Source of the DNA: a virus
Taxonomy: Duplodnaviria; Heunggongvirae; Uroviricota; Caudoviricetes
IMG/VR virus record: IMGVR_UViG_2936390555_000003
Span: 1 to 64,000 of that record
Strand: one strand, 5' to 3'
DNA length: 64,000 nt
Shown here: piece by piece, positions 1 through 64,000 of the stretch
Layout of the letters: every line of letters begins with the position of its first letter
Numbering within the stretch: position 1 is the first letter of the stretch
Made by a program: the position numbers and the translations under genes
The notes under the pieces: model-generated
Databases searched by the model: none
Told to the model about the DNA's origin: nothing
Seen by the model: the letters and a program-made list of their open reading frames with translations, nothing else

Positions 1-993
1 CTATTTGTAGGTCGGTAGCACATTAATAGCTTCAATAAGTTGCTCTTTGGTCTTATGCGTGTATACTGAATCATCTACGTCACTCCCTGCATGACCGATT
101 ATTCTTTGAATGATAACCTTGTTCACGTTAGCGTTGTTCAGCATGGTCTCGCATGTATGTCTTCCGTCATGCGGTGTATGCTTTTGGAGACATGGTATTC
201 CGCTATTCTTCCAGCGGTGCTCCCTAAAATTTGACGTTGACATACTAACGAAAAGTTCCTTATCGCTCTGGTATCTCTGGATTATTGGCTTTATGGCATC
301 ATGAATAGGGATAACCCTGTCCTTCCCAGCTTTCGTTTTAATACCACCAATCATATAGTCCTCATGTATGTTAGAGTTTTTAAGGGTAAGCAATTCGCCA
401 ATTCTCATTCCGGTGAATATCAGTATCAGAGCCATGTCAGCTGTAAAGCCTCCTTCGTGTTGCCATAGTTCATGTATTTCTTCTGGAGAGAACGGGTAAT
501 GCAATGTTGACTTGTCTACAGCCTGGGGAGTTAAGGCATCCGCAAGGTTTGTTGAGGTATAGCTATTCATCATGGCAAACTTGTATAGCCCTTTGATTGC
601 TGCCTTTAAAACCTGGGATACCGATGGAGTAGTGCTATCCATTATCAATTGCAAATCATGTGCTGTCACATGTTTAAACTTGTGCCTGTGTAATGGAGTT
701 AGTTTTCTGAGCGATGCCTTATATGATGCTGAGATATCCTTTGAAGATGCCTTGTAATCCAGGAACTCCTGAACTACTTCGCCGAATGTCTTCTTGTTGC
801 CAGCAAGATACTGTGGTTCACGGTGGTATATAGCGAGGGCATCCAATCCTTCCTGGCGTGTCCTATAGTAGCCTATAGGTTCCCTGTCCACCTTGCCTTC
901 TGCGTTGATGCCATGCGATACCACAACTATCCACGGCTTCCTGCGCTTGCCTGAGAGCTTATAGACACTTCCGTATCCATTAGGTAATCTCAT
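1..993 (-). CDS. int: phage tyrosine integrase
   Basis: 330-aa ORF with catalytic-domain motifs (FTGMRIGELLTL Arg box; HDGRHTCET H-x-x-R; GHAGSDVDDSVYTH with the Tyr nucleophile). Sits beside the Xis-like and repressor genes. Its stop codon is TAG (cta at 1-3). Confidence 0.9.
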   Translation of the reverse strand: MRLPNGYGSVYKLSGKRRKPWIVVVSHGINAEGKVDREPIGYYRTRQEGLDALAIYHREPQYLAGNKKTFGEVVQEFLDYKASSKDISASYKASLRKLTPLHRHKFKHVTAHDLQLIMDSTTPSVSQVLKAAIKGLYKFAMMNSYTSTNLADALTPQAVDKSTLHYPFSPEEIHELWQHEGGFTADMALILIFTGMRIGELLTLKNSNIHEDYMIGGIKTKAGKDRVIPIHDAIKPIIQRYQSDKELFVSMSTSNFREHRWKNSGIPCLQKHTPHDGRHTCETMLNNANVNKVIIQRIIGHAGSDVDDSVYTHKTKEQLIEAINVLPTYK

Positions 994-1038
994 GATTAAT
1001 CGCCTCCCAAAAAATCTAAAAATTTTTCATGGTTATCC

Positions 1039-1067
1039 TTGACCATACATGTAATATAATGTATCAT
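1039..1067 (+). promoter_or_regulatory. sigma70-like promoter driving the xis-like gene: -35 TTGACC (1039-1044), 17-nt spacer, -10 TATCAT (1062-1067)
   Basis: Consensus-like hexamers with 17-nt spacing, about 35 nt upstream of the RBS of ORF 1102. Confidence 0.35.
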
Positions 1068-1080
1068 GTATATAGTCAAC
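1061..1080. promoter_or_regulatory. operator-like 20-mer GTATCATGTATATAGTCAAC (copy 1)
   Basis: Near-identical copy at 1569-1588 (TGTATCATATATGTAGTCAC). Both copies overlap the -10 elements of the two rightward promoters that flank the repressor gene. Confidence 0.35.
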
Positions 1081-1101
1081 AGGGCGAAAGGAGGTGTAAA
1101 T

Positions 1102-1287
1102 ATGAAGATTTCAATAGACTATGCCGCTCACCAAATGGGAGTGAGTCCATCGTTTCTCCGGGCAGGATTGCAACGAGGGGCTTTCCCATTTGGCACAGCG
1201 TACAAGAATGATAACCGGTGGAGCTACTATATTTTCCCAGCTAAGTTCCAGGAGTATATAGGCTCCGCATGTCCTCAAGGAATTTGA
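1102..1287 (+). CDS. small HTH DNA-binding protein, excisionase (Xis)-like
   Basis: RBS AAAGGAGGTG 7 nt before ATG 1102. 61 aa with an HTH-like MGVSPSFLRAGLQRG segment. Lies between int and the repressor. Its 3' end overlaps the repressor 3' end convergently by ~47 nt. Confidence 0.5.
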   Translation: MKISIDYAAHQMGVSPSFLRAGLQRGAFPFGTAYKNDNRWSYYIFPAKFQEYIGSACPQGI

Positions 1288-1528
1288 CCATGAGGTCAAG
1301 CTCTTCTTTGGAGAAACGTTTCGCTAAATGCAGGGACTCAACATTTCTTCCCATCATATGGTCAACGGAAACCTTGAGTTCATTTGCAGTCTTCTCGATA
1401 GTAGACCACTTTGGGTCACCTTCTCCATTTTCCAACCTCTGGATGGCTGGGAGAGACACGCCAACCCTGTAAGCAAGGTCTCTCTGGGACAGTCCCTGGG
1501 CTTCACGAAGTTCTCTAATTTTTCTCAT
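1241..1528 (-). CDS. XRE-family HTH repressor (cI-like)
   Basis: Canonical XRE HTH (QGLSQRDLAYRVGVSLPAIQRLENGE). RBS GGAAAGGAGTG upstream of ATG at 1528 (internal Met of listed ORF 1241..1588). Transcribed divergently from the early operon. Confidence 0.8.
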   Translation of the reverse strand: MRKIRELREAQGLSQRDLAYRVGVSLPAIQRLENGEGDPKWSTIEKTANELKVSVDHMMGRNVESLHLAKRFSKEELDLMVKFLEDMRSLYTPGT

Positions 1529-1547
1529 AAAAATTTCACTCCTTTCC

Positions 1548-1576
1548 TTGACTACACTTATGACATGTTGTATCAT
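1548..1576 (+). promoter_or_regulatory. early rightward promoter (PR-like): -35 TTGACT (1548-1553), 17-nt spacer, -10 TATCAT (1571-1576)
   Basis: Perfect spacing, immediately upstream of the early operon. Overlapped by operator-like repeat copy 2 (1569-1588). Confidence 0.45.
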
Positions 1577-1610
1577 ATATGTAGTCACTGAGGTAAACTT
1601 CTATAGATAC

Positions 1611-1619
1611 ATTATAGCA
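1611..1619 (-). promoter_or_regulatory. extended -10 (TGcTATAAT on minus strand) candidate promoter for the repressor gene
   Basis: Reverse complement of attatagca gives TGCTATAAT, about 85 nt upstream of the repressor start and divergent from PR. Confidence 0.3.
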
Positions 1620-1673
1620 CAGTTTGTCAAGGGTGAAAAGCAGTTTTTTAAAAATTTTTTAGGAGGTCATATC

Positions 1674-2270
1674 ATGGCAAAGATTATCAAGAAGTCGTTT
1701 GACAACAAGGTTACTCCGAAGGGATTAGCCAAGTGGGTAAAAGTAAACTCCAGGTACGATGAATACGAGGGTAAGAAGAAGTACACTGTAACCCTGCGGT
1801 TCCCGAACAAGGACGATGAGGCTCGCATGAAGAAGTTCTGTGATGATACCTTGGCAGAAGCAAAGAAACTGTCTGAGTTCGAGGGGCGTACATGGAGAAG
1901 CGGTGATGACCTGCGCAATGGCTATACCGTAAACGAGGATGGCTCTCTGGACTTCAAGTTCCAGACCGCAGCATTCTATACCGACAAGGATACCGGTGAG
2001 CTGGTTCAGAAGTTCATCCCTGTATTCAATGTAGCAACCCAGTCAAAACTGCCACACGATGTAAGCATTGGTGATAACTCTGAATTGCGCATTGCATTCA
2101 TGCCGATGGCATATTGGATGACCAAAGACTCAAACGGTGTGAATCTGTACATTAACAAGATTGTCGTTGATAAACTGATTGAGTTCGGCGGTAGTGATGA
2201 TTTCAGTGAGTTCGGTATTGAGATGCCGGTGAGAGAGCCTGGCCTCGATGAGGAGGACGTTCCAATCTGA
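1674..2270 (+). CDS. first early-operon protein; possible phage ssDNA-binding protein (DUF2815-like, tentative)
   Basis: RBS TTAGGAGGTCAT before ATG 1674 (internal Met of ORF 1548..2270). Acidic C-terminus. Followed by primase-helicase and a PD-(D/E)XK-like nuclease, as in DUF2815/DUF2800 replication modules. Confidence 0.55.
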   Translation: MAKIIKKSFDNKVTPKGLAKWVKVNSRYDEYEGKKKYTVTLRFPNKDDEARMKKFCDDTLAEAKKLSEFEGRTWRSGDDLRNGYTVNEDGSLDFKFQTAAFYTDKDTGELVQKFIPVFNVATQSKLPHDVSIGDNSELRIAFMPMAYWMTKDSNGVNLYINKIVVDKLIEFGGSDDFSEFGIEMPVREPGLDEEDVPI

Positions 2271-2563
2271 TGAAAAGCTGGGATGACTGCAATAAGCCTC
2301 ACAGGCTGGCAAAGAAGTTCCTTGGAATAACAGGTGACTTCTCCAAGAAGAACTTCTTTGCTGTCTACAGCTTCTTTAAGAAGCAACAGGAGACCACTCT
2401 GAATCTGCTATATGAGTACCTTTGCTCCCTTGACGGGAAGCGAAAGATTACTATGGCAGACCTGTTTAAACAGGCGGATGAGTGGAACACGAGAAGCAAA
2501 GTAAAACACATAACTCATAGTAATGTTACTGATTATCTTGAGTTATTAGGAGGTACACGATGA
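2270..2563 (+). CDS. hypothetical protein (97 aa)
   Basis: ATG overlaps the upstream stop (TGATG). Same-strand operon context. Confidence 0.55.
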   Translation: MKSWDDCNKPHRLAKKFLGITGDFSKKNFFAVYSFFKKQQETTLNLLYEYLCSLDGKRKITMADLFKQADEWNTRSKVKHITHSNVTDYLELLGGTR

Positions 2564-2757
2564 AAGATTTCATAGGGGTTCCAAGGGTGAAGTTGAAAGA
2601 CTTCTATAAGATGGTGAAGGCTAAGGCACAGGCTGAGGCTGAGGAGCACAGGAAAGCGAGGAAGGCAAGGCATGAAGCTCAGAACGCTGATGATGACGAT
2701 GGTTCTGGTTCTGAGCCAAAGCGTGAACGCATCCGCACCAGGGCACGTTTACAGTGA
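2560..2757 (+). CDS. hypothetical small charged protein (65 aa)
   Basis: RBS GGAGGTACACG before ATG 2560. Its 3' third overlaps the start of the 3D-domain gene in another frame, so its true extent is uncertain. Confidence 0.4.
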   Translation: MKDFIGVPRVKLKDFYKMVKAKAQAEAEEHRKARKARHEAQNADDDDGSGSEPKRERIRTRARLQ

Positions 2758-3085
2758 CCTTTCTTTTTGTCGCCCCAAAGACATTATAGAAGATGTAAAA
2801 CCAACTGTAAGATACATAGCAAATGTATCATGGTATACAGCTTCTGACGATGAATGTGGAAAGTCAGATGGAATCACTGCGAGCGGTGAGCAAGCGGTTG
2901 CCGGAATTACGGTGGCCGCTGATGACCTTCCGCTGGGTACAAGAGTCCGCATTAACGGTCATGAATACATCGTTCATGACAGGTTTGGCGGTGGGTATAA
3001 AGGGCGCATAGATATTTATTGTGAAAGTAAAGAGGAGGCATTTGCTAACGGTAGGCAAATGCTAGAAGTGGAGGTACTGGAATAA
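2672..3085 (+). CDS. secreted 3D-domain (MltA/YocH-like) protein
   Basis: N-terminal signal-peptide-like MKLRTLMMTMVLVLSQSVNASA. 3D-domain motifs WYTASDDECGKSDGITASG...GITVAADDLPLGTRVRINGHEYIVHDRFGGGYKGRIDIY. RBS GAGGAAGG upstream. Confidence 0.6.
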   Translation: MKLRTLMMTMVLVLSQSVNASAPGHVYSDLSFCRPKDIIEDVKPTVRYIANVSWYTASDDECGKSDGITASGEQAVAGITVAADDLPLGTRVRINGHEYIVHDRFGGGYKGRIDIYCESKEEAFANGRQMLEVEVLE

Positions 3086-3279
3086 TGGACAATATAAGAG
3101 CAAAGATATTTATTGAAGCAGATGAAGCAGGTACAAAGGTTGAAGTTAATGGTGCCCCATCTATTATCATGTTCTTCCTTGGTCAGGTCATAGTTGACAT
3201 ATCGAAAACATCTGATGTACCACTGGAGGACATACGTGAGATGCTTGCAAAGTCTATTCAAGTATGGTCTGAGGATTAA
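3085..3279 (+). CDS. hypothetical protein (64 aa)
   Basis: ATG overlaps the upstream stop (TAATG). Operon context. Confidence 0.5.
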   Translation: MDNIRAKIFIEADEAGTKVEVNGAPSIIMFFLGQVIVDISKTSDVPLEDIREMLAKSIQVWSED

Positions 3280-3298
3280 TTGTGAGAGGACATGACAC

Positions 3299-5284
3299 AT
3301 GAATGTTAATAGCTTACTAAGGAAAAGCCTGGTGGAATATATTCCGGAGGCGCAATTGCATAGCGATGGGACATATCGGTGCGCATGTCCTATTCATAAC
3401 GGTGATAACCCAACGTCATTCACTATCTTTCCACAGGAGAATACATTCCATTGCTTCTCCTGTGGAGCCCATGGCAACATCATTAACTTTGTCATGGAGC
3501 GTGACAGCGTATGCTTCGACACCGCAGTCAAAACCCTCTGTGATGATTTCGGTGTTGAGATTGATGATCCGAAGTACAAGGAGCAGCTTGATATTACCCA
3601 GCGTAATGCAAGGTGGGCAGTGGGTATGCAGAGACAGCTCCCACGCATCATTGATTACCTGCACAAGCGCGGGCTGACCGATGAATCCATCAAGACATTT
3701 GGTCTTGGGTACAGCGAAAAGCTACAGGCTCTTTCGATTCCCATGTACGACACCTGGGGCCGGTGTGTGGCATTTCTCTATAGATACTTTGACCAGATGC
3801 CTAAGTACAAGAACAGCAAGAATATAGATGGACTCTTTGTTAAGGGTAAGTTCTTGTATGGCCTTCCACAGGCACAGCGGTTCCTGCGCAAGACGAAGAC
3901 TCTCATGCTTTGCGAGGGAGCCATGGATGCCATCAGTGCAATCCAGCAGGAGAACTGCTGTGTAGCCTACTGTGGTATCAGTGTTGGCAAGGCTCACATC
4001 GAGCAGATAAAGGAAGTCATTAAGCCAATTGGTGCCAAGGTTGTCCTGTGTCCTGACAATGATGGCAAGGCTGGCAAGTTTGTTCTGAGAGCCCGTGACT
4101 TATTCATGAAGCAAGCACCGGACACGGTTGTCAAAGTAGCCGTGATACCTGATGGGGCAAAGGACTTCAACGACATGCTTGTCCAGGGCATGGATATAGC
4201 CAACGATTGCAAGTATGAATCCGTGGACTTGTACTGTGTAAAGCAGATTGTAGCCAATGAGCCCGACAGGGATATGCAGGAAAAGCAAGTGGTCGCTTTC
4301 ATGTGTACCGTGAGGAACCCTTTGACTCGTGCTGATATAGCTGAATATCTTGCTGACGTATGGGAGCGCGATGTAGCTCTGGTTCGTGAGTTATTCAATA
4401 TCAAGCAGGATACAGCCGAGGAACAAATCAAGGACATCATGACAGTGGACGTTGGGTATCAGAGGCTGGAACATAAGAAGGTCGAGGAAACCTTCGGAGT
4501 TGGCTTTGATAACATCGACAATACCATTCAGTTCACAAGGAAGAATGTGGTTATCCTTGGAGCGTACAGTGGTTCTGGCAAGACTACCATGTTAGCCGAG
4601 TGGATATTGCACTGGTGCATCAAGTGCCACAAGAAAGTCCTGTTCTTCTCACTGGAGATGCCAGTGGAAGACATAATGAAAATCCTCATATCCAAGATTG
4701 TGCAGATACAGCAGTTCAAGGTATACGAGTATATCAAGGAGCGTCCTGATACCTATGAGCTAATCATGGATGCCCTGAAGAAATACCTGTTCATCGTGGA
4801 CAAGAACTACTTATCCTTTGATGATATGGGAAACTACATCAAGCTCCTGGCCTCACGCGATATTATGGTTGACATAGTAGCCGTGGATTACTTCCAGTAC
4901 ATGCAGGGCACTGACACGCTGGAAGGGCAGGAGAATACAGCGAAGAACATGAAAGCCTTCGCAAAAGAGAATAACGTGACATTGTTCATGCTTTCACAGC
5001 TCAATAAGGGAAGTCAAAAGGATGGCAGCGGAAAATTCAGAGAGCCGGTGCAGACTGACCTCATGGGCTCAGGTGCTATAGGCAATTCAGGTGATTACGT
5101 GGTTGCTATATGGAGACCAGCGCAGGTTCCTGGCTTATCACCGATTGACCGTGAGCATGTGAAGTACGACACGATGTTCAAGATAATCAAGGCTCGCGAG
5201 GTAAGAAGTGGTGACATCATATTTAATCTGGTGTACAACCCTGATACCTCACGATTAATGGAAAAGATTGGAGAGACAGTATAA
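3299..5284 (+). CDS. bifunctional DNA primase / DnaB-family replicative helicase
   Basis: N-terminal zinc-binding CHC2 motif (CACPIHNGDNPTSFTIF...FHCFSCGAHGN). TOPRIM motifs (LMLCEGAMDAISA...VLCPDNDGKAGK). C-terminal Walker A GAYSGSGKTT and DnaB-like VDYFQYM. Confidence 0.9.
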   Translation: MNVNSLLRKSLVEYIPEAQLHSDGTYRCACPIHNGDNPTSFTIFPQENTFHCFSCGAHGNIINFVMERDSVCFDTAVKTLCDDFGVEIDDPKYKEQLDITQRNARWAVGMQRQLPRIIDYLHKRGLTDESIKTFGLGYSEKLQALSIPMYDTWGRCVAFLYRYFDQMPKYKNSKNIDGLFVKGKFLYGLPQAQRFLRKTKTLMLCEGAMDAISAIQQENCCVAYCGISVGKAHIEQIKEVIKPIGAKVVLCPDNDGKAGKFVLRARDLFMKQAPDTVVKVAVIPDGAKDFNDMLVQGMDIANDCKYESVDLYCVKQIVANEPDRDMQEKQVVAFMCTVRNPLTRADIAEYLADVWERDVALVRELFNIKQDTAEEQIKDIMTVDVGYQRLEHKKVEETFGVGFDNIDNTIQFTRKNVVILGAYSGSGKTTMLAEWILHWCIKCHKKVLFFSLEMPVEDIMKILISKIVQIQQFKVYEYIKERPDTYELIMDALKKYLFIVDKNYLSFDDMGNYIKLLASRDIMVDIVAVDYFQYMQGTDTLEGQENTAKNMKAFAKENNVTLFMLSQLNKGSQKDGSGKFREPVQTDLMGSGAIGNSGDYVVAIWRPAQVPGLSPIDREHVKYDTMFKIIKAREVRSGDIIFNLVYNPDTSRLMEKIGETV

Positions 5285-6129
5285 TGCCAGCGATAGGTTT
5301 TAAATGTCCTAATGGGGACAAGGTTACATTCGAGCAGTGCTTTGCAGGGTGTGACCATCAGTGCATGAGCTTACCTGCACTCAAGGCTACATCGCAACCA
5401 CATTGGTTCGGTAAGCCAAGTGTTACCCAGCTCTTAGCACCGACACGCATCATGTACCTACAGATTATGAATGACTTCTACCTGAATCCGCACGGTAGCA
5501 TAGCAGCCATGATTGGCACATCAATGCACGCCATCATGGAAGACAATTGTCCCGATGGATGGATAATGGAGAAGCGTTTGGAAGATGACATTACATCGGG
5601 AGCCTTCGATGCCTACGATGCGACAACGAAAACCCTGTATGACTTCAAGAACTATGGAGCCTACAAGGTATCGCAGGTACTTGGCTACAAGGCTCGCTGG
5701 GTAAAGCGTACAGTTACCAGGGGAAAGCACGCTGGCGAAGAACGCTGGGAGCAGAAGTTTGAACCTGGTGGCGTGAGGCATGTGCATGACGTAGCATTAC
5801 AGATGAATTACTACCGCATCCTCATGGGGAAGCATGGGTATCCGGTGGAGAAAATGATGGTTCAGGTGTTTGTCCGCGGTGGTCTGGATAAGACAGCGAA
5901 AAGCTATGGAGTTACCCAGCCGACATACCTTGTGCCCATCAATCCAATATCAGACCGATGGGTGCGGAGGTACTTCGAGATGAAGTATAAGAAGCTCATG
6001 GATGCCGTGGAGAGCGGTGTCGTGCCGGAGGTATGCAAGCCGGTGGAGCGATGGAATGACCGCAGATGCAAGGACTTCTGCGAGGTTAATGAGTTGTGTC
6101 CATATTACCAGAAGAACTACATGGTGTAA
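5284..6129 (+). CDS. Cas4/RecB-like PD-(D/E)XK nuclease with Cys clusters (DUF2800-like, tentative)
   Basis: N-terminal C-x10-C-x3-C-x3-C and C-terminal C-x10-C-x3-C-x5-C clusters around a central region with nuclease-like acidic/lysine motifs. Position after primase-helicase typical of phage replication modules. Confidence 0.5.
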   Translation: MPAIGFKCPNGDKVTFEQCFAGCDHQCMSLPALKATSQPHWFGKPSVTQLLAPTRIMYLQIMNDFYLNPHGSIAAMIGTSMHAIMEDNCPDGWIMEKRLEDDITSGAFDAYDATTKTLYDFKNYGAYKVSQVLGYKARWVKRTVTRGKHAGEERWEQKFEPGGVRHVHDVALQMNYYRILMGKHGYPVEKMMVQVFVRGGLDKTAKSYGVTQPTYLVPINPISDRWVRRYFEMKYKKLMDAVESGVVPEVCKPVERWNDRRCKDFCEVNELCPYYQKNYMV

Positions 6130-6142
6130 GGAGGAAGAACAA

Positions 6143-6442
6143 ATGACTAACGAGGAATTTCTGAGAAGATTTGATGCGCATGAAAAGTTCACCAAGAGAG
6201 AAATCAGGGAAATGTGCTGGGGGGAAGTCGGCGAGTTTATTGATGAGCGTGTAGTTGATGAATTACGTTGGTTTTTATCAAAGGAGACAATATTTCAGGT
6301 AGAAGATAGGTTCTTTAGTATAAGTTGGTTTCAGGGAGCCACTGAATGCCAGGAAAATGAATATGATGATAGTTATCCAGTGGAAGTACGCAGGGTTGAA
6401 AAGGTTGCATACGATTATGTGCCAATCGAGGAGGACAACTGA
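6143..6442 (+). CDS. hypothetical protein (99 aa)
   Basis: RBS TAAGGAGGAAG before ATG 6143 (internal Met of ORF 6002..6442). Confidence 0.6.
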   Translation: MTNEEFLRRFDAHEKFTKREIREMCWGEVGEFIDERVVDELRWFLSKETIFQVEDRFFSISWFQGATECQENEYDDSYPVEVRRVEKVAYDYVPIEEDN

Positions 6443-6678
6443 TGAACAAGATGTGTGAGGTGGCGCACTTGCTTGGCCTGGAGCTGGGGCAATTCTTCAT
6501 GATAGATGTGTTCGAGGGTGTATTTTGTATCACGGAGCATGGCCTCGTAAACGTAATCCTTAAAGGGAATGTAATTAACAATGAGCAGGGTGAGATATTA
6601 CAACGCTTGCTCTTGGGTGACTTCGAGATTACTCATGTTGCCAAGTGGACAAAGATTAAGGAGGGATATCATGGCTGA
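6442..6678 (+). CDS. hypothetical protein (78 aa)
   Basis: ATG overlaps the upstream stop (TGATG). Operon context. Confidence 0.5.
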   Translation: MNKMCEVAHLLGLELGQFFMIDVFEGVFCITEHGLVNVILKGNVINNEQGEILQRLLLGDFEITHVAKWTKIKEGYHG

Positions 6679-7174
6679 TTTGTTTGATAATGTATATACG
6701 CACTGTAAGTCATTCAATAGTTCTGAATGTATAAACAATGGCGAAAGGTGTAAGTTCAGAGAAGGTGATGATGGTTGTAAAATAGAGAACATCACTGGTG
6801 AGGTACCGATACTCTGGGATGATGAAGATAGAGAGAGTATCAATAAGGTTCTCGCGGAGCACCATATCAGCATCGAAAATGACAATGGTATTGAGAACGA
6901 CAACAATGGCTACAGTACATCTCAGAAGCACTATATAGCCAAGTCTCCTATTGAGTTCATGCAGACTCTCATGAGCAAGGAGATGTTTGTTGGCTTCTGT
7001 ATTGGTAATACCGTCAAGTACCTGATGCGTGCGCCGTTCAAGGGACAGCTCAGGAGTGACCTTGATAAGGCTAGGCAGTATTCGTGGTGGGCATCGCTTG
7101 CCAGGAAAGGTAAAGTGGTTGACCCATCGGAGCCTGTACCCAAGGATTTCAAGACGAGGGTGTTTATATGTTAA
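6671..7174 (+). CDS. DUF3310-like phage protein
   Basis: RBS AAGGAGGGA before ATG 6671. Motifs YIAKSPIEFMQ...GNTVKYLMRAPFKG...DLDKARQY resemble the DUF3310 family. Confidence 0.5.
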   Translation: MADLFDNVYTHCKSFNSSECINNGERCKFREGDDGCKIENITGEVPILWDDEDRESINKVLAEHHISIENDNGIENDNNGYSTSQKHYIAKSPIEFMQTLMSKEMFVGFCIGNTVKYLMRAPFKGQLRSDLDKARQYSWWASLARKGKVVDPSEPVPKDFKTRVFIC

Positions 7175-7356
7175 GAAGTTTTATCATATTTGCAGTAATG
7201 GTTATCGCTGGTACATTTGTTTACCTGGTTGTAAATTACGCCAAGGGGTTTGGCAGATGTATCATGGATATAAAGAAGCGTTTTATGGATTCCATCTCTG
7301 ATGATGGAGTGCCGGAGAACATCAAGGTGACAAAGTTAAGGAGGACGAGAACATGA
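7168..7356 (+). CDS. small single-TM membrane protein (possible NfeD-like partner of the SPFH protein)
   Basis: 62 aa with hydrophobic N-terminus IIFAVMVIAGTFVYLVV. Overlaps the SPFH gene start by 4 nt. Confidence 0.5.
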   Translation: MLRSFIIFAVMVIAGTFVYLVVNYAKGFGRCIMDIKKRFMDSISDDGVPENIKVTKLRRTRT

Positions 7357-8213
7357 GTAACAATGGAAAAATTGGAATGACAGGTATTGCAGTGGCGATG
7401 ATGTTAGCCATCGGTCTTGGGGCAACGGCTTCATATAAGGTGGATCCTGGGTACGCCGGTGTTGTCTACAATATGGATGGTGGCCTTGAGGAGGAAACCT
7501 TGGGGCAGGGCTTTCACATGGTATTGCCATGGAAGAAGGTTATTGAGTATCCTGTAAGCACCGAGACTGTGTACTATACTAAGTCTAACGATGACGGTGA
7601 GCAGGTTGACAACAGCATTAATGTGAATACCAAGGATGGCAAGCAGGTAAATGTATCCGTGACCTACGCTTATCACATGGATGAAGCAATGCTTCCTTCG
7701 GTATTCGAGAAGTTCAGAGGTCAGAAGGCTTCCGCGATTGAGGCTGGCTACATGAAGAACGAGATGTATCAGGCGATTAACGAGGTTACCTCTCAGTATT
7801 CTCTGATGGAGCTGGTTGGCAATAAGCGGCCTCAGATTAACGAGGAGATTCTCAGGAAGTTCCGTAGTTCCCTTGAGCAGTACGGCATTATCATTGAGAC
7901 CTTCAATTTGTCCGATGTAGTTCCTGATGAGCAGACCAAGACTGCAATTCAGGCTGTGGTAGATGCGCAGAACGCACTGGAAAAGGCAAAGGTTGAAAAG
8001 GAACAGGCTGAGGTTGAAGCTGAGAAGGCAAGGGTGGCAGCTAAGGGCAAGGCTGATGCTGAAATCATTGAAGCCGAAGGTACAGCCAATGCAAATGCAA
8101 AGCTCCAGCAGAGCCTGACACCGCTTATCGTTGAACAGCGTAAGCTCGAAAAGTGGGACGGTAAACTCCCTGGTATCGTTGCCGGTAATTCAAATCTTTT
8201 GATTCAGCCATAA
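7353..8213 (+). CDS. SPFH/band-7 (prohibitin/HflKC-like) membrane protein
   Basis: N-terminal TM segment. SPFH core VDPGYAGVVYNMDGG...GFHMVLPWKKVIEYPVSTETV. C-terminal Ala/Glu/Lys-rich coiled coil. Confidence 0.8.
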   Translation: MSNNGKIGMTGIAVAMMLAIGLGATASYKVDPGYAGVVYNMDGGLEEETLGQGFHMVLPWKKVIEYPVSTETVYYTKSNDDGEQVDNSINVNTKDGKQVNVSVTYAYHMDEAMLPSVFEKFRGQKASAIEAGYMKNEMYQAINEVTSQYSLMELVGNKRPQINEEILRKFRSSLEQYGIIIETFNLSDVVPDEQTKTAIQAVVDAQNALEKAKVEKEQAEVEAEKARVAAKGKADAEIIEAEGTANANAKLQQSLTPLIVEQRKLEKWDGKLPGIVAGNSNLLIQP

Positions 8214-8219
8214 GGAGGA

Positions 8220-8441
8220 ATGTACATGAGTAAGATTATTATCAGTGTTGACGATGATGAAAAAGTCTCGGTTGAGTACGATGGTTGCGAGGATAACCTG
8301 CGTACCCTGGGAACGTTGCACTTTGCGCTTGTCAAAGAGATTGCTAAGTTCTACAACGTTGACCTGGGCGAGGCAACGTTTATCATTGGCAAGATGTCAT
8401 TCAATATTATCCGTAGCTTAATTGAGGAGGAAAACGTATGA
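8220..8441 (+). CDS. hypothetical protein (73 aa)
   Basis: RBS TAAGGAGGAATG upstream. Operon context. Confidence 0.5.
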   Translation: MYMSKIIISVDDDEKVSVEYDGCEDNLRTLGTLHFALVKEIAKFYNVDLGEATFIIGKMSFNIIRSLIEEENV

Positions 8442-8617
8442 AGGCAACAACAAAGGCAGAGATTCACATGATAGTTGAACCGCTGGAGGCACTTGTAATC
8501 TACAAGGCGTTGTCCGGCAAGAAGATGGATTCCGAGGAAGATGGTGTCCGCAAGGAGCTCTTGGAGCAGCTGAATTCAACCGTATGCTTCGGCGTTGCAG
8601 AGGAAATCCTTGGCTGA
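8438..8617 (+). CDS. hypothetical protein (59 aa; absent from the ORF track because it is under 60 aa)
   Basis: RBS TTGAGGAGGAAAAC before ATG 8438. Translates to MKATTKAEIHMIVEPLEALVIYKALSGKKMDSEEDGVRKELLEQLNSTVCFGVAEEILG. Coordinates hand-derived. Confidence 0.45.
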   Translation: MKATTKAEIHMIVEPLEALVIYKALSGKKMDSEEDGVRKELLEQLNSTVCFGVAEEILG

Positions 8618-9020
8618 CAGGCTTCATCTTGTCTTACCGCTGGTTCCAAGTGTGAACAGTATGTACATGACCACCAAGTACGGTGGTCGTGTGCGTACTA
8701 AGAAGGCAAGGGACTGGTTCGATGAGGCAGAGAGGATTACCAAGCTGGCAATAGTTGAGCAGGGATGGCAGCCTACTATTGGTGAAAAGGTTGTTCTTGA
8801 AATCATGACATACTTTCCTGACCGCAGGAAGCGTGATGTGAACAATAGCTCCAAGGCCCTCTGTGATATGCTTGAGCACGCGAGGGTGTATGACAATGAT
8901 AGGTATGCGCTCCCACGGTATATTGATTATGCAATTGACCGCGAGCATCCGAGGACAGAAGTGGTTGTGCGTAGGTTCGGGGAGGGAGACGAATGGAAGA
9001 CGATGATTCCCCATGCGTGA
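8595..9020 (+). CDS. rusA: RusA-family Holliday-junction resolvase
   Basis: PLVPSVNSMY (RusA PPSVN motif). Acidic catalytic residues DMLEHARVYDNDRY. 141 aa. Confidence 0.8.
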   Translation: MQRKSLADRLHLVLPLVPSVNSMYMTTKYGGRVRTKKARDWFDEAERITKLAIVEQGWQPTIGEKVVLEIMTYFPDRRKRDVNNSSKALCDMLEHARVYDNDRYALPRYIDYAIDREHPRTEVVVRRFGEGDEWKTMIPHA

Positions 9021-9124
9021 ACTGTATCAATAAGTGTGATGCGTGGGAGGCAGAGTATTGTTGCTTGTTATGTGAGTATCTTGGTGGTGGCAATTGTGAT
9101 GATTGTGACCCGATGGAAATCTGA
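8993..9124 (+). CDS. 43-aa Cys-rich mini-protein (10 Cys; zinc-ribbon-like), tentative
   Basis: Strong RBS GGGGAGGGAGACGA before ATG 8993. Translates to MEDDDSPCVNCINKCDAWEAEYCCLLCEYLGGGNCDDCDPMEI. Overlaps the rusA 3' end by 28 nt. Followed directly by the RBS of the next gene. Confidence 0.35.
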   Translation: MEDDDSPCVNCINKCDAWEAEYCCLLCEYLGGGNCDDCDPMEI

Positions 9125-9135
9125 GGAGGAATTGT

Positions 9136-9333
9136 ATGTTCTATGAAAGCATGATAAAACTGAAAAAGAAGAACATCGAGGCCGTAATTAAAATCCCGTT
9201 TGATACCAGGGATGAAGCGTTGGTTGGGTTCAATAGGTTACTTGATATGCTTGATGAAAGCCACGATGATACCTTGAAGGTATTGAATAGCTTTGCTGGC
9301 AATGGTGTTAAGGAGGAGTCGCATGTTTTATGA
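9136..9333 (+). CDS. hypothetical protein (65 aa)
   Basis: RBS CTGAGGAGGAATTG before ATG 9136. Confidence 0.5.
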   Translation: MFYESMIKLKKKNIEAVIKIPFDTRDEALVGFNRLLDMLDESHDDTLKVLNSFAGNGVKEESHVL

Positions 9334-10100
9334 CAATGAAATCTCCATGGGTATAATGGAGAAGAAGTATTTACAGCCAGGGGAAACCCCAGAGCAGTGG
9401 CTGGACAGGGTGGTGTCCATATTCTCCCCTGATTTGCAGGATGATATAAGGTATGCCATTAGTCAGGCTGACTTCTTGCCAGCAGGGAGAACCTTGGCTG
9501 GCGCAGGACTCAAGGGAAAGCGTAAGATGAGTACGTCTAACTGCTATATTTGTCCTTCACCAAAGGATAACATCGAATCCATATTTGATACAGCGAAAAT
9601 GGTTGCTCGCATCAGTAGCTATGGTGGTGGCTGTGGGATAGCATTGGATAACTTGAGACCGAAGGATGCACTGGTAAACAATAGTGCAAGAACATCAACG
9701 GGTGCCGTGAGCTTCCTGAATCTCTTTGATACGACAGGCTCAATTATTGGCCAGGCTGGAAGACGTGCAGCTTTGATGGTTGGTTTACGCTGTGACCATC
9801 CTGACATTTATGAGTTCCTTCGTGTCAAGGAGAATAACGAAAAACTTGCTTCCATGAACATCAGTATTAAATTCACTAATGAATTTATGGAGGCGGTGCG
9901 TGACCATAAGAAATTCCATCTTCACTTTGAATCCGTGCATGAAAACATTGAGCGTGACATTGATGCCGCTGAATTTTTTGAGGAATTCTGCAAGGTCAAT
10001 GCTGACTGGGGAGACCCAGGGTGCATCTTCATCGACAGGGTAAGGAGCTACCACTTGCTCAGTGGTTATCCTGAGTATCAGATTGATATATCCAATCCGT
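9323..10100 (+). CDS. nrdJ: class II (adenosylcobalamin-type) ribonucleotide reductase NrdJ, exon 1
   Basis: RBS AAGGAGGAG before ATG 9323. RNR motifs SYGGGCGIALDNLRP and GQAGRRAALMVGL. Exon ends ...ISNP + T at 10100, where the listed ORF hits the first intron codon TAA. Confidence 0.8.
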
Positions 10101-10309
10101 AAAGTGTATGCGGCGTTGCATGGTAACATGCAAATGAAAATCCCCTCTGAATAACTTGGAAGCCCTAACGTAAAGCCGAGGGTGACAGGGAGCAAGGGTA
10201 ATGCCAGCTTGAGAGAAGTAAGCGAGGGGACATCCCATGTGGATGGTGCGGTACTCCAGACGACAAACACTGTTATACCAGGTGTGCTATGGAAACATAG
10301 TGTCGTAGG
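10101..10309 (+). ncRNA. ORF-less group I self-splicing intron interrupting nrdJ at the NPC(thiyl-Cys) codon
   Basis: Exon 1 ends ...AAUCCGU with U before the splice site. The internal guide GCGG (10110-10113) pairs with CCGU (G·U at the splice site). P2 hairpin TTGCATG-GTAA-CATGCAA. P3-like pairing CCCCTC(10143-48)/GAGGGG(10225-30). Terminal G at 10309. Splicing T|GT restores the Cys codon and the frame (NPCAEYYGIGGNSCNLGSINL). Confidence 0.6.
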
Positions 10310-11724
10310 GTGCAGAATATTATGGTATAGGTGGTAACAGCTGCAACCTTGGTTCCATCAATCTTTATAACATGATTGATGACAAGTTCACTCGCGAAGC
10401 GCATGTGAACTATGAACGCTTGGGAACTGTCGTAAACATTGCTGTTCAGGCACTCGATGAAATCCTTACTTATGGCTATGGTATGCAGCCATTAGATCTG
10501 AATCGCAAGGTCATTGATGACTGGCGCAGCATAGGACTTGGTATCTTCGGTCTTGCGGATGCACTGGTTGCTATGGGTATACGTTATGGCAGCAAGGAGT
10601 CAATTGAATTTGTCTCTGATGTCATGGAACACATCATGCTCTATGCCTTGGAAACATCATCAGACCTGGCTCATCACTATGGCTCATTCAGAAAGTATGA
10701 TTTCGAGAAGATTTGCGAGTCTCAGATAATCAAAGCTTTCCCTTACATGAGGGATAAAATAGAAATGGATGGGCTCCGTAATGGCTCACTGATTTCCATC
10801 GCTCCAACAGGCACTATTTCCCTGTTTGCCGGGCGGTTCACTGGTGGTGTGGAGCCTATGTATCAGGTGGCATACGAGAGAACCTCCCATTCCACTGAGG
10901 ACGAAGGAAAGACCTTCTTTGTCTATGCTCGTGGCGTGGAAGACCTCCTGAAATTCCATGGGATTGACCCTCAGAAAATCACGGTGGACGAGATTAAGGC
11001 ACGGTTCCCATTTGTTATTGAGTCTCATGAGGTGCCATGGAAAGAGCGTGTGGCTCTCCAGGGTGTAATGCAGGATTACGTTGACAACTCCATCAGCTCC
11101 ACGGTAAACCTGCCTAACAGTGCAACATGGGAAGATATTCGTGACATCTACATGTTTGCATGGGAGCAGGGGCTCAAGGGAATAACCGTGTTCCGTGATG
11201 GGTGCAAGCGTGGCAATATCCTTGGCGTATCTAAGGATGAGCCAGTTGAGTCAATGTATAACATGGTTGAACCGCTGAAGCGTGGCAGTACCTATCGCGT
11301 TGATGGCTCCACATTCAAACAGCGGACAGCCTGTGTTCCTTCCATGTATGTCACGGTGAACAAGTCAGACACAGGCGACCTCATGGAGGTATTCACTAAT
11401 GCCAGCGGTGGTTGTCAGGCCAACATTAATACCATTACTCGCCTGGTTTCCCTTTTACTACGCGCTGGTGTCAAGCGTGACATTGTAATCGAGGAGCTTC
11501 GTGAGAATCAGTGTCCTGCATGTCAGGCTCTTAGAAGGCAGGGAAAATCCCTTTCCCTGAGCTGCGGTAATGCCATTGCAGATGCCATGACAGCCATGCT
11601 GGACGATGAATCTACCGTGGAGCATGATGGCTACCTGGTATGCCCTGAGTGTGGCAAGCATACCCTTAGACCAGAGGGTAAATGCTTTACATGCAGTAAC
11701 TGTGGCTACAGCAAATGTGATTGA
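10310..11724 (+). CDS. nrdJ: NrdJ exon 2
   Basis: In-frame continuation CAEYYGIGGNSCNLGSINLYNM..., with the same C-x10-CNLGSINL spacing as NrdJ active-site loops. C-terminal zinc ribbon CPECGK...CFTCSNCGYSKC. Confidence 0.8.
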
Positions 11725-11734
11725 GGTGATTTGA

Positions 11735-11905
11735 TGGGACATGTTTATAACCTAGGATTAAATGTAGCATGTGACGTTTCCGTGTATGCGGAGAACGCCA
11801 GTGAAGCCAAGGAGCAGGCAGTGAGCCAGGTTGAAAGTGGCTTGGTAGACCTTGGGTTCGATAATCCCGATGCTGATGTGGTGAGCATTGAAGCAGACGA
11901 TTGAA
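11735..11905 (+). CDS. hypothetical small protein (56 aa), tentative
   Basis: ATG 11735 lies 8 nt after the nrdJ stop. Weak RBS (GAGGTGATTTG). Confidence 0.3.
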
Positions 11906-12178
11906 GAACGCATCAAAGCACTGCGACTACAAATCATGATTCATAGCATTATCTATTATGAAATGGATAACAATATAATCAGTGATGCTGAGTGGTCAAA
12001 GCGTGCTATGGAACTCGTGGAATTGCAGAGGAAATACCCCTCTGTATCCACGGTGTTCGATGAAGCGTTCAAAGATTTTGATGGTAGCACTGGTTTCCAT
12101 TTGCTGCGCTATGCAGACGATAGAGCCAGGGGCAAAGCGAAATATTTGTTAAGAATAGAAGGGAAGTTAAGAGAATGA
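11888..12178 (+). CDS. hypothetical protein; N-terminal helical pattern faintly resembles NAD-ligase domain Ia (tentative)
   Basis: Alternative (TTG) start in the ORF track. Pattern I..L...I..H...YY..D...ISDAEW..L..EL..L. Translationally coupled (ATGA overlap) to the ThyX-like gene. Confidence 0.4.
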   Translation: MKQTIEERIKALRLQIMIHSIIYYEMDNNIISDAEWSKRAMELVELQRKYPSVSTVFDEAFKDFDGSTGFHLLRYADDRARGKAKYLLRIEGKLRE

Positions 12179-12729
12179 TTAAGACATTAGGCGTATATAA
12201 TCTTGAGGAAGCACTCGCATCCGCTGGACTTCCGATGTGCTTGCATATTGATGCGTTAAAAGCATCGGAGGGCAGGGGAAAGAAGCTTGGTCATGCCCCT
12301 GTCGGCAGTGGTCACGATAAGTTCCTTCGCGGTATCATGGTGAGCTTCAGGATACAGGCTCCACGGTATTTCTACCAGCAGCTTGATACCTACCATTTTG
12401 TTGAGAGCGTAAGCAGTCAGTCCACCATGCATTGCGTTGATGAGTTCAATCTGAATACAATGCTTGCCCCGGCTACTGACCAGATAATTGCAACGAGATT
12501 CAAGCAGCTGGTTCAGATGTACAAGGATGGCAGGATTCCATTGTCCGTGGTAAAGGCATCGCTTCCGGAGGGGCTCATGCTTTACCGTGACTGCGTGACC
12601 AATTATCAGCAGTTGAAAACCATTTACAAGCAGCGCAGGAATCACAGGCTCACTGAGTGGCAGGAGTTCTGTGATTGGATTGAGACTTTACCTATGTTTA
12701 AGGAGTTGGTATTAGATGAAATTGGGTGA
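12175..12729 (+). CDS. divergent ThyX-like (flavin-dependent thymidylate synthase fold) protein lacking the canonical RHR / S-x-R-Y residues
   Basis: Aligns by eye to the ThyX core: VSFRIQAPRYFYQQLDTYHFVESVSSQSTMH versus [31 protein letters not shown]. The C-terminal block also aligns (GRIPLSVVKASLPEGLMLYRDCVTNYQQLKTIYKQRRNHRLTEWQ versus ThyX [43 protein letters not shown]). Nucleotide-metabolism context between nrdJ and dut. Confidence 0.5.
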   Translation: MIKTLGVYNLEEALASAGLPMCLHIDALKASEGRGKKLGHAPVGSGHDKFLRGIMVSFRIQAPRYFYQQLDTYHFVESVSSQSTMHCVDEFNLNTMLAPATDQIIATRFKQLVQMYKDGRIPLSVVKASLPEGLMLYRDCVTNYQQLKTIYKQRRNHRLTEWQEFCDWIETLPMFKELVLDEIG

Positions 12730-13273
12730 TTATGTAGAGGTTACTAATGGAGATTTCGCAGGGAAGCAGGGGTGTGTTACTGCTATCGAAAGCAATAACA
12801 TGGTCCGCATTGATGACAAGTATTGGTTCGTTGCTGAAGATGTGAAGCCAATTGCTCCCATTGTTGAAGTGAAATACTTCGATAAGCGTTGCAAGCTTGA
12901 GCAAAATGGTGATTGGATTGACCTCAAGGCAGCAAAGGATTTCCATTATCATGCAGGGGATGCCCTCATGATACCGCTGGGAGTGGCAATGAAACTTCCA
13001 AAGGGGTACGAAGCTCACATGCTTCCGCGTTCCAGCACATTCAAGAGATATGGTATTATCATGACCAACTCCATGGGTATTATTGATGAAGCATACTGTG
13101 GCGATGATGACCAGTGGCATTTCCCTGCGTGGGCATTGCGTGAAGGTCGCATCAAAGCCGGTTCCAGGATTGCACAGTTCCGCGTGGTAAAGCACCAGCC
13201 AGCATTGCATTTTGCTGAGACTTCAAGGCTTGGGTATAAGAACCGCGGTGGCTTTGGGAGCACTGGCAAATGA
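12716..13273 (+). CDS. dut: dUTP diphosphatase with ~55-aa N-terminal SH3/KOW-like extension
   Basis: Trimeric dUTPase motifs AGDAL (I), PRSSTFKRYG (II), GIIDEAYCGD (III), GSRIAQF (IV), NRGGFGSTGK (V). The N-terminal KLGDYVEVTNGDFAGKQGCVTAIE resembles the GD-V-L repeat of the minus-strand paralog family. RBS AAGGAG upstream. Confidence 0.85.
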   Translation: MKLGDYVEVTNGDFAGKQGCVTAIESNNMVRIDDKYWFVAEDVKPIAPIVEVKYFDKRCKLEQNGDWIDLKAAKDFHYHAGDALMIPLGVAMKLPKGYEAHMLPRSSTFKRYGIIMTNSMGIIDEAYCGDDDQWHFPAWALREGRIKAGSRIAQFRVVKHQPALHFAETSRLGYKNRGGFGSTGK

Positions 13274-13560
13274 TTGTCCGTGTTCTCGTGGATTTGAATG
13301 ATGAGGGGTGGCTATACCTCCTCACCATTCAAACAGAGGATAAAGACAGGCTCTTTGAGTTATTGAAAGAGCATAGCCATGATGTAAGATTCATCGAAGA
13401 AAAAGAGGAGCCTTCCAAGAGGGACACAGGTGACCGCAAACTAGACGATGGAAGCATTGTCCTGCGTTGCCAGTCCTTTGGAGACAAGGTTGGTGCAATG
13501 TACGCCTTTGGCAAGAGCCAGGGCAAAATGTGCACCATAGAAAAGGCGGTGGCAGTATGA
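13270..13560 (+). CDS. hypothetical protein (96 aa)
   Basis: ATG overlaps the dut stop (ATGA). Operon context. Confidence 0.55.
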   Translation: MIVRVLVDLNDEGWLYLLTIQTEDKDRLFELLKEHSHDVRFIEEKEEPSKRDTGDRKLDDGSIVLRCQSFGDKVGAMYAFGKSQGKMCTIEKAVAV

Positions 13561-13958
13561 AAGATACCATTGCCCAGTTCATGGATGACTATAATACCGG
13601 CAAGATTTCCTTGGTAGACCTGCAACGCAGATTGGCATTTGACCAGTGGAAGCAAGACAGTAAATATACTAGACTAATAGAGTACGTTCCTAACATGAGA
13701 TGCCCGGAAGACATCGTACTCGCCAAGTATGATTACTTGGAACTCTATAGCTGTCTTATGAAGCTAAGGCACCGCGTATCCAGTACCACTTGGAAAATCC
13801 TGTGCATGGTTGCATACGGATATACCCAGGAACATATCGGTCAACGGTTGAACTTAGGTCAGCCAGCGATAAGCAAACGAATAAGCAGGGTTCTTCCCAT
13901 AGCTGAAAGGTTAAACTTGAAAGCACTGCTTCACGCGGTAATTGCATGGAAGCAATAA
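13557..13958 (+). CDS. ArpU-family phage late transcriptional regulator (sigma-70 region-4-like HTH)
   Basis: Internal ATG 13557 overlapping the upstream stop. HTH TWKILCMVAYGYTQEHIGQRLNLGQPAISKRISRV. Last gene of the early operon, followed by terminators. Confidence 0.55.
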   Translation: MKDTIAQFMDDYNTGKISLVDLQRRLAFDQWKQDSKYTRLIEYVPNMRCPEDIVLAKYDYLELYSCLMKLRHRVSSTTWKILCMVAYGYTQEHIGQRLNLGQPAISKRISRVLPIAERLNLKALLHAVIAWKQ

Positions 13959-14035
13959 AAAAGGGGGAGCATTAAAACACTTGCTTTTAGTATAACTGTG
14001 TGATATTATATAGGCAAAGATAAGGTAAGAAATGT

Positions 14036-14125
14036 CGTAGAGCCACGACGTTATAAAGAAAGCTCACTGAGAAGATGGGTCGTAGAGCCACGACCGGCAC
14101 AAAAGAAAGCTCACTGAGAAGAACC
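14036..14125. repeat. imperfect tandem direct repeat, 2 x ~45 bp (CGTAGAGCCACGAC...AAAGAAAGCTCACTGAGAAGA)
   Basis: Unit 1 is 14036-14080, unit 2 is 14081-14125. Lies between the early operon and the terminators. Confidence 0.6.
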
Positions 14126-14152
14126 CTCTTTTGAGGGCTTTTCTTGTTTTTG
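14122..14152 (+). terminator. rho-independent terminator (CCCTC-TTTT-GAGGG + U-run)
   Basis: GC stem 14124-14137 followed by CTTTTCTTGTTTTT. Confidence 0.6.
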
Positions 14153-14172
14153 GGAGTAATTATGCATTAATC

Positions 14173-14218
14173 AACCCTCTCTAATCTCTGCAAAAGAGAA
14201 AAGGGAGGGTTGTTTTTT
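14173..14218 (+). terminator. second rho-independent terminator (AACCCTC...GAGGGTT + TTTTTT)
   Basis: Long imperfect hairpin 14173-14211 followed by GTTTTTT. Confidence 0.55.
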
Positions 14219-14233
14219 ATTATTGCATGTTGT

Positions 14234-14440
14234 CTATAACTCTGTCCCATCTAAACATACTTGCGGTTCGTTTTTGTAAGAACCGTCTATTCTTTTTCTG
14301 ATAATTCTTGCACTTCGTTCTTCGCCCGCTTCCTCATATGCCTCTGCTATGAAATTAGCATAGGATAAGAATTTAACTTCATCCCCTTCCATGTGAGCAG
14401 AGATAAGAATACCTATTGTTGTTGCATTTATTACCTTCAT
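14234..14440 (-). CDS. hypothetical protein (68 aa)
   Basis: Last gene of the minus-strand block. Confidence 0.45.
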   Translation of the reverse strand: MKVINATTIGILISAHMEGDEVKFLSYANFIAEAYEEAGEERSARIIRKRIDGSYKNEPQVCLDGTEL

Positions 14441-14461
14441 TTTGTCATATCCCCCCTTTTT

Positions 14462-15067
14462 TTATCTGCCTTCCATGAAATCCTCCATTTTCTGAAGGTC
14501 TCGCTCAAGCATACGCCTGTAATTCAAAAGCTCTTTCATTTCAAGTGCAGTAAAGCAATCTTCGTTATCTTTATATGGTTTTGTTGCGGCATCCTTTATG
14601 CCAACGAGCACATCGTACAGCAATTCTTCTTCACTGAGATACACTTGCCAGGCGCGATATATAGTAGCATTGGTTGAATCGAATGAGTCATAAACAATTC
14701 CATCAATACAGCACACTGTATGGTCAGTTATTTTGAGTTTATCATTATCTACTTTTACACCCAGCAAAAACCTTCCTTTAGGATGGTTTAATGCAAACTC
14801 CTTAACTGTTTCCTGTACATCAATCATTAATCTCACAGCCTTGTTGCTCAGATATACACCAATACATCTGGATTCATTAAACATTCTTGACATTTTTATA
14901 CCAAATTCACATAAGTTACGATATGCTTTATCATAAGATATATCAAATGCTAATGCTGTAGCGCGGATAGAACAATCCAGGGAAATGTTTTTCTTTGGAT
15001 TAACATTGAACTCGCAAAACACCTCGCCATCTTTTGGTTTCGGTAAATCATATAGCATAACAATCAC
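14462..15067 (-). CDS. hypothetical protein (201 aa)
   Basis: Long ORF, tightly packed in the minus-strand operon. Confidence 0.6.
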   Translation of the reverse strand: MIVMLYDLPKPKDGEVFCEFNVNPKKNISLDCSIRATALAFDISYDKAYRNLCEFGIKMSRMFNESRCIGVYLSNKAVRLMIDVQETVKEFALNHPKGRFLLGVKVDNDKLKITDHTVCCIDGIVYDSFDSTNATIYRAWQVYLSEEELLYDVLVGIKDAATKPYKDNEDCFTALEMKELLNYRRMLERDLQKMEDFMEGR

Positions 15068-15148
15068 TCCATTGTATCGTATTTCCAGTTTTCATTTTGT
15101 CATATTTACCATTTTATCACATTAGAAAAGCGTGGGGAATACCCACGC

Positions 15149-15613
15149 TTAAACAACTTTCAATGTACGGAATATCACGGAAGAATCATCGAACCTAATT
15201 GTGTCATCGAAGCTATCAGTAACCTTGTAGCACGTCATGATAAACATAATGTTGTCAACCATATCATTGTCATCAACGTCTTTGCTGACTCCATCTTTAA
15301 CAAAGCTAAGTAAGGTTTGCAGGTACACTCTTATAGCCTCTATATACTCATCTTTAACTTGCATACAAATAGATAAATCATCGCTATTATCAATTGTTGT
15401 TATTGCATACAACGTCTTGCACTCTTTATCCTCGCATGGAAGGTTGTACAGTCTAACACTCTTGTTTCCAAGCCTTGCCATTTTACCATCTGGAAAAACA
15501 TGCATATTCCATTTCTCAGCCCATTCGGTAAAAAGTTTCCTTGCAGTTTCCAGGCTGCACGTGACAGCCTGGTCTTCCATGTACAATCCATCTAAAGCAG
15601 TGACAATATACAT
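15149..15613 (-). CDS. hypothetical protein (154 aa)
   Basis: Operon context. Confidence 0.6.
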   Translation of the reverse strand: MYIVTALDGLYMEDQAVTCSLETARKLFTEWAEKWNMHVFPDGKMARLGNKSVRLYNLPCEDKECKTLYAITTIDNSDDLSICMQVKDEYIEAIRVYLQTLLSFVKDGVSKDVDDNDMVDNIMFIMTCYKVTDSFDDTIRFDDSSVIFRTLKVV

Positions 15614-15615
15614 GA

Positions 15616-16314
15616 TTACTCAGCCCCCTTCATGAAATCTGCGATAACCTTAATTTCCTCTGGCATCCGCTCATACGGTGGTAACTTTCCAGTCTCAGCA
15701 CAGTTGTCATACAGACTGATGATTTCTTTGACTGTCTTTTTGATGAGTGCATGGTACTTATTCGTGCCGAGCAAATCCAGGAGCTTGTCGCCATACTCAA
15801 CGATACCATCATGCACCCAGTAGAAATCCGTGAAATTATCCAATGGCTTACTATTGGAACCCATCTGCAGGATTTCCAGGGCTGACAGGTTATCAACCGC
15901 ACTATCGAAATGCTTGGCGGTGCAAATGAATCCATCGAACCCATGCCTATCAAGGTCAACCACTTCCAAGTCCAGGTACTTATCGATGACATCGAACTGA
16001 GCACTTGGTTTTGAGAACTCAATGCAAGTACACAGGATGTCAAACAGCTTATCCTGCTTATCGCCGGCCAGCTCAAATACAAGCGTGTGTCTCTCGAATA
16101 CGCATTTATATTCATGGAAGCCATCGAACCTCATGACCTTAGTAATGTCATATTCACCGAATGTTCTGTGATTCAGTGTATCATCATAATAATCATGAGA
16201 AAAATCATTGAGGCTAATGCCTATCTGCCTATCACAGGACACAACAGTATCACTTGCAACCACACAGGTGTCTCCATTTTTCAGCGTAATAATATCAGCA
16301 TTCTTGAATTCCAT
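15616..16314 (-). CDS. hypothetical acidic protein, GD-V-L repeat paralog family (one repeat)
   Basis: N-terminal MEFKNADIITLKNGDTCVVASDT...ISLNDF is paralogous to ORFs 16318..16752 and 17161..17646. Confidence 0.6.
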   Translation of the reverse strand: MEFKNADIITLKNGDTCVVASDTVVSCDRQIGISLNDFSHDYYDDTLNHRTFGEYDITKVMRFDGFHEYKCVFERHTLVFELAGDKQDKLFDILCTCIEFSKPSAQFDVIDKYLDLEVVDLDRHGFDGFICTAKHFDSAVDNLSALEILQMGSNSKPLDNFTDFYWVHDGIVEYGDKLLDLLGTNKYHALIKKTVKEIISLYDNCAETGKLPPYERMPEEIKVIADFMKGAE

Positions 16315-16317
16315 AGC

Positions 16318-16752
16318 TTATTCCTCCCCACCAAGCAATTCCATTTTCCCATCAATGAGCCTATAGTGCTCACATATATCCAGGTCTTCATCCCATGTGT
16401 TCATGTACCCCTCATACTCAGTGAGCTCAATCCACTGGCAGTCCTTGGGAAATATAATGCGATTACCGGCAATTACACCCCTGTCACCATCTTTGAGTAC
16501 AACAATGTCACCGCACTCAAGGGGCTCACCACGCTTGAACACAGTGGTGTAGCACTGCTCATAGCTTTCCTTTCTCTTGATTTCCATGATGTCCCACTCG
16601 ATGCAAATCTTGCATGTGCCATTATCCCTGAAATCCTCCAGGGAAATCCAGTCCCAGTCACCGCGCTCATCGATTCTTACGATGGCATCATCAGATACCA
16701 CGCCCTCAGTCTTGTCCCTGAATACAACTATGTCTTTCTGTAAGAATTCCAT
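16318..16752 (-). CDS. hypothetical acidic protein, GD-V-L repeat paralog family (two repeats)
   Basis: Repeats KDIVVFRDKTEGVVSDDAIV and CGDIVVLKDGDRGVIAGNRII. Begins MEF...ISLEDF like ORF 15616..16314. Confidence 0.6.
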   Translation of the reverse strand: MEFLQKDIVVFRDKTEGVVSDDAIVRIDERGDWDWISLEDFRDNGTCKICIEWDIMEIKRKESYEQCYTTVFKRGEPLECGDIVVLKDGDRGVIAGNRIIFPKDCQWIELTEYEGYMNTWDEDLDICEHYRLIDGKMELLGGEE

Positions 16753-16859
16753 GATTTTTACCTCCTAAAACTATAGATTAATCCCCATTTTTGAGGGGTA
16801 TTAATTGCCTGTCCATATAATTATATAGGCAAGCAATTTTACCCCTCGAAAAACAGGCT

Positions 16860-17189
16860 TTAAACGGCTTCTATGATGCGAATATCCACGTCAATGAGAC
16901 CAATGCTCTTCTGACAGACAATGTTATCATCTATATCCACGCTGATATAGTCGCCAAATGCTTTCTCACAAAATTCCCTGAGAATTTCACGGGCACCGCT
17001 GAGGCAATACTCCCATGTCATAATCAGGTAAAAATTATGCTTATACAGTTTGGTCTTGGTGTGTGCAGAACTCATGAACTGTATGAATTTTTCATCGCGC
17101 TCATGTAACTTCATGAGCTGGGCATAGTCCTCCACAAGTAACGCAGCTTTTATCATCATATTAATCGCGCCTCCATATTTCCCTGCCAT
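16860..17189 (-). CDS. hypothetical protein (109 aa)
   Basis: Operon context. Confidence 0.5.
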   Translation of the reverse strand: MAGKYGGAINMMIKAALLVEDYAQLMKLHERDEKFIQFMSSAHTKTKLYKHNFYLIMTWEYCLSGAREILREFCEKAFGDYISVDIDDNIVCQKSIGLIDVDIRIIEAV

Positions 17190-17646
17190 CCCTTATGATA
17201 ACCATTACATCAATGTCGGAGTTTCTCTCACCGTGCTGAAGGTCATCTGTGAAATAATCCCAGTAAACAACTTCGTATGTAGCCCTGTGAACAAAGTATG
17301 GACCGGACACAATGTAATCTTTTTCATTCCTCAGCGTTACAATGTCGCCATTTTTCAACATGTAGCGTGGATCAACACGTCTCCAGATGCGCTCATATTC
17401 CCTGCTGCCCTCATGTTCATCGTCGCCCCAGTCGATACGATACACTTCCATGATGTCCAGCCCGTCATCCTGTATGTGCCTATAGTCATCAGTGTAATCT
17501 TCAAAGAGCACATAGTCATATGCATCATCATCTATATCGCTGGGAACAAATGCAATAATGTCACCAGCAATTGTGCCACGCCTGTAATCCCTCAGCACAA
17601 CGACATCTCCGTTAAACAGTTTCATGATTACATACCTCCATTTCAT
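17161..17646 (-). CDS. hypothetical acidic protein, GD-V-L repeat paralog family (two repeats)
   Basis: Repeats KLFNGDVVVLRDYRRGTIAGDII and LKNGDIVTLRNEKDYIVSG. Confidence 0.6.
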   Translation of the reverse strand: MKWRYVIMKLFNGDVVVLRDYRRGTIAGDIIAFVPSDIDDDAYDYVLFEDYTDDYRHIQDDGLDIMEVYRIDWGDDEHEGSREYERIWRRVDPRYMLKNGDIVTLRNEKDYIVSGPYFVHRATYEVVYWDYFTDDLQHGERNSDIDVMVIIRDGREIWRRD

Positions 17647-17872
17647 TTTTCGTATGCTTAACCCTCGGAATACTTGGAATTTCCGTGTATTCCTTTATCC
17701 TGAGCTGCTCACATGAATTAAATTCATACAAGAGCCTGTAGAATTTCCCTTTTTTAGCATCGTTAGCCTGCCCATCCTTGGCAACGAGGATATTTCCCAC
17801 GCAATGGCCAAGAGCCTCGAAGGTTACCGAGCGTTTTTCCTTGTGTACGCATTGGACATAGTCTATGTACAT
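17612..17872 (-). CDS. hypothetical protein (86 aa)
   Basis: Operon context. Overlaps its neighbour by 35 nt. Confidence 0.45.
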   Translation of the reverse strand: MYIDYVQCVHKEKRSVTFEALGHCVGNILVAKDGQANDAKKGKFYRLLYEFNSCEQLRIKEYTEIPSIPRVKHTKNEMEVCNHETV

Positions 17873-17876
17873 TGGT

Positions 17877-18128
17877 TCACTCCCTTATCTTATAGAATTT
17901 CACTCGCTTAAATATCTTTCCCACATGATGCTCGCATGTGAACACGAGATACCGTTCCCTCAATTGCTCAGTGGAAAAAATAGGGGAGACGGTGATACCA
18001 ATCTCCCTCAAGCCCTCAATAATGTCCTTCCGCTTCCATTTCTTCCATGGCTTTTCGCCTCTAGCATAGGCTGATATAGCATTGTTGCTCATCATCTTGT
18101 CTTTAGAGTACCCAGCCATGACAATCAC
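17877..18128 (-). CDS. hypothetical protein (83 aa)
   Basis: Operon context. Confidence 0.5.
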   Translation of the reverse strand: MIVMAGYSKDKMMSNNAISAYARGEKPWKKWKRKDIIEGLREIGITVSPIFSTEQLRERYLVFTCEHHVGKIFKRVKFYKIRE

Positions 18129-18167
18129 TCCTTTGTTTCACAATTATACGCTTTGAATTTACGTTTG

Positions 18168-19073
18168 TCAAGCTAATGTACGCTTGATATTGCAAAGACT
18201 TCTTCCATAGAAGCACCCTGCGGAGCCATGCAGGTCGCAGTCAGGACAACGCCATTCACCTGCACGCTTGATTACTCCTTTCTGTATCGTCTTTTTTCCT
18301 GAGTCAATAGGGCACATGTATTTCTCAGCCCACGCTGGGACAACTGGAATCTCCTTGCTCCCCTTGATGGGCAATACTACACCACCATACTCAAGGAACC
18401 TATCCTTAAGCTTGTCCAGCATTGGATAATCCTTGTTCTTGTATACGAAAGCCAATGGAAGGGTAGGGTAGATGTGGAGATTTTTTGCTGATGCATCGAC
18501 AGACCACATGATTACATTCATATCCCTGTCCAGCTTCTGGATAAGCTCAGGATACTTGGAAAATATCTGTGTTCTTATACCCCTTTCATTGAGGAGCTCA
18601 ATTACCTTCAGCCAATCATCGTTGATGTCACCTTTATCAAACATACGCAACGCTTCTCCGTGGCGGTGCGTTGGAGCGACATTGTACTCACAGCTAATCA
18701 TGTGAGCAACCCTGTAGGGGTCAAGGTGTGCAGCGAGAGCAATTAATTCACCCTTGATAGCCACTTTTCTCATGATGTAATGCCCAAAGCAGGCATAACA
18801 ATACTTAGCACATGCTTCCGTGGGATTGCAGTCAAGATAGCTGCCGTTCACGCAAAGCCCTGGCTTGCTTGCGTGACCGCAAATGCCCACGGAATACAGC
18901 CAATCAAAAAGCCCATCAACTCCACGCTCTTTCATGGGCTGATAGGCCGAATGTGTTTCATCGAATACGCTTTTATGCACATTTTCTTTTCCTTGCAGCA
19001 AATCGTTGGCTGTATGCCTTATTTCTGAGGCATATCCTGCCATGCGATGCCACGCTGTTCCCTTCAGGCTCAT
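18168..19073 (-). CDS. hypothetical Cys/His-rich protein (301 aa)
   Basis: Contains ICGHASKPGLCVNGSYLDCNPTEACAKYCYAC (including a C-x3-C-x2-C) and C-terminal CPDCDLHGSAGC. No radical-SAM glycine-rich motif was recognised. Confidence 0.6.
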   Translation of the reverse strand: MSLKGTAWHRMAGYASEIRHTANDLLQGKENVHKSVFDETHSAYQPMKERGVDGLFDWLYSVGICGHASKPGLCVNGSYLDCNPTEACAKYCYACFGHYIMRKVAIKGELIALAAHLDPYRVAHMISCEYNVAPTHRHGEALRMFDKGDINDDWLKVIELLNERGIRTQIFSKYPELIQKLDRDMNVIMWSVDASAKNLHIYPTLPLAFVYKNKDYPMLDKLKDRFLEYGGVVLPIKGSKEIPVVPAWAEKYMCPIDSGKKTIQKGVIKRAGEWRCPDCDLHGSAGCFYGRSLCNIKRTLA

Positions 19074-19589
19074 TTATTTCACTCCTTTTCTTGGTAAATC
19101 GTGTAATCCTACGGCATTATTGATGGATTCCACTTCTTCATCCGTGAGAATACGCTTTATCTTAATAGCTCCGCAGATATACCACTGAACCACCGCCTGA
19201 GCATTGGTTTTGTATCTGTAGAAGCCATTTTTTGGCACGTATCTCAGCATTTTATCCCGAGCACACTTCCCAGCAAGCTCAGCCTGTACCTGGTAGTCAA
19301 TTTCATCACTGAATTCTATCAGTGCCCACACCTGGTTGTCCGGGCGGTAGCTTGGGCGTGCATCCGTGGGATTTTCCTTGCTTCCAATGTGTGTAGCCAC
19401 GGGATACTCGCATACATGCCATCCAGGACGGAAGCAAAGTTCTCCAGAGGATGCCTTGACTCTCCCTGATGGCATACGCTTTCCTTCGGATGCCTCCAGC
19501 CATACCCCGATGGGGCGTGGTTCCTTTGCATCCACATAGAGGGTAAAGAGCTCTCCATGCTTTACATTGAATAACTTGTAGCCTTCCAT
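19074..19589 (-). CDS. hypothetical protein (171 aa)
   Basis: Operon context. Confidence 0.55.
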   Translation of the reverse strand: MEGYKLFNVKHGELFTLYVDAKEPRPIGVWLEASEGKRMPSGRVKASSGELCFRPGWHVCEYPVATHIGSKENPTDARPSYRPDNQVWALIEFSDEIDYQVQAELAGKCARDKMLRYVPKNGFYRYKTNAQAVVQWYICGAIKIKRILTDEEVESINNAVGLHDLPRKGVK

Positions 19590-19600
19590 AATACCCTCCC

Positions 19601-20044
19601 TTACACTGCAATATTGTTGTCAACAAGGTAATGGGCCAGCTTATTGGCAGCCTGGTATCTTGCTTCCGTGTTCCAATCATATGCTGGCATACCGTGGATT
19701 AATACGTTCCTTCCAGTGCGACTGGTGTTAGTTACATAGAACACAGTACAGTATTTTGGCGTGCTCCATGCAATAGAGCGCATTACATCGGTTACGCTTA
19801 ACCCCTTGAACACCTCATTCAACGTCCTGTCATTAAAGAACACAGGTACATCAAGGTCAATCTTCCTGTTATATACGTCCCTCAACAGGTCAAAGAAAAT
19901 CTCCTGATTTTCCATGAGCTTGTGCAACATGAACTCATACTGTCTCTCGCTTGCTTCACGCTCTGCAATCATATCCATGAGCTCATCGTACTCACGCTTC
20001 ATAATGTCTGCCCGTGCCTTCATGTCTTCAATGTTGTTCATCAT
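19601..20044 (-). CDS. hypothetical protein (147 aa)
   Basis: Operon context. Confidence 0.55.
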   Translation of the reverse strand: MMNNIEDMKARADIMKREYDELMDMIAEREASERQYEFMLHKLMENQEIFFDLLRDVYNRKIDLDVPVFFNDRTLNEVFKGLSVTDVMRSIAWSTPKYCTVFYVTNTSRTGRNVLIHGMPAYDWNTEARYQAANKLAHYLVDNNIAV

Positions 20045-20045
20045 T

Positions 20046-20831
20046 TTACTTTTCCTCCTTGTAAATCCTTTTCATGATTGCTGCTACGTCATCCTGGTCA
20101 ATATTAAGATACCTCATTGTAGTTCCAGGATTTTTATGTCTCATTGCAGTCTGAATGTACTGCAATTCAACGCCATGTTTTGACAGTGTGTTCGCAAAGT
20201 ATCTGCGGAAAGAATGTGGGTGATAGGGGAGACCACATTCCCTGCAAACCTTACTGACCATGAATTTCATACCCTCCAAGGTCATCGCTGCCTTCTGCTG
20301 GGTAACAAATAATTCATCCAGGTCATACTTGCGTGTGTCCAGGTATTCATCAAGTGACTCACGCACCCTATTATGGATAATGGGAACCACGGCATCCCGT
20401 TTCCCTTTTGTATTCCTGAGCAGGATTTTATTCCCAGATAAAATATCTCCGAGATGCAAGTTAGCAACCTCGGAGATACGGAGACCATTATATGCCATGA
20501 GGGCAAAGATTAATTTGTCTCTTGGGCGTTTCAATACACCCCATATTTTCTCAACCTCCTCATCGGTGGGGCAGGGCTCAATAGGATTATTACAACGATA
20601 ACCCTTGATTATCCTTGCCTTGTCCTTGGATAATTCACCGTAATAATCAAGCGCACTTTTGAGTACCGTGAGGTACATCTTTTTCGATGTGCCCTTGATG
20701 CTGTCGTCTGCAATGAACTCAATAATTTCCTCTTTGCTGCCTGTCTTGAATTTCTTCAAGGCATTACAGTAGTTCTCGTAAGTGTTCGGTGAACGTGTCC
20801 TCCGGATTTCCTCAAGATATTCTTTAAACAT
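20046..20831 (-). CDS. second tyrosine recombinase (short, XerC/D-like, 261 aa)
   Basis: Catalytic motifs AYNGLRISEVANL (Arg), HPHSFRRYFANTL (H-x-x-R), AMRHKNPGTTMRYL (His...Tyr). Confidence 0.85.
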   Translation of the reverse strand: MFKEYLEEIRRTRSPNTYENYCNALKKFKTGSKEEIIEFIADDSIKGTSKKMYLTVLKSALDYYGELSKDKARIIKGYRCNNPIEPCPTDEEVEKIWGVLKRPRDKLIFALMAYNGLRISEVANLHLGDILSGNKILLRNTKGKRDAVVPIIHNRVRESLDEYLDTRKYDLDELFVTQQKAAMTLEGMKFMVSKVCRECGLPYHPHSFRRYFANTLSKHGVELQYIQTAMRHKNPGTTMRYLNIDQDDVAAIMKRIYKEEK

Positions 20832-20833
20832 GC

Positions 20834-21841
20834 TTACATCTCCTCCCAGAGCATTTTCAAGGCGGTATCAAGGAGCTTGTTGCCTTCCAGGGCATCTACC
20901 ATAGGGCGTTCTGCAGAAGACTTCGTTCTCCTTACCGGTTCAGTATGATAAGCAAAGTCACTCGCTGCTGAAATAAATCCCCAGCCATCAACGAGGTTAC
21001 CATTCCAATGGTCAGCAAGGTCAGGAGCCTTGAGGCACCTCATGAACCTCACCCTATTTTCTGAGGCTCTCTGCGTTGCAATATCTCCCATGTCAGCATT
21101 GATAGGGAAGAGCCTATTGACCATCTGACATCCACGCTCAGTACCAATCTTTACATGGGCAAGAGCCTCGGCTGTATCGTTGAGAGCCTTGTTGTATTTG
21201 GTCTGCATGGCAAGAATGTTCTGACATTCTCTTACCTTGCTGGCAATGTCTCCCTTGTGAGCAAAACTCCACTTGCGAGCAGCCTTTTTCAGTGCCAGGT
21301 TCATGGTATTCTGGCAAAATACACGGACATTCGTGAAGCATACGCTCACCGCACGGGTTCCGTCGAAGCTATTGGCGAACAAGAGATAATTCTCGAACTC
21401 ATCTCCGAGAACCATGCTGTCGGGCGTTCTTGCGAGCATCCATATCACCTTGGAACCCTTGACATGACCAGCAGTTTCCAGTTGTATATCATGTTCAAGA
21501 AGCTCGTCAATAAAATCAAATGCTTCCCAGTTCTGGACAATGCGATACTTCTTTCCCACAGTTCCGAGGATTTCTCCATTGTCAGTACGATAGTTTGCCA
21601 CTGCACCCGTAGGGACCTGCACCCCATCGATGTAGCAGAACTGGTCTGCCTGGGACACGGTAAAGTCCAAGTCTGCAAGATGCAATGCATCCCGCATTTT
21701 CGTGGAGCCAGGGAAGGTGATACTTCCAAGGCTATCCCACGGATTCTTACGGGTATCATACATGCTCTTTGGTACGATATTCCTCTGATTGATTACGGTA
21801 TTCCTCTGATTCACTACTGCTAACATTTTTATTACCTCCAA
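20834..21841 (-). CDS. DUF932-family (phage/plasmid-like protein) protein
   Basis: 335 aa. Motif ANSFDGTRAVSVCFTNVRVFCQNTM matches the DUF932 NSxDGSxA...C.N core. RBS GGAGG upstream. Confidence 0.55.
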   Translation of the reverse strand: MEVIKMLAVVNQRNTVINQRNIVPKSMYDTRKNPWDSLGSITFPGSTKMRDALHLADLDFTVSQADQFCYIDGVQVPTGAVANYRTDNGEILGTVGKKYRIVQNWEAFDFIDELLEHDIQLETAGHVKGSKVIWMLARTPDSMVLGDEFENYLLFANSFDGTRAVSVCFTNVRVFCQNTMNLALKKAARKWSFAHKGDIASKVRECQNILAMQTKYNKALNDTAEALAHVKIGTERGCQMVNRLFPINADMGDIATQRASENRVRFMRCLKAPDLADHWNGNLVDGWGFISAASDFAYHTEPVRRTKSSAERPMVDALEGNKLLDTALKMLWEEM

Positions 21842-21978
21842 TTCTCTAACGTGTCCCTAAGCTGTTTTGCAAGGTTATCATAGAGCTCACCCTTGATGTG
21901 CACTCTACTGTCACCTGTGTACTCGTCAAGGAAATCCTCGATGATGTCGATGAGGCATCCAATCAGCTCTTCATCCAT
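21832..21978 (-). CDS. small acidic protein (48 aa; not in the ORF track), tentative
   Basis: Strong RBS GGAAGGAGTGACACGC before ATG (21978). Translates to MDEELIGCLIDIIEDFLDEYTGDSRVHIKGELYDNLAKQLRDTLENWR. Its stop overlaps the DUF932 RBS/start. Coordinates hand-derived. Confidence 0.4.
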   Translation of the reverse strand: MDEELIGCLIDIIEDFLDEYTGDSRVHIKGELYDNLAKQLRDTLENWR

Positions 21979-21983
21979 GCGTG

Positions 21984-22451
21984 TCACTCCTTCCATCCAT
22001 ACACTTTCTTCACTGCATCCGCGAGGCTCTCCGTGTACTTGCTAACAAACTCATCCAGCGGCATCTCATGGAGCCTATCCATATCCTTTACCTTCCTGTA
22101 CACGATGTTGTGGTGTCCGTCATGGTGATACAGGGTAGACCTCAGCTCGCCATCCTCAATAAAAAAGGTTGCATCATCGCAACCATGGAAATTGAATATG
22201 TCACTCAGTATTCCAGATGTGATTAAGTGATACCCCTGCGTTCTCCCATTCCAGAACCCAAGGTCTGCCACCTCAATAATTGGAGAACCAACGTCAATCC
22301 TGAGATTCATCCTCTCGTCATCAAGGTATTCTTTATTCAGCTCGCTGACGATATTGTACTTCTCATCATCATCGGTAACACCTGGAAAACATTCCTCCAA
22401 ATAGTCCTTGTAATCATCAATGTCGACTTCGCTGCTCCAAATTTTAATCAT
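21984..22451 (-). CDS. hypothetical protein (155 aa)
   Basis: Operon context. Confidence 0.55.
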   Translation of the reverse strand: MIKIWSSEVDIDDYKDYLEECFPGVTDDDEKYNIVSELNKEYLDDERMNLRIDVGSPIIEVADLGFWNGRTQGYHLITSGILSDIFNFHGCDDATFFIEDGELRSTLYHHDGHHNIVYRKVKDMDRLHEMPLDEFVSKYTESLADAVKKVYGWKE

Positions 22452-22827
22452 GTGTATTACCTCCTTTTAACATTGGTACTGGCTGGGCATTATCAATTGC
22501 TATCATGATTTCGGTATTGGCTTCACCGAAGCCTTCACCGAATTCCCTGTCAACAATTTCCCAATCACGGATAATATATGTACCATTGTCTCCGTTATCC
22601 GTATCCAGCCTGTCATACCGGTCAATACCGATAGACAGTGCACCGCCAAAATAGTTTGCTGCCACTTGACACAAGCGTGCCCACCCATAGCAATCACTTT
22701 CTGGCCTCCTGAAGCCAGCACGCTTACAATACTTAAGCAGGGAAGCTACGAAATCAGGATTTCCATTCCAGTGCATGTATACACCGACTTCCCTTGTCTC
22801 GGTCGTTATTACACACCTGTTTCCCAT
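22444..22827 (-). CDS. hypothetical protein (127 aa)
   Basis: Operon context. Confidence 0.55.
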   Translation of the reverse strand: MGNRCVITTETREVGVYMHWNGNPDFVASLLKYCKRAGFRRPESDCYGWARLCQVAANYFGGALSIGIDRYDRLDTDNGDNGTYIIRDWEIVDREFGEGFGEANTEIMIAIDNAQPVPMLKGGNTHD

Positions 22828-23678
22828 GATTCTTCCTCCTTTACCTCTTCGTACAATTCCTGTATAATCTCACGCCCATAGTAGGCTACGTACTCCATCA
22901 GTATATCTTTACCCATGTAGACGGAGAGCTCATCCAGCATTTCCTGTTCTTCCTGTGTGGGGATAAAGCAATCCTGCGTTTCATCGAGCCTCCAATCTTC
23001 TTTATAGGGAAAACTGGGAAGCTCATCTGATTCATTTACAATCTCAGTCACCACCTTTATCGTGTGCTCTAATTCAGGTAACACGATGTACTCATGTTCC
23101 GTGTGAGCATTGTAGTATCCACAGGACAGGTTCACAGCGGCAATTCCAAGGACAGGGGCGATGTCCACAATATCACTGTACGAACCTATGTCCGTATGGA
23201 ACCCCTTGGAAGTAATGTAATCCTCCAGTTCGGGGCAATAGCAATCGTAATACACGGCATCATTCTTGCCCTTACGGTCAAGCTCAATAATGAACTTTAT
23301 GGAACTCATTCTTTTCCTGAGCCCCTCGTTCTTGAGATATTCATTAACAAACCTGCTTGCCCCGATTCCACCGCTTTCCTCACCGCATGTAAAGAGGAGC
23401 CACGGCTTTTTCTTTGCCTTTTCACGGATGCTCACGAGAGCATACACACCACAACGGTCATCACCTCCGATACCCTGCGGAGACATCCAGATTTTACTGG
23501 ACCGACAAATGGTTTCCACTTTTTCCTTGTGAACCGTGTCCAGGTGGGCAACGAGAAGCACAGGAGCTTCACCTGGAACCAGGATATACTTGATGGCTTC
23601 GTGGATTGCATTTTCATACCTGCGAGTGAGCCGGTTGAACAACTGCAATTCGGTTTTCCTTATGATTTTACTCAGCAT
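22809..23678 (-). CDS. co-catalytic zinc peptidase-like protein (M28/M42/M20 fold)
   Basis: Metal-ligand motifs LLVAHLDTVH (H-x-D), GIGGDDRCG (Asp), FTCGEESGGIGA (Glu-Glu), and a later NAHTEHE (His). Confidence 0.5.
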   Translation of the reverse strand: MLSKIIRKTELQLFNRLTRRYENAIHEAIKYILVPGEAPVLLVAHLDTVHKEKVETICRSSKIWMSPQGIGGDDRCGVYALVSIREKAKKKPWLLFTCGEESGGIGASRFVNEYLKNEGLRKRMSSIKFIIELDRKGKNDAVYYDCYCPELEDYITSKGFHTDIGSYSDIVDIAPVLGIAAVNLSCGYYNAHTEHEYIVLPELEHTIKVVTEIVNESDELPSFPYKEDWRLDETQDCFIPTQEEQEMLDELSVYMGKDILMEYVAYYGREIIQELYEEVKEEESWETGV

Positions 23679-23680
23679 AC

Positions 23681-25255
23681 TTATGCCCTCCCTAAAGTTT
23701 CACGGCTTACCCGTGGGAAACACTCAGGACAAAGACCATCCCTAAGAGTGCTCAACGGATAGGCATCGTCACATTCTTTGCATTCCGAGAATCTGCTGTT
23801 ATAACAGTATTCACATACTGTTATACTGCTACCATCATGGTCGATTGCATCATGTGTCTCTTCCTTGTTACCATAGTTACTGCACCAGTCGCATTTTTCA
23901 TAGTTCTCGGCGCACTCATCGCATACCCTGCCAATTCCGGATAGGCATTGCGTCTGAGAACTGAATACATCTCTTTCACAGCAATTACATTCGACAACCT
24001 CTGAATCATAGCAAGCATCGCAAACTACCACCGATTCACCTGTTTCCAGGTCGTGGACTTCATTTCCATTTCCATGGTGGACAGCATCGCCACAGCAAAA
24101 GCAAATGTCATAACCCATATCTTCCAGGCAATCGTTGCAGTAGAGGTACTTATCGATTTCCTCGCCACACTTGAGACAAAGCCCTGCCTCGCCAGCAATG
24201 AAAGGACTTGCTGTTTCCATGTGAGATTTGAGTACAGATACTGTTGCTAAATTACTGAAATGCCACCAGTCAGCATATCCGCCGAATAATCCGTGCTCAT
24301 GTACCCAAGTTCTCCCCCATTGGCTTACTGTTTTCTTGGTCCAGAGATTTACCTCGCCCTCAAGGAGAGCAATTTCCCTCTGGACAAGGTCACGGTAAAG
24401 CCTGTACTCTTCCACCTCTGTATCAGTGCCTCCGTTGGTGGTATAGAGGCGAGACTGACACAAAACGCCATTCCCAGGCTCATACATGAAGAGCTGTCTT
24501 GTTGTCTTGCGGTTATTCAGCGTTTCCTTGTCGCTAGGGTCCGCCACGGTAAATGCGATGAATGTCACCGGGTCACGGGCATACCCAGTACATCCGTTGT
24601 TATACTGATATTCAGTGCATGTCAGGGAGTGGCATGAGGTGAGCATCTGTCCACGGTCATCTCCATGGGGGTTGCTCATAGTAAGAAAATGGGCTGGGTT
24701 CAAGCTGAGGAACAGCTTGTAGCTCAGCTTTCTGCTATTCATTTCATCTGCCACTTCTGCGAACTTCTTCTGGAACCATGAGCCTTTAGACTCATTGACG
24801 ATTCCAAGGCTCTTACATACTCCATGGAGTACGCGGGATAATTTCTTTCCTGGCCTCCATGCGTTTGGAGCGACCCTCTGTAATACTGGCAAGTGCTCGT
24901 TTTCATGACATGCAAAGAATCTTGCAATTTCAGCTATCTCACTAAGGCGAATGTCTTCTCCCACCTTTGCCTTCACAAGAAGGTCAACGACTCCCGAATA
25001 TACCATCCCAACAACTGGCTCATGGGTACGATTGCCATTCAATACAATCGCATCGAGTTCCTCGTCCCACGATGGGGACTTACGGAAGAGCTCACGGAGT
25101 CCCTGCTTTGCCATGGTACTGTCCTCCGCGAGCCGTTCGTAAAAAGGCTCGTCTGTGAGAATATGGTCATCAACATCGATATGTTCGTTGTAATCTATCA
25201 TGGCAAGGCGAATGTTCTGCTCTGCCATAGCAATTTTCTCTTCCATGCTAATCAT
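23681..25255 (-). CDS. large hypothetical protein (524 aa) with a C-terminal ~170-aa tail carrying more than 30 Cys in C-x-x-C / C-x-C pairs
   Basis: Single long ORF. The C-terminus is dense in CxxC (CLKCGEE...CNDCLED...CFCCGD...CDACYD...CNCCERD...CDECAEN...CDWCSNY...CEYCYN...CKECDD...CPEC). The N-terminal ~350 aa were not assigned to a family. Confidence 0.65.
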   Translation of the reverse strand: MISMEEKIAMAEQNIRLAMIDYNEHIDVDDHILTDEPFYERLAEDSTMAKQGLRELFRKSPSWDEELDAIVLNGNRTHEPVVGMVYSGVVDLLVKAKVGEDIRLSEIAEIARFFACHENEHLPVLQRVAPNAWRPGKKLSRVLHGVCKSLGIVNESKGSWFQKKFAEVADEMNSRKLSYKLFLSLNPAHFLTMSNPHGDDRGQMLTSCHSLTCTEYQYNNGCTGYARDPVTFIAFTVADPSDKETLNNRKTTRQLFMYEPGNGVLCQSRLYTTNGGTDTEVEEYRLYRDLVQREIALLEGEVNLWTKKTVSQWGRTWVHEHGLFGGYADWWHFSNLATVSVLKSHMETASPFIAGEAGLCLKCGEEIDKYLYCNDCLEDMGYDICFCCGDAVHHGNGNEVHDLETGESVVVCDACYDSEVVECNCCERDVFSSQTQCLSGIGRVCDECAENYEKCDWCSNYGNKEETHDAIDHDGSSITVCEYCYNSRFSECKECDDAYPLSTLRDGLCPECFPRVSRETLGRA

Positions 25256-25923
25256 TTTATTGCTCCTTTCTCCTTCATGGAGACAAAGCTGTCTCCACCG
25301 ATGATAATGTGGTCGAGCACGGAAATATTCATGATTTTTCCTACCTGAACCATGCGAGCGGTAACCTCAAGGTCCTCTTTGCTAGGCGTTGGGTCACCAC
25401 TTGGGTGATTGTGAACCAGGATAATCGAGGCTGCTCCTTTGATTATCGCTGGCCTAAAGACTTCCCGTGGGTGTACCACGGAAGCATCCAGGGAACCTAT
25501 TGAGATAGTTTCCCATGACAAGATATGATTCTTTACATTGAGCAGGATGATACAAAAATGCTCCCTGTTTTCATATTTCAGCCGTGAAGCTGCGTAATCC
25601 GCAGCATCCTCTGGACAGGTGATAATTTTGATATTCCTATTTTGTTGCCCCAGTCTCTTGGCGAGCTCCAGGAGAGCAAGTAGCTCCAGTGATTTCCCTT
25701 TCCCTATGCCAGGAAAGGATTCAAGATTAATATCCCTGAGCCCTGCGAGCCCATTTGCTTCCCTGAGTAATTCCTGAGCTACCTCGTAACCTGAAGTGGT
25801 GCTGGTATCTTTGATAAGCAGAGACAGGAGCTCTGCATTACTCAGAAACCCTGCCCCCAAATGCTTGAGCCTTGTGGATGGGCGTTCATCCACAGGCATT
25901 TCACGAACAAATATAGTCGCCAT
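25252..25923 (-). CDS. radC: RadC-like JAB/MPN-domain protein (UPF0758)
   Basis: JAMM motif VHNHPSGDPTPSKEDLEVT. Helix-hairpin-helix-like N-terminus. 223 aa. Confidence 0.85.
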   Translation of the reverse strand: MATIFVREMPVDERPSTRLKHLGAGFLSNAELLSLLIKDTSTTSGYEVAQELLREANGLAGLRDINLESFPGIGKGKSLELLALLELAKRLGQQNRNIKIITCPEDAADYAASRLKYENREHFCIILLNVKNHILSWETISIGSLDASVVHPREVFRPAIIKGAASIILVHNHPSGDPTPSKEDLEVTARMVQVGKIMNISVLDHIIIGGDSFVSMKEKGAIK

Positions 25924-26033
25924 TTTTCTCTCTCCTTTACCAAATTTTTCCTTTTTCCTAAGTAAAAACCAATAAAACTTTGAAACTCCAAAAATTTTCC
26001 TTTTTTTGTACAGGCTTTTAACCCAGGAAAGTC

Positions 26034-26258
26034 TTAGAATACGTCAACGATTAATACCGCTGACATAAACAAGAGCCCCATGATAAGCAACGCACTCGTT
26101 GCTATCCCAGTGTGTAACCCTAGAAGGATAACGCACCCCATGACCCCTAGAGCTATGTACTCCGCGAAATCATCGGGGTACTCTTCATATGCTGCACAGT
26201 AGGCAGCATAGAACGCAAGGGCAAGAATTGATATTATGAGAGTCCAGTCAATAAACAT
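26034..26258 (-). CDS. small membrane protein (74 aa, 2-3 TM)
   Basis: Hydrophobic segments IISILALAFYAAYCAAY, GVMGCVILLGLHTGIATSALLIMGLLFMSAVLIV. Confidence 0.5.
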   Translation of the reverse strand: MFIDWTLIISILALAFYAAYCAAYEEYPDDFAEYIALGVMGCVILLGLHTGIATSALLIMGLLFMSAVLIVDVF

Positions 26259-26584
26259 TAGAAATCCTCCTTTACAATGTCAACGCGGAGCACACGCTCC
26301 CATTTCTCAAACGGCATTTCCACAGAGCCATCGGGGAGAATAGTTCTCCCCATTTTCGCGGTAATCACAGGCTTATCCCCAGCAATCCGAAGGATGCCTG
26401 CAAGCAAATTCGGGGGAGCCACCACGGCAATAATGTCATGCGCCTCAATTTCCTGGGCTATATCCTGGGCGGACTGGATAGACTTGTTCACCTGGGTAAT
26501 ATCAACGTCACCCAGCTTATCCATGAGAGCCTGCATCTGTGCCACCTGCATGAGGTGGCGCGAAAACCATAATACTTTTGTCAT
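26258..26584 (-). CDS. hypothetical protein (108 aa; Rossmann-like pattern)
   Basis: Internal ATG (26584) with RBS GGGGAGAAAGTTGAGG. Confidence 0.5.
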   Translation of the reverse strand: MTKVLWFSRHLMQVAQMQALMDKLGDVDITQVNKSIQSAQDIAQEIEAHDIIAVVAPPNLLAGILRIAGDKPVITAKMGRTILPDGSVEMPFEKWERVLRVDIVKEDF

Positions 26585-26760
26585 AATGAACCTCAACTTT
26601 CTCCCCGTAACAAGTCGTACAAGTGTACTAAATCGAGCACACCGACATACCTTAAGCCGATAGGACAGCACAAAACTTATACTTGCTCATGCCAATTCAT
26701 GGGCAAAATAAAAGAGCCATACAAGTAAATCGCATGACTCCTCTGTTTGCCCATGACATA

Positions 26761-26964
26761 CTATAACCCCATCGCAAACTCTGTCAGCATGGCAATAATG
26801 GTAGCCTTGCTTGCACGGAATGGCAGGTGATACACAGGGAGCTGCCCTGCAACCGTGCCTCTACGATAGAATACATAGGTGGCTTGTGCCCCGCAACCGC
26901 GAAGCTCCACCTGATACCTCTTTATCTTAAGTATACTAGGCATAACTATTCCACTCCTTTGCAA
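26761..26964 (-). CDS. hypothetical small protein (67 aa), weak
   Basis: Only ORF in the minus-strand block that ends in TAG. No clear RBS. Confidence 0.3.
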   Translation of the reverse strand: MQRSGIVMPSILKIKRYQVELRGCGAQATYVFYRRGTVAGQLPVYHLPFRASKATIIAMLTEFAMGL

Positions 26965-26966
26965 TA

Positions 26967-27239
26967 TTAATTACCATACCTGGCTTCAAGCTGAAGACTG
27001 AGAAAAAGACGGATACGCCTTGGTACAGTAGGGTTGAGTATGGTTTCAACGAAATCAAGAATTACCTCGGCTTCCTTACGCTCCTTGCGATACAGTGGAC
27101 GCCGGTGCCCTTTGGTGCGCCCCTTAGTAAACCTACGTGGCTCAGTGAGCTTCCTGAGCAAACTAATGGCTTCCTGTGACTCAGGGCCACTAAAATGGTA
27201 CTCAACGAGAGTGCTTATGAGTAACTTTGTTTTGAGCAT
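26967..27239 (-). CDS. hypothetical basic protein (90 aa)
   Basis: Operon context. Arg/Lys-rich. Confidence 0.45.
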   Translation of the reverse strand: MLKTKLLISTLVEYHFSGPESQEAISLLRKLTEPRRFTKGRTKGHRRPLYRKERKEAEVILDFVETILNPTVPRRIRLFLSLQLEARYGN

Positions 27240-27245
27240 TGTTTT

Positions 27246-27629
27246 TCACCTCCTCCAGTAATTACGGTTCCAGGTGATGGCACCCCTGGCAACCTCGCCT
27301 ACACACAACTCGCCATAGGATGGCGTTTGCCCACCGCCTATGTAGTGCCTCTTATGGCTACGGTGGAGAAGCTTGTTTGTGTCGTATACCGCGACACCAT
27401 CGCTCCCCTTGTATTCCGGTGTACTCTTGATGGTAGCAGGGATAGGCGGCAACTCAAGGTTAATTCGCCCCTGAGTATCAATGAGCCACGATATATGCCG
27501 TTTGCCCCCACATGTAAACACGGCTATAGAGACGTTTTTCTCGTGGTCCCTATAGTGCTTGACGAACACGAGTGTGAACATGCCTTTTACAGTGAGCTTT
27601 TGCCCTGGCGTTAGGTCTTTGATATTCAT
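27246..27629 (-). CDS. hypothetical protein (127 aa)
   Basis: Internal ATG with RBS TGGAGGGCTACC (GGAGGG). Confidence 0.5.
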   Translation of the reverse strand: MNIKDLTPGQKLTVKGMFTLVFVKHYRDHEKNVSIAVFTCGGKRHISWLIDTQGRINLELPPIPATIKSTPEYKGSDGVAVYDTNKLLHRSHKRHYIGGGQTPSYGELCVGEVARGAITWNRNYWRR

Positions 27630-27715
27630 GGTAGCCCTCCAATTGCATAGTAAAAAAGCATAGTGTATAGTCACCATGCTTGTGAGACATAGTTTTGTGC
27701 GACACTATTTGCACG

Positions 27716-27750
27716 CATAAAAAAAGAGGCTAGGGAAAAATCCCTAGCAC
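27716..27750 (-). terminator. rho-independent terminator on the minus strand (CTAGGGA-TTTTT-TCCCTAG + U-rich tract)
   Basis: Hairpin 27731-27748. On the minus strand it is followed by CCTCTTTTTTTAT. Lies between the first and second genes of the minus-strand block. Confidence 0.45.
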
Positions 27751-27761
27751 TCTTGCAGGTA

Positions 27762-28201
27762 TCACAGACACAATTTATAAAAATAGCCGTCCTTGTCGTA
27801 CATAAAATTAGCACATGTGATAATATCTGCTTTCATAGTGTCGCCGTCAAACGTTGTAAAATCAACGGCATAACCACCAACCCCACTGCCTAGCGGATTA
27901 TGGGATATGGAAGCCCCATTTTTCGAGGCTTTCACATAAATTTTTTTAGCCGTATCACTATAAGCAATTTGTGTTTTAGTGATATAGCCTTGCATGGTGT
28001 ACGCTCTTACAATGTCAATATAAGTATTGGCAATAGTATTTTCTGTATACTCATTATCTTTAACAAGTATGCTGTCCTCGGGTATCTCGCCAAATTCCAT
28101 AGTCAACGCTGTTTTTGGAGCCCCCTGCATCTCATAGATACTATCTGTCAGCCTTGCCAACAATGCCTGTACATCTGCCACACTTGCCTTGCCTTTTGCC
28201 A
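27762..28201 (-). CDS. hypothetical protein (146 aa), first gene of the minus-strand block
   Basis: ATG (28201) with RBS GAAAGGTGG. Confidence 0.55.
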
Positions 28202-28708
28202 TGGTAAAGACCACCTTTCATTATATATAATTGTAAATGTGCTATCGCCCCTTGGCTTTTGCCTCAAGGCTTGCATATAAGGTATCATGAAATCCTATTT
28301 TCGCCTATGTATACATTAAAATATCGCTTTATAACCATAAAGCCAGGTATCAAGGATAGACCCCGGACCCCGTGCCACACAAGGGCTCCCAGGGTGCAAA
28401 AATTTTCACCAATGATAGCAAAAAAATTTATCTTCGCGCGGTATGACCCTCATATCCCGTGGCCACCAATTTTTCAAATGAAATCCCCCTCAAGCCCAGT
28501 AATATCAACGCTTCTCACTGTCATTCACCCACCGAAACACTATGTAATTCCCAGGCATCAAATGAAAAAACTCTGCTAACCCCAGTAATACCAAGGGGTG
28601 CAAGGCTCTGTACCAAAGCGAAACAATATTTTTATGGGACTAAAGTTTCATTTTTAAAAATTTGAAAATTTTTTTGGGAAACATGGAATATTATTGTGGG
28701 CTAAATAC

Positions 28709-29020
28709 ATTATATGTAGAACAGGTTTTTACGTTCTATCCTTTTCTCTTCTTTGTAAAGGAGCTGAGAAGGACATGGACTCATGAGGAAAACTTTGCGA
28801 ATCGTTAGTGTTGCATTTCCCAGTCTTTGACTTGCGACTCTTACTCATGTTGTTCATGGCTTTTTCAGAACTCGCCCATGAAGTACAGTGCAGCTTATGC
28901 TGTGAGATAGTAGTGGGAGCAACCCTATTAATCCGTCATTGGCATGGAGTGCTTCTTTAAAAGAGAAGAAAGTAGGGAATGAGGATACGACCGTCTGTGG
29001 GGGACTACAGGGGGTCAATG
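28709..29020 (+). ncRNA. candidate structured RNA / late-operon leader element, copy 1
   Basis: Shares with copy 2 (52813-53090) an ATTATATGTAGAAC box, a covarying closing helix (TTCTCTTCTTTG...AAAGAGAAGAAAG here; TTCTCTTTCTTTG...AAAGAGAAAGAAAG in copy 2), an exact 48-nt core (28871-28918) and a GGGGG-N5-GGGGG motif. Confidence 0.4.
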
Positions 29021-29500
29021 TTTAAACCATAGTTCTTATCATAGATATACATTGTATTACTATGATATATATGTATACTATGTATACAGTGTATTCGAGG
29101 GTAACTCATAACCTATGGTTCTTAACCATGGGACATCACCCCCTTGGGATAACGTTATTGTCCGATAGGACAATAAGTCACGAAGTGACTTTACCTTCTA
29201 TGGGATATATCGTACTAAGAATACGATAGTATTCCATGTAGCTCTATATGAACTATGGAGTTCCATAGAACATGAGTATATGATATACCATGAATAACTA
29301 TGACATACATGTATACTATGAATACCTTACTTACCTATAGATACTACATTGTATCTTTATGGAACTATATATTCTTTATAGTTCTATAGAAATGCAATGT
29401 ATATCATACATACAAATGTTTACAATTAATTACATTAAATTACAAACAATGTCATTAATTGTTTACATTGTTTACTATGTATTACATTGAATAACAATGT
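29021..29500. repeat. A+T-rich array of short palindromic/direct repeats (CATAG/CTATG, TTCTATAGAA, CTATGGAgTTCCATAG, TTACATTG)
   Basis: About 480 bp with dozens of CATAG-type motifs and several perfect palindromes. Directly upstream of the terS RBS. Confidence 0.6.
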
Positions 29501-29514
29501 AAAGGAGGTACATC

Positions 29515-30159
29515 ATGGCAAGAGGAAATCCAAATCCAAAACCATTAGCTCCAAGGAGGGGCAGTGCGACAAGTCCTCACATGGAAGCTCCAGGCAAGAG
29601 CATGATTCAGATATACAATCTGACTGGCATGGTAAGGGAAATGAGACTCAAAGGAAAAAGCTATAGAGCCATTGCTGATTACATTAATAGCAATAAGCTC
29701 ATACCAAATGGCTATGTCCTTTCTTATAACAGCGTGGTTCGCTGGTGTGCCAATAATGGCCTGGGCGGAACCATAGAAGCAACTTCTGATACTGAGGCCG
29801 TCAATACATACAATATCAATTGCAAGCTGTTAGCCATGTACCGCGAGGCACTTGATGGGTTGCAGCTCAGGCTCGATGAAGCCAATAGCAATCCTGGCGG
29901 TACAAAGATTTCTGAGTACAACAAGATTGTTGATGGCATAGCCAAGATGGGCTTTCAGATCCAGCAGCTCACAGCGAAAATCGGTGAGATGCAGGAGCAG
30001 GTCTATAGATATGAAACTGCTTCCAAGGTAATCGAAATCATCATGGCTAAAATAAGTGTCCTGCTTCCTCAAGAGGATTATGAGGAAATCAAGGCCAAGC
30101 TGAGGGACGACCCGATTCTCTGCGAGGCACTGAAGACAATCGCACCGAGCAACGTATGA
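29515..30159 (+). CDS. terS: terminase small subunit (HTH-containing), putative
   Basis: Strong RBS AAAGGAGGTACATC. HTH-like LKGKSYRAIADYINSN. Position immediately upstream of the terL region. No in-frame TAG. Confidence 0.55.
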   Translation: MARGNPNPKPLAPRRGSATSPHMEAPGKSMIQIYNLTGMVREMRLKGKSYRAIADYINSNKLIPNGYVLSYNSVVRWCANNGLGGTIEATSDTEAVNTYNINCKLLAMYREALDGLQLRLDEANSNPGGTKISEYNKIVDGIAKMGFQIQQLTAKIGEMQEQVYRYETASKVIEIIMAKISVLLPQEDYEEIKAKLRDDPILCEALKTIAPSNV

Positions 30160-30165
30160 GGAGGA

Positions 30166-30756
30166 ATGTGTATGCTATGGTTCATATTTTATCCGATGAA
30201 CCTGATGCTTTCCATATTGTGCTATCTCACAAATTGGTTGGCAGCGCTGTTCGCTGATGAGCGTGGTGAGCTTCATGGCTCATGGCTCTACTGGCAGACA
30301 TGGGATGATTCATTGGATGTGGAGTGGTTCGTGAAGGAAACTGTTCCCAAGATTTTCAGGTACGACTTTGACAAGCACTATGTCAGTACCAGGGAGGCTC
30401 CTGAGTACCTCAAGCACCTGGGCAGGGATAAAGGCGCTGTCAAATGCATTAATAATGAATTCACATTGAAGGAACGCATCCAGCGGTATTTCTGTCGAGT
30501 GCTTTGGCTGTACCGTAATAACGGTTATGGCTTTGCCTTCTACTGGTTTGGCAATGGGTGTGTTGGCAACCTGCTTGCAACCAGGAAATTCAAGTATGGT
30601 ACGCTGGTATACGATAGGTTCAATCCTATCTGGGGGCCATGGAAGCTGTCTGGCAAGATTGGCTGGTTTGAATTCCTTGCTGGCTGGAAACTTGCCACGG
30701 AATCCGGTGCCTTCAAATGGGCAATGATAACAGGAAGAATTTTGATTAGAAAGTAA
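30166..30756 (+). CDS. hypothetical Trp-rich membrane protein (196 aa)
   Basis: RBS GAGGAGGAATG. N-terminal hydrophobic segments. No in-frame TAG. Confidence 0.55.
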   Translation: MCMLWFIFYPMNLMLSILCYLTNWLAALFADERGELHGSWLYWQTWDDSLDVEWFVKETVPKIFRYDFDKHYVSTREAPEYLKHLGRDKGAVKCINNEFTLKERIQRYFCRVLWLYRNNGYGFAFYWFGNGCVGNLLATRKFKYGTLVYDRFNPIWGPWKLSGKIGWFEFLAGWKLATESGAFKWAMITGRILIRK

Positions 30757-30759
30757 GCT

Positions 30760-30781
30760 CTGCAAATGCAGGGCTTTTTCT
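30760..30781 (+). terminator. weak stem-loop (CTCTGCA-AAT-TGCAGGG) + CTTTTTC, possible attenuator before the tRNAs
   Basis: Short GC stem followed by a T-run. Immediately precedes the suppressor tRNA. Confidence 0.3.
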
Positions 30782-30783
30782 AT

Positions 30784-30871
30784 GGAGCCATGGCAGAGTG
30801 GTTTATTGCAGCGGTCTCTAAAACCGATGATGTTCACGCATCCGTAGGTTCAAATCCTACTGGCTCCGCCA
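30784..30871 (+). tRNA. amber-suppressor tRNA, serine type: tRNA-Ser(CUA), class II with 16-nt variable arm
   Basis: Cloverleaf: acceptor GGAGCCA/UGGCUCC; U8; D-stem GCAG/UUGC with G18G19; anticodon stem CGGU/ACCG; loop CUCUAAA (anticodon CUA at 30818-30820); variable arm UGAUGUUCACGCAUCC (GAUG/CAUC stem); T-arm GUAGG-UUCAAAU-CCUAC; discriminator G73; CCA encoded. SerRS identity elements present (G1-C72, G2-C71, A3-U70, C11-G24, long arm, G73). Anticodon loop equals bacterial tRNA-Ser(CGA) with G35 changed to U. Confidence 0.8.
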
Positions 30872-31032
30872 TAAGAACAATAAGCTGCCATGCATCCCCA
30901 TTGTCCGGGGAACCGCAAGCGCAGTACTAAAGCATAAGAGGGCATGTGAGTCATGAATCACGAATGGTAATCCATTCAGAGTATGGGTTGCAAAACGGCT
31001 ACATGAGGTTCGCCCTTACTCATGTATCACAT

Positions 31033-31107
31033 GGTTCGTTAGCTTAGTTGGTAGAGCATCTGACTTTTAATCAGAAGACCTGGGTTCAAATCCTAGACGA
31101 GCCACCA
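31033..31107 (+). tRNA. tRNA-Lys(UUU)
   Basis: Acceptor GGUUCGU/ACGAGCC; D-arm GCUU-AGUUGGUA-GAGC; anticodon stem UCUGA/UCAGA with loop CUUUUAA (anticodon UUU); T-arm CUGGG-UUCAAAU-CCUAG; discriminator A; CCA encoded. Confidence 0.8.
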
Positions 31108-31131
31108 TAAACATGCAAAAGGAGAATGACT

Positions 31132-31428
31132 ATGATTAATGCAAATGATTCTGTAAAACTCACTGGTTCTGTTGCCAGCACTGGCACCGGCTCCTTTACC
31201 GTGTCCGTAACCGAGTTTTTCGTTGATGGGGCATGGCACAAGCTGGAAACCCCTCGTGAGCTTGAGATTAACACGAGTGACTACACGAATGACTTTACAT
31301 CCCTGGAGCTCAAGTACATCAAGGAGAAGGCTGAGGCTGACAGCAAGTCTTCCACGCTCTGCGAAGATGACCTTGAGATTGTGAATTCCATTGTGAAGAA
31401 GTTTTCTTCCGCGGCTACTGACGCATGA
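31132..31428 (+). CDS. hypothetical protein (~98 aa)
   Basis: RBS AAAAGGAGAATGACT before ATG 31132 (second ATG of ORF 31126..31428). Confidence 0.55.
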   Translation: MINANDSVKLTGSVASTGTGSFTVSVTEFFVDGAWHKLETPRELEINTSDYTNDFTSLELKYIKEKAEADSKSSTLCEDDLEIVNSIVKKFSSAATDA

Positions 31429-31430
31429 GC

Positions 31431-31553
31431 ATGGAAGAAAAGAATCGCAGACCTCGCCATGTGAAAAAGGGCAAGGATCTGCGCAGACATGTGAAGGACA
31501 GGGATGACTACAGGGCAGCCAAGAAAGAAATATTTGAGCATAGAGCACGATGA
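31431..31553 (+). CDS. small basic protein (40 aa; MEEKNRRPRHVKKGKDLRRHVKDRDDYRAAKKEIFEHRAR), tentative
   Basis: ATG 3 nt after the upstream stop. Overlaps the next start (ATGAATG). Coordinates hand-derived. Confidence 0.3.
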   Translation: MEEKNRRPRHVKKGKDLRRHVKDRDDYRAAKKEIFEHRAR

Positions 31554-32506
31554 ATGACTTGGTTACAACGATAGACGATAGAGAAGCCGTGACATCCAGC
31601 CGTGTCGTGGCAACAGCCTTTGAAAAAAGGCATGACAATGTTTTGCGAGACATAAGGGGTCTCCTCAAAATTGAGGATACCCAAGGAATGTTCTACAAGA
31701 CTACATATATCAATAAGCAGAATGGACAGAAGTACACGGAGTACCTCATGAACCGCGATGGGTTTGCCATACTGGTCATGGGGTTCACGGGAGCTAAAGC
31801 CCTTGAGTGGAAAATGAAATTCCTGAATCAGTTCAACGCCATGGAATCCGTCATCAGACAGCACGGTCTCGAAGGGAAGGTGCAGAAGTCTCTTGATGCC
31901 ATATCTGACCTGCGAAAGCAATTGAAGGACTCAGGCATACTGAGGGAGTACATAGCTCCCCATCATTTCTTTGACCACCTGGCAGCTCGATGGAAGGAAG
32001 CAACGCACCGTGAGCGCATAAGGGACTTCTATGATGATATTGGTTCTTACGCTGGCGTGAATGTTCCTTATAGCAACATGATAAACATTACAGTCAAGGA
32101 TTGGCTGTTGAATCATGTTGGACTCAGTACCATTGAGGAGCTTGTGATTGGGCTGGAAACACATACGATTACATATTCTAACCGAGGCAAGCCAGTGTCA
32201 AAGCATGGTGTCTTCGGGAACAAAACTGAATGGACAAAGATTGTTAATGAGTTCGGCGGTCGATGTGCTTATTGCGGAGCTGAGGGAACGCCATTGATTG
32301 CCGAACATATCATTTCACAATCCGCGCTGTCCAAAGACCACCCTGAGAAAGTTGACTTGATAGGAAACATTATTCCTGCCTGTCAGCAATGCAACCGATA
32401 GAAATACACGACCGACTTTGAGAAATGGTTCCCAAAGCAGCCATTCTACTCAAAGGCACGGCACAAGAAGATAATAGAACACATGGAGAAGTATGAGGTG
32501 AAGTGA
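31550..32506 (+). CDS. Rha-family regulatory domain fused to HNH endonuclease; contains 1 in-frame TAG (32399-32401)
   Basis: N-terminal Rha motif TSSRVVATAFEKRHDNVLRDIRGLL. C-terminal HNH motif CAYCGAEGTPLIAEHIISQ...NIIPACQQCNR. The frame continues through TAG for 34 more codons to TGA 32504-32506. HNH next to terL is typical. Confidence 0.6.
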
Positions 32507-32507
32507 A

Positions 32508-34130
32508 TTGGCAGAGAACATCATGAGAGAAATCTTTGGCAACAAGCTTCGCAGGGATGCAGAAGTCGGCTCCATGAAAGACAAGTGCGCCCATGACTTC
32601 AAGCTGTTCTGCGAGTATTATCTGGCGGATAGCTTTGGATAGCCCTGGAGCCACAAGTTCCATGACTGGCTGATTGACAAGCTGGTGAGCATAACCTTTG
32701 ACCATAGGGATGATGAAACGAGAACAGTGGTAGCATCGCCTCGTGGTCATGCAAAGTCAACACTCATATCCTTTGGGTATGTACTTTGGCTGATAGTGTA
32801 TAACTACAAGAAGTTCATCGTTATTGTCTCGGCTACTGGCACGGTATCAAAGCAGTTCCTACTGAATATCAGGACAGCCCTTGAGACAAACCAGCGATTG
32901 CGACAGGATTTCGGTGACCTAACCAGCGATGACCTATGGAATAACACGGAGCTTCTTACGCAGAACAAAGTGTTTGTCACTGGTCGTTCGGCAGGACAGC
33001 AGATGCGAGGACTGAACTTTAATGGAACACGACCGGACATCGTTATCCTTGATGACTTGGAAACTCCTGAGCAGGTGGCAAGTCCTGCGCAAACACGTGA
33101 CCTTGAGAAATGGTTTAACTCAGATGTTCTTCCTATGGGCAGCATCAGTGCTGACTTCATTTACATTGGCACAGTGCTTTCATATGAAAGCCTTTTGTAC
33201 CACATGCTGACCAATGCTGGCTACAGCTCATGGACACGCAAGAGGTTTCAGGCGGTAATTGAATTTTCCAGGAGCCCATTGTGGGACGAATGGGAAACCA
33301 TCATTACAGACCTGGAGCGTGGCGACCATGCGTATGACGATGCGGTGGCATTTTACAATGAGCACAAGGAAGAAATGCTTGAGGGCACGGAAGTCCTCTG
33401 GCCAGACCAGCGACCTGATATGTACAGGTATCTCATGGAACGCAGGATAGCCGATGAGGAAAGCTTTGCCAGCGAGTACATGAATGACCCACAGACCGAG
33501 AACACAAGAGTCTTTAAGACCAAGTGGCTTGAGGATAACTATTATGTCGATGCGCCTGACATTCGGGAGATGTGCATTGCCATTGACCCGGCGGTATCAG
33601 CGAAGCGCAAGAATGACTATAGTGCCATTGTTGCTGTGGGGCGTGGCATGGATAACTACTTCTATGTACTGGAAGCCGATGTACAGAAGCGCACCCCTGA
33701 TAAGATTATTGAAGATGCCAAGGAGATAATCGCTAGGTACTACAAGTACAAGCCTAGCATTGTCGTGGAGACCAATCAGATGCAAGCATTCTTTAGCAGT
33801 ACCTTGAAGCGAGATATGGTTAATGCTGGAATATACCTTGACTGGATAGAAGTCTATCGTAAGTCAGGGGACAGCAAGAGCAGTCGTATAGAGAGTCTGG
33901 TACCGCACATAAAGAATGGTTACATAAAATTCAAGGCAAGTCAGAAGATATTGCTTTCACAGCTAAGGAATTATCCAAAGGGACATGATGATGCTCCCGA
34001 CTGCTTGGAGTCAGCGTTGGCTCCGATGCTGAGTACAAACAAAACATCGTTTGGCTTCAGTAGTGCAGGGGCATCTCCGAAGCACGGTGGAACTTTTGAC
34101 TTCCTCAAGAAAGCGATAGGAATGAGGTGA
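32508..34130 (+). CDS. terL: terminase large subunit; 1 in-frame TAG (32640-32642)
   Basis: RBS GAGGTGA before TTG 32508 (alternative ATG 32523). N-terminal segment MREIFGNKLRRDAEV...YYLADSFG-TAG-PWSHKFHDWLIDKL is continuous with ORF 32685..34130. Walker A ASPRGHAKST, Walker B DIVILDDLE. Nuclease domain in the C-terminus. Confidence 0.85.
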
Positions 34131-34134
34131 GAAA

Positions 34135-35427
34135 TTGTTTAACAGTGTAAGAAAGTATTTGGCAAGTGTAATCACGCCACCGTTGATGAAACTGCTTCCA
34201 ACGGACAGGTATGGGACACGGCTGCCACAGAATGTCAAAACGAAATCTGTTTTGCCAAAGAACCCTACCGTGAGGCAGCTACGGAATTTCTCACGAGAGC
34301 CTATTGTGCGCAAGGCAATCATGATTGTACAGGATGCCCTTGCCAGACAGGATTACCGCATTGATGTAATCGGTGGGCGAGGGAAATGCACAAGGCAGAT
34401 TGCAGTGCTAAAGAATATCATCGAACATCCAAACGTGATTGACAGTAAAGACTCGTTCATCAAGAGAATACTTGATGATGCGCTGGTACTCGATGCCATG
34501 ACTGTGGAAATCGCGAGGTCAGAGGATGCGAGCCATCCATTGTTCCTTTATCCGATTGATGGGAGCACCATTCAGCATCTAACTCCGTGTTGCTATTCAG
34601 ATCCGGATGCTGCAAGGTATTGCCAGCAGCAAGCGGATGGTATGAAATACTTTACAGCCAAGGAGGTTGCGTATCTTCAGCGTGAGTATTTCACTTATCA
34701 GCCTTATGGACTGAGCCCTGTCATGACCGCCTACAGGTACATTGATTACTATCTGTCAGCAGTTGACCAGAGCAATTCCAAAGCCACAAACGGCACAGCG
34801 GATTATCTGATTGACCTGAAGGATGTGTCCAATGATGAGCGTGAGAGATTCATCCAGTATTTCAATGAAGAAATTGAAGGTACTGGCAAGATACCGATTA
34901 TCAACGGTACAGAAATTGAAACCAAGCAGATACGGTCGAGCTTCGGTGAATCCAGTTATCTCAACTGGCAGGACAAGCTGACTGCGATTATCGGTGTGGC
35001 TTTTGGACTGCCACCTGAAAAACTTGGGTTGATGATTGCTAATGACAGAAGCACCGGTGAAGACCAGGAGAATACAGTGATGCAGGAATTGATTAAGCCT
35101 TATGCTTCCATGTATGAGGACTTGATTAACACGTATGTCATTGGCGCACTTGGCTGGGGAGGCATCCTTAAATTCCGATTGGTATACGAGGAATCCGAAC
35201 AGCAGAAGACCATAAAGTCCAAACGATTGATTGATGAATACTATCGCGGTGCCATTACTGAGAACGAGTTCCGTGACAATATGGGCTATCCTCAGAGCGA
35301 CAGTCCTTATGCTTCCTTGACCTATCCGGAGAAAACCGTGAAGATTAATGTGGACAACGGATTAGCTGGGGGATTCAATGGGGTTGGCAATGTAAAAGAC
35401 ACCAGCGATACCAAAAAGGATACATGA
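34135..35427 (+). CDS. portal protein
   Basis: 430 aa, immediately after terL. RBS GAGGTGAGAAA before TTG start. Portal-like size and position. Confidence 0.7.
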   Translation: MFNSVRKYLASVITPPLMKLLPTDRYGTRLPQNVKTKSVLPKNPTVRQLRNFSREPIVRKAIMIVQDALARQDYRIDVIGGRGKCTRQIAVLKNIIEHPNVIDSKDSFIKRILDDALVLDAMTVEIARSEDASHPLFLYPIDGSTIQHLTPCCYSDPDAARYCQQQADGMKYFTAKEVAYLQREYFTYQPYGLSPVMTAYRYIDYYLSAVDQSNSKATNGTADYLIDLKDVSNDERERFIQYFNEEIEGTGKIPIINGTEIETKQIRSSFGESSYLNWQDKLTAIIGVAFGLPPEKLGLMIANDRSTGEDQENTVMQELIKPYASMYEDLINTYVIGALGWGGILKFRLVYEESEQQKTIKSKRLIDEYYRGAITENEFRDNMGYPQSDSPYASLTYPEKTVKINVDNGLAGGFNGVGNVKDTSDTKKDT

Positions 35428-35442
35428 AAGGTGGTGAGATAA

Positions 35443-36462
35443 ATGGAGAAAATCAAGGCATCACTTAGTAATGTAACCCTATCCAAAGAAAAGAACCTGA
35501 TGATTATCAATGGATGCATCGCCAAAATCGGTGAGCCAAGCACTGGCGCGCCGTGCGGTTCAGGTGGCTACAACGTATGCTTCACACAGGAATCTGTTGA
35601 TGCATGTGGTAAGAGCTTCGTTGGTATGCCTGTCAACTGCGTGCTCCCTGCTGGCATATGGGGCGATGGTGCTGACGAATGTTACGCGCCAGAGGAAGTC
35701 CTGTCCGGGCATGGAGATACCATCATTGGCTTTGTTCGCAAATGCAAAGCACAGGATGACAACATCATGGCAGAGATTGTCATGTGGAAAGAAAAGTACC
35801 CGTGGCTGGCAGAGCTTACCGTCAATACGATGGACTCATTAGGTTTTAGCGTTGAGATGTACCCGACCAAGGTACACAACGATGACAAGAATAATATCCA
35901 ATACATTGATGAATTTGAGGGCGTTGGCTGTGCAATGCTATGGAGCAATGTGGCAGCGTTTTCCCAGACGTTCATCGATAAGATTGCAGCGATGAGGAGT
36001 GATAATAATATGGATGAAAAGATGAAGAATGAGATTGCGGAGCAGGTAAAGGCTTCCGTAGCAGAGACCGCAGAACAGATTCGGGTTTCCCTTGAGGAGA
36101 CTGTTAATGGCTTGGTAGAATCTGTGGCTGCCATTAGCGAGACTGTGAATAACCTGACGAAAGCACAGGCTGAACCAGAGGAGCCGGAGGTACCAGCTGA
36201 TGAGCCGGAGGAACCGGTGAAGGCTTCCGATGAGACTGAGCAGACTATTGCTGACCTGAAGGCTACCGTTGAGGCACTGAAGGCTTCCATCGAAAAGCCA
36301 AGCATCCCTGAGCCAAAGGCTGGTCAGAAGGCACAGGCAAATCCTAACCTGGATGCACCGAGCGACAAGGCTGAGAGGATTAAACAGATTAATGCATCTT
36401 CCATGTCAGCCATGGAGAAGCTGCGTGCCATTGCCCGTCTGAACATTAAGAAAGAAGGTTGA
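35443..36462 (+). CDS. prohead protease (HK97/S78-like) fused to a C-terminal coiled-coil scaffold-like region
   Basis: Protease-like segments LSGHGDTIIGFV...DSLGFSVEMY. C-terminal Ala/Glu-rich helical region. Between portal and the major capsid protein. Confidence 0.55.
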   Translation: MEKIKASLSNVTLSKEKNLMIINGCIAKIGEPSTGAPCGSGGYNVCFTQESVDACGKSFVGMPVNCVLPAGIWGDGADECYAPEEVLSGHGDTIIGFVRKCKAQDDNIMAEIVMWKEKYPWLAELTVNTMDSLGFSVEMYPTKVHNDDKNNIQYIDEFEGVGCAMLWSNVAAFSQTFIDKIAAMRSDNNMDEKMKNEIAEQVKASVAETAEQIRVSLEETVNGLVESVAAISETVNNLTKAQAEPEEPEVPADEPEEPVKASDETEQTIADLKATVEALKASIEKPSIPEPKAGQKAQANPNLDAPSDKAERIKQINASSMSAMEKLRAIARLNIKKEG

Positions 36463-36468
36463 TAAACT

Positions 36469-37494
36469 ATGTACAATAGAAAGCTTTATAGAGCATCTGA
36501 GAGCCCGATTAACTACGTAAACCAGGGGCACGTAATGATTATTGGTGATTACGACCACGTGCTGAAGGATTACCTGAAGCGTGATTTTGCGATTGACTTC
36601 AAGGTGAACCATGTCCAGGCACTTGGCTATCCGCATGTATGGAATGAGCAGAAGGCAATTCCTGAGAATACTAAGGCCGTTGACCCGCGCGCTGGCTTTG
36701 GCACTAAGGAGACCCCTTCTTATCGTCCGACTACCCTGAACGCCAACTACGACCGTGATAACTGGAAGCAGGCATTTGCCCGTTGCTATATCACTGGTAT
36801 CCGTTATGACTTCTTCGACAAGAAGTTGGAGGAGACCTATGGCGTTATGGAAGACCTGATTGCGAAGGACTACAACGATATGTTCGTTGACTTCTCCCGT
36901 AAGACTGCAAATGATTTTTGGAATGGCACTGGCACCCTCGCTGGTACCACTGAGAACGACCTTGTGTACTGCGGTGTACTGAGCCAGATTACTGACAAGA
37001 CTGCCATCGTTTCCGGCGCAAACATTGCAGATGCCCTGACCACCAAGATTACTTCCTTGATGACTCGCCTGGATTACACCAACTACCCTGATGTTATCTG
37101 CATGAACCCTGCAACCTATGACATCATCATGAAGCAGGAGCAGAACAGGGACATCTATTCCAAGCCGGTTGACATGGAGATTATCCCTGGTATTTCCGTG
37201 CCAGCGTTCTACACTCCGATGGGCAAGCTGCCAATCGTATTGACTCCGTTCATCAAGCCGGTTACCGGTAGTGGCAAGACCACTCACTCCATTGTTGCTC
37301 TGAACACTTCCATGATTGATAAGCTGTACATGTTCAATGATGGTCCTCAGACCTACGAGATTGCCAACCCTGACAATCCGCTGGCCAATGACCGTCTGCT
37401 GACTGACAAGTTTGTCATGGACTTTGCGAACTACATTGTTCACGGCGCACACACCGGTGCACACTTCATCATGACCTATGAGGTAACTGCATAA
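36469..37494 (+). CDS. major capsid protein (HK97-fold), putative
   Basis: 341 aa directly after the protease/scaffold gene. RBS upstream. Abundant-protein codon usage. The long antisense ORF 36406..37464 was rejected. Confidence 0.65.
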   Translation: MYNRKLYRASESPINYVNQGHVMIIGDYDHVLKDYLKRDFAIDFKVNHVQALGYPHVWNEQKAIPENTKAVDPRAGFGTKETPSYRPTTLNANYDRDNWKQAFARCYITGIRYDFFDKKLEETYGVMEDLIAKDYNDMFVDFSRKTANDFWNGTGTLAGTTENDLVYCGVLSQITDKTAIVSGANIADALTTKITSLMTRLDYTNYPDVICMNPATYDIIMKQEQNRDIYSKPVDMEIIPGISVPAFYTPMGKLPIVLTPFIKPVTGSGKTTHSIVALNTSMIDKLYMFNDGPQTYEIANPDNPLANDRLLTDKFVMDFANYIVHGAHTGAHFIMTYEVTA

Positions 37495-37541
37495 GCAGGG
37501 GGCTACTAAGCCTCCTGTTTATCTTATGAAGGAGAATTGAT

Positions 37542-37727
37542 ATGGCAAGAACTACTAAGGCAACCACTAAGGTTGCAGAAAAGGAAAACATCGTTACTCA
37601 GGAGTATGAACTGCTTGAGCAGTACAAGGACTTCACGCACATCATGGTGAATGGTACACTTGTCCCTGTCCATGGTGGCAAGGTTATCCTGGGTAATCCT
37701 GATATGGCAAAAGGATTATTGAAATGA
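37542..37727 (+). CDS. hypothetical small head-associated protein (61 aa)
   Basis: RBS GAAGGAGAATTGAT. Confidence 0.5.
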   Translation: MARTTKATTKVAEKENIVTQEYELLEQYKDFTHIMVNGTLVPVHGGKVILGNPDMAKGLLK

Positions 37728-38284
37728 GTTACATAAAGGAAAGCGAGATACCAATCTACTGCGGTCTTGTCCGTGGCGTGACCATGGAGCATGTGGAAGC
37801 AGCGACAACTTTGATTGATGCGTACAAAGGTACTAGCTTTCTCCCGGTTCAGCATGTGGAGCGTGTGGAGCTGAAGCAACGCCGTGGGGAATACCGTGGC
37901 AAGCTTAATCATTTCCCTCGCATCTGCATTGATAAAATCACAGCCAAGGCTCGCAGTATTTTCGGTGAACAGAAATTGGAACTCCCGGTGGATTGCATCG
38001 ACTTTGACGATGACCTTTCGTTGTACTTCACGTTTACCATGCCTCGTGAGCTGATGTTCAGGCAGGTTCCATAGAACATAAACATTGTTTATCACAGTGG
38101 CTACAATGTAATCCCTGAACAGCTCAAGAGGGCGTGTGGCATCCTTGCTTGCAATATCAAGCAGATGGGCGGTGTCATGCGGTGGAAGCAACGTGATGAC
38201 TACGACATAAAGGTTACTCTGTCAGACGAAGGCGTGTTCACAGAAGAAATAAAGGTTATGCTTAGAGGAGTTGAGATACGATGA
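37724..38284 (+). CDS. head-tail connector (gp6-like); 1 in-frame TAG (38072-38074)
   Basis: ORF 37724..38074 continues in frame after TAG: ...FRQVP-TAG-NINIVYHSGYNVIPEQLKRACGILACNIKQMGGV..., which matches the gp6-like C-terminal motif (ipe.lk.A.lll...). Ends at TGA 38282-38284, overlapping the next ATG. Confidence 0.55.
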
Positions 38285-38856
38285 GCAGTGTACTTGAATT
38301 TTACTCAGATAGACTTGAGCGATTACAGTGTGAGCGTGGCTTCATCGAGGAAGGGCTCATGCTGCGCAGAGGTAAAACTCAGAACCCATACACAATCTCT
38401 GACCACAAGAACGTCATTGTTCCTCTTGGGACGAAGATTGCAAATGGCGACCTCATAAAACGCATCGACCATGAGTTGCAAGACCAGTTTATCATCGTTG
38501 CAAAGCAGATTGGAGCTGACTGCGTATCCATGCAGGGCAAGCGTATCAATTCCTTTATTGATATTTACCAGATTAGCAACAAGCTGGATGACCATCATCG
38601 CAAGGTTGGCTTGAAGGAAGAGCTTGTTCTCAAGAATGTTCCTTCGTACTGCGAAGACCAATCAGCATACAATCAGTTCTATGATGCCGGTTATCTTCCA
38701 AAGGTTGTAAAGAAATTCTTTGTGCAGCCTGACGACAGAATAAAGGATATGCAGCGCATCAAGAGTGAAGATGGTGTATTCCAAATTGACGGTATCACCA
38801 AAGAAAAATACCGTGATGTTTGGGTAATACAGGTTTCGGAGGATGCCAGGAAATGA
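38281..38856 (+). CDS. hypothetical head/neck protein (191 aa)
   Basis: Operon context. No TAG. Confidence 0.55.
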   Translation: MSSVLEFYSDRLERLQCERGFIEEGLMLRRGKTQNPYTISDHKNVIVPLGTKIANGDLIKRIDHELQDQFIIVAKQIGADCVSMQGKRINSFIDIYQISNKLDDHHRKVGLKEELVLKNVPSYCEDQSAYNQFYDAGYLPKVVKKFFVQPDDRIKDMQRIKSEDGVFQIDGITKEKYRDVWVIQVSEDARK

Positions 38857-39722
38857 ATGAGAGGCTTTAGAAAAGAATGGAGAGATGCCTTCGCAAGTTT
38901 GCCCGTGCAAAGAAGAAGGAATTTTACCATAAGATGAACAAGACCGCAAAGCAGTACAAGAAAGATCGTGGTGAAATTCATTTTGAATCAGAGGTTTCTT
39001 CCACTATGGGTAAGGCAAAGTTATCATTAGCTGCCTATGGTCAGAGAGTATGGACATTCGAGTATGGCAAGGGTAAAGGCACTGGCACATTCGAGAAAAC
39101 GAATTATACTTTACCAACATCGTTCCATAAGACAAAAATATTCAGGCAATACACTGGTAATCCTGCGAGAAACCCAATGCGAAAAGTTTACCAGCTATAT
39201 GCCAATAGGCCTTCTAAGCGTAAAAACAAAATCACTGTTAGACGCAAGAGGGGGGATGTTGTTCAGGAATACGAAATGAGCTATCCAAAGCTTATCAGTA
39301 CACCGATTAAGAGCAATCGTGTAATGGATAAGAATGGGCTCATGAGGCTCATGACGAAGAAAGAACAACTTGCCGAAAGCAACATTGGCTGGAGACAGCA
39401 AATCATAGGATTGTTTACGATTTACTCTCGACCGGGTACTTACACCGACCTCGATGGTAAATAGCATACATCCGATGCTAAAGCTGTGTTCGACTTAGAA
39501 AAACCTAATAAGCATGGGGTACTAAAGAGGCCCAAGCTCTCTCATCCAGGTAGAGCCTATGTTACCAACTTGTTTGAATATGACTTTGTGCGAGAGAAGC
39601 CTCGGATATTCCCCGACAGGTCTAAAGCTCCTGATTGGACATTGCATGGCTTCTGCAAGCAAGCTAACGAGGAGATAAAGGAATACGCTGAAAACGTGTT
39701 TGAGGAATTAGGATTTAAATGA
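38853..39722 (+). CDS. hypothetical basic neck/tail protein; 2 in-frame TAG (38868, 39462) if started at 38853 (alternative start 38877)
   Basis: ORFs 38877..39464 and 39486..39722 share a frame and are separated only by TAG 39462-39464 plus 7 codons. RBS GGAGGATGCCAGGAA before ATG 38853. Confidence 0.45.
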
Positions 39723-40114
39723 ATGCATTTGAGTATGTAGACACACTTTGGTTCCTGTGTGCAGAAAATGAAGAACTAAGGGACCTGCTTAACATAAGCG
39801 AAGATGAGGATTACTCATTGAAGATAAGGCAAGAGGATGTATCAGCGGAGGGTTATGATGCAGACAAGCTTCCATTTATCGCAATGTATTTTTATGAAGC
39901 TTGGACGACTTATAATGACTTTGCTAATCTTGGCTACTTGTACATTGACATATATGCGCCGACACGCGAGGCTGTCCCTGCGATACGAAAGATAATCGTA
40001 GACACAATGCATGAGCATTTTAATGAGAGGGTTCGCAACGAAGGACAACAGCAAAGCGGTGTACATGCAGTGTATAAATACAGATTAGAATTTACTCCTC
40101 TGATTTCCACATAA
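39719..40114 (+). CDS. hypothetical tail-completion-like protein (131 aa)
   Basis: Operon context. ATGA overlap with the upstream stop. Confidence 0.5.
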   Translation: MNAFEYVDTLWFLCAENEELRDLLNISEDEDYSLKIRQEDVSAEGYDADKLPFIAMYFYEAWTTYNDFANLGYLYIDIYAPTREAVPAIRKIIVDTMHEHFNERVRNEGQQQSGVHAVYKYRLEFTPLIST

Positions 40115-40131
40115 GAAAGGATGATGTATAT

Positions 40132-40902
40132 ATGGCTAACGTAGCAAACATTTTGAACACCCCAGTATTGCTCCATGGTATCGGTAAGGGCGTACTCAAG
40201 ACCGTATAGGGCAAGATTCTTGAGTTCACCACTGCTCAGTCCATGAAGCTGAATGTTACCACCTCCTCCGAGGATGTATACGGTGGTGACTCCCTGTTCC
40301 CTCTGTACACCTACCTGACTCAGAAGGAAGGCACCGTTGAGATTACCAACGCTGACTTCAAGCTTTCCCAGGTTGATATTGCACAGGGTACCAAGACCAG
40401 CACTACTGGCAACAAGCGCAACTACATGGTAAAGATTACCAAGGACAGCTCCAAGCTGACCGATGATTCCGTTCCTGTAACTGGTGTTGAGGTTATTGCG
40501 ATGGTAGGTCCTGATGGTAAGAGCGTACCTGTAGCAACCGATGCTGGCGATGATGTTGTTGCAATTTCCGCTACCGGTGCGATTACCGTTGGCACTAACG
40601 TAACTCTGGATGAGGGCGAGTACAACGTATGGTTCCGTGCTGACAGCTCCGCATCCGTGGCAGCTGAGATGCTGAAGAACGCTATGCCAGAGGTATCCGA
40701 GTTCACTTGGATGTTCACCACCGAGGATGCAGATGGCAACAAGTATCAGATTGACATCTATGCCCGTCGTGTCCGTGCAAACGGTGAGCTGGCTATTGAG
40801 ACCGCACGTGATTCCGCAAGCACTCCTACCTTGACTGTCAAGATTCTTGACCCAGGCGATGGCAGGGATGACTTTGCAACCATTACTATCACTAAGCTGT
40901 GA
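40132..40902 (+). CDS. major tail protein, putative; 1 in-frame TAG (40207-40209)
   Basis: MANVANILNTPVLLHGIGKGVLKTV-TAG-GKILEFTT... runs in frame into ORF 40243..40902. Followed by a strong terminator (high-expression gene architecture). Precedes the G/GT chaperones. Confidence 0.55.
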
Positions 40903-40908
40903 GAATGA

Positions 40909-40946
40909 AAGGGGAGGGCTGACTGCTCTCCCCGTTATTTTTTTAT
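40909..40946 (+). terminator. rho-independent terminator (GGGGAGGGCTGACTGCTCTCCCC + TTATTTTTTT)
   Basis: GC-rich hairpin 40911-40933 followed by a T-run. Confidence 0.7.
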
Positions 40947-41189
40947 AGCTACTGTATTACAGCTATGAGTAATTATTATGGTGAACTATAACACAGGAGA
41001 AAGTTGCGCTGATGATGGAACAGGGTAAATCCATCCTATATTTACAGTTTCATGGAAGCTGTAGTCCACATGGGGGACTTAATGATACCCATGCCACAAG
41101 GCAGATACCGAGGCTGACAACCAGCATAAAACTCCTGTGAACATAAATAACCGAGCAGTAATTGCTGCTTTTTTATTGGAGGGATTTAT

Positions 41190-41468
41190 ATGAAGAAAAT
41201 ATTATTGATGGTAATAATGTTACTGAGCTTTAATGGCGTATGCAGTGCAAGCGATGGGAATAACATTGGCGTGGACAGGTTTGCCCACTTTGGCATTTAG
41301 TATGTCATTTGCGACCAGTTGCATCGCAATGCTGGCATGAATAAGTTCTGGGCTGGCGTGACCACGCTGGCTATCGGCGCAGCTAAGGAAGCCTTTGTGG
41401 ATGACCACTGGGATGGCGGTGACTTTGCAGCTGATTGCGCCGGTACATTTCTTTGCGTAACATTTTAA
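41190..41468 (+). CDS. small secreted/lipoprotein-like protein (92 aa); 1 in-frame TAG (41298-41300)
   Basis: Strong RBS TTGGAGGGATTTAT. Signal peptide MKKILLMVIMLLSFNGVCSA. The frame continues through TAG to TAA 41466-41468. Antisense ORFs in the track were rejected. Confidence 0.45.
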
Positions 41469-41482
41469 TCGGAGGGATTACT

Positions 41483-41848
41483 ATGGAAACAAACACTATT
41501 TCTATGTATGAAACTGTTATTGACAGGAACAACAAGAAGCACAAGGTATTTTCCGTGCGCTTCAAGGACTTACAGATTGTAACCTCTTTTACAGAGAAAT
41601 ACAATCCTGACTTTTTGACCATGTACCTTCTGGCTCCTGTAAGCGAGGATGGCGAGGTAGTCAAGGATAAGGATGGTAACATTGACTATAACAACGGCTT
41701 CAAGGATGACCTGCTGGAGATTATTGAATGCGCCTTGGATTATCGCGAGAGCCGTGAGCAGATAGAGGAATGGTTGGACATGGCAATCGCTAAGGAGATT
41801 ATCAATACTTTCCTTGGGCTTTCCCAGTTCAAAAAAAAAGCGATGTAA
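41483..41848 (+). CDS. tail assembly chaperone (gpG-like)
   Basis: RBS TCGGAGGGATTACT. Located between the major tail protein and tape measure. Ends ...QFKKKAM with an A9 slippery run in its last codons. Confidence 0.6.
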   Translation: METNTISMYETVIDRNNKKHKVFSVRFKDLQIVTSFTEKYNPDFLTMYLLAPVSEDGEVVKDKDGNIDYNNGFKDDLLEIIECALDYRESREQIEEWLDMAIAKEIINTFLGLSQFKKKAM

Positions 41849-42060
41849 AGGAAAAGACTGAATGGAGAAACCTATTTGCCTCCATTGTCCAGAACACTAG
41901 CATGACAATGGAGGATATAGGCAATCTCCGAATCAATCAGATGGAAGATTTATTGGAAGGTATGAATGAGAATGCGGAAGCATTGGAACGCGAGATGAAG
42001 GGCGAGGTAAAGCCACTGGAAGGCGATGCTGCCATTAGAAAACTTATGGGAGGGATGTAA
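41483..42060 (+). CDS. tail assembly chaperone G-T frameshift fusion product (-1 frameshift at 41831-41840)
   Basis: -1 frame reads ...KSDVKEKTEWRNLFASIVQNTSMTMEDIGNLRINQMEDLLEGMNENAEALEREMKGEVKPLEGDAAIRKLMGGM, ending just before the tape-measure ATG. Confidence 0.45.
41831..41840 (+). promoter_or_regulatory. programmed -1 ribosomal frameshift slippery site (A AAA AAA AAG)
   Basis: A9G run at the 3' end of the chaperone gene. The -1 frame is open for ~73 further codons (to TAA 42058-42060), encoding a plausible gpT-like extension. Confidence 0.5.
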
Positions 42061-42061
42061 T

Positions 42062-45000
42062 ATGGCCACAGAAAACGATAAGCCAAAACTTGGATTGGAT
42101 ATATCCATAAGCACAACGAGCGCATTTAACTAGGTTAGGCATCTGAAAGAAGAAATCCAGAAGCTCAAGAATTTAGCCGATAAAGGAATTGACTTCTCCG
42201 TAAACATTGGCAGTGTTATTAAGCAGGCGAACAGCGCACTCAAAGAGGCACGTAAATCTATTGATGACATCAAGAAGTCAGCAATGGAGGGTGGCAAACT
42301 CAAGCTTGAACTTTCAGAGACTGATATAGCAAAGATTAACCAGGGCATGACTGAGTTGCAGACTGCCATGACCAAGGCATCTACGCTGGGTATGGAGGCG
42401 TGGGCTAGAGTTGACCGCGGTATAACTAGGGCTCGCAAGAACCAGAGTGAATTTATGAGGGAAAGCTATCACACGAATTTCCAGAATTTCGCCGGTCAAT
42501 CTGAAGATCTCGTTCTGAAGACATAGAACGAAAATGTGAAGAATGCAATTGCCCATCAGATGAATAAGAAGTATTCTGAGTATGACTGGTCTGACCCGGC
42601 CAAGCTGGAAGAGGTGAGAAAAAAATTCTTTTAGCTTGTAGATTCATACAAAGATACTGCCGACCTCATGAATCCAGAGAGATTTGCAAGGTTTATTTCT
42701 GAGTATAGAGCTATAGTAGACCACGCACCTGCATCCGCGGATATAGGAGACTCCCTTAGAATATTAAAGGAGCGCAACATGGATAAAGTGTTCCAAAAGT
42801 ATTTCAAAGATACTCATATTGCAGGGATGGAAAACATTTTCAAACAGGTTGCTACGCTTGACGATAAGAACTTTGAGTCTATTAAACCGACAATAAAAGA
42901 GGCAATAGGTAATATACGTGAAGCAGGGGGTAACAGCTCTTTGTTCGCTCCACTGGCAAAGCAATACAAGGATAATCCTAGAATGCTTGATCTTTTACCA
43001 ATCTATCCTAATAAAATTATTGACTGGGACAAGATGTTATATGGCGAGGGCGCAACTAAGACCTCAGTAAATCTCGATGCACTGCATAAGGTAAGCGAGG
43101 CTTTGCGCCAGGCTATTATGGAAGTCGTTAAAAGCGTAGAGCAGATAAAGAACGCTGCTGCTACGACTGCTGTTTCAATGAATACGATAGCACCTTCATC
43201 GGCTTCTCCTGTACCGCCTGAGAAGAGCAATCTTGTAGTGCAGGTGAAGCAGGAGAACGATGAAATCCAGAAAGCCCTGAAGCAGCGTGAAGCTCTCTTG
43301 AAGCAGCTTAACGATATGAATAACCTTGTAGCTAAAAGGCCATACGAGCATCGCCTGGAAAAATTGGATAAACTGAATGCAACCCTGTCAACTAATGGCT
43401 ATGGCATACAGCTTCCAAGGTTCTATGCAAAAAGCGGTGACAAGGAAGCTACAAATGCAGCTTATGACAATTATCTCCGCGAGGCATCCGGTTACAATTC
43501 CATGCGCAAAGAGCTTACTTCCATGATGGAACGTGGTATCACGCCTACCAAGGAGCATTGGAATGAAATCAGGAATAACTATTTGTCCATGCTTGACTCC
43601 CTGAGGGAAAAGCGTTACAAGATTTCTCCGGTATCAGATGATTTTACTGGCGGAACCTATGAAAAGTTCCTTGCAAAAATGAGGGAGTTCCAGCAGACCG
43701 CAAAAGCAAATGGTATCGTACCTGTTACCGCTGATGCCCGTCAGGTCAACGAGAAAATTGCTGAGTTACGTAAAGCCTTGGCATCCCTGGAAGCATTTAG
43801 CATTAGGATTACAGCGAACACTGAGCCTATCATTAAGGCAGTTGACTCCGTGATTGCCAGATTGCAGTCTATGAAGGACGTGGCTATCACCGTAAATGCG
43901 AACACAAAGCCGTTCATAGAGGCGATAGATGCTTGCATGGCAAAGTGCAAAGAGCTCAAGCCAAATATAGAGTTCGATGCAGCAAAACTTAACACAGAGC
44001 TTGCAAAGATAAAAACTGTTCTCCCTATTGCTATTGACTTTGAGAAATATCGTGAGGAGCTTCAGAAAATCCAGAAGTACACCAATAGCTTACCACATAT
44101 GATACTCAAGGCTGGACTTGACACAAGCGAGTTCATTAAATCCGTTGAGGCTGCTAAAATTAAAGCCAAAGAAATAAAGGATATTCGTTTGAATATTGAT
44201 GCGAGCGGTGTTGAACCTGGCTATAACAAGTTCAAGGATTTCGTTGATTATGCATACAGGCACAATCCTATTGCAATTGGTGTTACAGTGAATGAAACTA
44301 GTCTCAGTGTTATTGACTTGTTGCTCAATAGGGTCCAGGCATTACAGTAGGCATCTAGGTTGCAGATTGATTTTAAGAAACTCTATGATGATATAAAGGT
44401 TCTTGAGCAGAACTGTCCTACCATTAAATTGCCTATCTCAATTGATAAAAATATGTTCAAGGAGCAGGTGGGTAAAATCGCTTCTCCAAAGATTTCCACT
44501 CAGCTCAAGATTGAACGACAGAAATTCCGTGATGAAATCAAAGATGTTGGCGAGAAACTTCCTAAGATAAAGGTGGGTATCGGAGTTGATGCAAAGGGGT
44601 TCCATGACGAAGTTAAGAACGTTGGCTCACAGCTTCCTACGGTAAAGGTTCCTGTTACAGTTGACTCGAAGTTCTTTAAGGACGAAACCGCACGCATACA
44701 GGAAATACTTGATACCATAAAACCCGTATCCATAAAGGTCAATGCTGACACACAGCAGTTCATTTCTACTATAAAGGAGTGCGTTGATGAGCTCCACAAG
44801 CTCAAGGACATAACCGTTACAGTAAAAGGTAAGAAGCCTAAAGAAAAAACAGCTGCTGTTACAGAGGATACTCCAAAGAAGGCTAAGGGGAAAGCCAAGA
44901 AGGAGATGGACTACGATGAGCTCCTTACTATGCTCAAGATAAATCAGTTTTCTGATGGTATATCGCAGAGTAAATCCACTGTAGGCGCAAGGCTCAAGAG

Positions 45001-48000
45001 CGTAAGGAACCTCCAGAGTGCAGCGATGCAAGGCGGATGGCAACCGAGCGCCGAGGATTTGGCATGGCTGGCAAATGAGCGCAATGCACTTGAACGGAAA
45101 AACGAAGCGGTCAAGCTGAACAGTACCAGACCTGGGACAAACCTTATTGACGAGTATATTCGCTTGAGAGAACAGGAGTCTAAAAGATTCTCTGAATAGC
45201 TCCGCAATCAGATGAACGAGCGTGTTAAGCAGGAAAACAAGATTACTGATGAGGAACTTGCTGCAACCAAAAGACAGCTTCGTAGAAATCTCAAGGAATG
45301 GCAAAAGAATAATACTGCAATTGCGAAGGCAAAAGAAGAAGCTCGTAAGAGAGAGTTAGCCAAGGAAGCTCAGGCTGCCAAAGAGCAGAAGGAATACAGC
45401 GACCGCACGGCAAAACTTCTTGTTCAGGAAAGATTCGCTCAAACAAAGGAACAGGAAAAGGCAGAGGAAAAAGCTCGCAAGCGTAGATTAGCTCAGGAAG
45501 CTCAGGCTACCAAAGAGCAGAAGGAGTACAGTGACCGCACGGCAAAGCTTATGACCCAGGAAACCAATAGGCTCCAGGCATTGAAGGATAAACTTGCAAA
45601 GCTTCAGAATGACATTACCATCTCCCAGCTTTCCGGCAAGAAGATTGCCATGGATTCCTGGCTGAGGAAGAGTGACAGGGAGGCCGAGCTTATCAATAGC
45701 ATCATGTCCATGGGTGGCACGGCAAGCGCGAAGTACAATGGCATCGCAGGATTCAAGGAATACGTTAAGCCTTGGAACCAGCAGGATAAACTCAAGACTG
45801 ACAATAAGGAATTGAAGGAAGCCCTTAAAACATACGAGCGTATCGAAGCCATCCTTGTACGCATCAGGAAAACAGGAATTATCCCTGATAATATCGACAA
45901 GTTGAAGCAGAAAGAATTGGAAGCAAGGTCAATCATTCAGAAGAGCTTTGGCGGAGCACTTGGTTCTCCTGCACAGCAAGCTGCCTTCAATGCAAATTAT
46001 CCGCAGGTATTGACACAGCAGAATATCGATGCTGCAAAGTCCGGCGCTGAGATAAGCAAGAGGCTCAAGGGTGAAATGCGGAGTGCCATGAGCGAGTTCA
46101 AGAGCCTCATAAAAGAGGTAAGGCGCGATGCGATAAATGGCACTGGTCGCTCTGAATACTACTTGGCAAACCGCAGTAGCAGGATTGCTGAGATACTCCA
46201 GGGAGTTGATAAGAATACCAGGAACGCTCTTTTGATGAGGTATGAGAATGATATTCATAGGGCATACGCAAACCCTGCTGACATTAACGCCAAGGCAATA
46301 GCCGAGGTAGAAAAGAGACTTGCAGAGCGTTGGCAGAAGTTTGATATGCTTGACAACGTCACTCCAAAGGCATATACAAATATGTATCAGTATCTCGTGA
46401 GAGCCGTAGAAAAAATTGGCTCCATGGGCGGCATGTACGATGGTCGCGTGCTGACCAAGACTCCGGAGGAGTACAAGGCAAGCTATGTGAGACCTTCGAC
46501 TGGTATAGATGAAGCTGCACGGAAGCAGCAGAATTTAAATGCTATTCAGGAAAGATACAACGCTGAACTTGAGAAGCAGAATGCCCTGATGACCTACGGC
46601 ACACTTCTTTCCCAGAAGCAGATTGATACTGCAATCAGGAAACTCGAAGCATTGCGCAAGAAATACGAGGAACTGGGCGGTGAGCGTAGCAAGCTTCAGC
46701 TGTCTGACATTGAAGCTGCTGGAACTACTGCTCGCGATGTGAACTCTGCAATCGTTGACCGCAATGTGAAAGCATGGAGCACGGATAATGTGGCAACCGT
46801 GTCCCAGGGCTTATCGCATCTCAGCGGAATGCAACAGGCCCAGTACAATGCATGGCTCCAGGACCCAAGCAAGAATAACCTGAAGAACCTTACGCTTACC
46901 ACAGCAGAGATGAGGAAGCTTAACAGGGAGGCCCAGCGTTATCAGCGTGTTGTCAACGACACCAATAAGACGATGGAAAGCCTTAATAATAAGATTCACA
47001 ATCATCTTTCCTGGATGACAAGCGGACTGTTCATTGGAACTATCTTTGCTATTCCTGCTGAGGTAATGAATCAGTGGAAAGAACTGGAGTATAGCCTCGC
47101 TGGTATCAGGCAGGTTATCACGGAAATCGAAAAGAACGAGGGAGGCAATGCGTTTAAAGAAGCATTTGATCTTATGGAGATTGCCAAAAAGAACGGCGTT
47201 GGCGTTGAGGAGACCATGGATGCAGCCAAGTCTATCGGTCGTATGTATGGCAAGAACCCTATCGACTCAAACGGTGTCGAAGAAAAGGGCGTTGGTATTC
47301 GCAATACAAACCTGATTACTTCACAGGCAGCGAAGATGGCAGTAGCCGATGCCTTCGATATGGAGAATGCATTCAAGGGATTGGAGGCAGCATTATCCCA
47401 GTGGAACTTGCAGACAGAGGACACAAACCAGCTTCTCATCAATACCAATCGTATACTGGAAGCATGGACTATCACAGCTCATGCCGGTGCTGCATCGGCT
47501 CAGGACATTGGGCAGGCAATTGAAATTGCTGGTACTGCCGCTGCAAATGCAGGCGTGTCATTCGAGTTCTTCAATGCCCTTGTTGCTACAGGTGTACGGC
47601 AGACTGCACGAAGCGGTAATGAAATCGGTCAGGCAATCAAGTCCATGATGGTTTCCATGCAGTCAAATAAATCCCTGAAAGCCTTGAAGGAATGGGGAAT
47701 AGAGTTGTATAATGTAAGCGAGGATGGCACGAAATCCATGCGCTCCATGGAGGACATTATTCTCGATGTATCCCTGCTCATGAACAATACGGCAAAAGAT
47801 ACCAGAGGACTGCTGACTACGCTGTCTGGTGGTAAATACCAGTATTCAAAAGTATCAGCAATGCTGGGCAATTATAAAGAATTGCTCCGCATGATGAAAC
47901 TCATTAACAACCCTAATGATAATCTCATGGAAGGCAAGCCTGGCTTATTCATCGACCAGCAGGTTGAAGTGCAGATGGACACCTTACAGAGAAAAATCAA

Positions 48001-51000
48001 TTCCATCAAAGCGGATGCACAAAACATCATATTTGACATTGGTGTAAACGCAGGTGGCTTGGATGCCCTCAAGTGGCTCGCTGACAAGATAGATGACATC
48101 ATTGTAGGTACACAGAAAATAGGGGATAAATGGGGAGAGACCGGTACTAAGATAGCTGGGGTAACAGTAGCAGTCTTGGCTTTCTATAAGGCTGTTGAAA
48201 AAATATAGGTAGCCATGAAGACATACGAGATGTACAAGGCTGCCTACAATGCTACTGGCAACACGTAGTTTTTCCAGTCACTTCTTGACAATAGAAAGAA
48301 GGAAATAGAGCTCAAGGCTTCTCAGAAAGTGGCGAGTGCCATGAGCGACAATGCTATTGTAGGTGGGAGAGCCGCTAGTACCGAAGCTAATACAATAGCA
48401 ACCAATGCTAATACAGCTGCGAGAACTGCTAATACCGCAAGCAATACTGCGAACACGGCAGCTACAGCGGAAAATACCGTGGCCAGCGCAGCGAATACAG
48501 CTAGGAGGGCAGCGAACACAGCTGCTACCGAAGCTAATACTGTAGCAACAGTTGCTAATGTCACGGCTCAAAGGTCTGCCGCTGGTGCAGCAACGGGAGC
48601 AGCCACTTCAATGGGTGTAATGGCTACCGCTGGCATGACTGCTCGTGCTGGCCTTGCTGCCCTGGGCGGCCCGCTTGGTGTTGCAATTACAGCTTTGACA
48701 ATCCTTATTCCTCTTGGAATAGAATATGCATCAACTCTGGGCGAAGAAGCAAACGCTGCAAAGAAAGCTGCGGATGCACTTGCCGAGAAGAATAATGCAG
48801 TAGACCAGGAAATTTCCAAGGCTAACCAGCGTGAGCACGCAGCTATAAGCCTGGCAAACGCTTACAATAATCTAAGTGTGCAGATAGCTAATGGCACCCT
48901 GCGCACCGAGGAGGCTCAGAAGGCCGAAGCAGAAATGGCTGACCTCAAGCATACGCTGATTGGTATAGTTGGTCAGGAAGCAGTGGCAATAGACGAAAAC
49001 GGCAGGATTAACATTGACACCATCAAGCGAATGAGTAAAGCTGAGAAACAGGCAGCTATTGATAAGCTCAGGGCTGACCGTGATAAGCTTGAGTCAGAAA
49101 AGGCTGAGACTCAGAATACTATTGAGCTGACAAAACAGCGCATTGAAGCTATCAAATCTGAGATTGAAGCCATGAGGGAGCGTGCTGGTGCCAGCAGTAC
49201 ATGGGATAAGATAGCTGCCTCCGTATACCGTGGAGCAGCTTGGTTTGCACATGCTACAGGTCAGACCACGGACGAAGAGTATGAAACCAATTTGGAAAAA
49301 GCAAACCTCCGTGAACAGGGCGTTCCCGCCGAAAAACTCGCTGAACTTGATATGGCAACCAAAAGGGTATCTGAGTTACAAGGTAATCTTGATAAGCTTA
49401 ACCCAAACATTGATACTCTGAATAATGCAATAGGAAACCTTACATCCCTTGCAGAAGAGGGAAGTCAGACGTACAACCATGGCGAAATAGAAGAGCCGGA
49501 GGAAAAAGCCTCCGCTGGTAAATCCGCTGGCTCAGACTCTCGCCAGAACAACATGCAGGACCCTCGCATCCTTGCGCATGTCAGTCGTATTGATGAAATC
49601 GCAAGCAATACCAGCAACCAGGTATCTCTGCTTAATGACATTAAGTCCCAGCAGGGTAACTCCAAGGAGCTTTCCATACAGACCTTCGATACATACCAGA
49701 GGGGCATCGACGAGCTCAAGGCTGAACGCCAGAGGCTCAACGATTACCTGTATACCAAGAACGTAAATGCGTTCAATGGTCAGTTCTCTGTAACCATTAG
49801 CGATACCGCTGCATCCGATGCGGTGGTCGAGGCTGCCATGCCGTATCTTGAGAAGACCATGGAAAATGGTACCGAGGGCTGTGTCGAGGCTGTTACCAAG
49901 ATTGGCGAAAAAACCAGCAGCTTCCTTGCGCAAGAACTCAAGAACGGTGTAGTCCGTGTGCCTGTTCTTGTATCCGATGCTGAGAACGCTGGCATACCTG
50001 TAGTTCCTTACGATGCCAATAATGTAGGTGCCGGGGATGTTATCGTGTACGACAATAATGACCATGTGGTTATGGCTGATGGCAAGGGAGGGTATGTAGG
50101 CAATAGCTCCGGACTGAATCGTGTTGTACATAGACCTGACTACACAGCTATGGGCGGTCAGGTTCCTACCCAGATTATCAAGACTGGCACCATTGCTGGC
50201 GAAAGAAAAGTCCAGTGGAGCGACAGTCTTGCCAATTATGCAATTGATAATGATGGAACCATGCTTGATGCTGGTACCTGGGATAAGGCAGGGCTCTCTG
50301 GGCAAATTAAACTCATTGAGCAGGCATTGCAGGTCAAGGGCCAGGAGAATAACGAGTTCCTCATGCAGTTCTCCAAGGTGCTACTTGTCGACCTCAAGGC
50401 TCTCAATGATGCCGATGCTAAAACCAGAAGCCTTATTACCCAACAGGCTAATCAGTGGTTCACCGACATGAACGCTGAGGTATCACAGGCAGGAACCACG
50501 GCATCCCAGAAGGGGAACCGTGAGCTGTTCATGCTTGGCTCAGGAGCTACCGAATATGACAAGGCTCGCATCGAGCTCCAGAAGAACACGGCTGAACTCA
50601 GTGCTATGAGTGAAATCGTGGAACGTAAGCAGACACAGGATCTGAAGAATACCGTTGCTGGCAAAGCGTTCCTTGACAGCTACCTGCAGAAGCAGATGAC
50701 TCAGCGCGACCTCCAGTTTAAAACCGTTGTGGCCATGTATAACGATGCAAAAGCAACCACTGACCATAATGTCAAGATGCGTGATTATGGGAACAATAAT
50801 ACCGATGACCGCATGGGTGTCAAGCGAGCCACGGATACCCTGGCAGATGCGATGGTACAGGTTGAGCTTCAGCGGAAACAGTTGGAGCTTGCGAGAGATA
50901 CGGACGAAAAGAATTACCAGGAAATCCGCAAGATGGAAGAGTCTTACAAGGATGCCCTGGAAGCACTTCGTACCGCACAGAGACAGTACAACCAGCAGGT

Positions 51001-52204
51001 GCTCGATGGATTCGAGCAGATAGCCGAGGACTTCATGTTCAACGGCAAGTCCTTCAGGGATATTATTGATAATCTCTGGCAGGACCTGGGCAAGGATGCA
51101 TTGAGGGCATTGTTCGGGCAGGATATTAGCGGTAATCATTCCTTCCTTGCAACCCTGCTTGGTATTGGAAAGCCTGATGAGGAAATGGCGAAGGCACAGG
51201 CACAGGAGGAGCTCAAGAATGTTCCGCTTATCAATAACACCAGTGCTACTGACAGGAACACCTTGGCAGTAAACCAGCTTACTCAGGCTATGCTTGGTCA
51301 GGCACTTACCCCGTTGGCTACTTCCAAGTATACGTTTGATGCTACACGAAATGCGTATGAATCCGCGAGACCATTCAGCTTGCAGGAGAACGCATGGAAC
51401 AATGCGGTAGCAACGACAGGCTTTGGCTCACAGCCTACCTACGATTTCGAGGCTGACATGAAGCAGTGGAAGCAGAGCAACGATTACCTGAACCGCACGA
51501 TGGCACAGTCGAATCGCTTGAACGCCACCGGGAACACCGAACAGAAGAAGAGCAATGATGCTCTTGGCAAGAACACCAATGCTAATCTTCAGGTGGCAAC
51601 CGGGCTCATGGGCATCGGCAATGCCTTTGCAAACGGTGACTGGCTGGGCGGTCTCCTTGGCATAGCTCAGGTGGGCATGGGCTTCGGTTGGTTCAAGGCT
51701 GACGGTGGCAAGTTTGCTGACGGTGGTGCACCAGCTGGCAAGGTCACCGGTGCTGGCACTGGTCGCAGTGATAGCATCCTTGCTTATCTTGCCAACAAGA
51801 ACAAGTTCGTATGGCTGTCCAATGGCGAATATGTCATCAACGAGAAATCAGCGAAGGCACTTGGATACGATACTCTCGATGCCCTCAATGGATATGCCAC
51901 TGGAGGCAGTCTGGATTCATCGCCTGTCAATCCAACACCGTACATTCCTACGATTAATCCGCAGGTAGCCAAGAAGGCTACAAGGATTTCCGGGAACAGT
52001 GCCACGGAAGCCCTGCTGAGAAAGCAGAATAAATACATGGCCGAGCAGAACTCCATGCTCAGGAACATGGGCGAGTCCGGGAACGGTCAGGTGGTTGTAC
52101 TGAATACCCAGGCATCCAGTGCAGATGTTATGAAAGCACTTCAGGAAAATCCTAGAGCTGTTCAGGCTATCCTTGGTCGACAGCAGAGAATGGGCTTTAG
52201 ATAA
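42062..52204 (+). CDS. tail tape measure protein, single ~3,380-codon reading frame with 7 in-frame TAG (42131, 42524, 42632, 44348, 45197, 48206, 48266)
   Basis: RBS GGAGGGATGTAAT before ATG 42062. ORF-track pieces 42284.., 42668.., 44360.., 45212.., 48329.. are all in one frame, separated only by TAG, with no RBS or credible starts. TMP features: coiled-coil repeats, ...LSWMTSGLFIGTIFAIPAEVMNQW...AGIRQV, hydrophobic GGPLGVAITALTILIPLGI, low-complexity ANTA repeats. Ends TAA 52202-52204. Confidence 0.7.
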
Positions 52205-52343
52205 GGTTTTCAGAGTATATAATGTCGCTCTAGGTATAAACTATAGGGCGACATGATTATACCCTGAAAAATGGGGCATAATGGGTACTTTTGGGTACCC
52301 AGAATTGATTGTAGATGGTATAATGATACCGAGGTGATAGCGA

Positions 52344-52732
52344 TGGAACCAAACGATATTAAAATGATCAATGCCATGGTGGAGGCACTCAAAGATCAGG
52401 TCGATGCATTTATGTTTAAACACAATCACGAATCGTTATTTGAAGATGAAGACGATAAGACCGATGCTGATTTCTTGAGGCACATGAATCAACCGCCGAC
52501 AGGGGGTGGCAAGAAAAAGAAGAAGCCCCAAGAAGTCCATTCAGACCGATATTATTCCCGTGAGCCTGATGTGGTGGGCATAGGTGACAGTATTACCTTC
52601 ATGAAGGATGGGCTCGTGCGCACCAAGGTTCTTGATGAAGACGAGAACTATCCAAGCTATCTCAAGAAGCTCCTCGGACACAGGCTGAACGAAGTTGTCG
52701 ATGGAATGAAAATAATTTCTATAGAAAAATAA
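52344..52732 (+). CDS. hypothetical protein (129 aa) with a GDSIT-like motif
   Basis: RBS CCGAGGTGATAGCG before ATG 52344. Contains VVGIGDSITFM (SGNH block-I-like) but is too short for a complete hydrolase. Confidence 0.45.
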
Positions 52733-52742
52733 TGAAATTCCC

Positions 52743-52771
52743 TTGAAGCCGTACATAGCGTATGGTATAAT
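52743..52771 (+). promoter_or_regulatory. sigma70-like promoter with extended -10: -35 TTGAAG (52743-48), 17-nt spacer, TGgTATAAT (52763-71)
   Basis: Near-consensus elements. About 40 nt upstream of structured element copy 2. Confidence 0.45.
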
Positions 52772-52812
52772 ATACTCGAAGGTCGAATGGAATATTTTTG
52801 AGCTTCAAATGT

Positions 52813-53090
52813 ATTATATGTAGAACCCCTTTTTTCTCTTTCTTTGCTAAAGGAGATAGGGTGTAGCGTGGTCAAAGAGGACACCATGGCAACATGGTAG
52901 CATCGCATAAGGATGTGACTCCTGCGTGCTCACTGGATGGCAACGTTAATTCCTAATCTCGCCCATGAAGTACAGTGCAGCTTATGCTGTGAGATAGTAG
53001 TGGGAACCTGGCTTACCTTTCTCTAAAAAAGAGAAAGAAAGTAACGCCAGGGGAGAACTCTGCCCATGAGGGGGTTTGGGGGAGTAACCA
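52813..53090 (+). ncRNA. candidate structured RNA / late-operon leader element, copy 2
   Basis: See copy 1. Exact 48-nt core at 52958-53005. Covarying closing helix 52831-52847 / 53018-53041. GGGGG-N-GGGGG motif at 53071-53083. Confidence 0.4.
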
Positions 53091-53520
53091 TGGATTTCAA
53101 TGATAAACACAGTTGTCCTAAGATACTACATAGTATCCTTGGTATATCATAGTTATACATAGTATATCAGTATATCATGGATTACATGTATACCATAGGA
53201 TAACATAGTTCTCCTTGGAACTCTATATCGTTTATACATAGAAATTCAAGGTATTCTATAGAGTTCTATAGATATTCATGTATACCATGGATAAATATAT
53301 ATTCTATAGAATAAACCTTCCTTCGGAAGGTTAATCCACTGACGTGGATTGACGTATAACAAGGCAAGGTATCTTGCATGGTATTCACTTAGATATTCCA
53401 TGGAATACTAAGTACCATAGAATCCATGTACCATAGATACCATAGTTATACATAGATACCATAGTATAACATATATATCATAGTAATCAACAAGACAAGT
53501 GATACCCTCGCTTGTCTTAT
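53091..53520. repeat. A+T-rich array of short CATAG/CTATG-type palindromic repeats (second copy of the array type at 29021-29500)
   Basis: More than 20 CATAG motifs. Palindromes TTCTATAGA, TTCCATGGAA. Embedded perfect hairpin AACCTTCC-TTCG-GAAGGTT (about 53310-53328). Confidence 0.6.
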
Positions 53521-53536
53521 TTTATTGGAGGAAAAT

Positions 53537-53965
53537 ATGCAGTACGAAGAATACATAGGCTTGCCATACAAGTTCAATGGCTCAGATGAGAATGGCGTGG
53601 ACTGCCTTGGGCTCGTAAAGATGTTCTATCGTAAGCATGGTTGGATTGATATTGACGATGGCTTACCGATAGACAAGGACACATGGATGAAATAGGCTCC
53701 CCGGCGCATCATGCGCTTCTTTGGCAAGCACTTTGACAAGACAAGGGAGCCGAAGGACATGCGACCGTCAGCAGTATGCATCATGCTCATCAATGGAGAA
53801 ATCCATTTTGGCATCTATCTTGGCTATGGTCGCATGTTATAGACACAGCTCACGACTGAGGGCTATGAGGACAGTTATACCACGATATACAGAAGGGACT
53901 TCTGGGAACCGTGGTTCAAGATTGCATTCAATAGAAGGGAGTGTGATTCTCATGGTACAGACTAA
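53537..53965 (+). CDS. NlpC/P60 (C40) peptidoglycan hydrolase; 2 in-frame TAG (53693, 53840)
   Basis: RBS TTGGAGGAAAAT. Cys motif GSDENGVDCLGLVKMFY, His motif EIHFGIYLGYGRML-TAG-TH. The frame continues through both TAGs to TAA 53963-53965. Confidence 0.55.
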
Positions 53966-54035
53966 GAAACGCCGTGGTGGCTGCAAGTGATTCGGGGGAG
54001 CTTCCATGCTCCCTCAGTAAGGAGGCATGAAAAAT

Positions 54036-54395
54036 ATGGAAACACTAAAGTTAATCCCAAGAGGTGATGTGACCAAGGCATACGACTATGGGAACAATGT
54101 TGTATAGTTTGAGAATGGCTTGCAACAGGTTCAGAGGAAATATGTGACTCCTCGCCTTACCTTGTCCATCCACGTCGAGGGTGACAAAGATATGAAGGAA
54201 TACCTGGAGGAATTCATCAATGCCAGGCATGGCAACTATGAAGCTTTCTATTGGACATACGAAGGGCACACCGATGTTTACCGTTTTGGCGAGAGTTCCA
54301 TACAGTTCACGGAAATACGTGGCTACGAGGGCGAGGGGACTGTGGGCTACAAGGCTGACATAAGCCTCCAGAGATGCAAGGAGCGTGAGTATTAA
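54036..54395 (+). CDS. hypothetical tail protein (119 aa); 1 in-frame TAG (54105-54107)
   Basis: RBS AGTAAGGAGGCATGAAAAAT before ATG 54036. In frame with ORF 54120..54395. Confidence 0.5.
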
Positions 54396-55189
54396 TGGTA
54401 CAGCTACCGGTATGCATGAATGAAATGAAGGACAAGGGCAATACCTTTTTTATTGAATTGTATACAATTGCACTTCGCACTGGTACAATTCATCTCGCTG
54501 CTTGCGATGAGGACATCGTATTCGATGGAGTGCGTTATATCGCAGTTCCTATCCAGCGAGAGTCCGTGACACGCTCCATGGACAACATTACAGACAGCTG
54601 CCAGCTCACGATAAGCGATGTTGACTATTAGCTCCTCGCTTATGTGGTGAATGGCTTTGACTTCCGCGGTGCCATGGCTACCGTGGTACGCATACAGTAT
54701 CCTGAGAGCCTCAATGACCCGAAGATATATGAATGGATATACGCTGGGACAATTGACGAGCCATCATTTGCCGAGGGAACCTTCAGCTGTAAATTGCAGA
54801 CCGTGTTCCCACAGGTGCAGTGTCCTAACCGTGGATACCAATTGGCTTGCAATAGCGAGTTCGGTGATGCCGAGTGTGGTTACAGACCAGCAACTGTGTC
54901 CGCTGTGGTCACGGGTGTCAATGGAAACATATTGTATGTGAACATGAATTTCAATAGCAACTATTGGAAGAACGGAGTAATCACGATTGCGGGGGAGTCC
55001 AGGATAATCGAAACGAATGCAGGGAACTCCCTTTAGATAAACGTGAATTTTCTTCAGGATAACATTGTAGGCAAGGTTGCAACGCTAAAACAGGGATGCG
55101 ATAAATCCCATGAGCGTTGCGCATATTATGGGAACACCATTCATTACGGTGGCTTCCCTGCGATACCGTTTGAATCAGTATGGAGGTGA
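54395..55189 (+). CDS. tail protein with C-terminal Cys/His cluster (distal-tail/gpL-like, tentative); 2 in-frame TAG (54629, 55034)
   Basis: ORFs 54395..54631 and 54644..55036, plus the downstream segment to TGA 55187-55189, share one frame. C-terminus CDKSHERCAYYGNTIHYGGFPAIP. Confidence 0.45.
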
Positions 55190-55193
55190 TTGG

Positions 55194-58100
55194 ATGCAAG
55201 GATATAACGTATTAAGCGATGAGAAGCATCGTGAAGTAATGTTTAACTTTGACCTCCAGTTGTTCGGCGGTGGAGGCGGAGGCAAGGGCGGAGGAAAACT
55301 CTTTGGTGTACTTGCTTTCGCTGCACTTGGATGGTTTTGCCCGGCAGCATTTGGGTTTGCTGCGTAGGCTCACTTTGGCGCAGCAGTCATGGGCGCAGCA
55401 TTGTTTTCCAGCGTATGGACTGCAACCCATCGCCAGGACAGCTATAACTATGACGGCGCATCTGACATACAGAGGTTCGAGCGTTCCCAGGAAACCATGA
55501 CCTCCGACGGAGACCTGCCTGTTGTCTACGGTCGCCGACAGATTTCAGGCAACCAGACATATCACAAGACCAATTCTGATTCTACGACCTTATGGAAGCA
55601 CGTTGTATTGTGCGAGGGTGGAATTGAGGGTATCGAGTCCGTGACAGCAAATGACCTGCTGATACCTACGGGCTCCCAGACTGGCAACACTGTATTCACC
55701 ATTCAGAACGTGAAGTACCCTGATGCGTGGGTAAAAAAGGAAGGGCATACGCTTACCCTGTATGCTAATGGAAATACCAAGTAGATTTACCTGTGCACCA
55801 AGGACGACTTGCAGAATCCAAATGCAAGTTTTTGGGAATATCAGGTATCTATGGGCTCGCTGATTTCCTATATCAACCGCATGGGCGAAGGCTGGCAAGC
55901 GTTTCCTATATAGAGTACCAATAAATATCCTGGGGAATTATGGGATGCATGGGGAGAGCAGGATGGTTAGTATGGATATGCGTGGTGGTTTTGGGTAGGG
56001 CCCAACGGCATACAAGTTAACAATGACCCAATCCTAAATGGTTTAAACTACCAACAGATTATGACGCTGATGAAGCTGGGGACTGGGCACACAATGGAAG
56101 CAAATGGCTGGATATATCGTTGTGTTGGCCAGGAGATAATAAAGGTCCTTACAGGGTATAAGAAAGGCTATGCTTATGTAAATGGTAAATATCAACGAGT
56201 AGATATTCCTATATACAAAGACAGGCTTGTAAATAAAATCTATCGCTATCACAAAGGTGGAGCTAGTTGTTACAGAAGTCCTGCAAACTTCCAATGCTCC
56301 ACGGTAACAGGCGGCACATCGTATACATTCCATGACTGCACGCCTCCGTAGAATTACAACGAGGTCGGTGGCTATCCTAATATGGCATGGCTGGACATGA
56401 CCTTCACGATTTCAAATGAGCTGAATGGTAATCCAAGCGTATCCTGCCTGGTCAAGGGGCGCAAGGTATACGACATAAGAACAGGCATAACCGCGTACTC
56501 CACGAATCCTGCATTGTGCCTCCGTGATTTCCTGTTGTCCAAGCGGTATGGCTTAGGCAAATGGTTCACTGCGGACATGCTCGACACGGACTCATGGATA
56601 GAAGCAGCGGACTACTGTGACGAGCAGATAACATTCCTTGATGGACAGGGAGCCAAGGTCACAGCAAAGCGTTATGAGCTGAACATGGTTATCGACAGCA
56701 AGCGCACGGGACTGGAATGGGTACAGGAGATTCTTGCGAACTTCTGTGGCTACCTCGTATACAGCGGTGGCAAGCTGAAGCTCAAGATTGAAAAGCAGAC
56801 ACCTGTATCATATAAGTTTACCGACGATAACTGCTTTGACCTGAAGATTTCACCGCTTGCTCTGTCGGAGACACCGAACCGCTATGAGGTGACGATAATT
56901 GACCCGTTGAATAACTGGGCAGCAGTGAAATGTATATGTGATGACTACGCAGACCAGAAGGAAAGACAGCGGATAGTAACGAAAGCTGTGAGCCTCGAAG
57001 GCGTAACATCGCAAAACCAGGCATTACGTTTGGCAAGGTTCTATCGTGATTATAACCTTGTGTGCCCTATTCAGCTATCGTTCACTACAGGCATGCAGGG
57101 AATGCATCTGGAACCGGGCGATGTCGTAACTGTATCATACCATGGTGTGTTCAAGGATATGCCGATACGCATCAATGAGATAAAGGAAACAAACAAGGGC
57201 ACTTTTGAGATAAGTGGTAGGCAGTACAACGATACGATTTATGGAGACATCCTGGGCGGTGGCATCCACTGGTATAACTATAGCACCATGCAGACACCGT
57301 TGGTCGGTGAAATCCCGGAGGTAATCAATCTGCAAGCGGTAGATGATACCTATGTACTAAAAGATGGGACGAAGAATTCCACCATAAAGCTCACATGGGA
57401 AAAGCCATCTGGTTACCAGTTTACCAGCAGTTATACGATAGATTATTCACTGGACGATGGAGCAACATGGATAGCAGCTGGAAGCACGAGGGAAACCAAT
57501 TTCTCTTTCCCTGCTCGCATGTACTGGACACATCTCATCAGGGTTCGCGTTGAGAATACCGTGGGACGATTGTCAGCCGGTGAGAAAACATCTGTGTATG
57601 TAAGCGGAAAGAACAATCCTCCATAGGATGTAGTGAATCTCAAGGCAGAACTTTTGAATCAGAGCATCCATCTTACCTGGGATGCCAACGCTGATCCTGA
57701 CCTTAAAGGGTACAACGTGTACATGGGGATTAACGGATGCGAGAAATCCAGTTGTGAGCTTGTAGCCAAGGCACATTCATCGAATACCATTATTATTCCG
57801 ATTGAGTCCGCGGAGGACTACATATTCTACGTTGAAGCTGTGGACACTGCCGGGAATATATCTGAGCATGCAGCGTATGTAAATGTTCACCTGGATCCAC
57901 TACCTGCGGTTACAGGGTTTTACGCTGTAAAGAATGGCGATAACATAAATTTCTATTGGGACAAGGCTGGCGATTGCAACTATGAAATCCGCTGGGGAAA
58001 TTCATGGAAGACAGGGCAGCTTGTGGCTAAAGTGAATTCAAATGTGTATACGCATTTCTTTCCGCTGATAGGCACGTATTCATTTTTCATCAAGGCATAT

Positions 58101-59006
58101 GATGGGCTTGGCTTGTACAGTCGTGATGCTTCGTATGTAAGGATTACCCTGACTCCGGCGGTAACACGCAATATCATAGCTGAGTTCGATGAAAGAGCCA
58201 ATGGATGGCGAGGGGCAAAAAACCTTACATACGTTGGAGATAACTGCTTAATCAAAGGAAGCAGTGCAGTGAGCGGAGAATACTATACGAATATAAGGCT
58301 GGACAAGGAAGTAGAGGCACGCAACTGGGTAGAGTTTGACATCATCAGCCTTGCCAGTGATTATACGTGGGTGACAGCGAATACCGATTGGCAGGACGGT
58401 GATTATGCATGGCTACAGACCGAAGGCAATTACCGCTGGTGCGATGCCGAGAAAGCGTGGACGGACTATGAATTTTCATGGAAGGAAAATGCTGACGAGT
58501 ATCCGGTGGAAGTAAGCAATTACATTGCCCAGTACAAAGGAGTCGACGATTACCTGTACACATTCGACCTGAATGAGAATACAGATGGGGCAAAGGTGGC
58601 TACTGGCATAACCTATGCTGATGGCAAGTTCAGGCAGGGGGCCGTGATAAACAATGGCGTAACCTTGGATTATGCCGTGAATATACCAGCGGAGTTCAAC
58701 CTGTCTTTCAATGCAAAGCATCATGAGATAATAGACAAGCATATTGTCTACATGACACTGGAAGGCTCTAACGGCTGGATGCGCGTAGAATACAAGGATG
58801 GCATAGTGAGTCTGCTGGATTCGGCACAGAACCGCATCGAGATACCGATGAGGAATTACGGTGAGGATGCATTGAATTTCTATATACAGCAGAAGGCTGA
58901 CGAGAGAATCCTCACGGTCAACAGCATAGCAAATGGCAAAACCATGTCAGCAAGCTTACCGCTGGGACCTATGGGGACATTTACAGAAATGAGGTTGAGA
59001 CCATGA
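55194..59006 (+). CDS. host-specificity/central tail fibre protein (gpJ-like) with FN3 domains; single 1,270-codon frame with 6 in-frame TAG (55365, 55782, 55911, 55968, 56349, 57624)
   Basis: ORF-track pieces 55110.., 55389.., 56061.., 56382.., 57633.. are contiguous in one frame, separated only by TAG. FN3-like TWEKPSGYQFTSSYTIDYSLDDGATW and LTWDANADPDLKGYNVYMG. Gly-rich N-terminal segment. Confidence 0.6.
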
Positions 59007-59066
59007 ATGAGCAGATGGATATAAAGGAAGAAGTGGAGATACATGTTATCAGAGGAGGTAATGCAA

Positions 59067-59486
59067 ATGAAGATTGATGGAGTCATGACAGTATAGGTTT
59101 ATCACAAGGATGGCAGTGTGCGCACTGTTATTCAGCATAATATGATTGTAGCCAGCGGATACGATGCTATGTGCGATGTTATTGGTAATGGTGTAATGGC
59201 ACACATGAGCAAGATTATGGTTGGTAGTGGCACCACTGATACGAATGCTTCCATGACAGCACTTGAATCCAAGGTAGCAGAGAAGGCTGCTGTGTATGCT
59301 CACGAGCAGGGCACTCGCAGCTTTTCCTTGAGCACGGATTTCTTGGAAGGCGAGGCTGTCGGCGCACTCACTGAGGCTGGCGTGTTCAACAGTGATGATG
59401 TAATGCTTGACCGTGTAACCTTCAAGCCATTGAACATTGATGCCGATGACCGCGTGAGCATGAAGTTTGACTTCACGTTCTCTTAA
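59067..59486 (+). CDS. hypothetical tail protein; 1 in-frame TAG (59094-59096)
   Basis: RBS CAGAGGAGGTAATGCAA before ATG 59067. MKIDGVMTV-TAG-VYHKDGS... continues in ORF 59118..59486. Confidence 0.45.
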
Positions 59487-59498
59487 TGGGTGGCAATC

Positions 59499-60053
59499 AT
59501 GGCTACGACACATAACTCTTATGAAGCCCAGTGGAAGAACGTAGGATTTACATGGGCAGAAAATGCGAGGGCGTGGGAACAGTGCCAGACGATTGACCAG
59601 TACGATGTTGTTACCGCTGAATAGATATAGGCTGATGATGGAAAACGTATTGCTATTCATAAGCATAGCCACGAAGACATGTCGGTTAGCTCGGAATTTG
59701 AAAAGAAAACTTTGTTTGCAAGAAGCCCTGCGGAGAAAATCGGATTCTACGATAAGCCTTCGTATTCATGGCTGAACAGCCCATTCAAATGGGGCGATGA
59801 TACCTGGGCAGAAGCCGTGATGTACCATGACAGGGACGTGGTTTTCGATGTAAGCAAGGCTCAGAGCACGGACATAAGCGTGGATGTCGTGAATAGCAAT
59901 GTGCCATCGCTACTCAAGAAGGAAGCAGTGGTAGTGCAGGAGGACGCTCGTGGCACCGTGACGTTTGTAAGGAACTTCAGCGAGAGCATAAGCATAGCCG
60001 ATGAAGCATCTAAGGATATAGCTGTGAATAATCATGAGCCGATTGTTCTTTAG
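59499..60053 (+). CDS. hypothetical tail protein; 2 in-frame TAG (59622, 59628)
   Basis: ATG 59499 is in frame with ORF 59679..60053 through ...VVTAE-TAG-I-TAG-ADDGKRIAIHKHSHED. Weak RBS (TGGGTGG). Confidence 0.4.
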
Positions 60054-60059
60054 GAGGAC

Positions 60060-60500
60060 ATGCTTAACAATAGCGGGGCCGTGGTGAGCGATATTATCGT
60101 GTCCGCCACGGAAATTCCAACGATGCTCCCAGCTGGCTATGGAGACTGGCAGCCATTCGTTAGCGGTGACTACAAGTATAGAGAGGCACTGTTGAAGTGT
60201 GTAATGAAAATAGAAGGAAACACGAATACAATTGTTCTTCCAAAGTATACCGTGTTCGTAGACCTGCCTGACATTCAGGACCATGCGGTGACAAGGATTG
60301 AGTCGGCTGAAAACACATACATTCCATTCAACCTTGATTTCTATCGTGTGCCGGAGGTGACCATTACTACCGTCGGTGGCATGGAAGTAGTGATACCGAT
60401 TATTACGAAGGTTACTGAGGACGGTTTCTGGGTTGAGCTAAGAAACCTGGATAAGGAATTGTCTACAGGTACTATTTCATGGTCGGCTTTGGGATGCTAA
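60060..60500 (+). CDS. hypothetical protein (146 aa)
   Basis: RBS TTTAGGAGGACATG. No TAG. Confidence 0.55.
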   Translation: MLNNSGAVVSDIIVSATEIPTMLPAGYGDWQPFVSGDYKYREALLKCVMKIEGNTNTIVLPKYTVFVDLPDIQDHAVTRIESAENTYIPFNLDFYRVPEVTITTVGGMEVVIPIITKVTEDGFWVELRNLDKELSTGTISWSALGC

Positions 60501-60513
60501 GGAGGAGTATTGA

Positions 60514-60882
60514 ATGACAGACTATCAAATGTTTTAGCTTGTAACCAATTGGATAAACCTGATTATCATACCGTTTGCCATTTGGCTTTACCGGTATCTC
60601 TCCAATTGGAAAAAGGAAAATGCAAAGTAGGAAAACGAAAAGGAAAAGAGGCGCAGGGCACAGCAAATGGCTATCATGGCGTTGCTGAGAGACCGCATCC
60701 TGCAGAGCGGAAGGTACTTTGTAAAACTTGGGGCTATCCCATAGGATATAAAGGTATCGTTGCTCCGCATGGGCGAGGCATATGCTGACCTTGGAGGTAA
60801 CGGTGAGGGGCATAGGATGGTAGAGCAAATCAGGGCTTTGCCAGTAGATGACCTGGTGATTGAGCATAGGAGGGATAAGTAA
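60514..60882 (+). CDS. holin-like small membrane protein; 3 in-frame TAG (60535, 60628, 60742), tentative
   Basis: RBS CTAAGGAGGAGTATTGA before ATG 60514. One TM helix LVTNWINLIIIPFAIWLYRYL followed by a charged tail. Stop TAA overlaps the next ATG (TAATG). A different frame from track ORF 60510..60788. Confidence 0.4.
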
Positions 60883-62327
60883 TGCAGAATTATACAGAGA
60901 TTTCAGAGAATCAGACATTGAGGGATTCGAGGAGCTTGCTTCTGAATAACGATAAGACTGCAATGAGCAACAGCAGTGGCGAGAGTTTTCCAACGCAGAA
61001 CCTTCAGATTGGCATGTTCTGCTATAGGACTGACGAAAAGAAACTGTATCAGCTCATGGACAACATGCCTACATGGAAGCTCGTAGTTGACATGAGTGGC
61101 GATGGGGCCAAGGTTGCTTAGGTTGATAAAGATGGCGTGAACGAGGATGCGTTGCAGGACGAGGCTGTCACTGAAAACAAAATTTTAAACAAGGCTGTTT
61201 CCACGGAAAAGCTTGCGGACGAGGCTGTCACCGGCAAAAAGGTGGACATCCTGAGCCTCAGGAGCTATATTGTTGCAGCTACTCCGCGGTACTATGCGCG
61301 CGCCGAGGTTCCGGCTGCATCAGCAAGGACTATCATTAGTATCCCGTCTGACATTTGGATAAATATCAACAATAATGGTTACGTTATTAATGGTGGAACG
61401 GATATTGACATTAACGTGAGTGACAATTGGGACAATGCAACCTATGCTACCGCATAGAATCGTAAGGGCAAGGATTTCTATATGTATGCTTGCATTGGCG
61501 ACAATGGGATAAAGCTTGTGCTTTCCGCTAATAGCACTGTTCCAACTGGGTACAATGCCAACACATCTCGTAAGATTGGCGGTTTCCATTGCCTCTGCGC
61601 TAATGTTGGCTCCATCACTGGACATACACTGTCTGGCTACGTTGCTGGTGACATTATCCCTGGCTCCGTGTGGGACCTGCTTCACAGGGCAAAGAGTGAT
61701 AACGTTGGTATGGTTTATCATGAAGGACTTGGCATATGGGCTGACATCTATGGGGCATCATGGGATGGCTCCAAGCTTACGAGCGTATACGGCGGAATCT
61801 TTGCCGACGGAGAGAGCGCAAAGAGGTTCCATGGAGAGTTGTTCGTTGAGGAGTTTGGCAAGATTGGTAAGCGTTTGATTAGCCGTGCAGAGTTCCAGGT
61901 GCTGGCAAAGGGAAGTAATGAATGTACCAATATATCTGGTTCTGCTGACCCAGGTACTACAGGTGGGCATGTTGATACCGCTGGTCGGCGCATGATTTCT
62001 AATTTTGGTCTTGAGGATTGCTGCGGAGCAATGTGGTCATGGACAAGTGATTTGCTTGAGAATTATCCTGGGAGCGTATGGAACTCCGCGAACTACTACT
62101 TGGATAGCTATGCTTGGCAAGAGAGGTCTGTGTATAATCCGGATATTGATTCCCAGAAGTATGGTTCCTGCTTTGGCTTGCTTCGTCGGTGTCTAGTCGG
62201 TGGCGATTGGAGCGTTGGTTCGTATTGCGGTTCCCGTGCGGCGGATTGTGACAATTTCTCGTCTGACCGCTTTGCCGCTTTCGGTGGGCGTGCGGTGTCG
62301 GAGCCGAGGGTTGTTCATCTCGGCTAA
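60882..62327 (+). CDS. tail fibre / receptor-binding protein, DGR target (C-terminal C-type-lectin/FGE-like variable region); 2 in-frame TAG (61119, 61455)
   Basis: ORFs 60882.., 61137.. and 61482..62327 share one frame. N-terminal tail-fibre repeats (AVTENKILNKAVSTEKLADEAVTGKKVD). C-terminal ...WSWTSD...CLVGGDWSVGSYCGSRAADCDNFSSDRFAAFGGRAV contains the variable region. Confidence 0.7.
62175..62302 (+). repeat. DGR variable region (VR)
   Basis: 128 bp aligned to the TR with 17 mismatches. Every mismatch falls at a TR adenine (G or T in VR). Confidence 0.85.
62301..62327 (+). promoter_or_regulatory. GC-rich hairpin immediately 3' of VR (GAGCCGAG-ggttgttcat-CTCGGCT), DGR IMH/hairpin-like element
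   Basis: Perfect 7-bp inverted repeat at the VR 3' boundary, as found downstream of VRs in characterised DGRs. Confidence 0.5.
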
Positions 62328-62464
62328 TCGGCTAAAAGAGTAAAACGGGACGGACGAATGGACGACGGTACTTCTGGTCGGCGGTTCGTCAAGACGATTA
62401 AAAACCGTCGCGTGAGCGACGGGCGATATATATTTTTTCTAGGTTCATAAGTCGTTCCTGCAAT

Positions 62465-62592
62465 GGCTTGCTTCGTCGGTGTCTAGTCGGTGGCAATTGG
62501 AGCAATGGTTCGTATTGCAGTTCCCGTGCAGCGAATTGTAACAATTTCTCGTCTAACCGCAATGCCACTATCAGTGGGCGTGCAGTGTCGGA
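62465..62592 (+). repeat. DGR template repeat (TR)
   Basis: Non-coding copy of the VR between the target gene and the RT. Adenines at all variable positions. Confidence 0.85.
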
Positions 62593-62715
62593 TATGGGGG
62601 TACAATGGTGTCGAGCAACCCTCAGCTGGGCTTATGAACCTTCCTGCAAAGGAAAATACACAACAGGGGAAGGAGTGTGGCTAGTAATGAAAATGAACGT
62701 CATAGAGCCTCCGTT

Positions 62716-63738
62716 ATGAAACGTCATGGCAATCTTTTTGACCTTATTGCCAGCAAGGAAAACTTATTGGTAGCATTTAATAAGGCTAAGAAGGGAAAGT
62801 CACGGCAAAGGAAGGTTAATGTGGTTGCCAGGAACTTGGATAGAATGCTTAGTGATTTGCATGAGAGCTTGGTTTCTGGTAACTACCATACCTCTCCATA
62901 TAAAACGAGGACTATATATGAGCCAAAGGAAAGGCTTATATACATATTACCATTTTATCCAGATAGAATAGTACATCATGCAATTATGAATGTACTTGAG
63001 CCGGTCTGGAATAACTTAATGTATTACCATAGCTACGCTTGTCGTAAGGGCAAGGGGATGCACCGTGGCAGTACCTTATGTATGGCGTATGTAAAGCGAT
63101 ATAAATATGTGTTGAAATGCGATGTGTCTAAATTTTATCCGAGCATTAATCATGAAGTGCTAAAGAAAATCATTAGGAAGAAAATTAAAGACGGTAGATT
63201 ACTTATGCTTCTTGACGAGATTATTGATAGCACTGGCACACCAACAAATGTACCTATAGGAAACTATCTTAGTCAGTGGTTTGGCAATCTTTATCTTAAT
63301 GAGCTCGATGAAATGGTCAAGCATAAGCTTGGTGTTAAATCGTATATTCGTTATAGCGATGATTTCGTATTGTTTAGCAACAACAAGTAGGAGCTGCATG
63401 AATGGGCGAGGAGAATAAGGGAGTTCCTTGCATCAAAGCTTTGCTTGCGCATGAGTAAGTGCGATGTATTTCCGGTGAGTAGAGGGGTTGACTTCCTTGG
63501 ATATAGGCATTTTCCAAATAAAATCCTGTGTCGCAAAAGGACGGTGAAGTCGTCCAAGAGGCATGTGAAGGAAACCATGCATCTTCTTAGAAGCGGACGT
63601 ATATCAAAGGAGCAAGCATTAAGCAAGTTGGCAAGTGTAGTCGGATGGATTAAGCACGCCCAGTGTCACAACCTGTATAATGCTATGGAGATAGACAGGA
63701 TAAAAAAGGAAGTGTTAGAATATGAAGAAATTCAGTGA
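62716..63738 (+). CDS. DGR reverse transcriptase; 1 in-frame TAG (63388-63390)
   Basis: Start MKRHGNLFDLIASKENLLVAFNKAKKGK (alternative GTG 62677). RT motifs incl. YSDDFVLF (YxDD). The frame continues after TAG (...FSNNK-TAG-ELHEWARRI...GVDFLGYRHF...) to TGA 63736-63738. Confidence 0.8.
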
Positions 63739-64000
63739 TTTTGCAAAGACGGAAGCCGGGCTTGTCGGCGATAAGCTAAAGATAAGCGAGGTTATGAATA
63801 AGAAAATCGTGGTCACAGGCTATCGTATGCTTACATAGAAGCATAATAGCAGACCATTGCTGCATCTGCAGTTTGAGCTTGAGGGCAAAACGCATACCAC
63901 GTTTACCAATAGCGTAGTGTTAATCCGTCAGTGCGAGACATATCAGGAGGAAATTCCATTTGAGACGATGATTGTCAAGCAGTCCAATTATTACACGTTT
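63722..64000 (+). CDS. hypothetical protein, partial (runs off the window); at least 1 in-frame TAG (~63836)
   Basis: RBS AAAAAGGAAGTGTTAGAAT before ATG 63722. Overlaps the RT 3' end. Confidence 0.35.

Follow-up and report, generated by a model that had tools for sequence, protein, structure and literature searches.

Genome Organization

The analysed sequence, referred to below as the window, comprises 64,000 nucleotides of the IMG/VR record IMGVR_UViG_2936390555_000003. These bases cover ~84% of a temperate siphovirus-like phage of Selenomonadaceae, with a whole genome of ~76 kb. The likely host genus is Anaerovibrio, which was assigned through a relative at 87–89% identity and not from the window DNA itself. 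This relative (L002) is an integrated prophage within an Anaerovibrio MAG. Its flank contains eight intact host genes written in code 11, with zero sense TAG in ~2,800 codons, so the host probably uses the standard code, as had been proposed. The features of the window are listed in Table 1.

Table 1. Features of the window, with TAG sites and supporting evidence.
Feature	Position	Strand	Evidence
Tyrosine integrase, 330 aa, stop TAG at 1–3	1–993	−	PHROG_1, E = 1.4e-47
Xis-like small HTH protein, stop TGA	1102–1287	+	Ribosome-binding site; conserved in relatives
XRE/CI-like repressor, 95 aa, stop TAG at 1241–1243	1241–1528	−	Pfam HTH_3, E = 4e-13
Early/replication block, no TAG as sense or stop	1674–13,958	+	PHROG matches, stop and TAG counts
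Intron-like insert in RNR gene, ~209 nt, between NPC and AE of the active-site motif	10,101–10,309	+	Direct sequence reading
Minus-strand block, ~23 ORFs, mostly of unknown function, no in-frame TAG	14,462–28,214	−	ORF table, TAG counts
Second tyrosine recombinase, in minus-strand block	20,046–20,831	−	
Small conserved gene, 60 aa, genuine TAG stop	26,761–26,943	−	Ribosome-binding site; conserved in L005
Two TAG-free genes just 5' of tRNA: one of unknown function, one DUF7338	29,515–30,756	+	Pfam DUF7338, E = 6.5e-19
Terminator-like hairpin occupying the whole DUF7338–tRNA gap	30,755–30,776	+	9-bp stem, then T-rich tail
Suppressor tRNA, anticodon CUA, class II, serine type	30,784–30,871	+	ARAGORN, Rfam, cloverleaf fold
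tRNA-Lys(UUU)	31,033–31,107	+	ARAGORN, Rfam
Rha-like regulator with HNH endonuclease domain; TAG 32,399 in motif C-N-x-[TAG]-K	31,550–32,506	+	Pfam HNH spans TAG
Large terminase (TerL), TAG 32,640 (codon 45)	32,508–34,130	+	PHROG_38, E = 4e-102
Portal, putative scaffold, SU10-like major capsid protein; TAG-free	34,135–37,494	+	
Head–tail adaptor, TAG 38,072	37,724–38,284	+	Post-TAG C-terminal piece matches PHROG_442
Neck and tail proteins, TAGs 39,462 and 40,207; ORF 39,719–40,114 TAG-free	38,877–40,902	+	
Small ORF, 92 aa, signal-peptide-like N-terminus, TAG 41,298, unknown function	41,190–41,468	+	TAG-sense ORF table
Giant tape-measure-like ORF, 7 in-frame TAGs	42,026–52,204	+	PHROG tape-measure matches
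Tail tip: NlpC/P60 (53,693, 53,840), minor tail protein (54,105), hub (54,629, 55,034)	53,537–55,189	+	Pfam spans every TAG
gpJ-like central tail fibre, 6 in-frame TAGs	55,110–59,006	+	Pieces co-linear on PHROG_31; full-length homologs
Tail-fibre-like ORF (3 TAGs) and Mtd-like DGR target protein (TAGs 61,119, 61,455)	59,490–62,327	+	Pfam mtd_2nd spans 61,455
DGR reverse transcriptase (TAG 63,388) and downstream small ORF (TAG 63,836)	62,677–64,000	+	Pfam RVT_1

Bases 1–3 are CTA; therefore, the TAG stop of the integrase sits exactly at the edge of the window. The C-terminus of the protein is complete, with the catalytic tyrosine followed by 18 aa. The same stop, which had been noticed originally, was found in L002, L006 and the standard-code relative L013, and thus it looks ancestral rather than adaptive. 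The repressor, which was overlooked in the original list of TAG-ended genes, has its TAG stop in the window, L002 and L006, and divergent promoter-like sites are located near it at 1548–1576 (+) and 1639–1611 (−). No match for the Xis-like protein was found in the Pfam search.

The early block encodes a ssDNA annealing protein, peptidase, primase-helicase, exonuclease, kinase, RusA, split ribonucleotide reductase (RNR), ligase-like protein and dUTPase. The PHROG_84 match is divided between the two RNR ORFs, and no Rfam family was matched by the insert between them. The only TAG able to extend any early ORF (10,306) is located inside this insert and is therefore not exonic. The gene previously named terS was identified only as DUF7338, with no terminase small-subunit match in profile searches. 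Note that the count of sites like the terminator-like hairpin in the region was not above the shuffled expectation.

Distribution and Reading of TAG Codons

Upstream of the tRNA(CUA) gene, no in-frame TAG was found in ~8,700 codons of ~45 ORFs, versus 31 in ~9,900 codons of the late block (31.5–64 kb; ~3.1 per 1000 codons; Fisher P = 5e-9), where they are carried by 16 of the 24 ORFs. All 31 in-frame TAGs lie downstream of the tRNA gene. A tally of stops and in-frame TAGs per gene across the window confirmed the proposed sharp partition, and no early gene had an in-frame TAG. The partition is neither circular nor compositional, because early ORFs tile their region under the standard code with 85% density, off-frame TAGs are equally dense in the two halves (9–11 per 1000 in each block), and the early genes of two relatives contain zero in-frame TAG in 5864 and 3153 aligned codons. 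The same partition pattern was seen in relatives.

As stated in the original prediction, the stops of the plus-strand early genes are all TAA or TGA, and those of the minus-strand block are TAA or TGA (22 stops) with the single exception of 26,761. The latter had been described as the TAG stop of a weak 67-aa ORF; the stop was upheld, while the ORF proved to be a conserved gene. In the relative L005, the equivalent codon is TAA and is closely followed by a frame-breaking indel; this TAG is thereby identified as a true stop. In total, TAG terminates three of ~46 genes in the window, compared with 12% (24/201 genes) on average in standard-code relatives and 23% in the closest of them; this scarcity is not significant on its own against the 12% baseline (P = 0.18). 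The results support a requirement for TAG as a stop in two lysogeny genes, namely the integrase and the repressor. TAG had been proposed to function as a stop in both the lysogenic and early state, but no early gene uses it, so the early-state part of the claim has only three genes behind it, namely those for the integrase and repressor and a small third one.

Sequence comparison shows that TAG is a sense codon in the late genes. Seven Pfam domains run through TAGs, including RVT_1, which covers residues 85–277 of the reverse transcriptase with TAG as residue 238, and the reading frames are kept across every TAG. The tape-measure region, with TAGs at positions 42,131, 42,524, 42,632, 44,348, 45,197, 48,206 and 48,266, appears under the standard code as four ORFs sharing one frame. 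In a relative with a complete circular genome, TAG is conserved at 20 of the 31 sites. The close relative IMGVR_UViG_3300045988_145964 contains sense codons at 11 window TAG sites, namely CAA, GGG, CAG and CAG at four tape-measure sites, CAG at the adaptor site 38,072 and at the reverse transcriptase site 63,388, and TCC at the Mtd site 61,119, among others; the reverse case was found at 61,320 (TCA in the window, TAG in the relative). The TAG at 41,298, counted among the 31, lies at a site unaligned in the close relative.

The claim that late genes need suppression holds for TerL, the HNH domain, the adaptor, the major-tail-like protein, the tape measure, the tail-tip proteins and the gpJ-like, Mtd-like and reverse transcriptase proteins. 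It does not hold for eight of the 24 late ORFs, namely the portal, putative scaffold and capsid genes (0 TAG in 1110 codons) and five others.

Possible Role and Origin of the Partition

The genome is probably written in two codes, with a serine-type suppressor tRNA heading the virion and DGR block. In the prophage state and early infection, host translation alone would operate and TAG would be a stop read by RF1; the TAG-free early, replication and minus-strand genes would be read in the same way with or without the suppressor. Expression of the tRNA(CUA) gene, which precedes the 33-kb block, may be restricted to the late phase, perhaps through transcription past the hairpin (30,755–30,776). 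The 31 TAGs downstream of this gene would be translated, most probably into serine. No complete TerL, HNH domain, adaptor, major-tail-like protein, tape measure, tail tip, gpJ, Mtd or reverse transcriptase would be formed before this tRNA has been produced and then aminoacylated by the SerRS of the host.

The role in lysis timing that had been suggested is not supported here, because the recoded block yielded neither a holin nor an endolysin: its NlpC/P60 protein is located among the tail proteins, and the TAG-free early block encodes an endolysin-like peptidase (2672–3085). Other elements of the original interpretation, namely TAG stops in lysogeny genes, late suppression, a serine tRNA and the host code, were retained. 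The gated functions would be DNA packaging and tail assembly, and the gate would be partial, since one third of the late ORFs, including those for the portal and capsid, are free of TAG.

It is quite possible, if somewhat short of probable, that the partition is passive and gives no regulatory benefit: TAGs would have drifted into genes translated when the suppressor tRNA is abundant, and selection would have purged them from earlier-translated and highly expressed genes. This explanation conflicts with none of the present observations, and the sequence by itself fits it and the gating model alike. TAG is missing from the late proteins of highest abundance (portal, putative scaffold and capsid) and dense in the low-copy tail proteins; TAGs are mostly at variable positions and turn over fast, with 11 of 31 sites differing from a relative at 90–94% identity. 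The recoding itself is recent, as judged from relatives at 58–75% amino-acid identity, which have zero in-frame TAG and lack tRNA(CUA). However, TAGs are kept at conserved serine positions in TerL and the HNH domain, so some sites are maintained.

A mosaic origin, in which a recoded late module was recombined onto a standard-code early and lysogeny module and ancestry, not selection within this genome, accounts for the partition, is unlikely. Phage genomes are mosaic, the identity to the relative ranges from 78% to 99% along the genome, and gpJ is less similar in the recoded contig L001 (57% identity) than in a standard-code contig (74%). However, the standard-code IMGVR_UViG_3300045988_151874 has both modules in common with the window, the early one (primase, 75%) and the late one (gpJ, 74%), and the partition boundary coincides exactly with the tRNA gene. 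In addition, the primase-helicase, exonuclease and peptidase genes end in TAG in the relatives at 58–75% identity and in TAA in the window, which suggests that the early module adapted to the suppressor.

Amino Acid Inserted at TAG

The tRNA(CUA) has a long variable arm, G73 and an encoded CCA. It aligned over its full length with genes of T4-like phages annotated as tRNA-Ser (77–78% identity); this alignment and the class II body uphold the predicted serine type. On further viral contigs, genes for tRNA(CUA) of this type (84–91 nt, long variable arm) adjoin tRNA-Ser(UGA) in tandem. A point against serine is the discriminator base of the relative's tRNA, which is U and not G. Since the anticodon is not read by SerRS, a tRNA-Ser body carrying the anticodon CUA inserts serine at UAG. 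E. coli supD is reportedly a tRNA-Ser with CGA changed to CUA, and psu1+ of phage T4 is said to derive from T4 tRNA-Ser; these are laboratory mutants that rescue nonsense alleles, whereas the gene described here is a fixed natural one serving dozens of essential codons.

The tRNA type and the orthologous positions indicate that TAG is almost certainly read as serine and not as the published glutamine. At 15 sites, the nearest standard-code orthologs contained S (5), A (3), T (3), E (2), K (1), P (1) and Q (0). With the L010 ortholog used at 55,365 instead, the numbers became S 6 and A 2, and this version gave BLOSUM62 sums of 28 for S, 17 for T, 10 for A and −1 for Q. At the HNH site 32,399, serine was found in all eight standard-code orthologs, encoded by AGT or AGC, and such AGY codons are three mutations from TAG. 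At the TerL site 32,640, serine was found in eight of nine orthologs at ≥35% identity (threonine in one) and in eight of ten in the wider set. Standard-code orthologs had AAG at the adaptor site 38,072, serine (closest) or threonine at 40,207 and proline at 39,462. At the tail-tip sites 53,693, 53,840, 54,105, 54,629 and 55,034, the residues were T, S, E, S and T, respectively, and S and A dominate the gpJ TAG columns in homologs.

Ordinary code 15, as in the crAss-like, Lak, Garnet and Topaz phages, is quite unlikely; TAG would then be glutamine, after mischarging of the tRNA by GlnRS or GluRS/amidotransferase through its CUA anticodon. According to work cited by Borges et al. (bioRxiv 10.1101/2021.08.26.457843), amber suppressors become glutaminylated in E. 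coli, and public gene callers already render such proteins with Q; the Q at TAG in the database homologs stems from gene calling with code 15. Five of the 11 variable sites pair TAG with CAG (n = 4) or CAA (n = 1) in the close relative, which is the synonymous change expected if TAG is glutamine. However, frequent C-to-T transitions at tolerant sites also explain these pairs, and three TAG/TCN pairs, each differing by two nucleotides, were found as well. The absence of Q at the 15 ortholog sites, its BLOSUM62 sum, the serines at the HNH, TerL, 53,840 and 54,629 sites and a tRNA body that is not of the glutamine type all argue against this reading.

Finally, a decaying prophage with nonsense-broken late genes and no recoding would also show late genes fragmented under the standard code, but it was refuted: the interruptions are TAG in 31 of 31 cases and never TAA or TGA, the frames are preserved, a matching tRNA(CUA) is present and 20 of the TAGs are conserved in the complete circular relative.

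Comparison with Known Recoded Phages

Both the partition and the switch hypothesis belong to a previously published model: for the Garnet and Topaz prophages, late-gene recoding and a lysis/lysogeny switch were described by Borges et al. (bioRxiv 10.1101/2021.08.26.457843; later Nature Microbiology). The phage studied here shares with them TAGs concentrated in structural genes, standard-code replication genes, a phage-encoded suppressor tRNA, a standard-code Firmicutes-type host and close standard-code relatives. It differs in that the repressor also ends in TAG, no TAG-bearing lysis gene was found, and the genome is ~76 kb, compared with ~24 kb for the prophages analysed by those authors.

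The crAss-like and Lak phages with code 15, for which glutamine at TAG was found by MS/MS metaproteomics and no serine was reported (Peters et al. 2022, PMC9523058), also combine late and structural TAG read-through, tRNA(CUA) genes and standard-code hosts. However, they are virulent and infect Bacteroidota, whereas the one described here is a temperate phage of Selenomonadaceae. The phage phAss-1 (Phassvirus; PMC10607447) contains TAG in TerL, the tape measure, portal and tail fibre and encodes its own tRNA-Sup(CTA) genes; TAG in TerL, the tape measure and tail fibre and a phage-borne suppressor tRNA are common to both phages. In phAss-1, the TerL TAGs align with conserved glutamine and tRNAscan calls the tRNA Gln, whereas the TerL TAG here aligns with conserved serine.

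The novelty of the present phage is the identity of the amino acid. For phages differing in code from their host, Borges et al. (bioRxiv 10.1101/2021.08.26.457843) described only TAG-to-Gln and TGA-to-Trp changes, unlike the serine presumably delivered here by a class II tRNA. The arrangement may serve as a safeguard or a timing gate for virion production.

Genome organization

The window is most of the genome of a temperate tailed phage (see the table below). A lysogeny module is present, comprising the integrase, a CI-like repressor and a divergent early promoter region in which divergent promoter-like sites adjoin the repressor gene; an integrated copy is known in a bacterial genome (L002, an Anaerovibrio MAG contig with a related prophage). 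The minus-strand block, with a second tyrosine recombinase in its middle, may be a nested or once-separate mobile element. The original prediction mentioned a terS gene; the protein in question belongs to DUF7338, and no recognisable small terminase was found. When the early half and the late half were compared with GenBank phages by megablast, tRNA fragments were the only matches. Exact-match searches with the integrase and portal proteins gave no source contig.

Main features of the window
Feature	Position	Strand	Description
Tyrosine integrase gene	1–993	−	PHROG_1, E = 1.4e-47; TAG stop codon at bases 1–3
Small Xis-like gene	1102–1287	+	Beside the integrase gene
XRE/HTH_3 repressor gene	1241–1528	−	95 aa; Pfam, E = 4e-13; TAG stop codon
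Early block	1674–13958	+	ssDNA-annealing protein, primase-helicase, exonuclease, RusA, ribonucleotide reductase (RNR), ligase-like protein, dUTPase
RNR gene	9323–11724		Split by an insert
RNR insert	10101–10309		~209 nt
Minus-strand block	14462–28214	−	~23 ORFs, mostly without known function
Second tyrosine recombinase gene	20046–20831		Middle of the minus-strand block
First AT-rich gap	28580–29514		Non-coding; precedes the genes leading into the tRNA and late block
Two TAG-free genes	29515–30756		After the AT-rich repeat region; one encodes DUF7338
tRNA(CUA) gene	30784–30871	+	Anticodon CUA
tRNA-Lys gene	31033–31107		
Late block	up to 64000		Rha/HNH protein, TerL, portal, SU10-like capsid protein, adaptor, very large tape-measure ORF, tail tip (NlpC/P60, minor tail, hub, gpJ-like), Mtd-like protein, DGR reverse transcriptase
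Second AT-rich gap	52733–53536		Non-coding; inside the tail module
DGR	60882–63738		Complete-looking; Mtd-like target, variable region, template repeat, reverse transcriptase
DGR variable region	near 62190–62310		
DGR template repeat	near 62440–62560		

The RNR insert lies exactly inside the active-site motif NPC|AE: the first exon ends in ...SNP plus T, and the second begins with GT GCA GAA, so that NPCAE is restored. The insert ends in G at its 3' end, as expected of a group I intron; an Rfam search of the insert gave no family at E ≤ 1. Both AT-rich gaps contain arrays of related TGTATAC(T/C)ATG and ATACCATAG repeats, which may be regulator-binding or promoter arrays, and share an element of ~48 nt (at ~28.9 kb and 52958–53005). 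In the complete relative L006 (4574–9060, past the end of the window), the 12 kb from the DGR to the integrase encodes an anti-repressor, an RNA ligase and a DNA polymerase in two ORFs, and all of these genes are TAG-free. The N-terminus of the second polymerase ORF is extended by ~450 residues, which may be an intein or an insertion.

Distribution of in-frame TAG codons

According to the curated gene list, the ~45 ORFs located upstream of the tRNA(CUA) gene contain no in-frame TAG in ~8,700 codons, compared with 31 in ~9,900 codons of the late ORFs (Fisher P = 5e-9). All 31 interruptions of the late frames are TAG, and neither TAA nor TGA occurs in frame. Recoding is thus biased to structural and late genes, and the genes for replication and the integrase follow the standard code. 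The tabulation per gene bore out the claim that the plus-strand early genes stop with TAA or TGA and lack in-frame TAG; no clearly early gene with an in-frame TAG, the observation that was to count against this claim, was found.

The partition result is not circular, because the early ORFs cover their region at a density of 85% when read in the standard code, their family matches span the expected profile ranges, and the off-frame TAG density is 9–11 per 1000 in all blocks. The only TAG able to extend an early ORF (position 10306) falls within the RNR insert. In the early genes of the relatives, the stops within protein alignments were TAA only and were located 5' of the true starts. In-frame TAGs that appeared in these genes in a codon-wise nucleotide map were rejected as the product of over-extended N-termini and an alignment artefact. 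Recoded and standard loci could not be told apart by the summed length of long ORFs under alternative sets of stop codons.

Translation of sixteen late ORFs depends on the decoding of TAG, and the lysogeny genes require TAG for termination, while every gene upstream of the tRNA reads alike with or without the suppressor. The other 8 of the 24 late ORFs are TAG-free, including those for the portal, the putative scaffold and the capsid protein. It had been proposed that the late structural, lysis and DGR reverse transcriptase proteins all require suppression. This is the case for DNA packaging (TerL codon 45), head completion, the whole tail and the DGR, but not for the portal, putative scaffold and capsid proteins. 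As to lysis, neither a holin nor an endolysin was identified among the genes with TAG codons: NlpC/P60 belongs to the tail module, and the TAG-free early block encodes the peptidase that gave endolysin-like matches. Note that both the target gene and the reverse transcriptase gene of the DGR contain in-frame TAGs.

TAG as a stop codon

TAG terminates three of the ~46 non-late genes, two of which are classic lysogeny genes. The original prediction restricted this use to the integrase and to a weak 67-aa ORF ending at 26761 in a minus-strand block otherwise terminated by TAA or TGA. The integrase stop and the minus-strand pattern were confirmed. The ORF, in turn, proved to be a conserved gene of 60 aa with a real TAG stop (a relative has TAA at this codon and an indel just 3' of it), and the XRE repressor gene also ends in TAG, in the window as well as in the two close relatives.

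The scarcity of TAG stops is not significant by itself: TAG makes up 12% (24/201) of stops in standard-code relatives (P = 0.18 versus the window). In the closest standard-code relative its share reaches 23%, and the primase-helicase, exonuclease and peptidase genes end in TAG there and in TAA in the window. This relative shares the integrase TAG stop, which lies within a TGTTAG(C/T)A repeat array adjoining the attachment site and is most readily explained as a tolerated ancestral feature. The array directly follows the integrase stop in L002 (10991–11060), in L006 (4391–4440) and in the standard-code relative L013 (~1100–1135), and its repeats, next to the attachment site, probably represent arm-type sites of the integrase. 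It yields an in-frame 'TAG TGT TAG TAG'. A tandem-stop safeguard was rejected as the main reading of this run because its TAGs are part of the attachment-site array, which the standard-code relative has too.

Late TAGs as sense codons

Several lines of evidence indicate that the late TAGs are translated. Pfam domains (HNH, two hub domains, Mtd_2nd, RVT_1, NLPC_P60 and Phage_min_tail) span TAG codons, the gpJ pieces match consecutive stretches of a single PHROG profile, and the tape measure consists of four successive ORFs in one shared frame. The close relative IMGVR_UViG_3300045988_145964 (complete, circular, 76.6 kb, 80–99% identical to the window) keeps 20 of the window TAGs. The two genomes differ at 11 sites, with the sense codon in the relative at nine and in the window at two, and these sites join the flanking reading frames.

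Full-length versions of the late proteins were found in public protein databases, where Q stands at the TAG positions, the gene calling having been done under code 15 (TAG read as Gln). The correspondence was confirmed codon by codon on the recoded contig L001 (980–5101). The two database homologues examined, P0001 and P0003 from Logan assemblies, are such translations with TAG as Q, one of them checked codon-wise (14 Q residues of P0003 are TAG in the DNA). Standard-code homologues mostly have S or A at these positions, and several TAG-derived Q residues of P0003 fall in columns with Ser or Ala in other homologues.

The +4 base after the sense TAGs corresponds to the background. The −1 base is A at 17 of the 31 window sites, versus a background of 19% (P = 1e-5); this excess was not repeated in L001 (9/24, P = 0.15).

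Suppressor tRNA(CUA)

A suppressor tRNA matching the recoded codon is encoded both in the window and in the close relative. It is an 88-nt class II tRNA with a 5-bp variable-arm stem, encoded CCA and G73 as the discriminator base (U in the relative's copy). The gene aligns end to end with tRNA-Ser genes of T4-like phages at 77–78% identity, and the nearest annotated genes are tRNA-Ser. It lacks the features of a glutamine-type tRNA (class I, short variable loop). The sole separator of the tRNA gene from the upstream gene is a terminator-like hairpin (30755–30776), and such sites are not more frequent than in shuffled sequences.

A pattern search (the same CUA anticodon arm and T-arm with a long spacer between) revealed the same tRNA type in 19 further IMG/VR contigs (within L025–L044). 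ARAGORN predicted a long-arm tRNA(CUA) of 84–91 nt in 17 of the 19, and in the other two the match was cut at the end of the stretch examined. In several of these contigs, the immediate neighbour of tRNA(CUA) is a very similar tRNA-Ser(UGA). Coding density rises at several of the loci with TAG as sense, e.g., an intein-containing GroEL in L036; no decisive residue was found at TAG in this recoded GroEL. Serine-type amber suppressors may be widespread in phages.

Amino acid assignment

In order to assign the amino acid, the TAG sites were compared with standard-code orthologues (TerL at 58–71% identity, gpJ at 67–77% nucleotide identity) that have neither in-frame TAG in the aligned late genes nor a tRNA(CUA). 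At conserved sites, Ser is invariant or dominant. The TAG at 32399, in the HNH motif, corresponds to Ser in 8/8 orthologues, encoded by AGT or AGC, three mutations from TAG. At 32640 in TerL, Ser occurs in 8/9 orthologues of at least 35% identity and Thr in 1/9. The closest orthologue has Ser at 40207, where the others have Thr. Ser is also found at 53840 and 54629, Ala or Ser at 55365, Thr at 53693, 55034 and 55782, and Ala at 55911 and 57624. The residue is Glu at 54105 and 56349, Lys at 38072 and Pro at 39462. Gln was found at none of the 15 sites in these orthologues. BLOSUM62 scores summed over the sites were 28 for Ser, 17 for Thr, 10 for Ala and −1 for Gln. Deeper gpJ homologue columns agree with the orthologue residues, and in a second recoded contig a TAG falls in a column with Ser in 110 of 118 homologues.

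One observation runs counter to serine: 5 of the 11 variable sites are TAG/CAG or TAG/CAA pairs between the window and the close relative. We attribute these pairs to recurrent C-to-T changes where substitutions are tolerated, CAG being a common codon in the late genes (322 occurrences). Three TAG/TCN pairs with the same relative, two mutations apart each, point away from Gln. Taken together, TAG very probably encodes serine in this phage.

Host of the lineage

The original prediction of a standard-code host agrees with the contig L002, which was obtained from a MAG of Anaerovibrio sp. (Selenomonadaceae, Negativicutes). Its prophage is 87–89% identical to positions 8–11222 of the window, and homology to the circular relative ends right after the integrase terminator hairpin, with host genes beyond (ZnuA-like, LarA, CbiMQO, phospho-beta-glucosidase and PTS components). 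The eight flanking host genes are all intact when read with code 11 and contain no in-frame TAG in ~2,800 codons; none of the eight ends in TAG. The gene content of this relative's contig supports a standard-code host for the lineage.

Comparison with known recoded phages

TAG-recoded prophages in standard-code hosts have already been described, as have integrases that lack in-frame TAG and use the recoded codon as their stop, standard-code replication genes and close standard-code relatives (Borges et al., bioRxiv 10.1101/2021.08.26.457843). Like those phages, the window contains conserved genes with recoded stops and continuing frames, a suppressor tRNA and a late bias. Enrichment of recoded stops in lysis genes is a further mark of that class; the recoded block of the window yielded neither a holin nor an endolysin. 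Among phages with a code unlike that of the host, only TAG-to-Gln and TGA-to-Trp changes were observed (Borges et al., bioRxiv 10.1101/2021.08.26.457843), and other reports of phage TAG recoding also assign Gln (PMC10607447, PMC9523058). Under code 15, TAGs would be expected to align with conserved Gln and the tRNA to be of the Gln type; the window shows neither. The literature searched gave no instance of a natural TAG-to-Ser code in phages. The window departs from published recoded phages in the probable amino acid, and the partition itself repeats the published pattern, of which this prophage is one more clean two-code example.

Possible role of the partition

The observation behind the original prediction was confirmed, and its interpretation is partly supported. 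The idea of a lysis/lysogeny switch comes from Borges et al. (bioRxiv 10.1101/2021.08.26.457843), and such a mechanism, already published as a hypothesis, appears plausible. The tRNA(CUA) would be charged by host SerRS, whose identity rules disregard the anticodon, and made with, or just ahead of, the late transcripts, and the arrangement would keep the virion genes silent in the lysogen and in early infection. An equally good fit is given by a passive scenario, in which TAG accumulates by drift in late genes of low copy number and is removed from other genes. The TAG-free capsid and portal genes and the quick turnover of TAG sites favour some cost-avoidance role.

A stronger proposal is that this temperate Negativicutes lineage has a recent natural TAG-to-Ser code in which TAG is purposely dual-use, as a lysogeny stop and as virion Ser. 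Turning on this one tRNA-Ser(CUA) gene would permit virion assembly and, by read-through, add junk C-termini of at least 55 aa to the repressor and up to ~270 aa to the integrase, which would commit the cell to lysis. The finding of tRNA(CUA) genes of serine type in 18 or more further IMG/VR contigs suggests that the code itself is widespread. We consider this full proposal unlikely.

Since a single tRNA gene lies at the boundary, the gating hypothesis is directly testable. The lineage is useful as a test system, being a small, recent case with standard-code relatives at 58–75% amino-acid identity and a known likely host genus. The serine assignment merits an experimental check. If TAG is read as Ser, code-15 pipelines and gene callers put the wrong residue, Gln, into the late proteins. 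The notion that recoding relies on co-opted anticodon-sensitive synthetases would fail here, since SerRS is indifferent to the anticodon, and stop recoding in phages would extend beyond TAG to Gln and TGA to Trp.

Follow-up and report, generated by a model that had tools for sequence, protein, structure and literature searches.

The interrupted nrdJ gene and its predicted product

Within the window (the whole 64,000-nt stretch of tailed-phage DNA analysed here), a ribonucleotide reductase (RNR) gene is carried on the plus strand as two exons separated by 209 nt. Exon 1 (9323-10100, 778 nt) consists of 259 codons and the T of the codon for Cys260, ending ...ATC TCC AAT CCG T, and its reading frame extends from ATG 9323 to a TAA at 10100-10102. 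Exon 2 (10310-11724, plus strand) opens with GT GCA GAA TAT TAT GGT ..., in phase with the long ORF that closes at 11724; the GT completes the cysteine codon and is followed by AEYYGIGGNSCNLGS..., the remainder of the barrel, a TSCPD domain and a C-terminal tail rich in Cys, and the stop codon is TGA. Joined, the exons give 2193 nt encoding a 730-aa NrdJ that reads ...IDISNP-C-AEYYGIGGNS-CNLGSINL.... The ligated junction in the predicted spliced RNA is 5'-GATATATCCAATCCGT|GTGCAGAATATTATGG-3', and the predicted single full-length polypeptide, of approximately 82 kDa, would contain the peptide ...ISNPCAEYYGIGGNSCNLGSINLYNMIDDK....

The joined product was matched in one stretch by Pfam Ribonuc_red_lgC (residues 72-553, with TSCPD in addition) and by NCBIfam TIGR02504 NrdJ_Z (residues 40-562; 436.2 bits against a cut-off of 399.95), and its best PDB match was the B12-dependent RNR of T. 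maritima (1xje, E 3e-63, vs approximately 1e-27 for class I). As judged from these matches, the interrupted gene is a class II nrdJ, and adenosylcobalamin dependence is predicted from the family match. The alignment to 1xje is gapless at the junction, with NPCAE...C(x10) facing the NPCGE...C of 1xje at identical C-x10-C spacing, and the intronless phage homologues L123 and L124 (66-67% identical) read VSNPCAEFFGNGGNSCNLGSIN uninterrupted at the same point. The junction after G10309 is the sole one that restores both TGT (Cys) and colinearity with the intronless homologues. A preliminary description of this DNA had placed the last exon base at T10100 within the TAA and the start of exon 2 at 10310, with a gap of 209 nt, coordinates that were all correct; its assignment of the interruption to the catalytic cysteine (NP|C) of a class II nrdJ is borne out by the TIGR02504 match, by the gapless alignment and by L123 and L124, and the C-x10 spacing it had noted recurs in 1xje. 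It had also regarded NPCAE as a minor deviation, and since L123 and L124 possess NPCAE as well, this is a trait of the clade and not a defect. Gene callers divide this nrdJ into fragments of 259 and 450 aa, both without the catalytic cysteine.

RNA elements of the 209-nt insert

The insert (10101-10309, plus strand) presents the elements of a group I intron in the canonical core order P3-P4-P5-P6-P7-P3'-P8-P7', as indicated by the junction, the predicted fold, a covariance model and covariation among relatives. At its 5' end, the exon strand of P1, CCGU (10097-10100), pairs with GCGG (10110-10113) of the internal guide sequence (10104-10113), which places a U10100·G10110 wobble at the 5' splice site directly after U10100. 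The CCGU/GCGG pairing is present in all relatives found at the RNR site, among which a longer P1 covaries (AAUCCGU/GCGGAUU vs CAUCCGU/GCGGAUG). The last exon base and the first two intron bases form an in-frame UAA (10100-10102), and the RNR-site relatives likewise have a stop at the junction or no more than 3 codons from it. A P10 helix may form between UGUAU (10105-10109) of the guide and GUGCA (10310-10314) of exon 2, through three Watson-Crick and two G·U pairs. P10 and the peripheral contacts received zero covariation support in the family alignments. Sequence and fold place the P2 hairpin at 10116-10133 (7 bp, UUGCAUG/CAUGCAA) with a GUAA loop of the GNRA type; relatives L130 and L141 carry P2 in the same place with other sequences.

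Within the core, the 5' strand of P3, UCCCCUC (10141-10147), pairs with GAGGGGA (10224-10230), and each of these 7 pairs covaries in the family. The P4-P5 domain (10155-10189), identified by fold, covariance model, blastn similarity and covariation, contains P4 (CUUG 10155-10158 with CAGG 10186-10189), J4/5 (GAA), P5 (GCCCU 10162-10166 with AGGGU 10179-10183), L5 (AACGUAAAGCCG) and J5/4 (GA); covariation among the members found by the model extends to 2 of 4 pairs in P4 and 3 of 4 in P5. It is followed by the P6/P6a hairpin (10191-10209; AGC/GCU, an internal loop AA/A, GG/CC and a GUAAUG loop), in which 4 of 4 modelled P6 pairs covary. P7, the expected guanosine-binding helix, is formed by G-(A)-GA-(A)-GUA (10213-10220), with bulged A residues, and UACUCC (10252-10257). 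Three of its five pairs covary in the family, and its third pair is G-C here against a C-G consensus, a compensatory exchange that L115 and L090 share. Because the 3' strand of P3 sits between both P7 strands, P3 and P7 form a pseudoknot. The P8 hairpin (10231-10245; CAUCC/CAUGU/GGAUG, 4 of 4 modelled pairs covarying) leads into J8/7 (GUGCGG) and the 3' strand of P7 (together 10246-10257). The family P7 consensus, GACUA/UAGUC, is that of Rfam RF00028, and a comparison made by eye, to which no score attaches, of the family strings GACUA...GAUGCGAUAGUC with the Rfam consensus AGACUA...GAAGAUAUAGUC found the consensus nucleotides of group I introns in P7, J6/7 and J8/7.

The P9 domain (10260-10306) comprises P9 (ACGACA 10260-10265 with UGUCGU 10301-10306), P9a (10267-10285) and P9b (10287-10300) with a GAAA loop, and the 3' splice site lies directly after the terminal guanosine (omega G, 10309). 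Folding of the intron alone recovered P2, P3, P4, P5, P8 and P9 in both the minimum free energy and the centroid structure, with a modest z-score of -2.1; both P1 (4 bp) and P4 (4 standard pairs) are short. The subgroup features combine an IA-like P4-P5 with the compactness of IC3 introns, and an additional hairpin insertion of the P7.1/P7.2 kind is lacking. The P1 with its U·G, the P2 hairpin with GUAA, the CCCCTC/GAGGGG pairing of P3 and the terminal G that had been picked out earlier were all found. The 209-nt insert holds no ORF, and consequently no intron-encoded homing endonuclease. Among candidates that were considered and rejected are an ORF inside the intron reading through TAG 10306 into exon 2 and, elsewhere in the window, a second small intron in the approximately 240 nt (32401-32643) that precede the large terminase ORF, where the flanking ORFs continue through in-frame TAGs.

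A family of related introns and its covariation

A motif search recovered the same core in at least 119 IMG/VR viral contigs, often with 2-3 copies per contig in uncultivated phages. The family was gathered by a 22-base fixed motif taken from this nrdJ intron, with P3, P6, P7 and P8 lying outside the motif. A covariance model (R1) built from 52 related sequences (alignment A1), with this intron left out, gave a sole match on the 64-kb window, at 10141-10257 (66.1 bits, E 1.2e-13), which was full length and free of non-canonical pairs, part of that score being by construction because the family motif came from this intron. In A1, 98.1% of cells are paired, 16 of the 28 pairs show double changes, and all pairs of P3, P6 and P8 covary. 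In a model-derived alignment of 71 sequences (A2), double changes extend to 23 of 28 pairs, including pairs in P4, P5 and P7, again with 98% of cells paired; slid controls were 40-52% paired for A1 and 38-52% over both family alignments. Among GenBank phages, blastn found the family in 4 of 50,697 records, none of which is annotated as an intron.

The Rfam search that the preliminary description had proposed gave no Intron_gpI match, either at the gathering threshold over the whole window or at E <= 10 on the 421 nt from 10000 to 10420, and those scans returned only two tRNAs and one chance snoRNA match. RF00028 likewise gave zero matches on 13 family loci at the gathering threshold and on 8 at E <= 1. 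As this model missed every relative on which it was tried, and as its failure on phage and divergent group I variants is documented (PMC11878797, PMC13011429), the negative result reflects a gap in the sensitivity of RF00028 and is no evidence against an intron. By blastn, nt 48-82 of the intron resemble the P4-L5-P5 region of introns in Staphylococcus and Bacillus phages that score 60.9 and 46.7 bits as Intron_gpI in Rfam, and nt 45-124 resemble the stretch separating the two RNR parts of Roseobacter phage CRP-118. R1 gave no meaningful match to the Rfam-positive introns of Lacachita and Nigalana or to the experimentally studied IA2 intron of Pf-WMP3, so that the tie to validated introns consists of the blastn match of approximately 35 nt, the consensus strings and the topology. 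A megablast search of 9000-12000 against GenBank phages matched nothing.

Proposed splicing of the nrdJ transcript

Taken as a whole, these observations indicate, with a probability of roughly 0.9, that 10101-10309 is a compact, ORF-less group I intron, putatively self-splicing, in a tailed-phage nrdJ. The earlier identification of an ORF-less group I intron is thereby upheld by the colinear junction, the core order, the family covariation, the similarity to Rfam-positive introns and the conservation of the intron described below. The model proposes that nrdJ would be transcribed as one pre-mRNA, in which the intron would fold into a P4-P6 domain and a P3-P7-P8-P9 domain containing the P3/P7 pseudoknot. 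Pairing of the guide GCGG with the exon end CCGU would present U10100·G10110 to the active site, where a free guanosine held in P7 would attack after U10100. G10309 would then occupy the guanosine site, with P10 possibly aligning the 3' exon, and the 3'-OH of U10100 would attack after G10309 and join the exons. Ligation would rebuild the U|GU codon of Cys260, the thiyl-radical cysteine of the NPC(A/G)E loop, and because of this only the spliced mRNA would yield an active 730-aa enzyme; on unspliced RNA, ribosomes would probably be halted at the splice site by the junction UAA.

It is also conceivable, albeit rather unlikely, that the intron is genuine but not autonomous: a P1 of 4 bp and a minimal periphery would make efficient splicing dependent on the translating ribosome or on a protein of the phage or its host, such as a chaperone or a maturase-like factor. 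The short P1 and P4, a P5 without extension and a fold z-score of only -2.1 would be in keeping with such dependence, as would the behaviour of the T4 td intron, whose in vivo splicing depends on the upstream exon being translated, and of the many organellar group I introns that need proteins. However, two GNRA loops, L2 (GUAA) and L9b (GAAA), are available for tertiary docking, a feature shared with the self-sufficient 205-nt Azoarcus intron; further, no candidate cofactor gene adjoins nrdJ. In the main model, the nrdJ intron would splice without protein, possibly assisted by these tetraloop contacts.

Selection on the intron and its exons

Both the intron and its two exons are under purifying selection. 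Compared with lineage L125 (dS 0.39), dN/dS is 0.076 in exon 1 and 0.057 in exon 2, and the intron differs at 3 of 209 positions (Fisher p 6e-14), which makes it approximately 27 times more conserved than synonymous sites. A third lineage, L139, differs by 150-208 nt in the gene and by 0-3 nt in the intron. Across the three diverged phage lineages, exon dN/dS is 0.06-0.08. The sole three substitutions relative to L125 and L139 (10270 C>U, 10271 U>C and 10280 A>G) all fall in P9a and keep its pairing, a C-G becoming U·G and a U-A becoming C-G. These data bear directly on the notion of a dead insertion, in which an intron-like element no longer splices and nrdJ has become a pseudogene. The failure of Rfam to match, the short P1 and P4 and the missing endonuclease gene might be read as marks of decay, and a search of viral contigs and JGI metagenome contigs found neither an intronless allele of a close lineage for comparison nor further copies of the exact intron. 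Nevertheless, the strength of selection on both exons, the conservation of the intron, the confinement of its few changes to substitutions that leave the helix paired and the canonical state of every core pair make such a pseudogene very unlikely.

A split gene is, in our estimation, extremely unlikely. It would have NrdJ-a and NrdJ-b translated separately and assembled non-covalently, in the manner of nrdJ in Thermus phage phiYS40 or nrdA in Aeromonas phage Aeh1, with the 209 nt serving as an intergenic spacer. Intronless split RNR genes do exist in phages (PMC3653736), and TAG is apparently a sense codon in late genes of this phage, which would leave the exon-2 frame open back to 10222 with ATGs at 10237 and 10243. 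However, the cysteine codon itself is divided (T|GT), so that neither half encodes the catalytic cysteine, and the hypothetical C-fragment would read ...NIVS-X-GAEYY, without N-P-C even with TAG as sense. The sequence thus argues against the arrangement that the preliminary description had named as fatal to an intron. With the standard code, the exon-2 frame offers ATG 10372 as its earliest start, past the CNLGS motif. In addition, the substitutions in L125 would be non-synonymous in that frame (L>S, Q>R), yet they are compensatory in an RNA helix, and the supposed spacer holds a conserved, covarying group I core. Other means of bypassing the 209 nt have a negligible probability: RNR inteins do lie most often directly N-terminal to this cysteine, in class I and class II enzymes alike (PMC2677866), but the insert has an in-frame TAA at its first codon, no ORF and only 209 nt, which is also far under the size of a group II intron, the insert matched no Rfam family, and ribosomal hopping would lack matching take-off and landing codons and would have to cross a gap four times that of T4 gene 60.

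Recurrence at the thiyl-radical cysteine

The same intron family occupies AAYCCGT|GY (NP|C) in at least 8 other RNR lineages. The position at the thiyl-radical cysteine, which had been singled out earlier, is thus exact, but it is a recurrent target of the family and not peculiar to this phage. Two of the RNR-site relatives, L070 and L133, contain an inserted ORF; that of L070 encodes an HNH endonuclease (PHROGs phrog_2255, E 2.6e-31), and Pfam matched nothing in it. The nrdJ intron, itself ORF-less, belongs to a family in which an HNH-bearing intron occupies the NP|C site of a different RNR lineage. A close parallel in GenBank is Roseobacter phage CRP-118 (OR420741, gp44/gp45), which, together with its IMG/VR relatives, carries an ORF-less intron of the same family (103 bits with R1) with the CCGU/GCGG P1 core, inserted, exactly as in nrdJ, behind the first nucleotide of the thiyl-Cys codon (AAUCCGU|G); comparison with 1l1l and with at least 80 intronless homologues confirmed the CRP-118 junction. 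Its host gene, in contrast, is a monomeric, RTPR-like class II RNR, and the intron (OR420741, 35054-35225) is 172 nt long, without P2, with an 8-bp P1 and a simpler P9. The exons of CRP-118 have been deposited as two separate RNR genes with the intron unannotated. The earlier characterisation of the nrdJ intron as very small is a relative one: bacterial tRNA group I introns of 184 nt are on record (PMC13011429), and the 172-nt relative at the same RNR site is smaller still.

It is possible, although at present rather doubtful, that the family constitutes an undescribed miniature subclass of group I introns, with a core of approximately 100 nt and ORF-less members of 172-210 nt, abundant in uncultivated phages, rare in isolates and RF00028-negative, one branch of which would have specialised on the RNR thiyl-Cys codon of monomeric and dimeric class II enzymes. 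If so, no natural group I intron smaller than the CRP-118 type, with its 172 nt, would be known, and that type would make a useful scaffold for minimal ribozymes. Independently of this, naturally minimised group I introns of 172-209 nt with rich covariation data are of interest for RNA engineering. The group I intron is a well-known kind of element, and current understanding is not overturned by a compact phage subfamily that Rfam misses. The practical consequence, already visible in the CRP-118 homologue, is that phage metabolic inventories and RNR marker-gene phylogenies are distorted wherever the family occurs, the standard Rfam scan being blind to it. In biological terms, introns have repeatedly targeted, across many unrelated RNR lineages, a position that inteins already favour, such that mobile elements converge where an essential enzyme is least free to mutate.

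Comparison with known introns

Among phage genes, interruptions are most frequent in RNR (PMC3653736), and RNRdb held more than 100 curated RNR group I introns by 2009 (PMC2795772). In a survey of 128 phage genomes, split nrdJ genes numbered just two, and an intron was invoked for neither. The literature covered by our search contains no report of nrdJ, or of this precise site, carrying a group I intron; the curated RNRdb list lay outside that search, and prior knowledge is possible there. Among Rfam-positive introns, those of Staphylococcus phages (such as Lacachita, endolysin region) and of Bastillevirinae DNA polymerase genes (such as Nigalana) have a near-identical P5-L5 (CCCUAACGUAAAGNCGAGGG) and a similar J3/4-P4, and share with the family the P7 consensus GACUA...UAGUC and the AGC before P3'. 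They differ from the nrdJ intron in their host genes, in an additional hairpin inserted between P7 and P3', in their endonuclease ORFs and in being detected by RF00028. In overall architecture, the 205-nt Azoarcus tRNA-Ile intron is similar, as both are approximately 200 nt, ORF-less and built of a core with P2 and P9 bearing GNRA loops. Bacterial tRNA group I introns span 184-894 nt, and some are likewise invisible to RF00028 (PMC13011429). The minimal bacterial introns reside in tRNA anticodon loops, whereas the nrdJ intron interrupts a phage protein-coding gene, and no sequence similarity between them was detected. The RIR1 inteins share the insertion hotspot, with the nrdJ intron one nucleotide further downstream, but they are in-frame ORFs that splice as protein, whereas the nrdJ element is an RNA with a stop at its first codon. 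Finally, the introns of T4 nrdB and nrdD, Twort nrdE, SPbeta bnrdE and bnrdF, and nrdE and nrdF of the B. cereus group interrupt class I or class III genes; many exceed 209 nt (429 and 1087 nt for those of Twort nrdE) and several carry HNH or GIY-YIG endonuclease genes, whereas with the intron described here a class II gene, nrdJ, joins the RNR genes that group I introns have invaded.

The nrdJ exons and their junction

The nrdJ gene (9323-11724, plus strand) is carried in two parts. Exon 1 (9323-10100, +) opens with the ATG at 9323 and supplies 259 codons and one T, the ORF being closed by a TAA at 10100-10102, while exon 2 (10310-11724, +) begins GT GCA GAA TAT TAT GGT, in phase with a long ORF closing at 11724; the earliest in-frame start of this second ORF, under the standard code, is at 10372. 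Joined (9323-10100 + 10310-11724), the exons form 2193 nt and encode 730 aa that read ...IDISNP-C-AEYYGIGGNS-CNLGSINL... around the catalytic cysteine. The spliced product matches Pfam Ribonuc_red_lgC as a single stretch (residues 72-553), carries a C-terminal TSCPD domain and scores 436 bits against NCBIfam TIGR02504 (NrdJ_Z; curated cut-off 400). It also aligns to the B12-dependent RNR of Thermotoga maritima (1xje; E 3e-63) without a gap across the junction (isnpcaeyygiggnscnlgsinl against stnpcgeiglsdyeacnlgsidv), and two intronless phage homologues 66-67% identical to it (L123, L124) contain an uninterrupted VSNPCAEFFGNGGNSCNLGSIN. From these two comparisons the junction is, as judged from sequence, exact, and NPCAE is a clade trait. 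The split gene and its boundaries, as proposed in the preliminary description, are thus borne out by the positions of the ORFs, stop and frame and by gapless colinearity with 1xje, L123 and L124.

Evidence for a group I intron

The Rfam check suggested in the preliminary description was negative, with no Intron_gpI match either across the whole window at the gathering threshold or in 10000-10420 at E <= 10. The same model (RF00028) gave zero matches on the related family loci tested, and according to published work it does not fully cover phage introns and divergent ones (PMC11878797, PMC13011429); the negative result therefore reflects a sensitivity gap of RF00028, and is outweighed by the other evidence. 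In a sensitive blastn search of the 209-nt intron against 50,697 GenBank phage records, nt 47-124 resembled an unannotated gap between two "ribonucleotide reductase" CDS of Roseobacter phage CRP-118, and nt 48-82 resembled the gaps of interrupted genes in Staphylococcus and Bacillus phages. Rfam does recognize the gap regions of these latter phages as Intron_gpI (60.9 and 46.7 bits), and the segment held in common with the window intron is their J3/4-P4-P5-L5.

A search pattern derived from P4-P5-P4' (CTTGGAAGCCC N3-20 GGGYGACAGGG) was found in at least 119 IMG/VR contigs and in 14 contigs of GTDB genomes, MAGs for the most part. In an alignment of 52 non-redundant cores, from which the window phage was left out, 98.1% of cells were paired under a structure of P3, P4, P5, P6, P8 and the P7 pseudoknot, against 40-52% when partners were slid by 1-3 columns, and both-side changes occurred in every pair of P3 (7/7), P6 (4/4) and P8 (4/4). 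The covariance model built from this alignment, R1, gave a single match in the 64-kb window, at 10141-10257 (66.1 bits, E 1.2e-13), which was full length with zero non-canonical pairs. Across 62 sources R1 recovered 71 members, some lacking the search motif, and their alignment raised the pairs with double changes to 23 of 28, now including P4 (2/4), P5 (3/4) and P7 (3/5). The helix order of the family is P3-P4-P5-P5'-P4'-P6-P6'-P7-P3'-P8-P8'-P7', and its P7 strands (GACUA...UAGUC) and J8/7 string (GAUGCGA) agree with the Rfam consensus AGACUA...GAAGAUAUAGUC. Blastn kinship, covariation in both alignments, the R1 match and the P7 and J8/7 consensus together support the group I reading first made from the sequence, and the P1 with its U·G pair, the P2 GUAA hairpin, the P3 pairing and the terminal G lie where they had been described.

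Anatomy of the intron

P1 pairs CCGU (10097-10100) with GCGG (10110-10113), placing U10100·G10110 at the 5' splice site, and a possible P10 pairs UGUAU (10105-10109) with GUGCA (10310-10314). P2 (10116-10133) has 7 bp and a GUAA loop. P3 (10141-10147 with 10224-10230) is followed by P4 (CUUG 10155-10158 with CAGG 10186-10189), which is joined by J4/5 (GAA) and J5/4 (GA) to P5 (10162-10166 with 10179-10183), whose 12-nt L5 is common to the Staphylococcus and Bacillus introns. P6/P6a lies at 10191-10209, P8 at 10231-10245 with J8/7 reading GUGCGG, and P9, P9a and P9b at 10260-10306, P9b bearing a GAAA loop; the omega G is 10309. P7 pairs G(A)GA(A)GUA (10213-10220) with UACUCC (10252-10257) and carries a G-C pair in place of the C-G of the family consensus, a compensatory swap also seen in two other members (L115, L090). 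Thermodynamic folding of the intron alone recovered P2, P3, P4, P5, P8 and P9 (z = -2.1). A UAA straddles the 5' exon-intron boundary, with one base in the exon and two in the intron, and relatives at the same RNR site have a stop codon at the junction or just past it; this UAA would halt ribosomes at the splice site and, by analogy with T4 introns, may protect intron folding.

Genome surroundings

The window is that of a tailed phage, with one module for replication and nucleotide metabolism (primase-helicase at 3299-5284, exonuclease, SPFH protein, RusA, nrdJ, Nlig-Ia domain protein and dUTPase) and a late module (terminase, portal, tape measure and tail fibre); R1 and Rfam found no further introns in it. 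Directly after nrdJ, 11888-12178 encodes a stand-alone 96-aa protein limited to domain Ia (Pfam Nlig-Ia), the NAD+-binding N-terminal part of DNA ligase, and the dUTPase (12716-13273) has a KOW-like N-terminal extension. A tRNA at 30784-30871 has anticodon CUA (amber suppressor), a long variable arm and G at position 73, and late genes (27654-63738) contain many in-frame TAGs in frames otherwise free of TAA and TGA, including 7 in a frame of 3398 codons (42011-52204) that covers the tape-measure region, 6 in the frame over the tail fibre (55089-59006) and one in the large terminase frame (32640). The tRNA and these otherwise open frames suggest that the late genes use TAG as a sense codon. The ORF directly upstream of the large terminase (31550-32506) joins an anti-repressor/Rha-like N-terminal part to an HNH endonuclease C-terminal part, with an in-frame TAG (32399) within the HNH motif region. 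The nrdJ exons contain zero TAG.

Selection and alternative explanations

The intron also occurs in two further lineages of this phage group: L125, which is one and the same contig as L086, and L139 (JBJDWY010000095.1; nrdJ at 746-3144, 93-97% aa identity, same intron), a contig of 39 kb that was binned with an Anaerovibrio sp. MAG. The binning of L139 hints at the host or habitat (gut or rumen Selenomonadaceae), co-binning alone being weak evidence. Between the window and L125 the exons differ at 185 of 2193 positions (dS 0.39), with dN/dS of 0.076 in exon 1 and 0.057 in exon 2, while the intron differs at 3 of 209 (Fisher p = 6e-14 against third positions). All three changes (10270 C>U, 10271 U>C, 10280 A>G) fall in P9a, which stays paired (C-G to U·G, U-A to C-G). 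L139 differs from both by 150-208 nt across the gene and by 0-3 nt in the intron. Low exon dN/dS and a near-invariant intron thus indicate that both exons encode protein under selection and that the intron RNA itself is strongly constrained. Such data contradict a dead intron and, as exon 2 alone is unable to supply the catalytic Cys, argue against a pseudogene and a passive spacer.

It could also be proposed that the halves are separate subunits of a split NrdJ, and TAG, apparently sense in this phage, would open the exon-2 frame to 10222 with ATGs at 10237 and 10243. However, the product would still lack N-P-C and the L125 substitutions would be non-synonymous in that frame; because the Cys codon is itself divided between the halves, this arrangement is excluded. 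An intein is ruled out because the reading frame stops as soon as it enters the insert, a group II intron by the size of 209 nt, and ribosomal bypassing by length and the lack of matching codons.

Recurrence at the thiyl-Cys codon and comparison with known systems

The intron family to which the nrdJ intron belongs interrupts other RNR genes at the identical point, between bases 1 and 2 of the codon for the thiyl cysteine (AAYCCGT|GY...), in the CRP-118 group, L070, L071, L102, L130, L133, L141 and probably L082, whose RNRs are only distant relatives of the window NrdJ. In L070 (intron 368-1041) and L133 (about 2400-3090) an ORF is inserted downstream of P3'; that of L070 (565-969) is an HNH endonuclease by PHROG match (phrog_2255, E 2.6e-31; no Pfam match). 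Such an enzyme is what would be expected to drive homing; the window intron is a family member that lacks an ORF. L070 has another HNH gene, a free-standing one, shortly after its RNR (1967-2437). CRP-118 (OR420741; L002 2471-2642; also L006, L017 and L020) has a 172-nt, ORF-less, unannotated intron without P2. Its gp44 and gp45, both annotated "ribonucleotide reductase", form one monomeric class II (RTPR-like) gene with the NP|C intron between them, the spliced product aligning to 1l1l, the monomeric class II enzyme of Lactobacillus leichmannii, across NPC-SEIILRPYQFCNL; this RNR has at least 80 intronless homologues.

The family itself is a more interesting by-product than the window intron. 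It is plentiful in uncultivated phages, often with several copies per contig, is almost missing from isolates (by blastn, 4 of 50,697 GenBank phage records, with 0 annotated as an intron), went unseen by Rfam at every locus tested, and reaches sizes down to 172 nt. Eight IMG/VR contigs (L053, L048, L004, L031, L051, L078, L021, L062) hold 2-3 members spaced by a few hundred bases, suggesting genes that are interrupted more than once. In record MW202674 of GenBank a member lies beneath features annotated "hypothetical protein" and "P22 coat protein".

The nrdJ intron belongs to a known class, the phage-RNR group I introns, and is predicted to self-splice. Such introns are well established in T4 nrdB and nrdD, Twort nrdE and SPbeta. 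More than 100 RNR group I introns had been curated in RNRdb by 2009 (PMC2795772), and a survey of 128 phage genomes recorded two split nrdJ genes, neither put down to an intron (PMC3653736). In the literature, the searchable part of which is incomplete, no earlier description of an intron within nrdJ, or at the exact NP|C site, came to light. The preliminary description called the intron very small; its 209 nt are on the small side without being exceptional, as the Azoarcus intron has 205 nt. Bacterial tRNA introns are as short as 184 nt (PMC13011429). If the 172-nt CRP-118 intron self-splices, it would be shorter than these, the smallest group I introns considered here (184-205 nt). Inteins of class I and II RNRs are most often inserted directly N-terminal of the thiyl-Cys (Dassa et al., PMC2677866), and the window intron lies one nucleotide away from this RIR1-type point.

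What the first reader, a model, noticed from the sequence alone, without database searches (positions are those of the whole stretch)
12175..12729. ThyX-fold protein lacking the canonical dUMP-binding RHR and S-x-R-Y residues
Seen in sequence: the protein aligns by eye to the ThyX core.

- ...HDKFLRGIMVSFRIQAPRYFYQQLDTYHFVESVSSQSTMH aligns to ThyX ...[40 protein letters not shown].
- The C-terminal block GRIPLSVVKASLPEGLMLYRDCVTNYQQLKTIYKQRRNHRLTEWQ aligns to ThyX [43 protein letters not shown].

The phosphate-binding Arg/His/Arg triad is TYH here. The Ser-x-Arg-Tyr motif is STMH.

It is encoded between nrdJ and dut, so a nucleotide-metabolism role is expected. The altered substrate-binding residues suggest a different substrate (for example a non-phosphorylated or modified pyrimidine), a regulatory or non-catalytic role, or a new flavin-dependent nucleotide-modifying activity. 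It is 36 residues shorter than typical ThyX.
Basis: inference. Interest (0 to 1): 0.55.

Follow-up and report, generated by a model that had tools for sequence, protein, structure and literature searches.

The report
Hidden ThyX-like thymidylate synthase family
This phage gene belongs to a large, unannotated protein family with the fold of the flavin-dependent thymidylate synthase ThyX but a rewritten active-site signature; because the family is tied to folate (FolD) and dNTP genes in gut bacteria and phages that show no ordinary thymidylate synthase in the sequence examined, it most likely makes the DNA building block dTMP.

Summary

The family is large: 3,831 clusters at 50% identity, at least 582 IMG/VR contigs and at least 567 loci in GTDB species genomes. 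Every annotated copy is "hypothetical".

Family signature: GxGHD, (R/T)YHF, SSQSTMH, NYxQLKTxYxQRxxH(K/R)LxEW. ThyX H53, N163 and R174 have conserved counterparts (H47, N143, R154). R80, R147 and the S-x-R-Y loop do not. "TYH" is a 13% subclade variant of "RYH", and it comes with gained Arg64 and Lys127.

In small-genome gut Bacilli the gene follows folD directly in 74 of 80 loci. In phages it sits with RNR, dUTPase and dNMP-kinase-like genes. No ThyA or ThyX was found in five complete phage genomes or 1.4 Mb of viral flanks.

Best reading, with confidence 0.55: a divergent flavin- and methylene-THF-dependent thymidylate synthase with a remodelled nucleotide site. This is untested biochemically.

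The parts
12175..12729 (+). ThyX-fold protein, 184 aa, member of a large unannotated family (phrog_6721). Proposed divergent flavin- and folate-dependent thymidylate synthase.
12304..12318 (+). G44-S-G46-H47-D48 motif. It aligns with T. maritima ThyX G52-H53-E54, where H53 stacks on the flavin or folate.
   Evidence: hhalign, BLASTP and HMM alignments all place GHD on GHE. Conservation: G44 97%, G46 98%, H47 96%, D48 98%. H53 role from PMC11940539.
12388..12399 (+). T72-Y73-H74-F75, positional equivalent of the ThyX RHR(I) motif. The family consensus is R-Y-H-F/W.
   Evidence: Alignment anchors. Position 72 is R 86% / T 13%, Y73 99%, H74 95%. The T72 subclade has R64 96% and K127 96%, against 0% in the R72 group.
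12412..12432 (+). S80-S81-Q82-S83-T84-M85-H86, the invariant family-specific loop at the position of the ThyX active-site loop. It contains no Arg.
   Evidence: S80 95%, S81 99%, Q82 82%, S83 100%, T84 97%, M85 99%, H86 100%. Register relative to ThyX 81-97 is unresolved.
12598..12660 (+). T142-N143-Y144...K148-T149...Q153-R154...H157-R158-L159..W162 helix block. It aligns at a +20 offset with ThyX N163...N169...R174...H178 (flavin and uracil site).
   Evidence: N143 97%, K148 99%, T149 99%, Q153 100%, R154 100%, H157 100%, W162 100%. Strand-helix elements E134-143/H144-154 match ThyX E154-163/H164-174. The Hp Arg174 dUMP contact is from PMC6514825; its equivalence to Tm R174 is my own numbering.
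12716..13273 (+). dUTPase with an N-terminal KOW-like extension. Its start overlaps the target's 3' end by 14 nt. It supplies dUMP.
   Evidence: Pfam dUTPase E 5.9e-13, KOW E 1.3e-4. phrog_135 dUTPase.
11888..12178 (+). 96-aa stand-alone Nlig-Ia (NAD-ligase N-terminal Ia domain) ORF. Its stop overlaps the target's ATG by 4 nt.
   Evidence: Pfam PF22745 E 1.4e-27. phrog_6466.
9293..11724 (+). Class II-type ribonucleotide reductase (nrdJ-like) in two ORFs, 9293..10102 and 10372..11724, interrupted at the catalytic NPC(G)E motif.
   Evidence: Pfam Ribonuc_red_lgC on both halves, TSCPD on the second. phrog_84. Frame analysis.
6581..7174 (+). DUF3310 protein matching PHROG 'nucleotide kinase' families, in the same + strand block. 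Possible dNMP kinase acting after dTMP synthesis.
   Evidence: Pfam DUF3310 E 1.8e-14. phrog_236 and phrog_1689 'nucleotide kinase'.

Best explanation
The gene encodes a member of a deeply divergent, previously unannotated branch of the ThyX (flavin-dependent thymidylate synthase) superfamily. It most likely does ThyX's job, using a flavin and 5,10-methylene-tetrahydrofolate to methylate dUMP to dTMP.

Proposed pathway in this phage:
- The class II RNR makes deoxynucleotides.
- The downstream dUTPase makes dUMP.
- This enzyme makes dTMP.
- A dNMP-kinase-like protein may phosphorylate it further.

In small-genome gut Bacilli the gene is co-translated with FolD, which supplies methylene-THF.

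Shown:
- The fold.
- The size and distribution of the family.
- The conserved residue pattern.
- The folD coupling.
- The dNTP-module context.
- The absence of ThyA and ThyX in the sequences examined.

Inferred:
- Flavin and folate use, from retained counterparts of H53, R78 (in most members), N163 and R174.
- A remodelled nucleotide site. The Arg residues aligned with ThyX R80 and R147, and the R90/Y91 loop, are replaced by H74, an invariant Ser/Thr/His loop (SSQSTMH) and K148.
- A window subclade that has moved positive charge from position 72 to Arg64 and Lys127.

Not shown: any enzymatic activity, cofactor binding or oligomeric state.
For: FOLD
- Foldseek PDB top 50 hits are all ThyX.
- In BFVD, two uncharacterized gut-phage proteins rank first, then annotated phage ThyX enzymes.

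FUNCTIONAL CONSTRAINT
- The family spans 3,831 clusters at 50% identity.
- About 34 positions are at least 95% conserved, most of them polar or charged.
- Loss of R72 comes with gain of R64 and K127. K127 aligns with ThyX R147.

RETAINED THYX SITE RESIDUES
- H47 = H53, E/Q69 = Q75, R72 = R78 (86%), N143 = N163, R154 = R174 (100%).
- Roles of H53, R78 and the Hp/Mtb dUMP contacts come from PMC11940539 and PMC6514825.

FOLATE LINK
- In 74 of 80 GTDB loci a full-length FolD lies immediately upstream on the same strand, usually overlapping. The commonest junction is a 4-nt overlap.
- Outer flanks vary: 11 gene families upstream of folD and 18 downstream of X.
- A phage-type FolD only 40-43% identical to the cellular ones abuts X in viral locus L099, and lies 5 kb away in L135.
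- Phages Fnu1 and phiKSUM carry both X and FolD, although FolD occurs in only 54 of 50,697 phage records.

dNTP LINK
- Of 74 viral loci, 42 have an RNR and 36 a dUTPase within 10 kb. Fifteen have a guanylate-kinase-like gene at a median 585 bp. All but one NrdG hit are on the same strand as X.
- The RNR-X-dUTPase layout recurs in the window, L093 and L094.

COMPLEMENTARITY WITH CANONICAL TS
- No ThyX or ThyA was found in the window or in five complete phage genomes: XP41-N3, ProddE, Fnu1, phiCTP1, phiCD211.
- None was found in 1.4 Mb of viral flanks or in the cellular flanks.
- The same queries find 2,682 and 4,525 phage records as positive controls.
Against: - No biochemical data exist for any member.
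- The defining ThyX sequence signature is absent. There is no Pfam Thy1 hit, RHR is RYH or TYH, and no S-x-R-Y is present.
- Of the two arginines reported to polarise uracil (PMC7226160), only the residue aligned with R174 has a clear counterpart. None of the three candidate loop registers places a conserved Arg at the R90 position.
- The positions aligned with ThyX R80 and R147 are His and Val/Leu in most members, so dUMP binding as in ThyX cannot be assumed.
- The positions aligned with R165 and T55, which correspond by my numbering to FAD-phosphate ligands reported for Hp and Mtb ThyX, are not conserved. FAD binding is therefore uncertain.
- The residue map rests on sequence and secondary-structure alignment, not on a 3D superposition. 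No coordinates were accessible.
- The absence of ThyA and ThyX is statistically weak for phages, because only about 14% of phage records have one.
- That absence could not be tested in whole cellular genomes.
- The 74 folD-linked loci come from one related clade with 57-99% identity.
Confidence: 0.55

Rival explanations
1. It is an active flavin- and folate-dependent C1 transferase of the ThyX superfamily, but it acts on a different substrate or makes a different product from dUMP to dTMP. Candidates include UMP (as PolB does), dCMP, a nucleoside or nucleoside triphosphate, or a 5-hydroxymethyl or other modified pyrimidine.
For: - Positions aligned with ThyX R80 and R147, and the R90/Y91 loop, are replaced by a family-specific invariant SSQSTMH loop, H74 and K148.
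- In Fnu1 a DNA cytosine methyltransferase lies directly upstream, and Dcm genes occur in 13 of 74 viral loci.
Against: - Housekeeping placement next to folD, amid secA, prfB, uvrB and secG, in about 1-Mb Bacilli genomes argues for a core metabolic product rather than an exotic base.
- The phage and cellular copies share the same invariant residues, so they probably share a substrate.
- No hypermodification genes were recognised among the 37 window ORFs scanned.
- dUTPase adjacency fits dUMP as the substrate.
Confidence: 0.22
2. It methylates uracil in a polynucleotide (tRNA, rRNA or DNA) instead of a free nucleotide. That would explain the loss of the Arg residues at positions that bind the 5'-phosphate in ThyX.
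For: - The Arg cluster at those positions is degraded.
- Folate- and FAD-dependent RNA m5U methyltransferases (TrmFO, RlmFO) exist in Gram-positives and mollicutes, and some mollicutes have lost or diversified them (PMC7226160).
- folD linkage would also fit such an enzyme.
Against: - TrmFO and RlmFO are a separate enzyme family from ThyX. No ThyX-fold enzyme is known to me to act on polynucleotides.
- The 184-aa protein has no extra nucleic-acid-binding domain.
- Phage contexts are dNTP-supply modules (RNR, dUTPase, dNMP-kinase-like), not tRNA modules.
- Small phages such as XP41-N3 (38.6 kb) carry it.
Confidence: 0.07
3. It is a non-catalytic ThyX-fold protein: a pseudoenzyme, a nucleotide or folate sensor, a regulator of RNR or dUTPase, or an inhibitor of host ThyX.
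For: - Canonical catalytic motifs are missing.
- Phages do encode decoys and regulators of nucleotide metabolism (general knowledge).
Against: - Very strong conservation of polar, pocket-type residues (His, Ser, Thr, Arg, Lys, Gln, Asn, Tyr) persists across 3,831 clusters.
- Positive charge relocates in a compensatory way.
- Vertical housekeeping inheritance with folD in reduced genomes would not be expected for a phage-style decoy.
Confidence: 0.05

Closest known systems
ThyX / flavin-dependent thymidylate synthase (FDTS; Pfam PF02511 Thy1, COG1351), e.g. T. maritima TM0449 (PDB 1O26) and H. pylori ThyX (3AH5)
   Same: - Collinear secondary structure.
- Conserved counterparts of H53, Q75, R78 (most members), N163 and R174.
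- Placement among dNTP-synthesis genes, as for phage ThyX.
- Never found together with ThyA in what was sampled.
   Different: - Not detected by the Pfam Thy1 model or by PDB sequence and profile searches. hhalign probability is 3%.
- RHR is RYH (TYH in this protein). There is no S-x-R-Y, and positions aligned with R80, R147 and R165 are not Arg.
- It has its own invariant SSQSTMH, K148/T149 and Q153/H157/W162 signature.
- It is 36 aa shorter, lacking strand beta-1 and having shorter helices.
- It is translationally coupled to folD in cellular genomes.
PolB, the ThyX-paralogous UMP/dUMP C5-methylase of polyoxin biosynthesis (PDB 4P5A)
   Different: PolB is reported to use the same arginine-based uracil activation as ThyX and matched the ThyX sequence query directly (E 3.7e-34). 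By general knowledge it sits in a Streptomyces antibiotic gene cluster. The family here has neither the motifs nor that context.
ThyA (classical thymidylate synthase) with DHFR
   Same: Proposed to carry out the same metabolic step. Similar operon logic with dUTPase and RNR in phages.
   Different: ThyA is described as evolutionarily unrelated to ThyX and uses a cysteine nucleophile. There is no sequence match. No DHFR association was looked for or seen here.
TrmFO / RlmFO (folate- and FAD-dependent RNA m5U methyltransferases of Gram-positives and mollicutes)
   Same: Methylene-THF plus flavin chemistry. Occurrence in Gram-positive and mollicute-type lineages (PMC7226160).
   Different: A separate enzyme family that uses a cysteine nucleophile and acts on RNA substrates. 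None of this was seen here.

Membership tests
ThyX / FDTS (Pfam Thy1 PF02511) | ThyX alpha/beta fold | tested here: met
   [not shown]
ThyX / FDTS (Pfam Thy1 PF02511) | Significant match to the Thy1 sequence profile or to ThyX sequences | tested here: not met
   No Pfam hit at E<=1. No NCBIfam hit. No PDB hit by phmmer or family profile. hhalign family vs ThyX alignment: probability 3%, E 0.015. The best ThyX-HMM score on any family member is 17 bits.
ThyX / FDTS (Pfam Thy1 PF02511) | ThyX motif RHR followed about 8 residues later by Ser (RHRxxxxxxxS), with the S-x-R-Y active-site loop | tested here: not met
   The window has T72-Y73-H74. The family has R(86%)-Y(99%)-H(95%). The loop is SSQSTMH with no Arg or Tyr. 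A Ser lies 8-11 residues after position 72, but the register is ambiguous.
ThyX / FDTS (Pfam Thy1 PF02511) | Two uracil-polarising arginines (T. maritima R90 and R174) | tested here: inconclusive
   The R174 counterpart R154 is 100% conserved (+20 offset alignment). No conserved Arg is available for R90 in any of the three candidate loop registers. A 3D superposition is needed.
ThyX / FDTS (Pfam Thy1 PF02511) | Arg residues at the dUMP 5'-phosphate site (T. maritima R78, R80, R147, by my recollection of the ThyX structures) | tested here: not met
   R78 corresponds to R72 in 86% of members but to T in the window. R80 corresponds to H74 (95%). R147 corresponds to V/L in most members and to K127 in the window subclade.
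ThyX / FDTS (Pfam Thy1 PF02511) | His53 that stacks on the flavin or folate | tested here: met
   H47 is 96% conserved and is aligned to H53 by BLASTP, hhalign and HMM. Role from PMC11940539.
ThyX / FDTS (Pfam Thy1 PF02511) | Homotetramer with bound FAD; NAD(P)H- and CH2-THF-dependent conversion of dUMP to dTMP | not testable with these tools
   No multimer or ligand modelling and no biochemistry were available. Indirect support comes from folD coupling.
ThyX / FDTS (Pfam Thy1 PF02511) | Phyletic complementarity with ThyA or canonical ThyX | tested here: inconclusive
   There is zero co-occurrence in the window, five complete phage genomes, 80 viral loci and 80 cellular loci, with working positive controls. 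The phage background rate is only about 14%, and whole cellular genomes could not be scanned.
PolB-type UMP methylase | ThyX-type sequence motifs plus location in a nucleoside-antibiotic gene cluster | tested here: not met
   [not shown]
TrmFO / RlmFO | Membership of the TrmFO/RlmFO enzyme family with a catalytic Cys | tested here: not met
   [not shown]

The most novel reading that the evidence does not exclude
The family is not a thymidylate synthase. It is a ThyX-fold flavoenzyme with new chemistry or a new substrate. Examples would be C1 transfer to a non-phosphorylated or differently phosphorylated pyrimidine, or to cytosine or uridine nucleotides, using a Ser/Thr/His loop in place of the arginine cluster. 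Its folD partner would supply the one-carbon unit for a so far unrecognised metabolite or base in gut Bacilli and in phages of anaerobes.
Probability: 0.2. Interest if true: 0.85.

Novelty: new variant of a known kind. Interest (0 to 1): 0.64.

Why it matters
Thymidylate synthesis is essential for DNA-based life. [quoted passage not shown]

This family matters for three reasons:
- **Annotation gap.** It is invisible to Pfam, NCBIfam and PHROG annotation, yet it is present in thousands of sequence clusters. If it is the thymidylate synthase of small-genome gut Bacilli and many phages of anaerobes, genome-based metabolic reconstructions for these organisms could wrongly call them thymidine auxotrophs. 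Phage auxiliary-metabolism surveys would miss it too.
- **Mechanism.** It would show how ThyX chemistry can run with only one of the two "essential" arginines. That bears on a mechanism still under debate and on ThyX-directed antimicrobial design.
- **Alternative outcome.** If it proves to use another substrate, it would be a new flavin and folate enzyme activity.

Either outcome is directly testable by thyA complementation and a simple in vitro assay.

Tried and rejected
- **Sequence-level routes to ThyX gave nothing significant.** This covers Pfam, NCBIfam, PDB phmmer and PDB profile search, and hhalign against a single ThyX and a 33-sequence ThyX alignment.
- **No near-identical deposited phage** was found by megablast.
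- **Fnu1 gene 151**, which overlaps the phage FolD, was tested as a hidden family member and rejected (hhalign probability 0.2%; no Pfam hit).
- **Long family members were examined as possible FolD fusions or inteins.** They are in-frame HNH endonuclease insertions in a variable loop, or a tandem duplication. No FolD fusion and no clean intein boundaries were seen.
- **Exact residue mapping of the active-site loop could not be settled.** The candidates are the ungapped register, a secondary-structure-based deletion, and an HMM alignment with a 3-residue insertion. The tools do not expose model coordinates.
- **Nine literature searches found no description of the family**. PMC515151, on "distinctive ThyX motifs", is not held.
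- **Rfam found no group I or II intron** in the interrupted nrdJ.
- **Chance ORF or chance similarity was rejected** on the basis of family size, conservation and the exclusive fold match.
Full report
**1. The observation**

The ORF is exactly as described: ATG at 12175, stop at 12729, + strand, 184 aa. Its start overlaps the stop of a 96-aa Nlig-Ia ORF (11888..12178) by 4 nt. Its end overlaps the start of a KOW-dUTPase (12716..13273) by 14 nt. The quoted peptides, TYH (72-74) and STMH (83-86), are present.

No Pfam family matches even at E<=1, and no NCBIfam family matches. The only library hit is phrog_6721, of unknown function, at E 2.8e-50. Neither the protein nor a 48-sequence family profile finds any ThyX among PDB sequences.

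**2. Is it a ThyX fold?**

Yes. An AlphaFold2 model built on the family alignment is confident, with mean pLDDT 94.6 and pTM 0.87.

| Search | Result |
|---|---|
| Foldseek vs PDB | 154 hits at E<=1e-3; all 50 top-ranked are ThyX; best is H. pylori 3ah5_A, E 5.7e-9, TM 0.75 |
| Foldseek vs BFVD | two uncharacterized gut-phage proteins first (29% and 24% identity), then annotated phage ThyX at E about 1e-5 |

At the sequence level the relation is marginal:
- BLASTP aligns residues 32-69 to ThyX 38-75 at E 0.004 for a single comparison.
- hhalign of the family against a ThyX alignment gives probability 3%.
- A ThyX HMM scores family members at 17 bits at most.

The N-terminal block of the by-eye alignment is weakly supported. 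The C-terminal block is supported only by collinearity with the fold.

**3. The family**

The family is large. The search for homologous proteins returns 1,856 clusters at 90% identity, and none of the 120 listed has a Pfam domain or an informative name. An exhaustive profile search finds 3,831 clusters at 50% identity at E<=1e-3, of which 2,822 reach 1e-10. IMG/VR holds at least 582 viral contigs, and GTDB species genomes hold at least 567 loci. In INPHARED, 23 phage records carry it, all from phages of anaerobes: Fusobacterium Fnu1, FNU2, FNU3 and phiKSUM, C. difficile phiCD211-like phages, C. perfringens XP41-N3, Desulfovibrio ProddE and phiCTP1. Every annotated copy is "hypothetical protein". 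L007 and L095, at 95-96% identity, place the window's phage on a contig binned to an Anaerovibrio MAG and in a 76.6-kb UViG.

**4. Residue pattern**

Over 206 aligned members, these positions are at least 95% conserved: L38, G44, G46, H47, D48, L51, V56, Y73, H74, S80, S81, S83, T84, M85, H86, Y116, P131, G133, T142, N143, Y144, L147, K148, T149, Q153, R154, H157, L159, W162, F165, C166, W168, L172, P173.

Two alignment anchors give the following map onto T. maritima ThyX. The first is a +6 offset over residues 33-74. The second is a +20 offset over residues 131-154, from matching strand-helix elements.

| Window residue | ThyX residue | Conservation in the family |
|---|---|---|
| H47 | H53 | 96% |
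| D48 | E54 | 98% |
| Q69 | Q75 | E or Q, 98% combined |
| T72 | R78 | R 86%, T 13% |
| Y73 | H79 | 99% |
| H74 | R80 | 95% |
| K127 | R147 | V/L in most members |
| N143 | N163 | 97% |
| Q145 | R165 | Q 56%, R 26% |
| R154 | R174 | 100% |

Published roles:
- R78 faces the flavin N1/C2=O.
- H53 stacks on the flavin or folate.
- RHR binds the FAD phosphates and ribityl.
- The equivalents of R78, R174, S88 and R90 hold dUMP, by my numbering of the Hp and Mtb residues cited.
- Y91 caps the site.
- Two arginines polarise uracil.

The family therefore keeps the His, the first Arg (mostly), the Asn and the R174-type Arg. It has replaced the residues aligned with R80, R147 and the R90/Y91 loop. The invariant SSQSTMH loop occupies the place of the ThyX active-site loop. 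Its register is unresolved, with three candidate alignments.

The window belongs to a 27-member subclade with T72. In that subclade R64 is 96% and K127 is 96%, against 0% for both in the R72 group. K49, R52 and E132 also co-vary. This is a relocation of positive charge, not a loss. It argues for a maintained anion-binding active site.

**5. Cellular context**

In 74 of the 80 best GTDB loci, a full-length FolD lies immediately upstream on the same strand. Both Pfam domains are verified on L008, and precomputed hits exist for L001. The two genes usually overlap, and the commonest junction is a 4-nt overlap.

These loci are mostly uncultured gut Bacilli: labels include "Mollicutes", Ca. Enteromonas, Onthovivens, Alloenteromonas and Coprobacillus CAG:826. 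One is on a record titled "chromosome: 1" of 1.06 Mb. The surrounding genes are housekeeping: secA, prfB, uvrB, secG.

The set is one related clade, with 57-99% identity and 26 clusters at 80%, so the loci are not independent. Even so, the pair persists while 11 different gene families occur upstream of folD and 18 downstream of X.

**6. Phage context**

The window's + strand block reads as follows:
1. gp2.5-like SSB
2. primase-helicase
3. exonuclease
4. DUF3310 "nucleotide kinase" homologue
5. SPFH protein
6. RusA
7. split class II RNR
8. Nlig-Ia
9. X, the target gene
10. dUTPase

The closest subclade members sit in the same RNR - X - dUTPase layout, with NrdD/NrdG in place of NrdJ. ProddE, phiCD211 and Fnu1 place X in their replication and nucleotide blocks.

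Neighbours within 10 kb, across the 74 of 80 IMG/VR loci with a called X ORF:

| Neighbour | Loci |
|---|---|
| Any RNR | 42 |
| dUTPase | 36 |
| Guanylate-kinase-like gene (median 585 bp away) | 15 |

All but one NrdG hit lie on the same strand as X.

FolD is rare in phages, at 54 of 50,697 records. It nevertheless abuts X in L099, lies 5 kb from X in L135, and is encoded by the X-bearing phages Fnu1 and phiKSUM. The phage FolDs are only 40-43% identical to the cellular ones, so they are not a recent capture of the cellular operon.

**7. Complementarity with known thymidylate synthases**

A ThyX HMM and phmmer with T. maritima ThyX and E. coli ThyA find nothing in any of the following:
- the window;
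- five complete phage genomes (XP41-N3, ProddE, Fnu1, phiCTP1, phiCD211);
- 1.4 Mb of viral flanks;
- the cellular flanks.

The same queries recover 2,682 and 4,525 phage records as positive controls.

This is consistent with X filling the TS role, but it is weak statistically. At most about 14% of phage records carry a canonical TS. Whole cellular genomes could not be examined.

**8. Interpretation**

The most economical reading is a divergent flavin- and methylene-THF-dependent thymidylate synthase. It is a cryptic ThyX-superfamily clade with a remodelled nucleotide-binding site, fed with dUMP by dUTPase and RNR and with the C1 unit by FolD (confidence 0.55).

Rival readings:

| Rival | Confidence |
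|---|---|
| Same chemistry on another substrate, or a different product | 0.22 |
| Polynucleotide m5U methyltransferase | 0.07 |
| Non-catalytic protein | 0.05 |

None is excluded without biochemistry.

Membership of ThyX as currently defined (Pfam Thy1, the RHR...S motif) fails on the sequence criteria. It holds on fold and on part of the active site. I therefore file it as a new variant within the ThyX superfamily, not as a ThyX.

**9. Novelty**

Nine full-text searches found no description of this family. A 2020 survey of m5U enzymes states that no enzyme specific for dTMP synthesis other than ThyA and ThyX is known.

**10. Side observations**

- nrdJ is interrupted exactly at its catalytic NPC(G)E motif by about 210-270 nt, with no Rfam intron match.
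- Some family members carry in-frame HNH endonuclease insertions in the loop that corresponds by position to the ThyX folate loop. One member is a tandem duplication.
- The window also holds two integrases, two tRNAs, and a reverse transcriptase next to tail genes.

Noticed in passing
window 9293..10102 and 10372..11724 (+): The class II RNR (nrdJ-like) is split. ORF1 ends '...IDISNP*', exactly at the catalytic NPC(G)E motif. The reading frame resumes about 210-270 nt later ('..GAEYYGIGGNSCNLGSINL..'). Rfam finds no group I or II intron at gathering threshold or at E<=1. It may be a small unclassified intron, another kind of interruption, or a pseudogene.
   Followed up: partly
window 12716..13273 (+): The dUTPase carries an N-terminal extension of about 60 aa with KOW/Spt5-like matches (Pfam KOW E 1.3e-4). 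This is an unusual architecture for a dUTPase.
   Followed up: no
window 11888..12178 (+): A stand-alone 96-aa ORF consists only of the NAD-dependent DNA ligase N-terminal Ia domain (PF22745, E 1.4e-27). It is translationally coupled (4-nt overlap) to the ThyX-like gene. phiCTP1 and phiCD211 also have short ORFs annotated 'DNA ligase'.
   Followed up: no
window 62677..63390 (+), next to tail protein 61482..62327: A reverse transcriptase (phrog_1423, E 9e-92) lies beside tail genes. I suspect a diversity-generating retroelement. Template and variable repeats were not searched for.
   Followed up: no
window 1..993 (-), 20046..20831 (-), 30784..31104 (+): There are two tyrosine integrase genes about 19 kb apart, and two tRNA genes. 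The window may span more than one integrated element or a prophage boundary.
   Followed up: no
P0262, P0267, P0296, P0310, P0247 (family members of 396-468 aa); P0241 (456 aa): Several family members carry an in-frame HNH endonuclease module of about 250 aa. It also contains what looks to me like an AP2-type DNA-binding segment. It is inserted in the variable loop (residues about 22-33) that corresponds by position to the ThyX folate loop, and shows no clean intein boundaries. P0241 is a tandem duplication whose first copy has lost the SSQSTMH motif.
   Followed up: partly
L092 6907..7743 (Fnu1 gene 150); phiKSUM OR492276.1 54361..55137; L099 9107..9967; L135 15829..16662: These are phage-encoded FolD genes. 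FolD is otherwise rare in phages (54 of 50,697 records). The other carriers include Lak megaphages and large Enterococcus phages.
   Followed up: partly
L111 and L123 (IMGVR_UViG_3300024999_000029, 349 kb): One 349-kb 'viral' contig carries two copies of the family about 175 kb apart. It could be a megaphage, a concatemer or a misclassified cellular contig.
   Followed up: no
window 7353..8213 (+); ProddE gene 010; Fnu1 gene 143: An SPFH/prohibitin-family gene recurs in the replication modules of three unrelated X-bearing phages.
   Followed up: no
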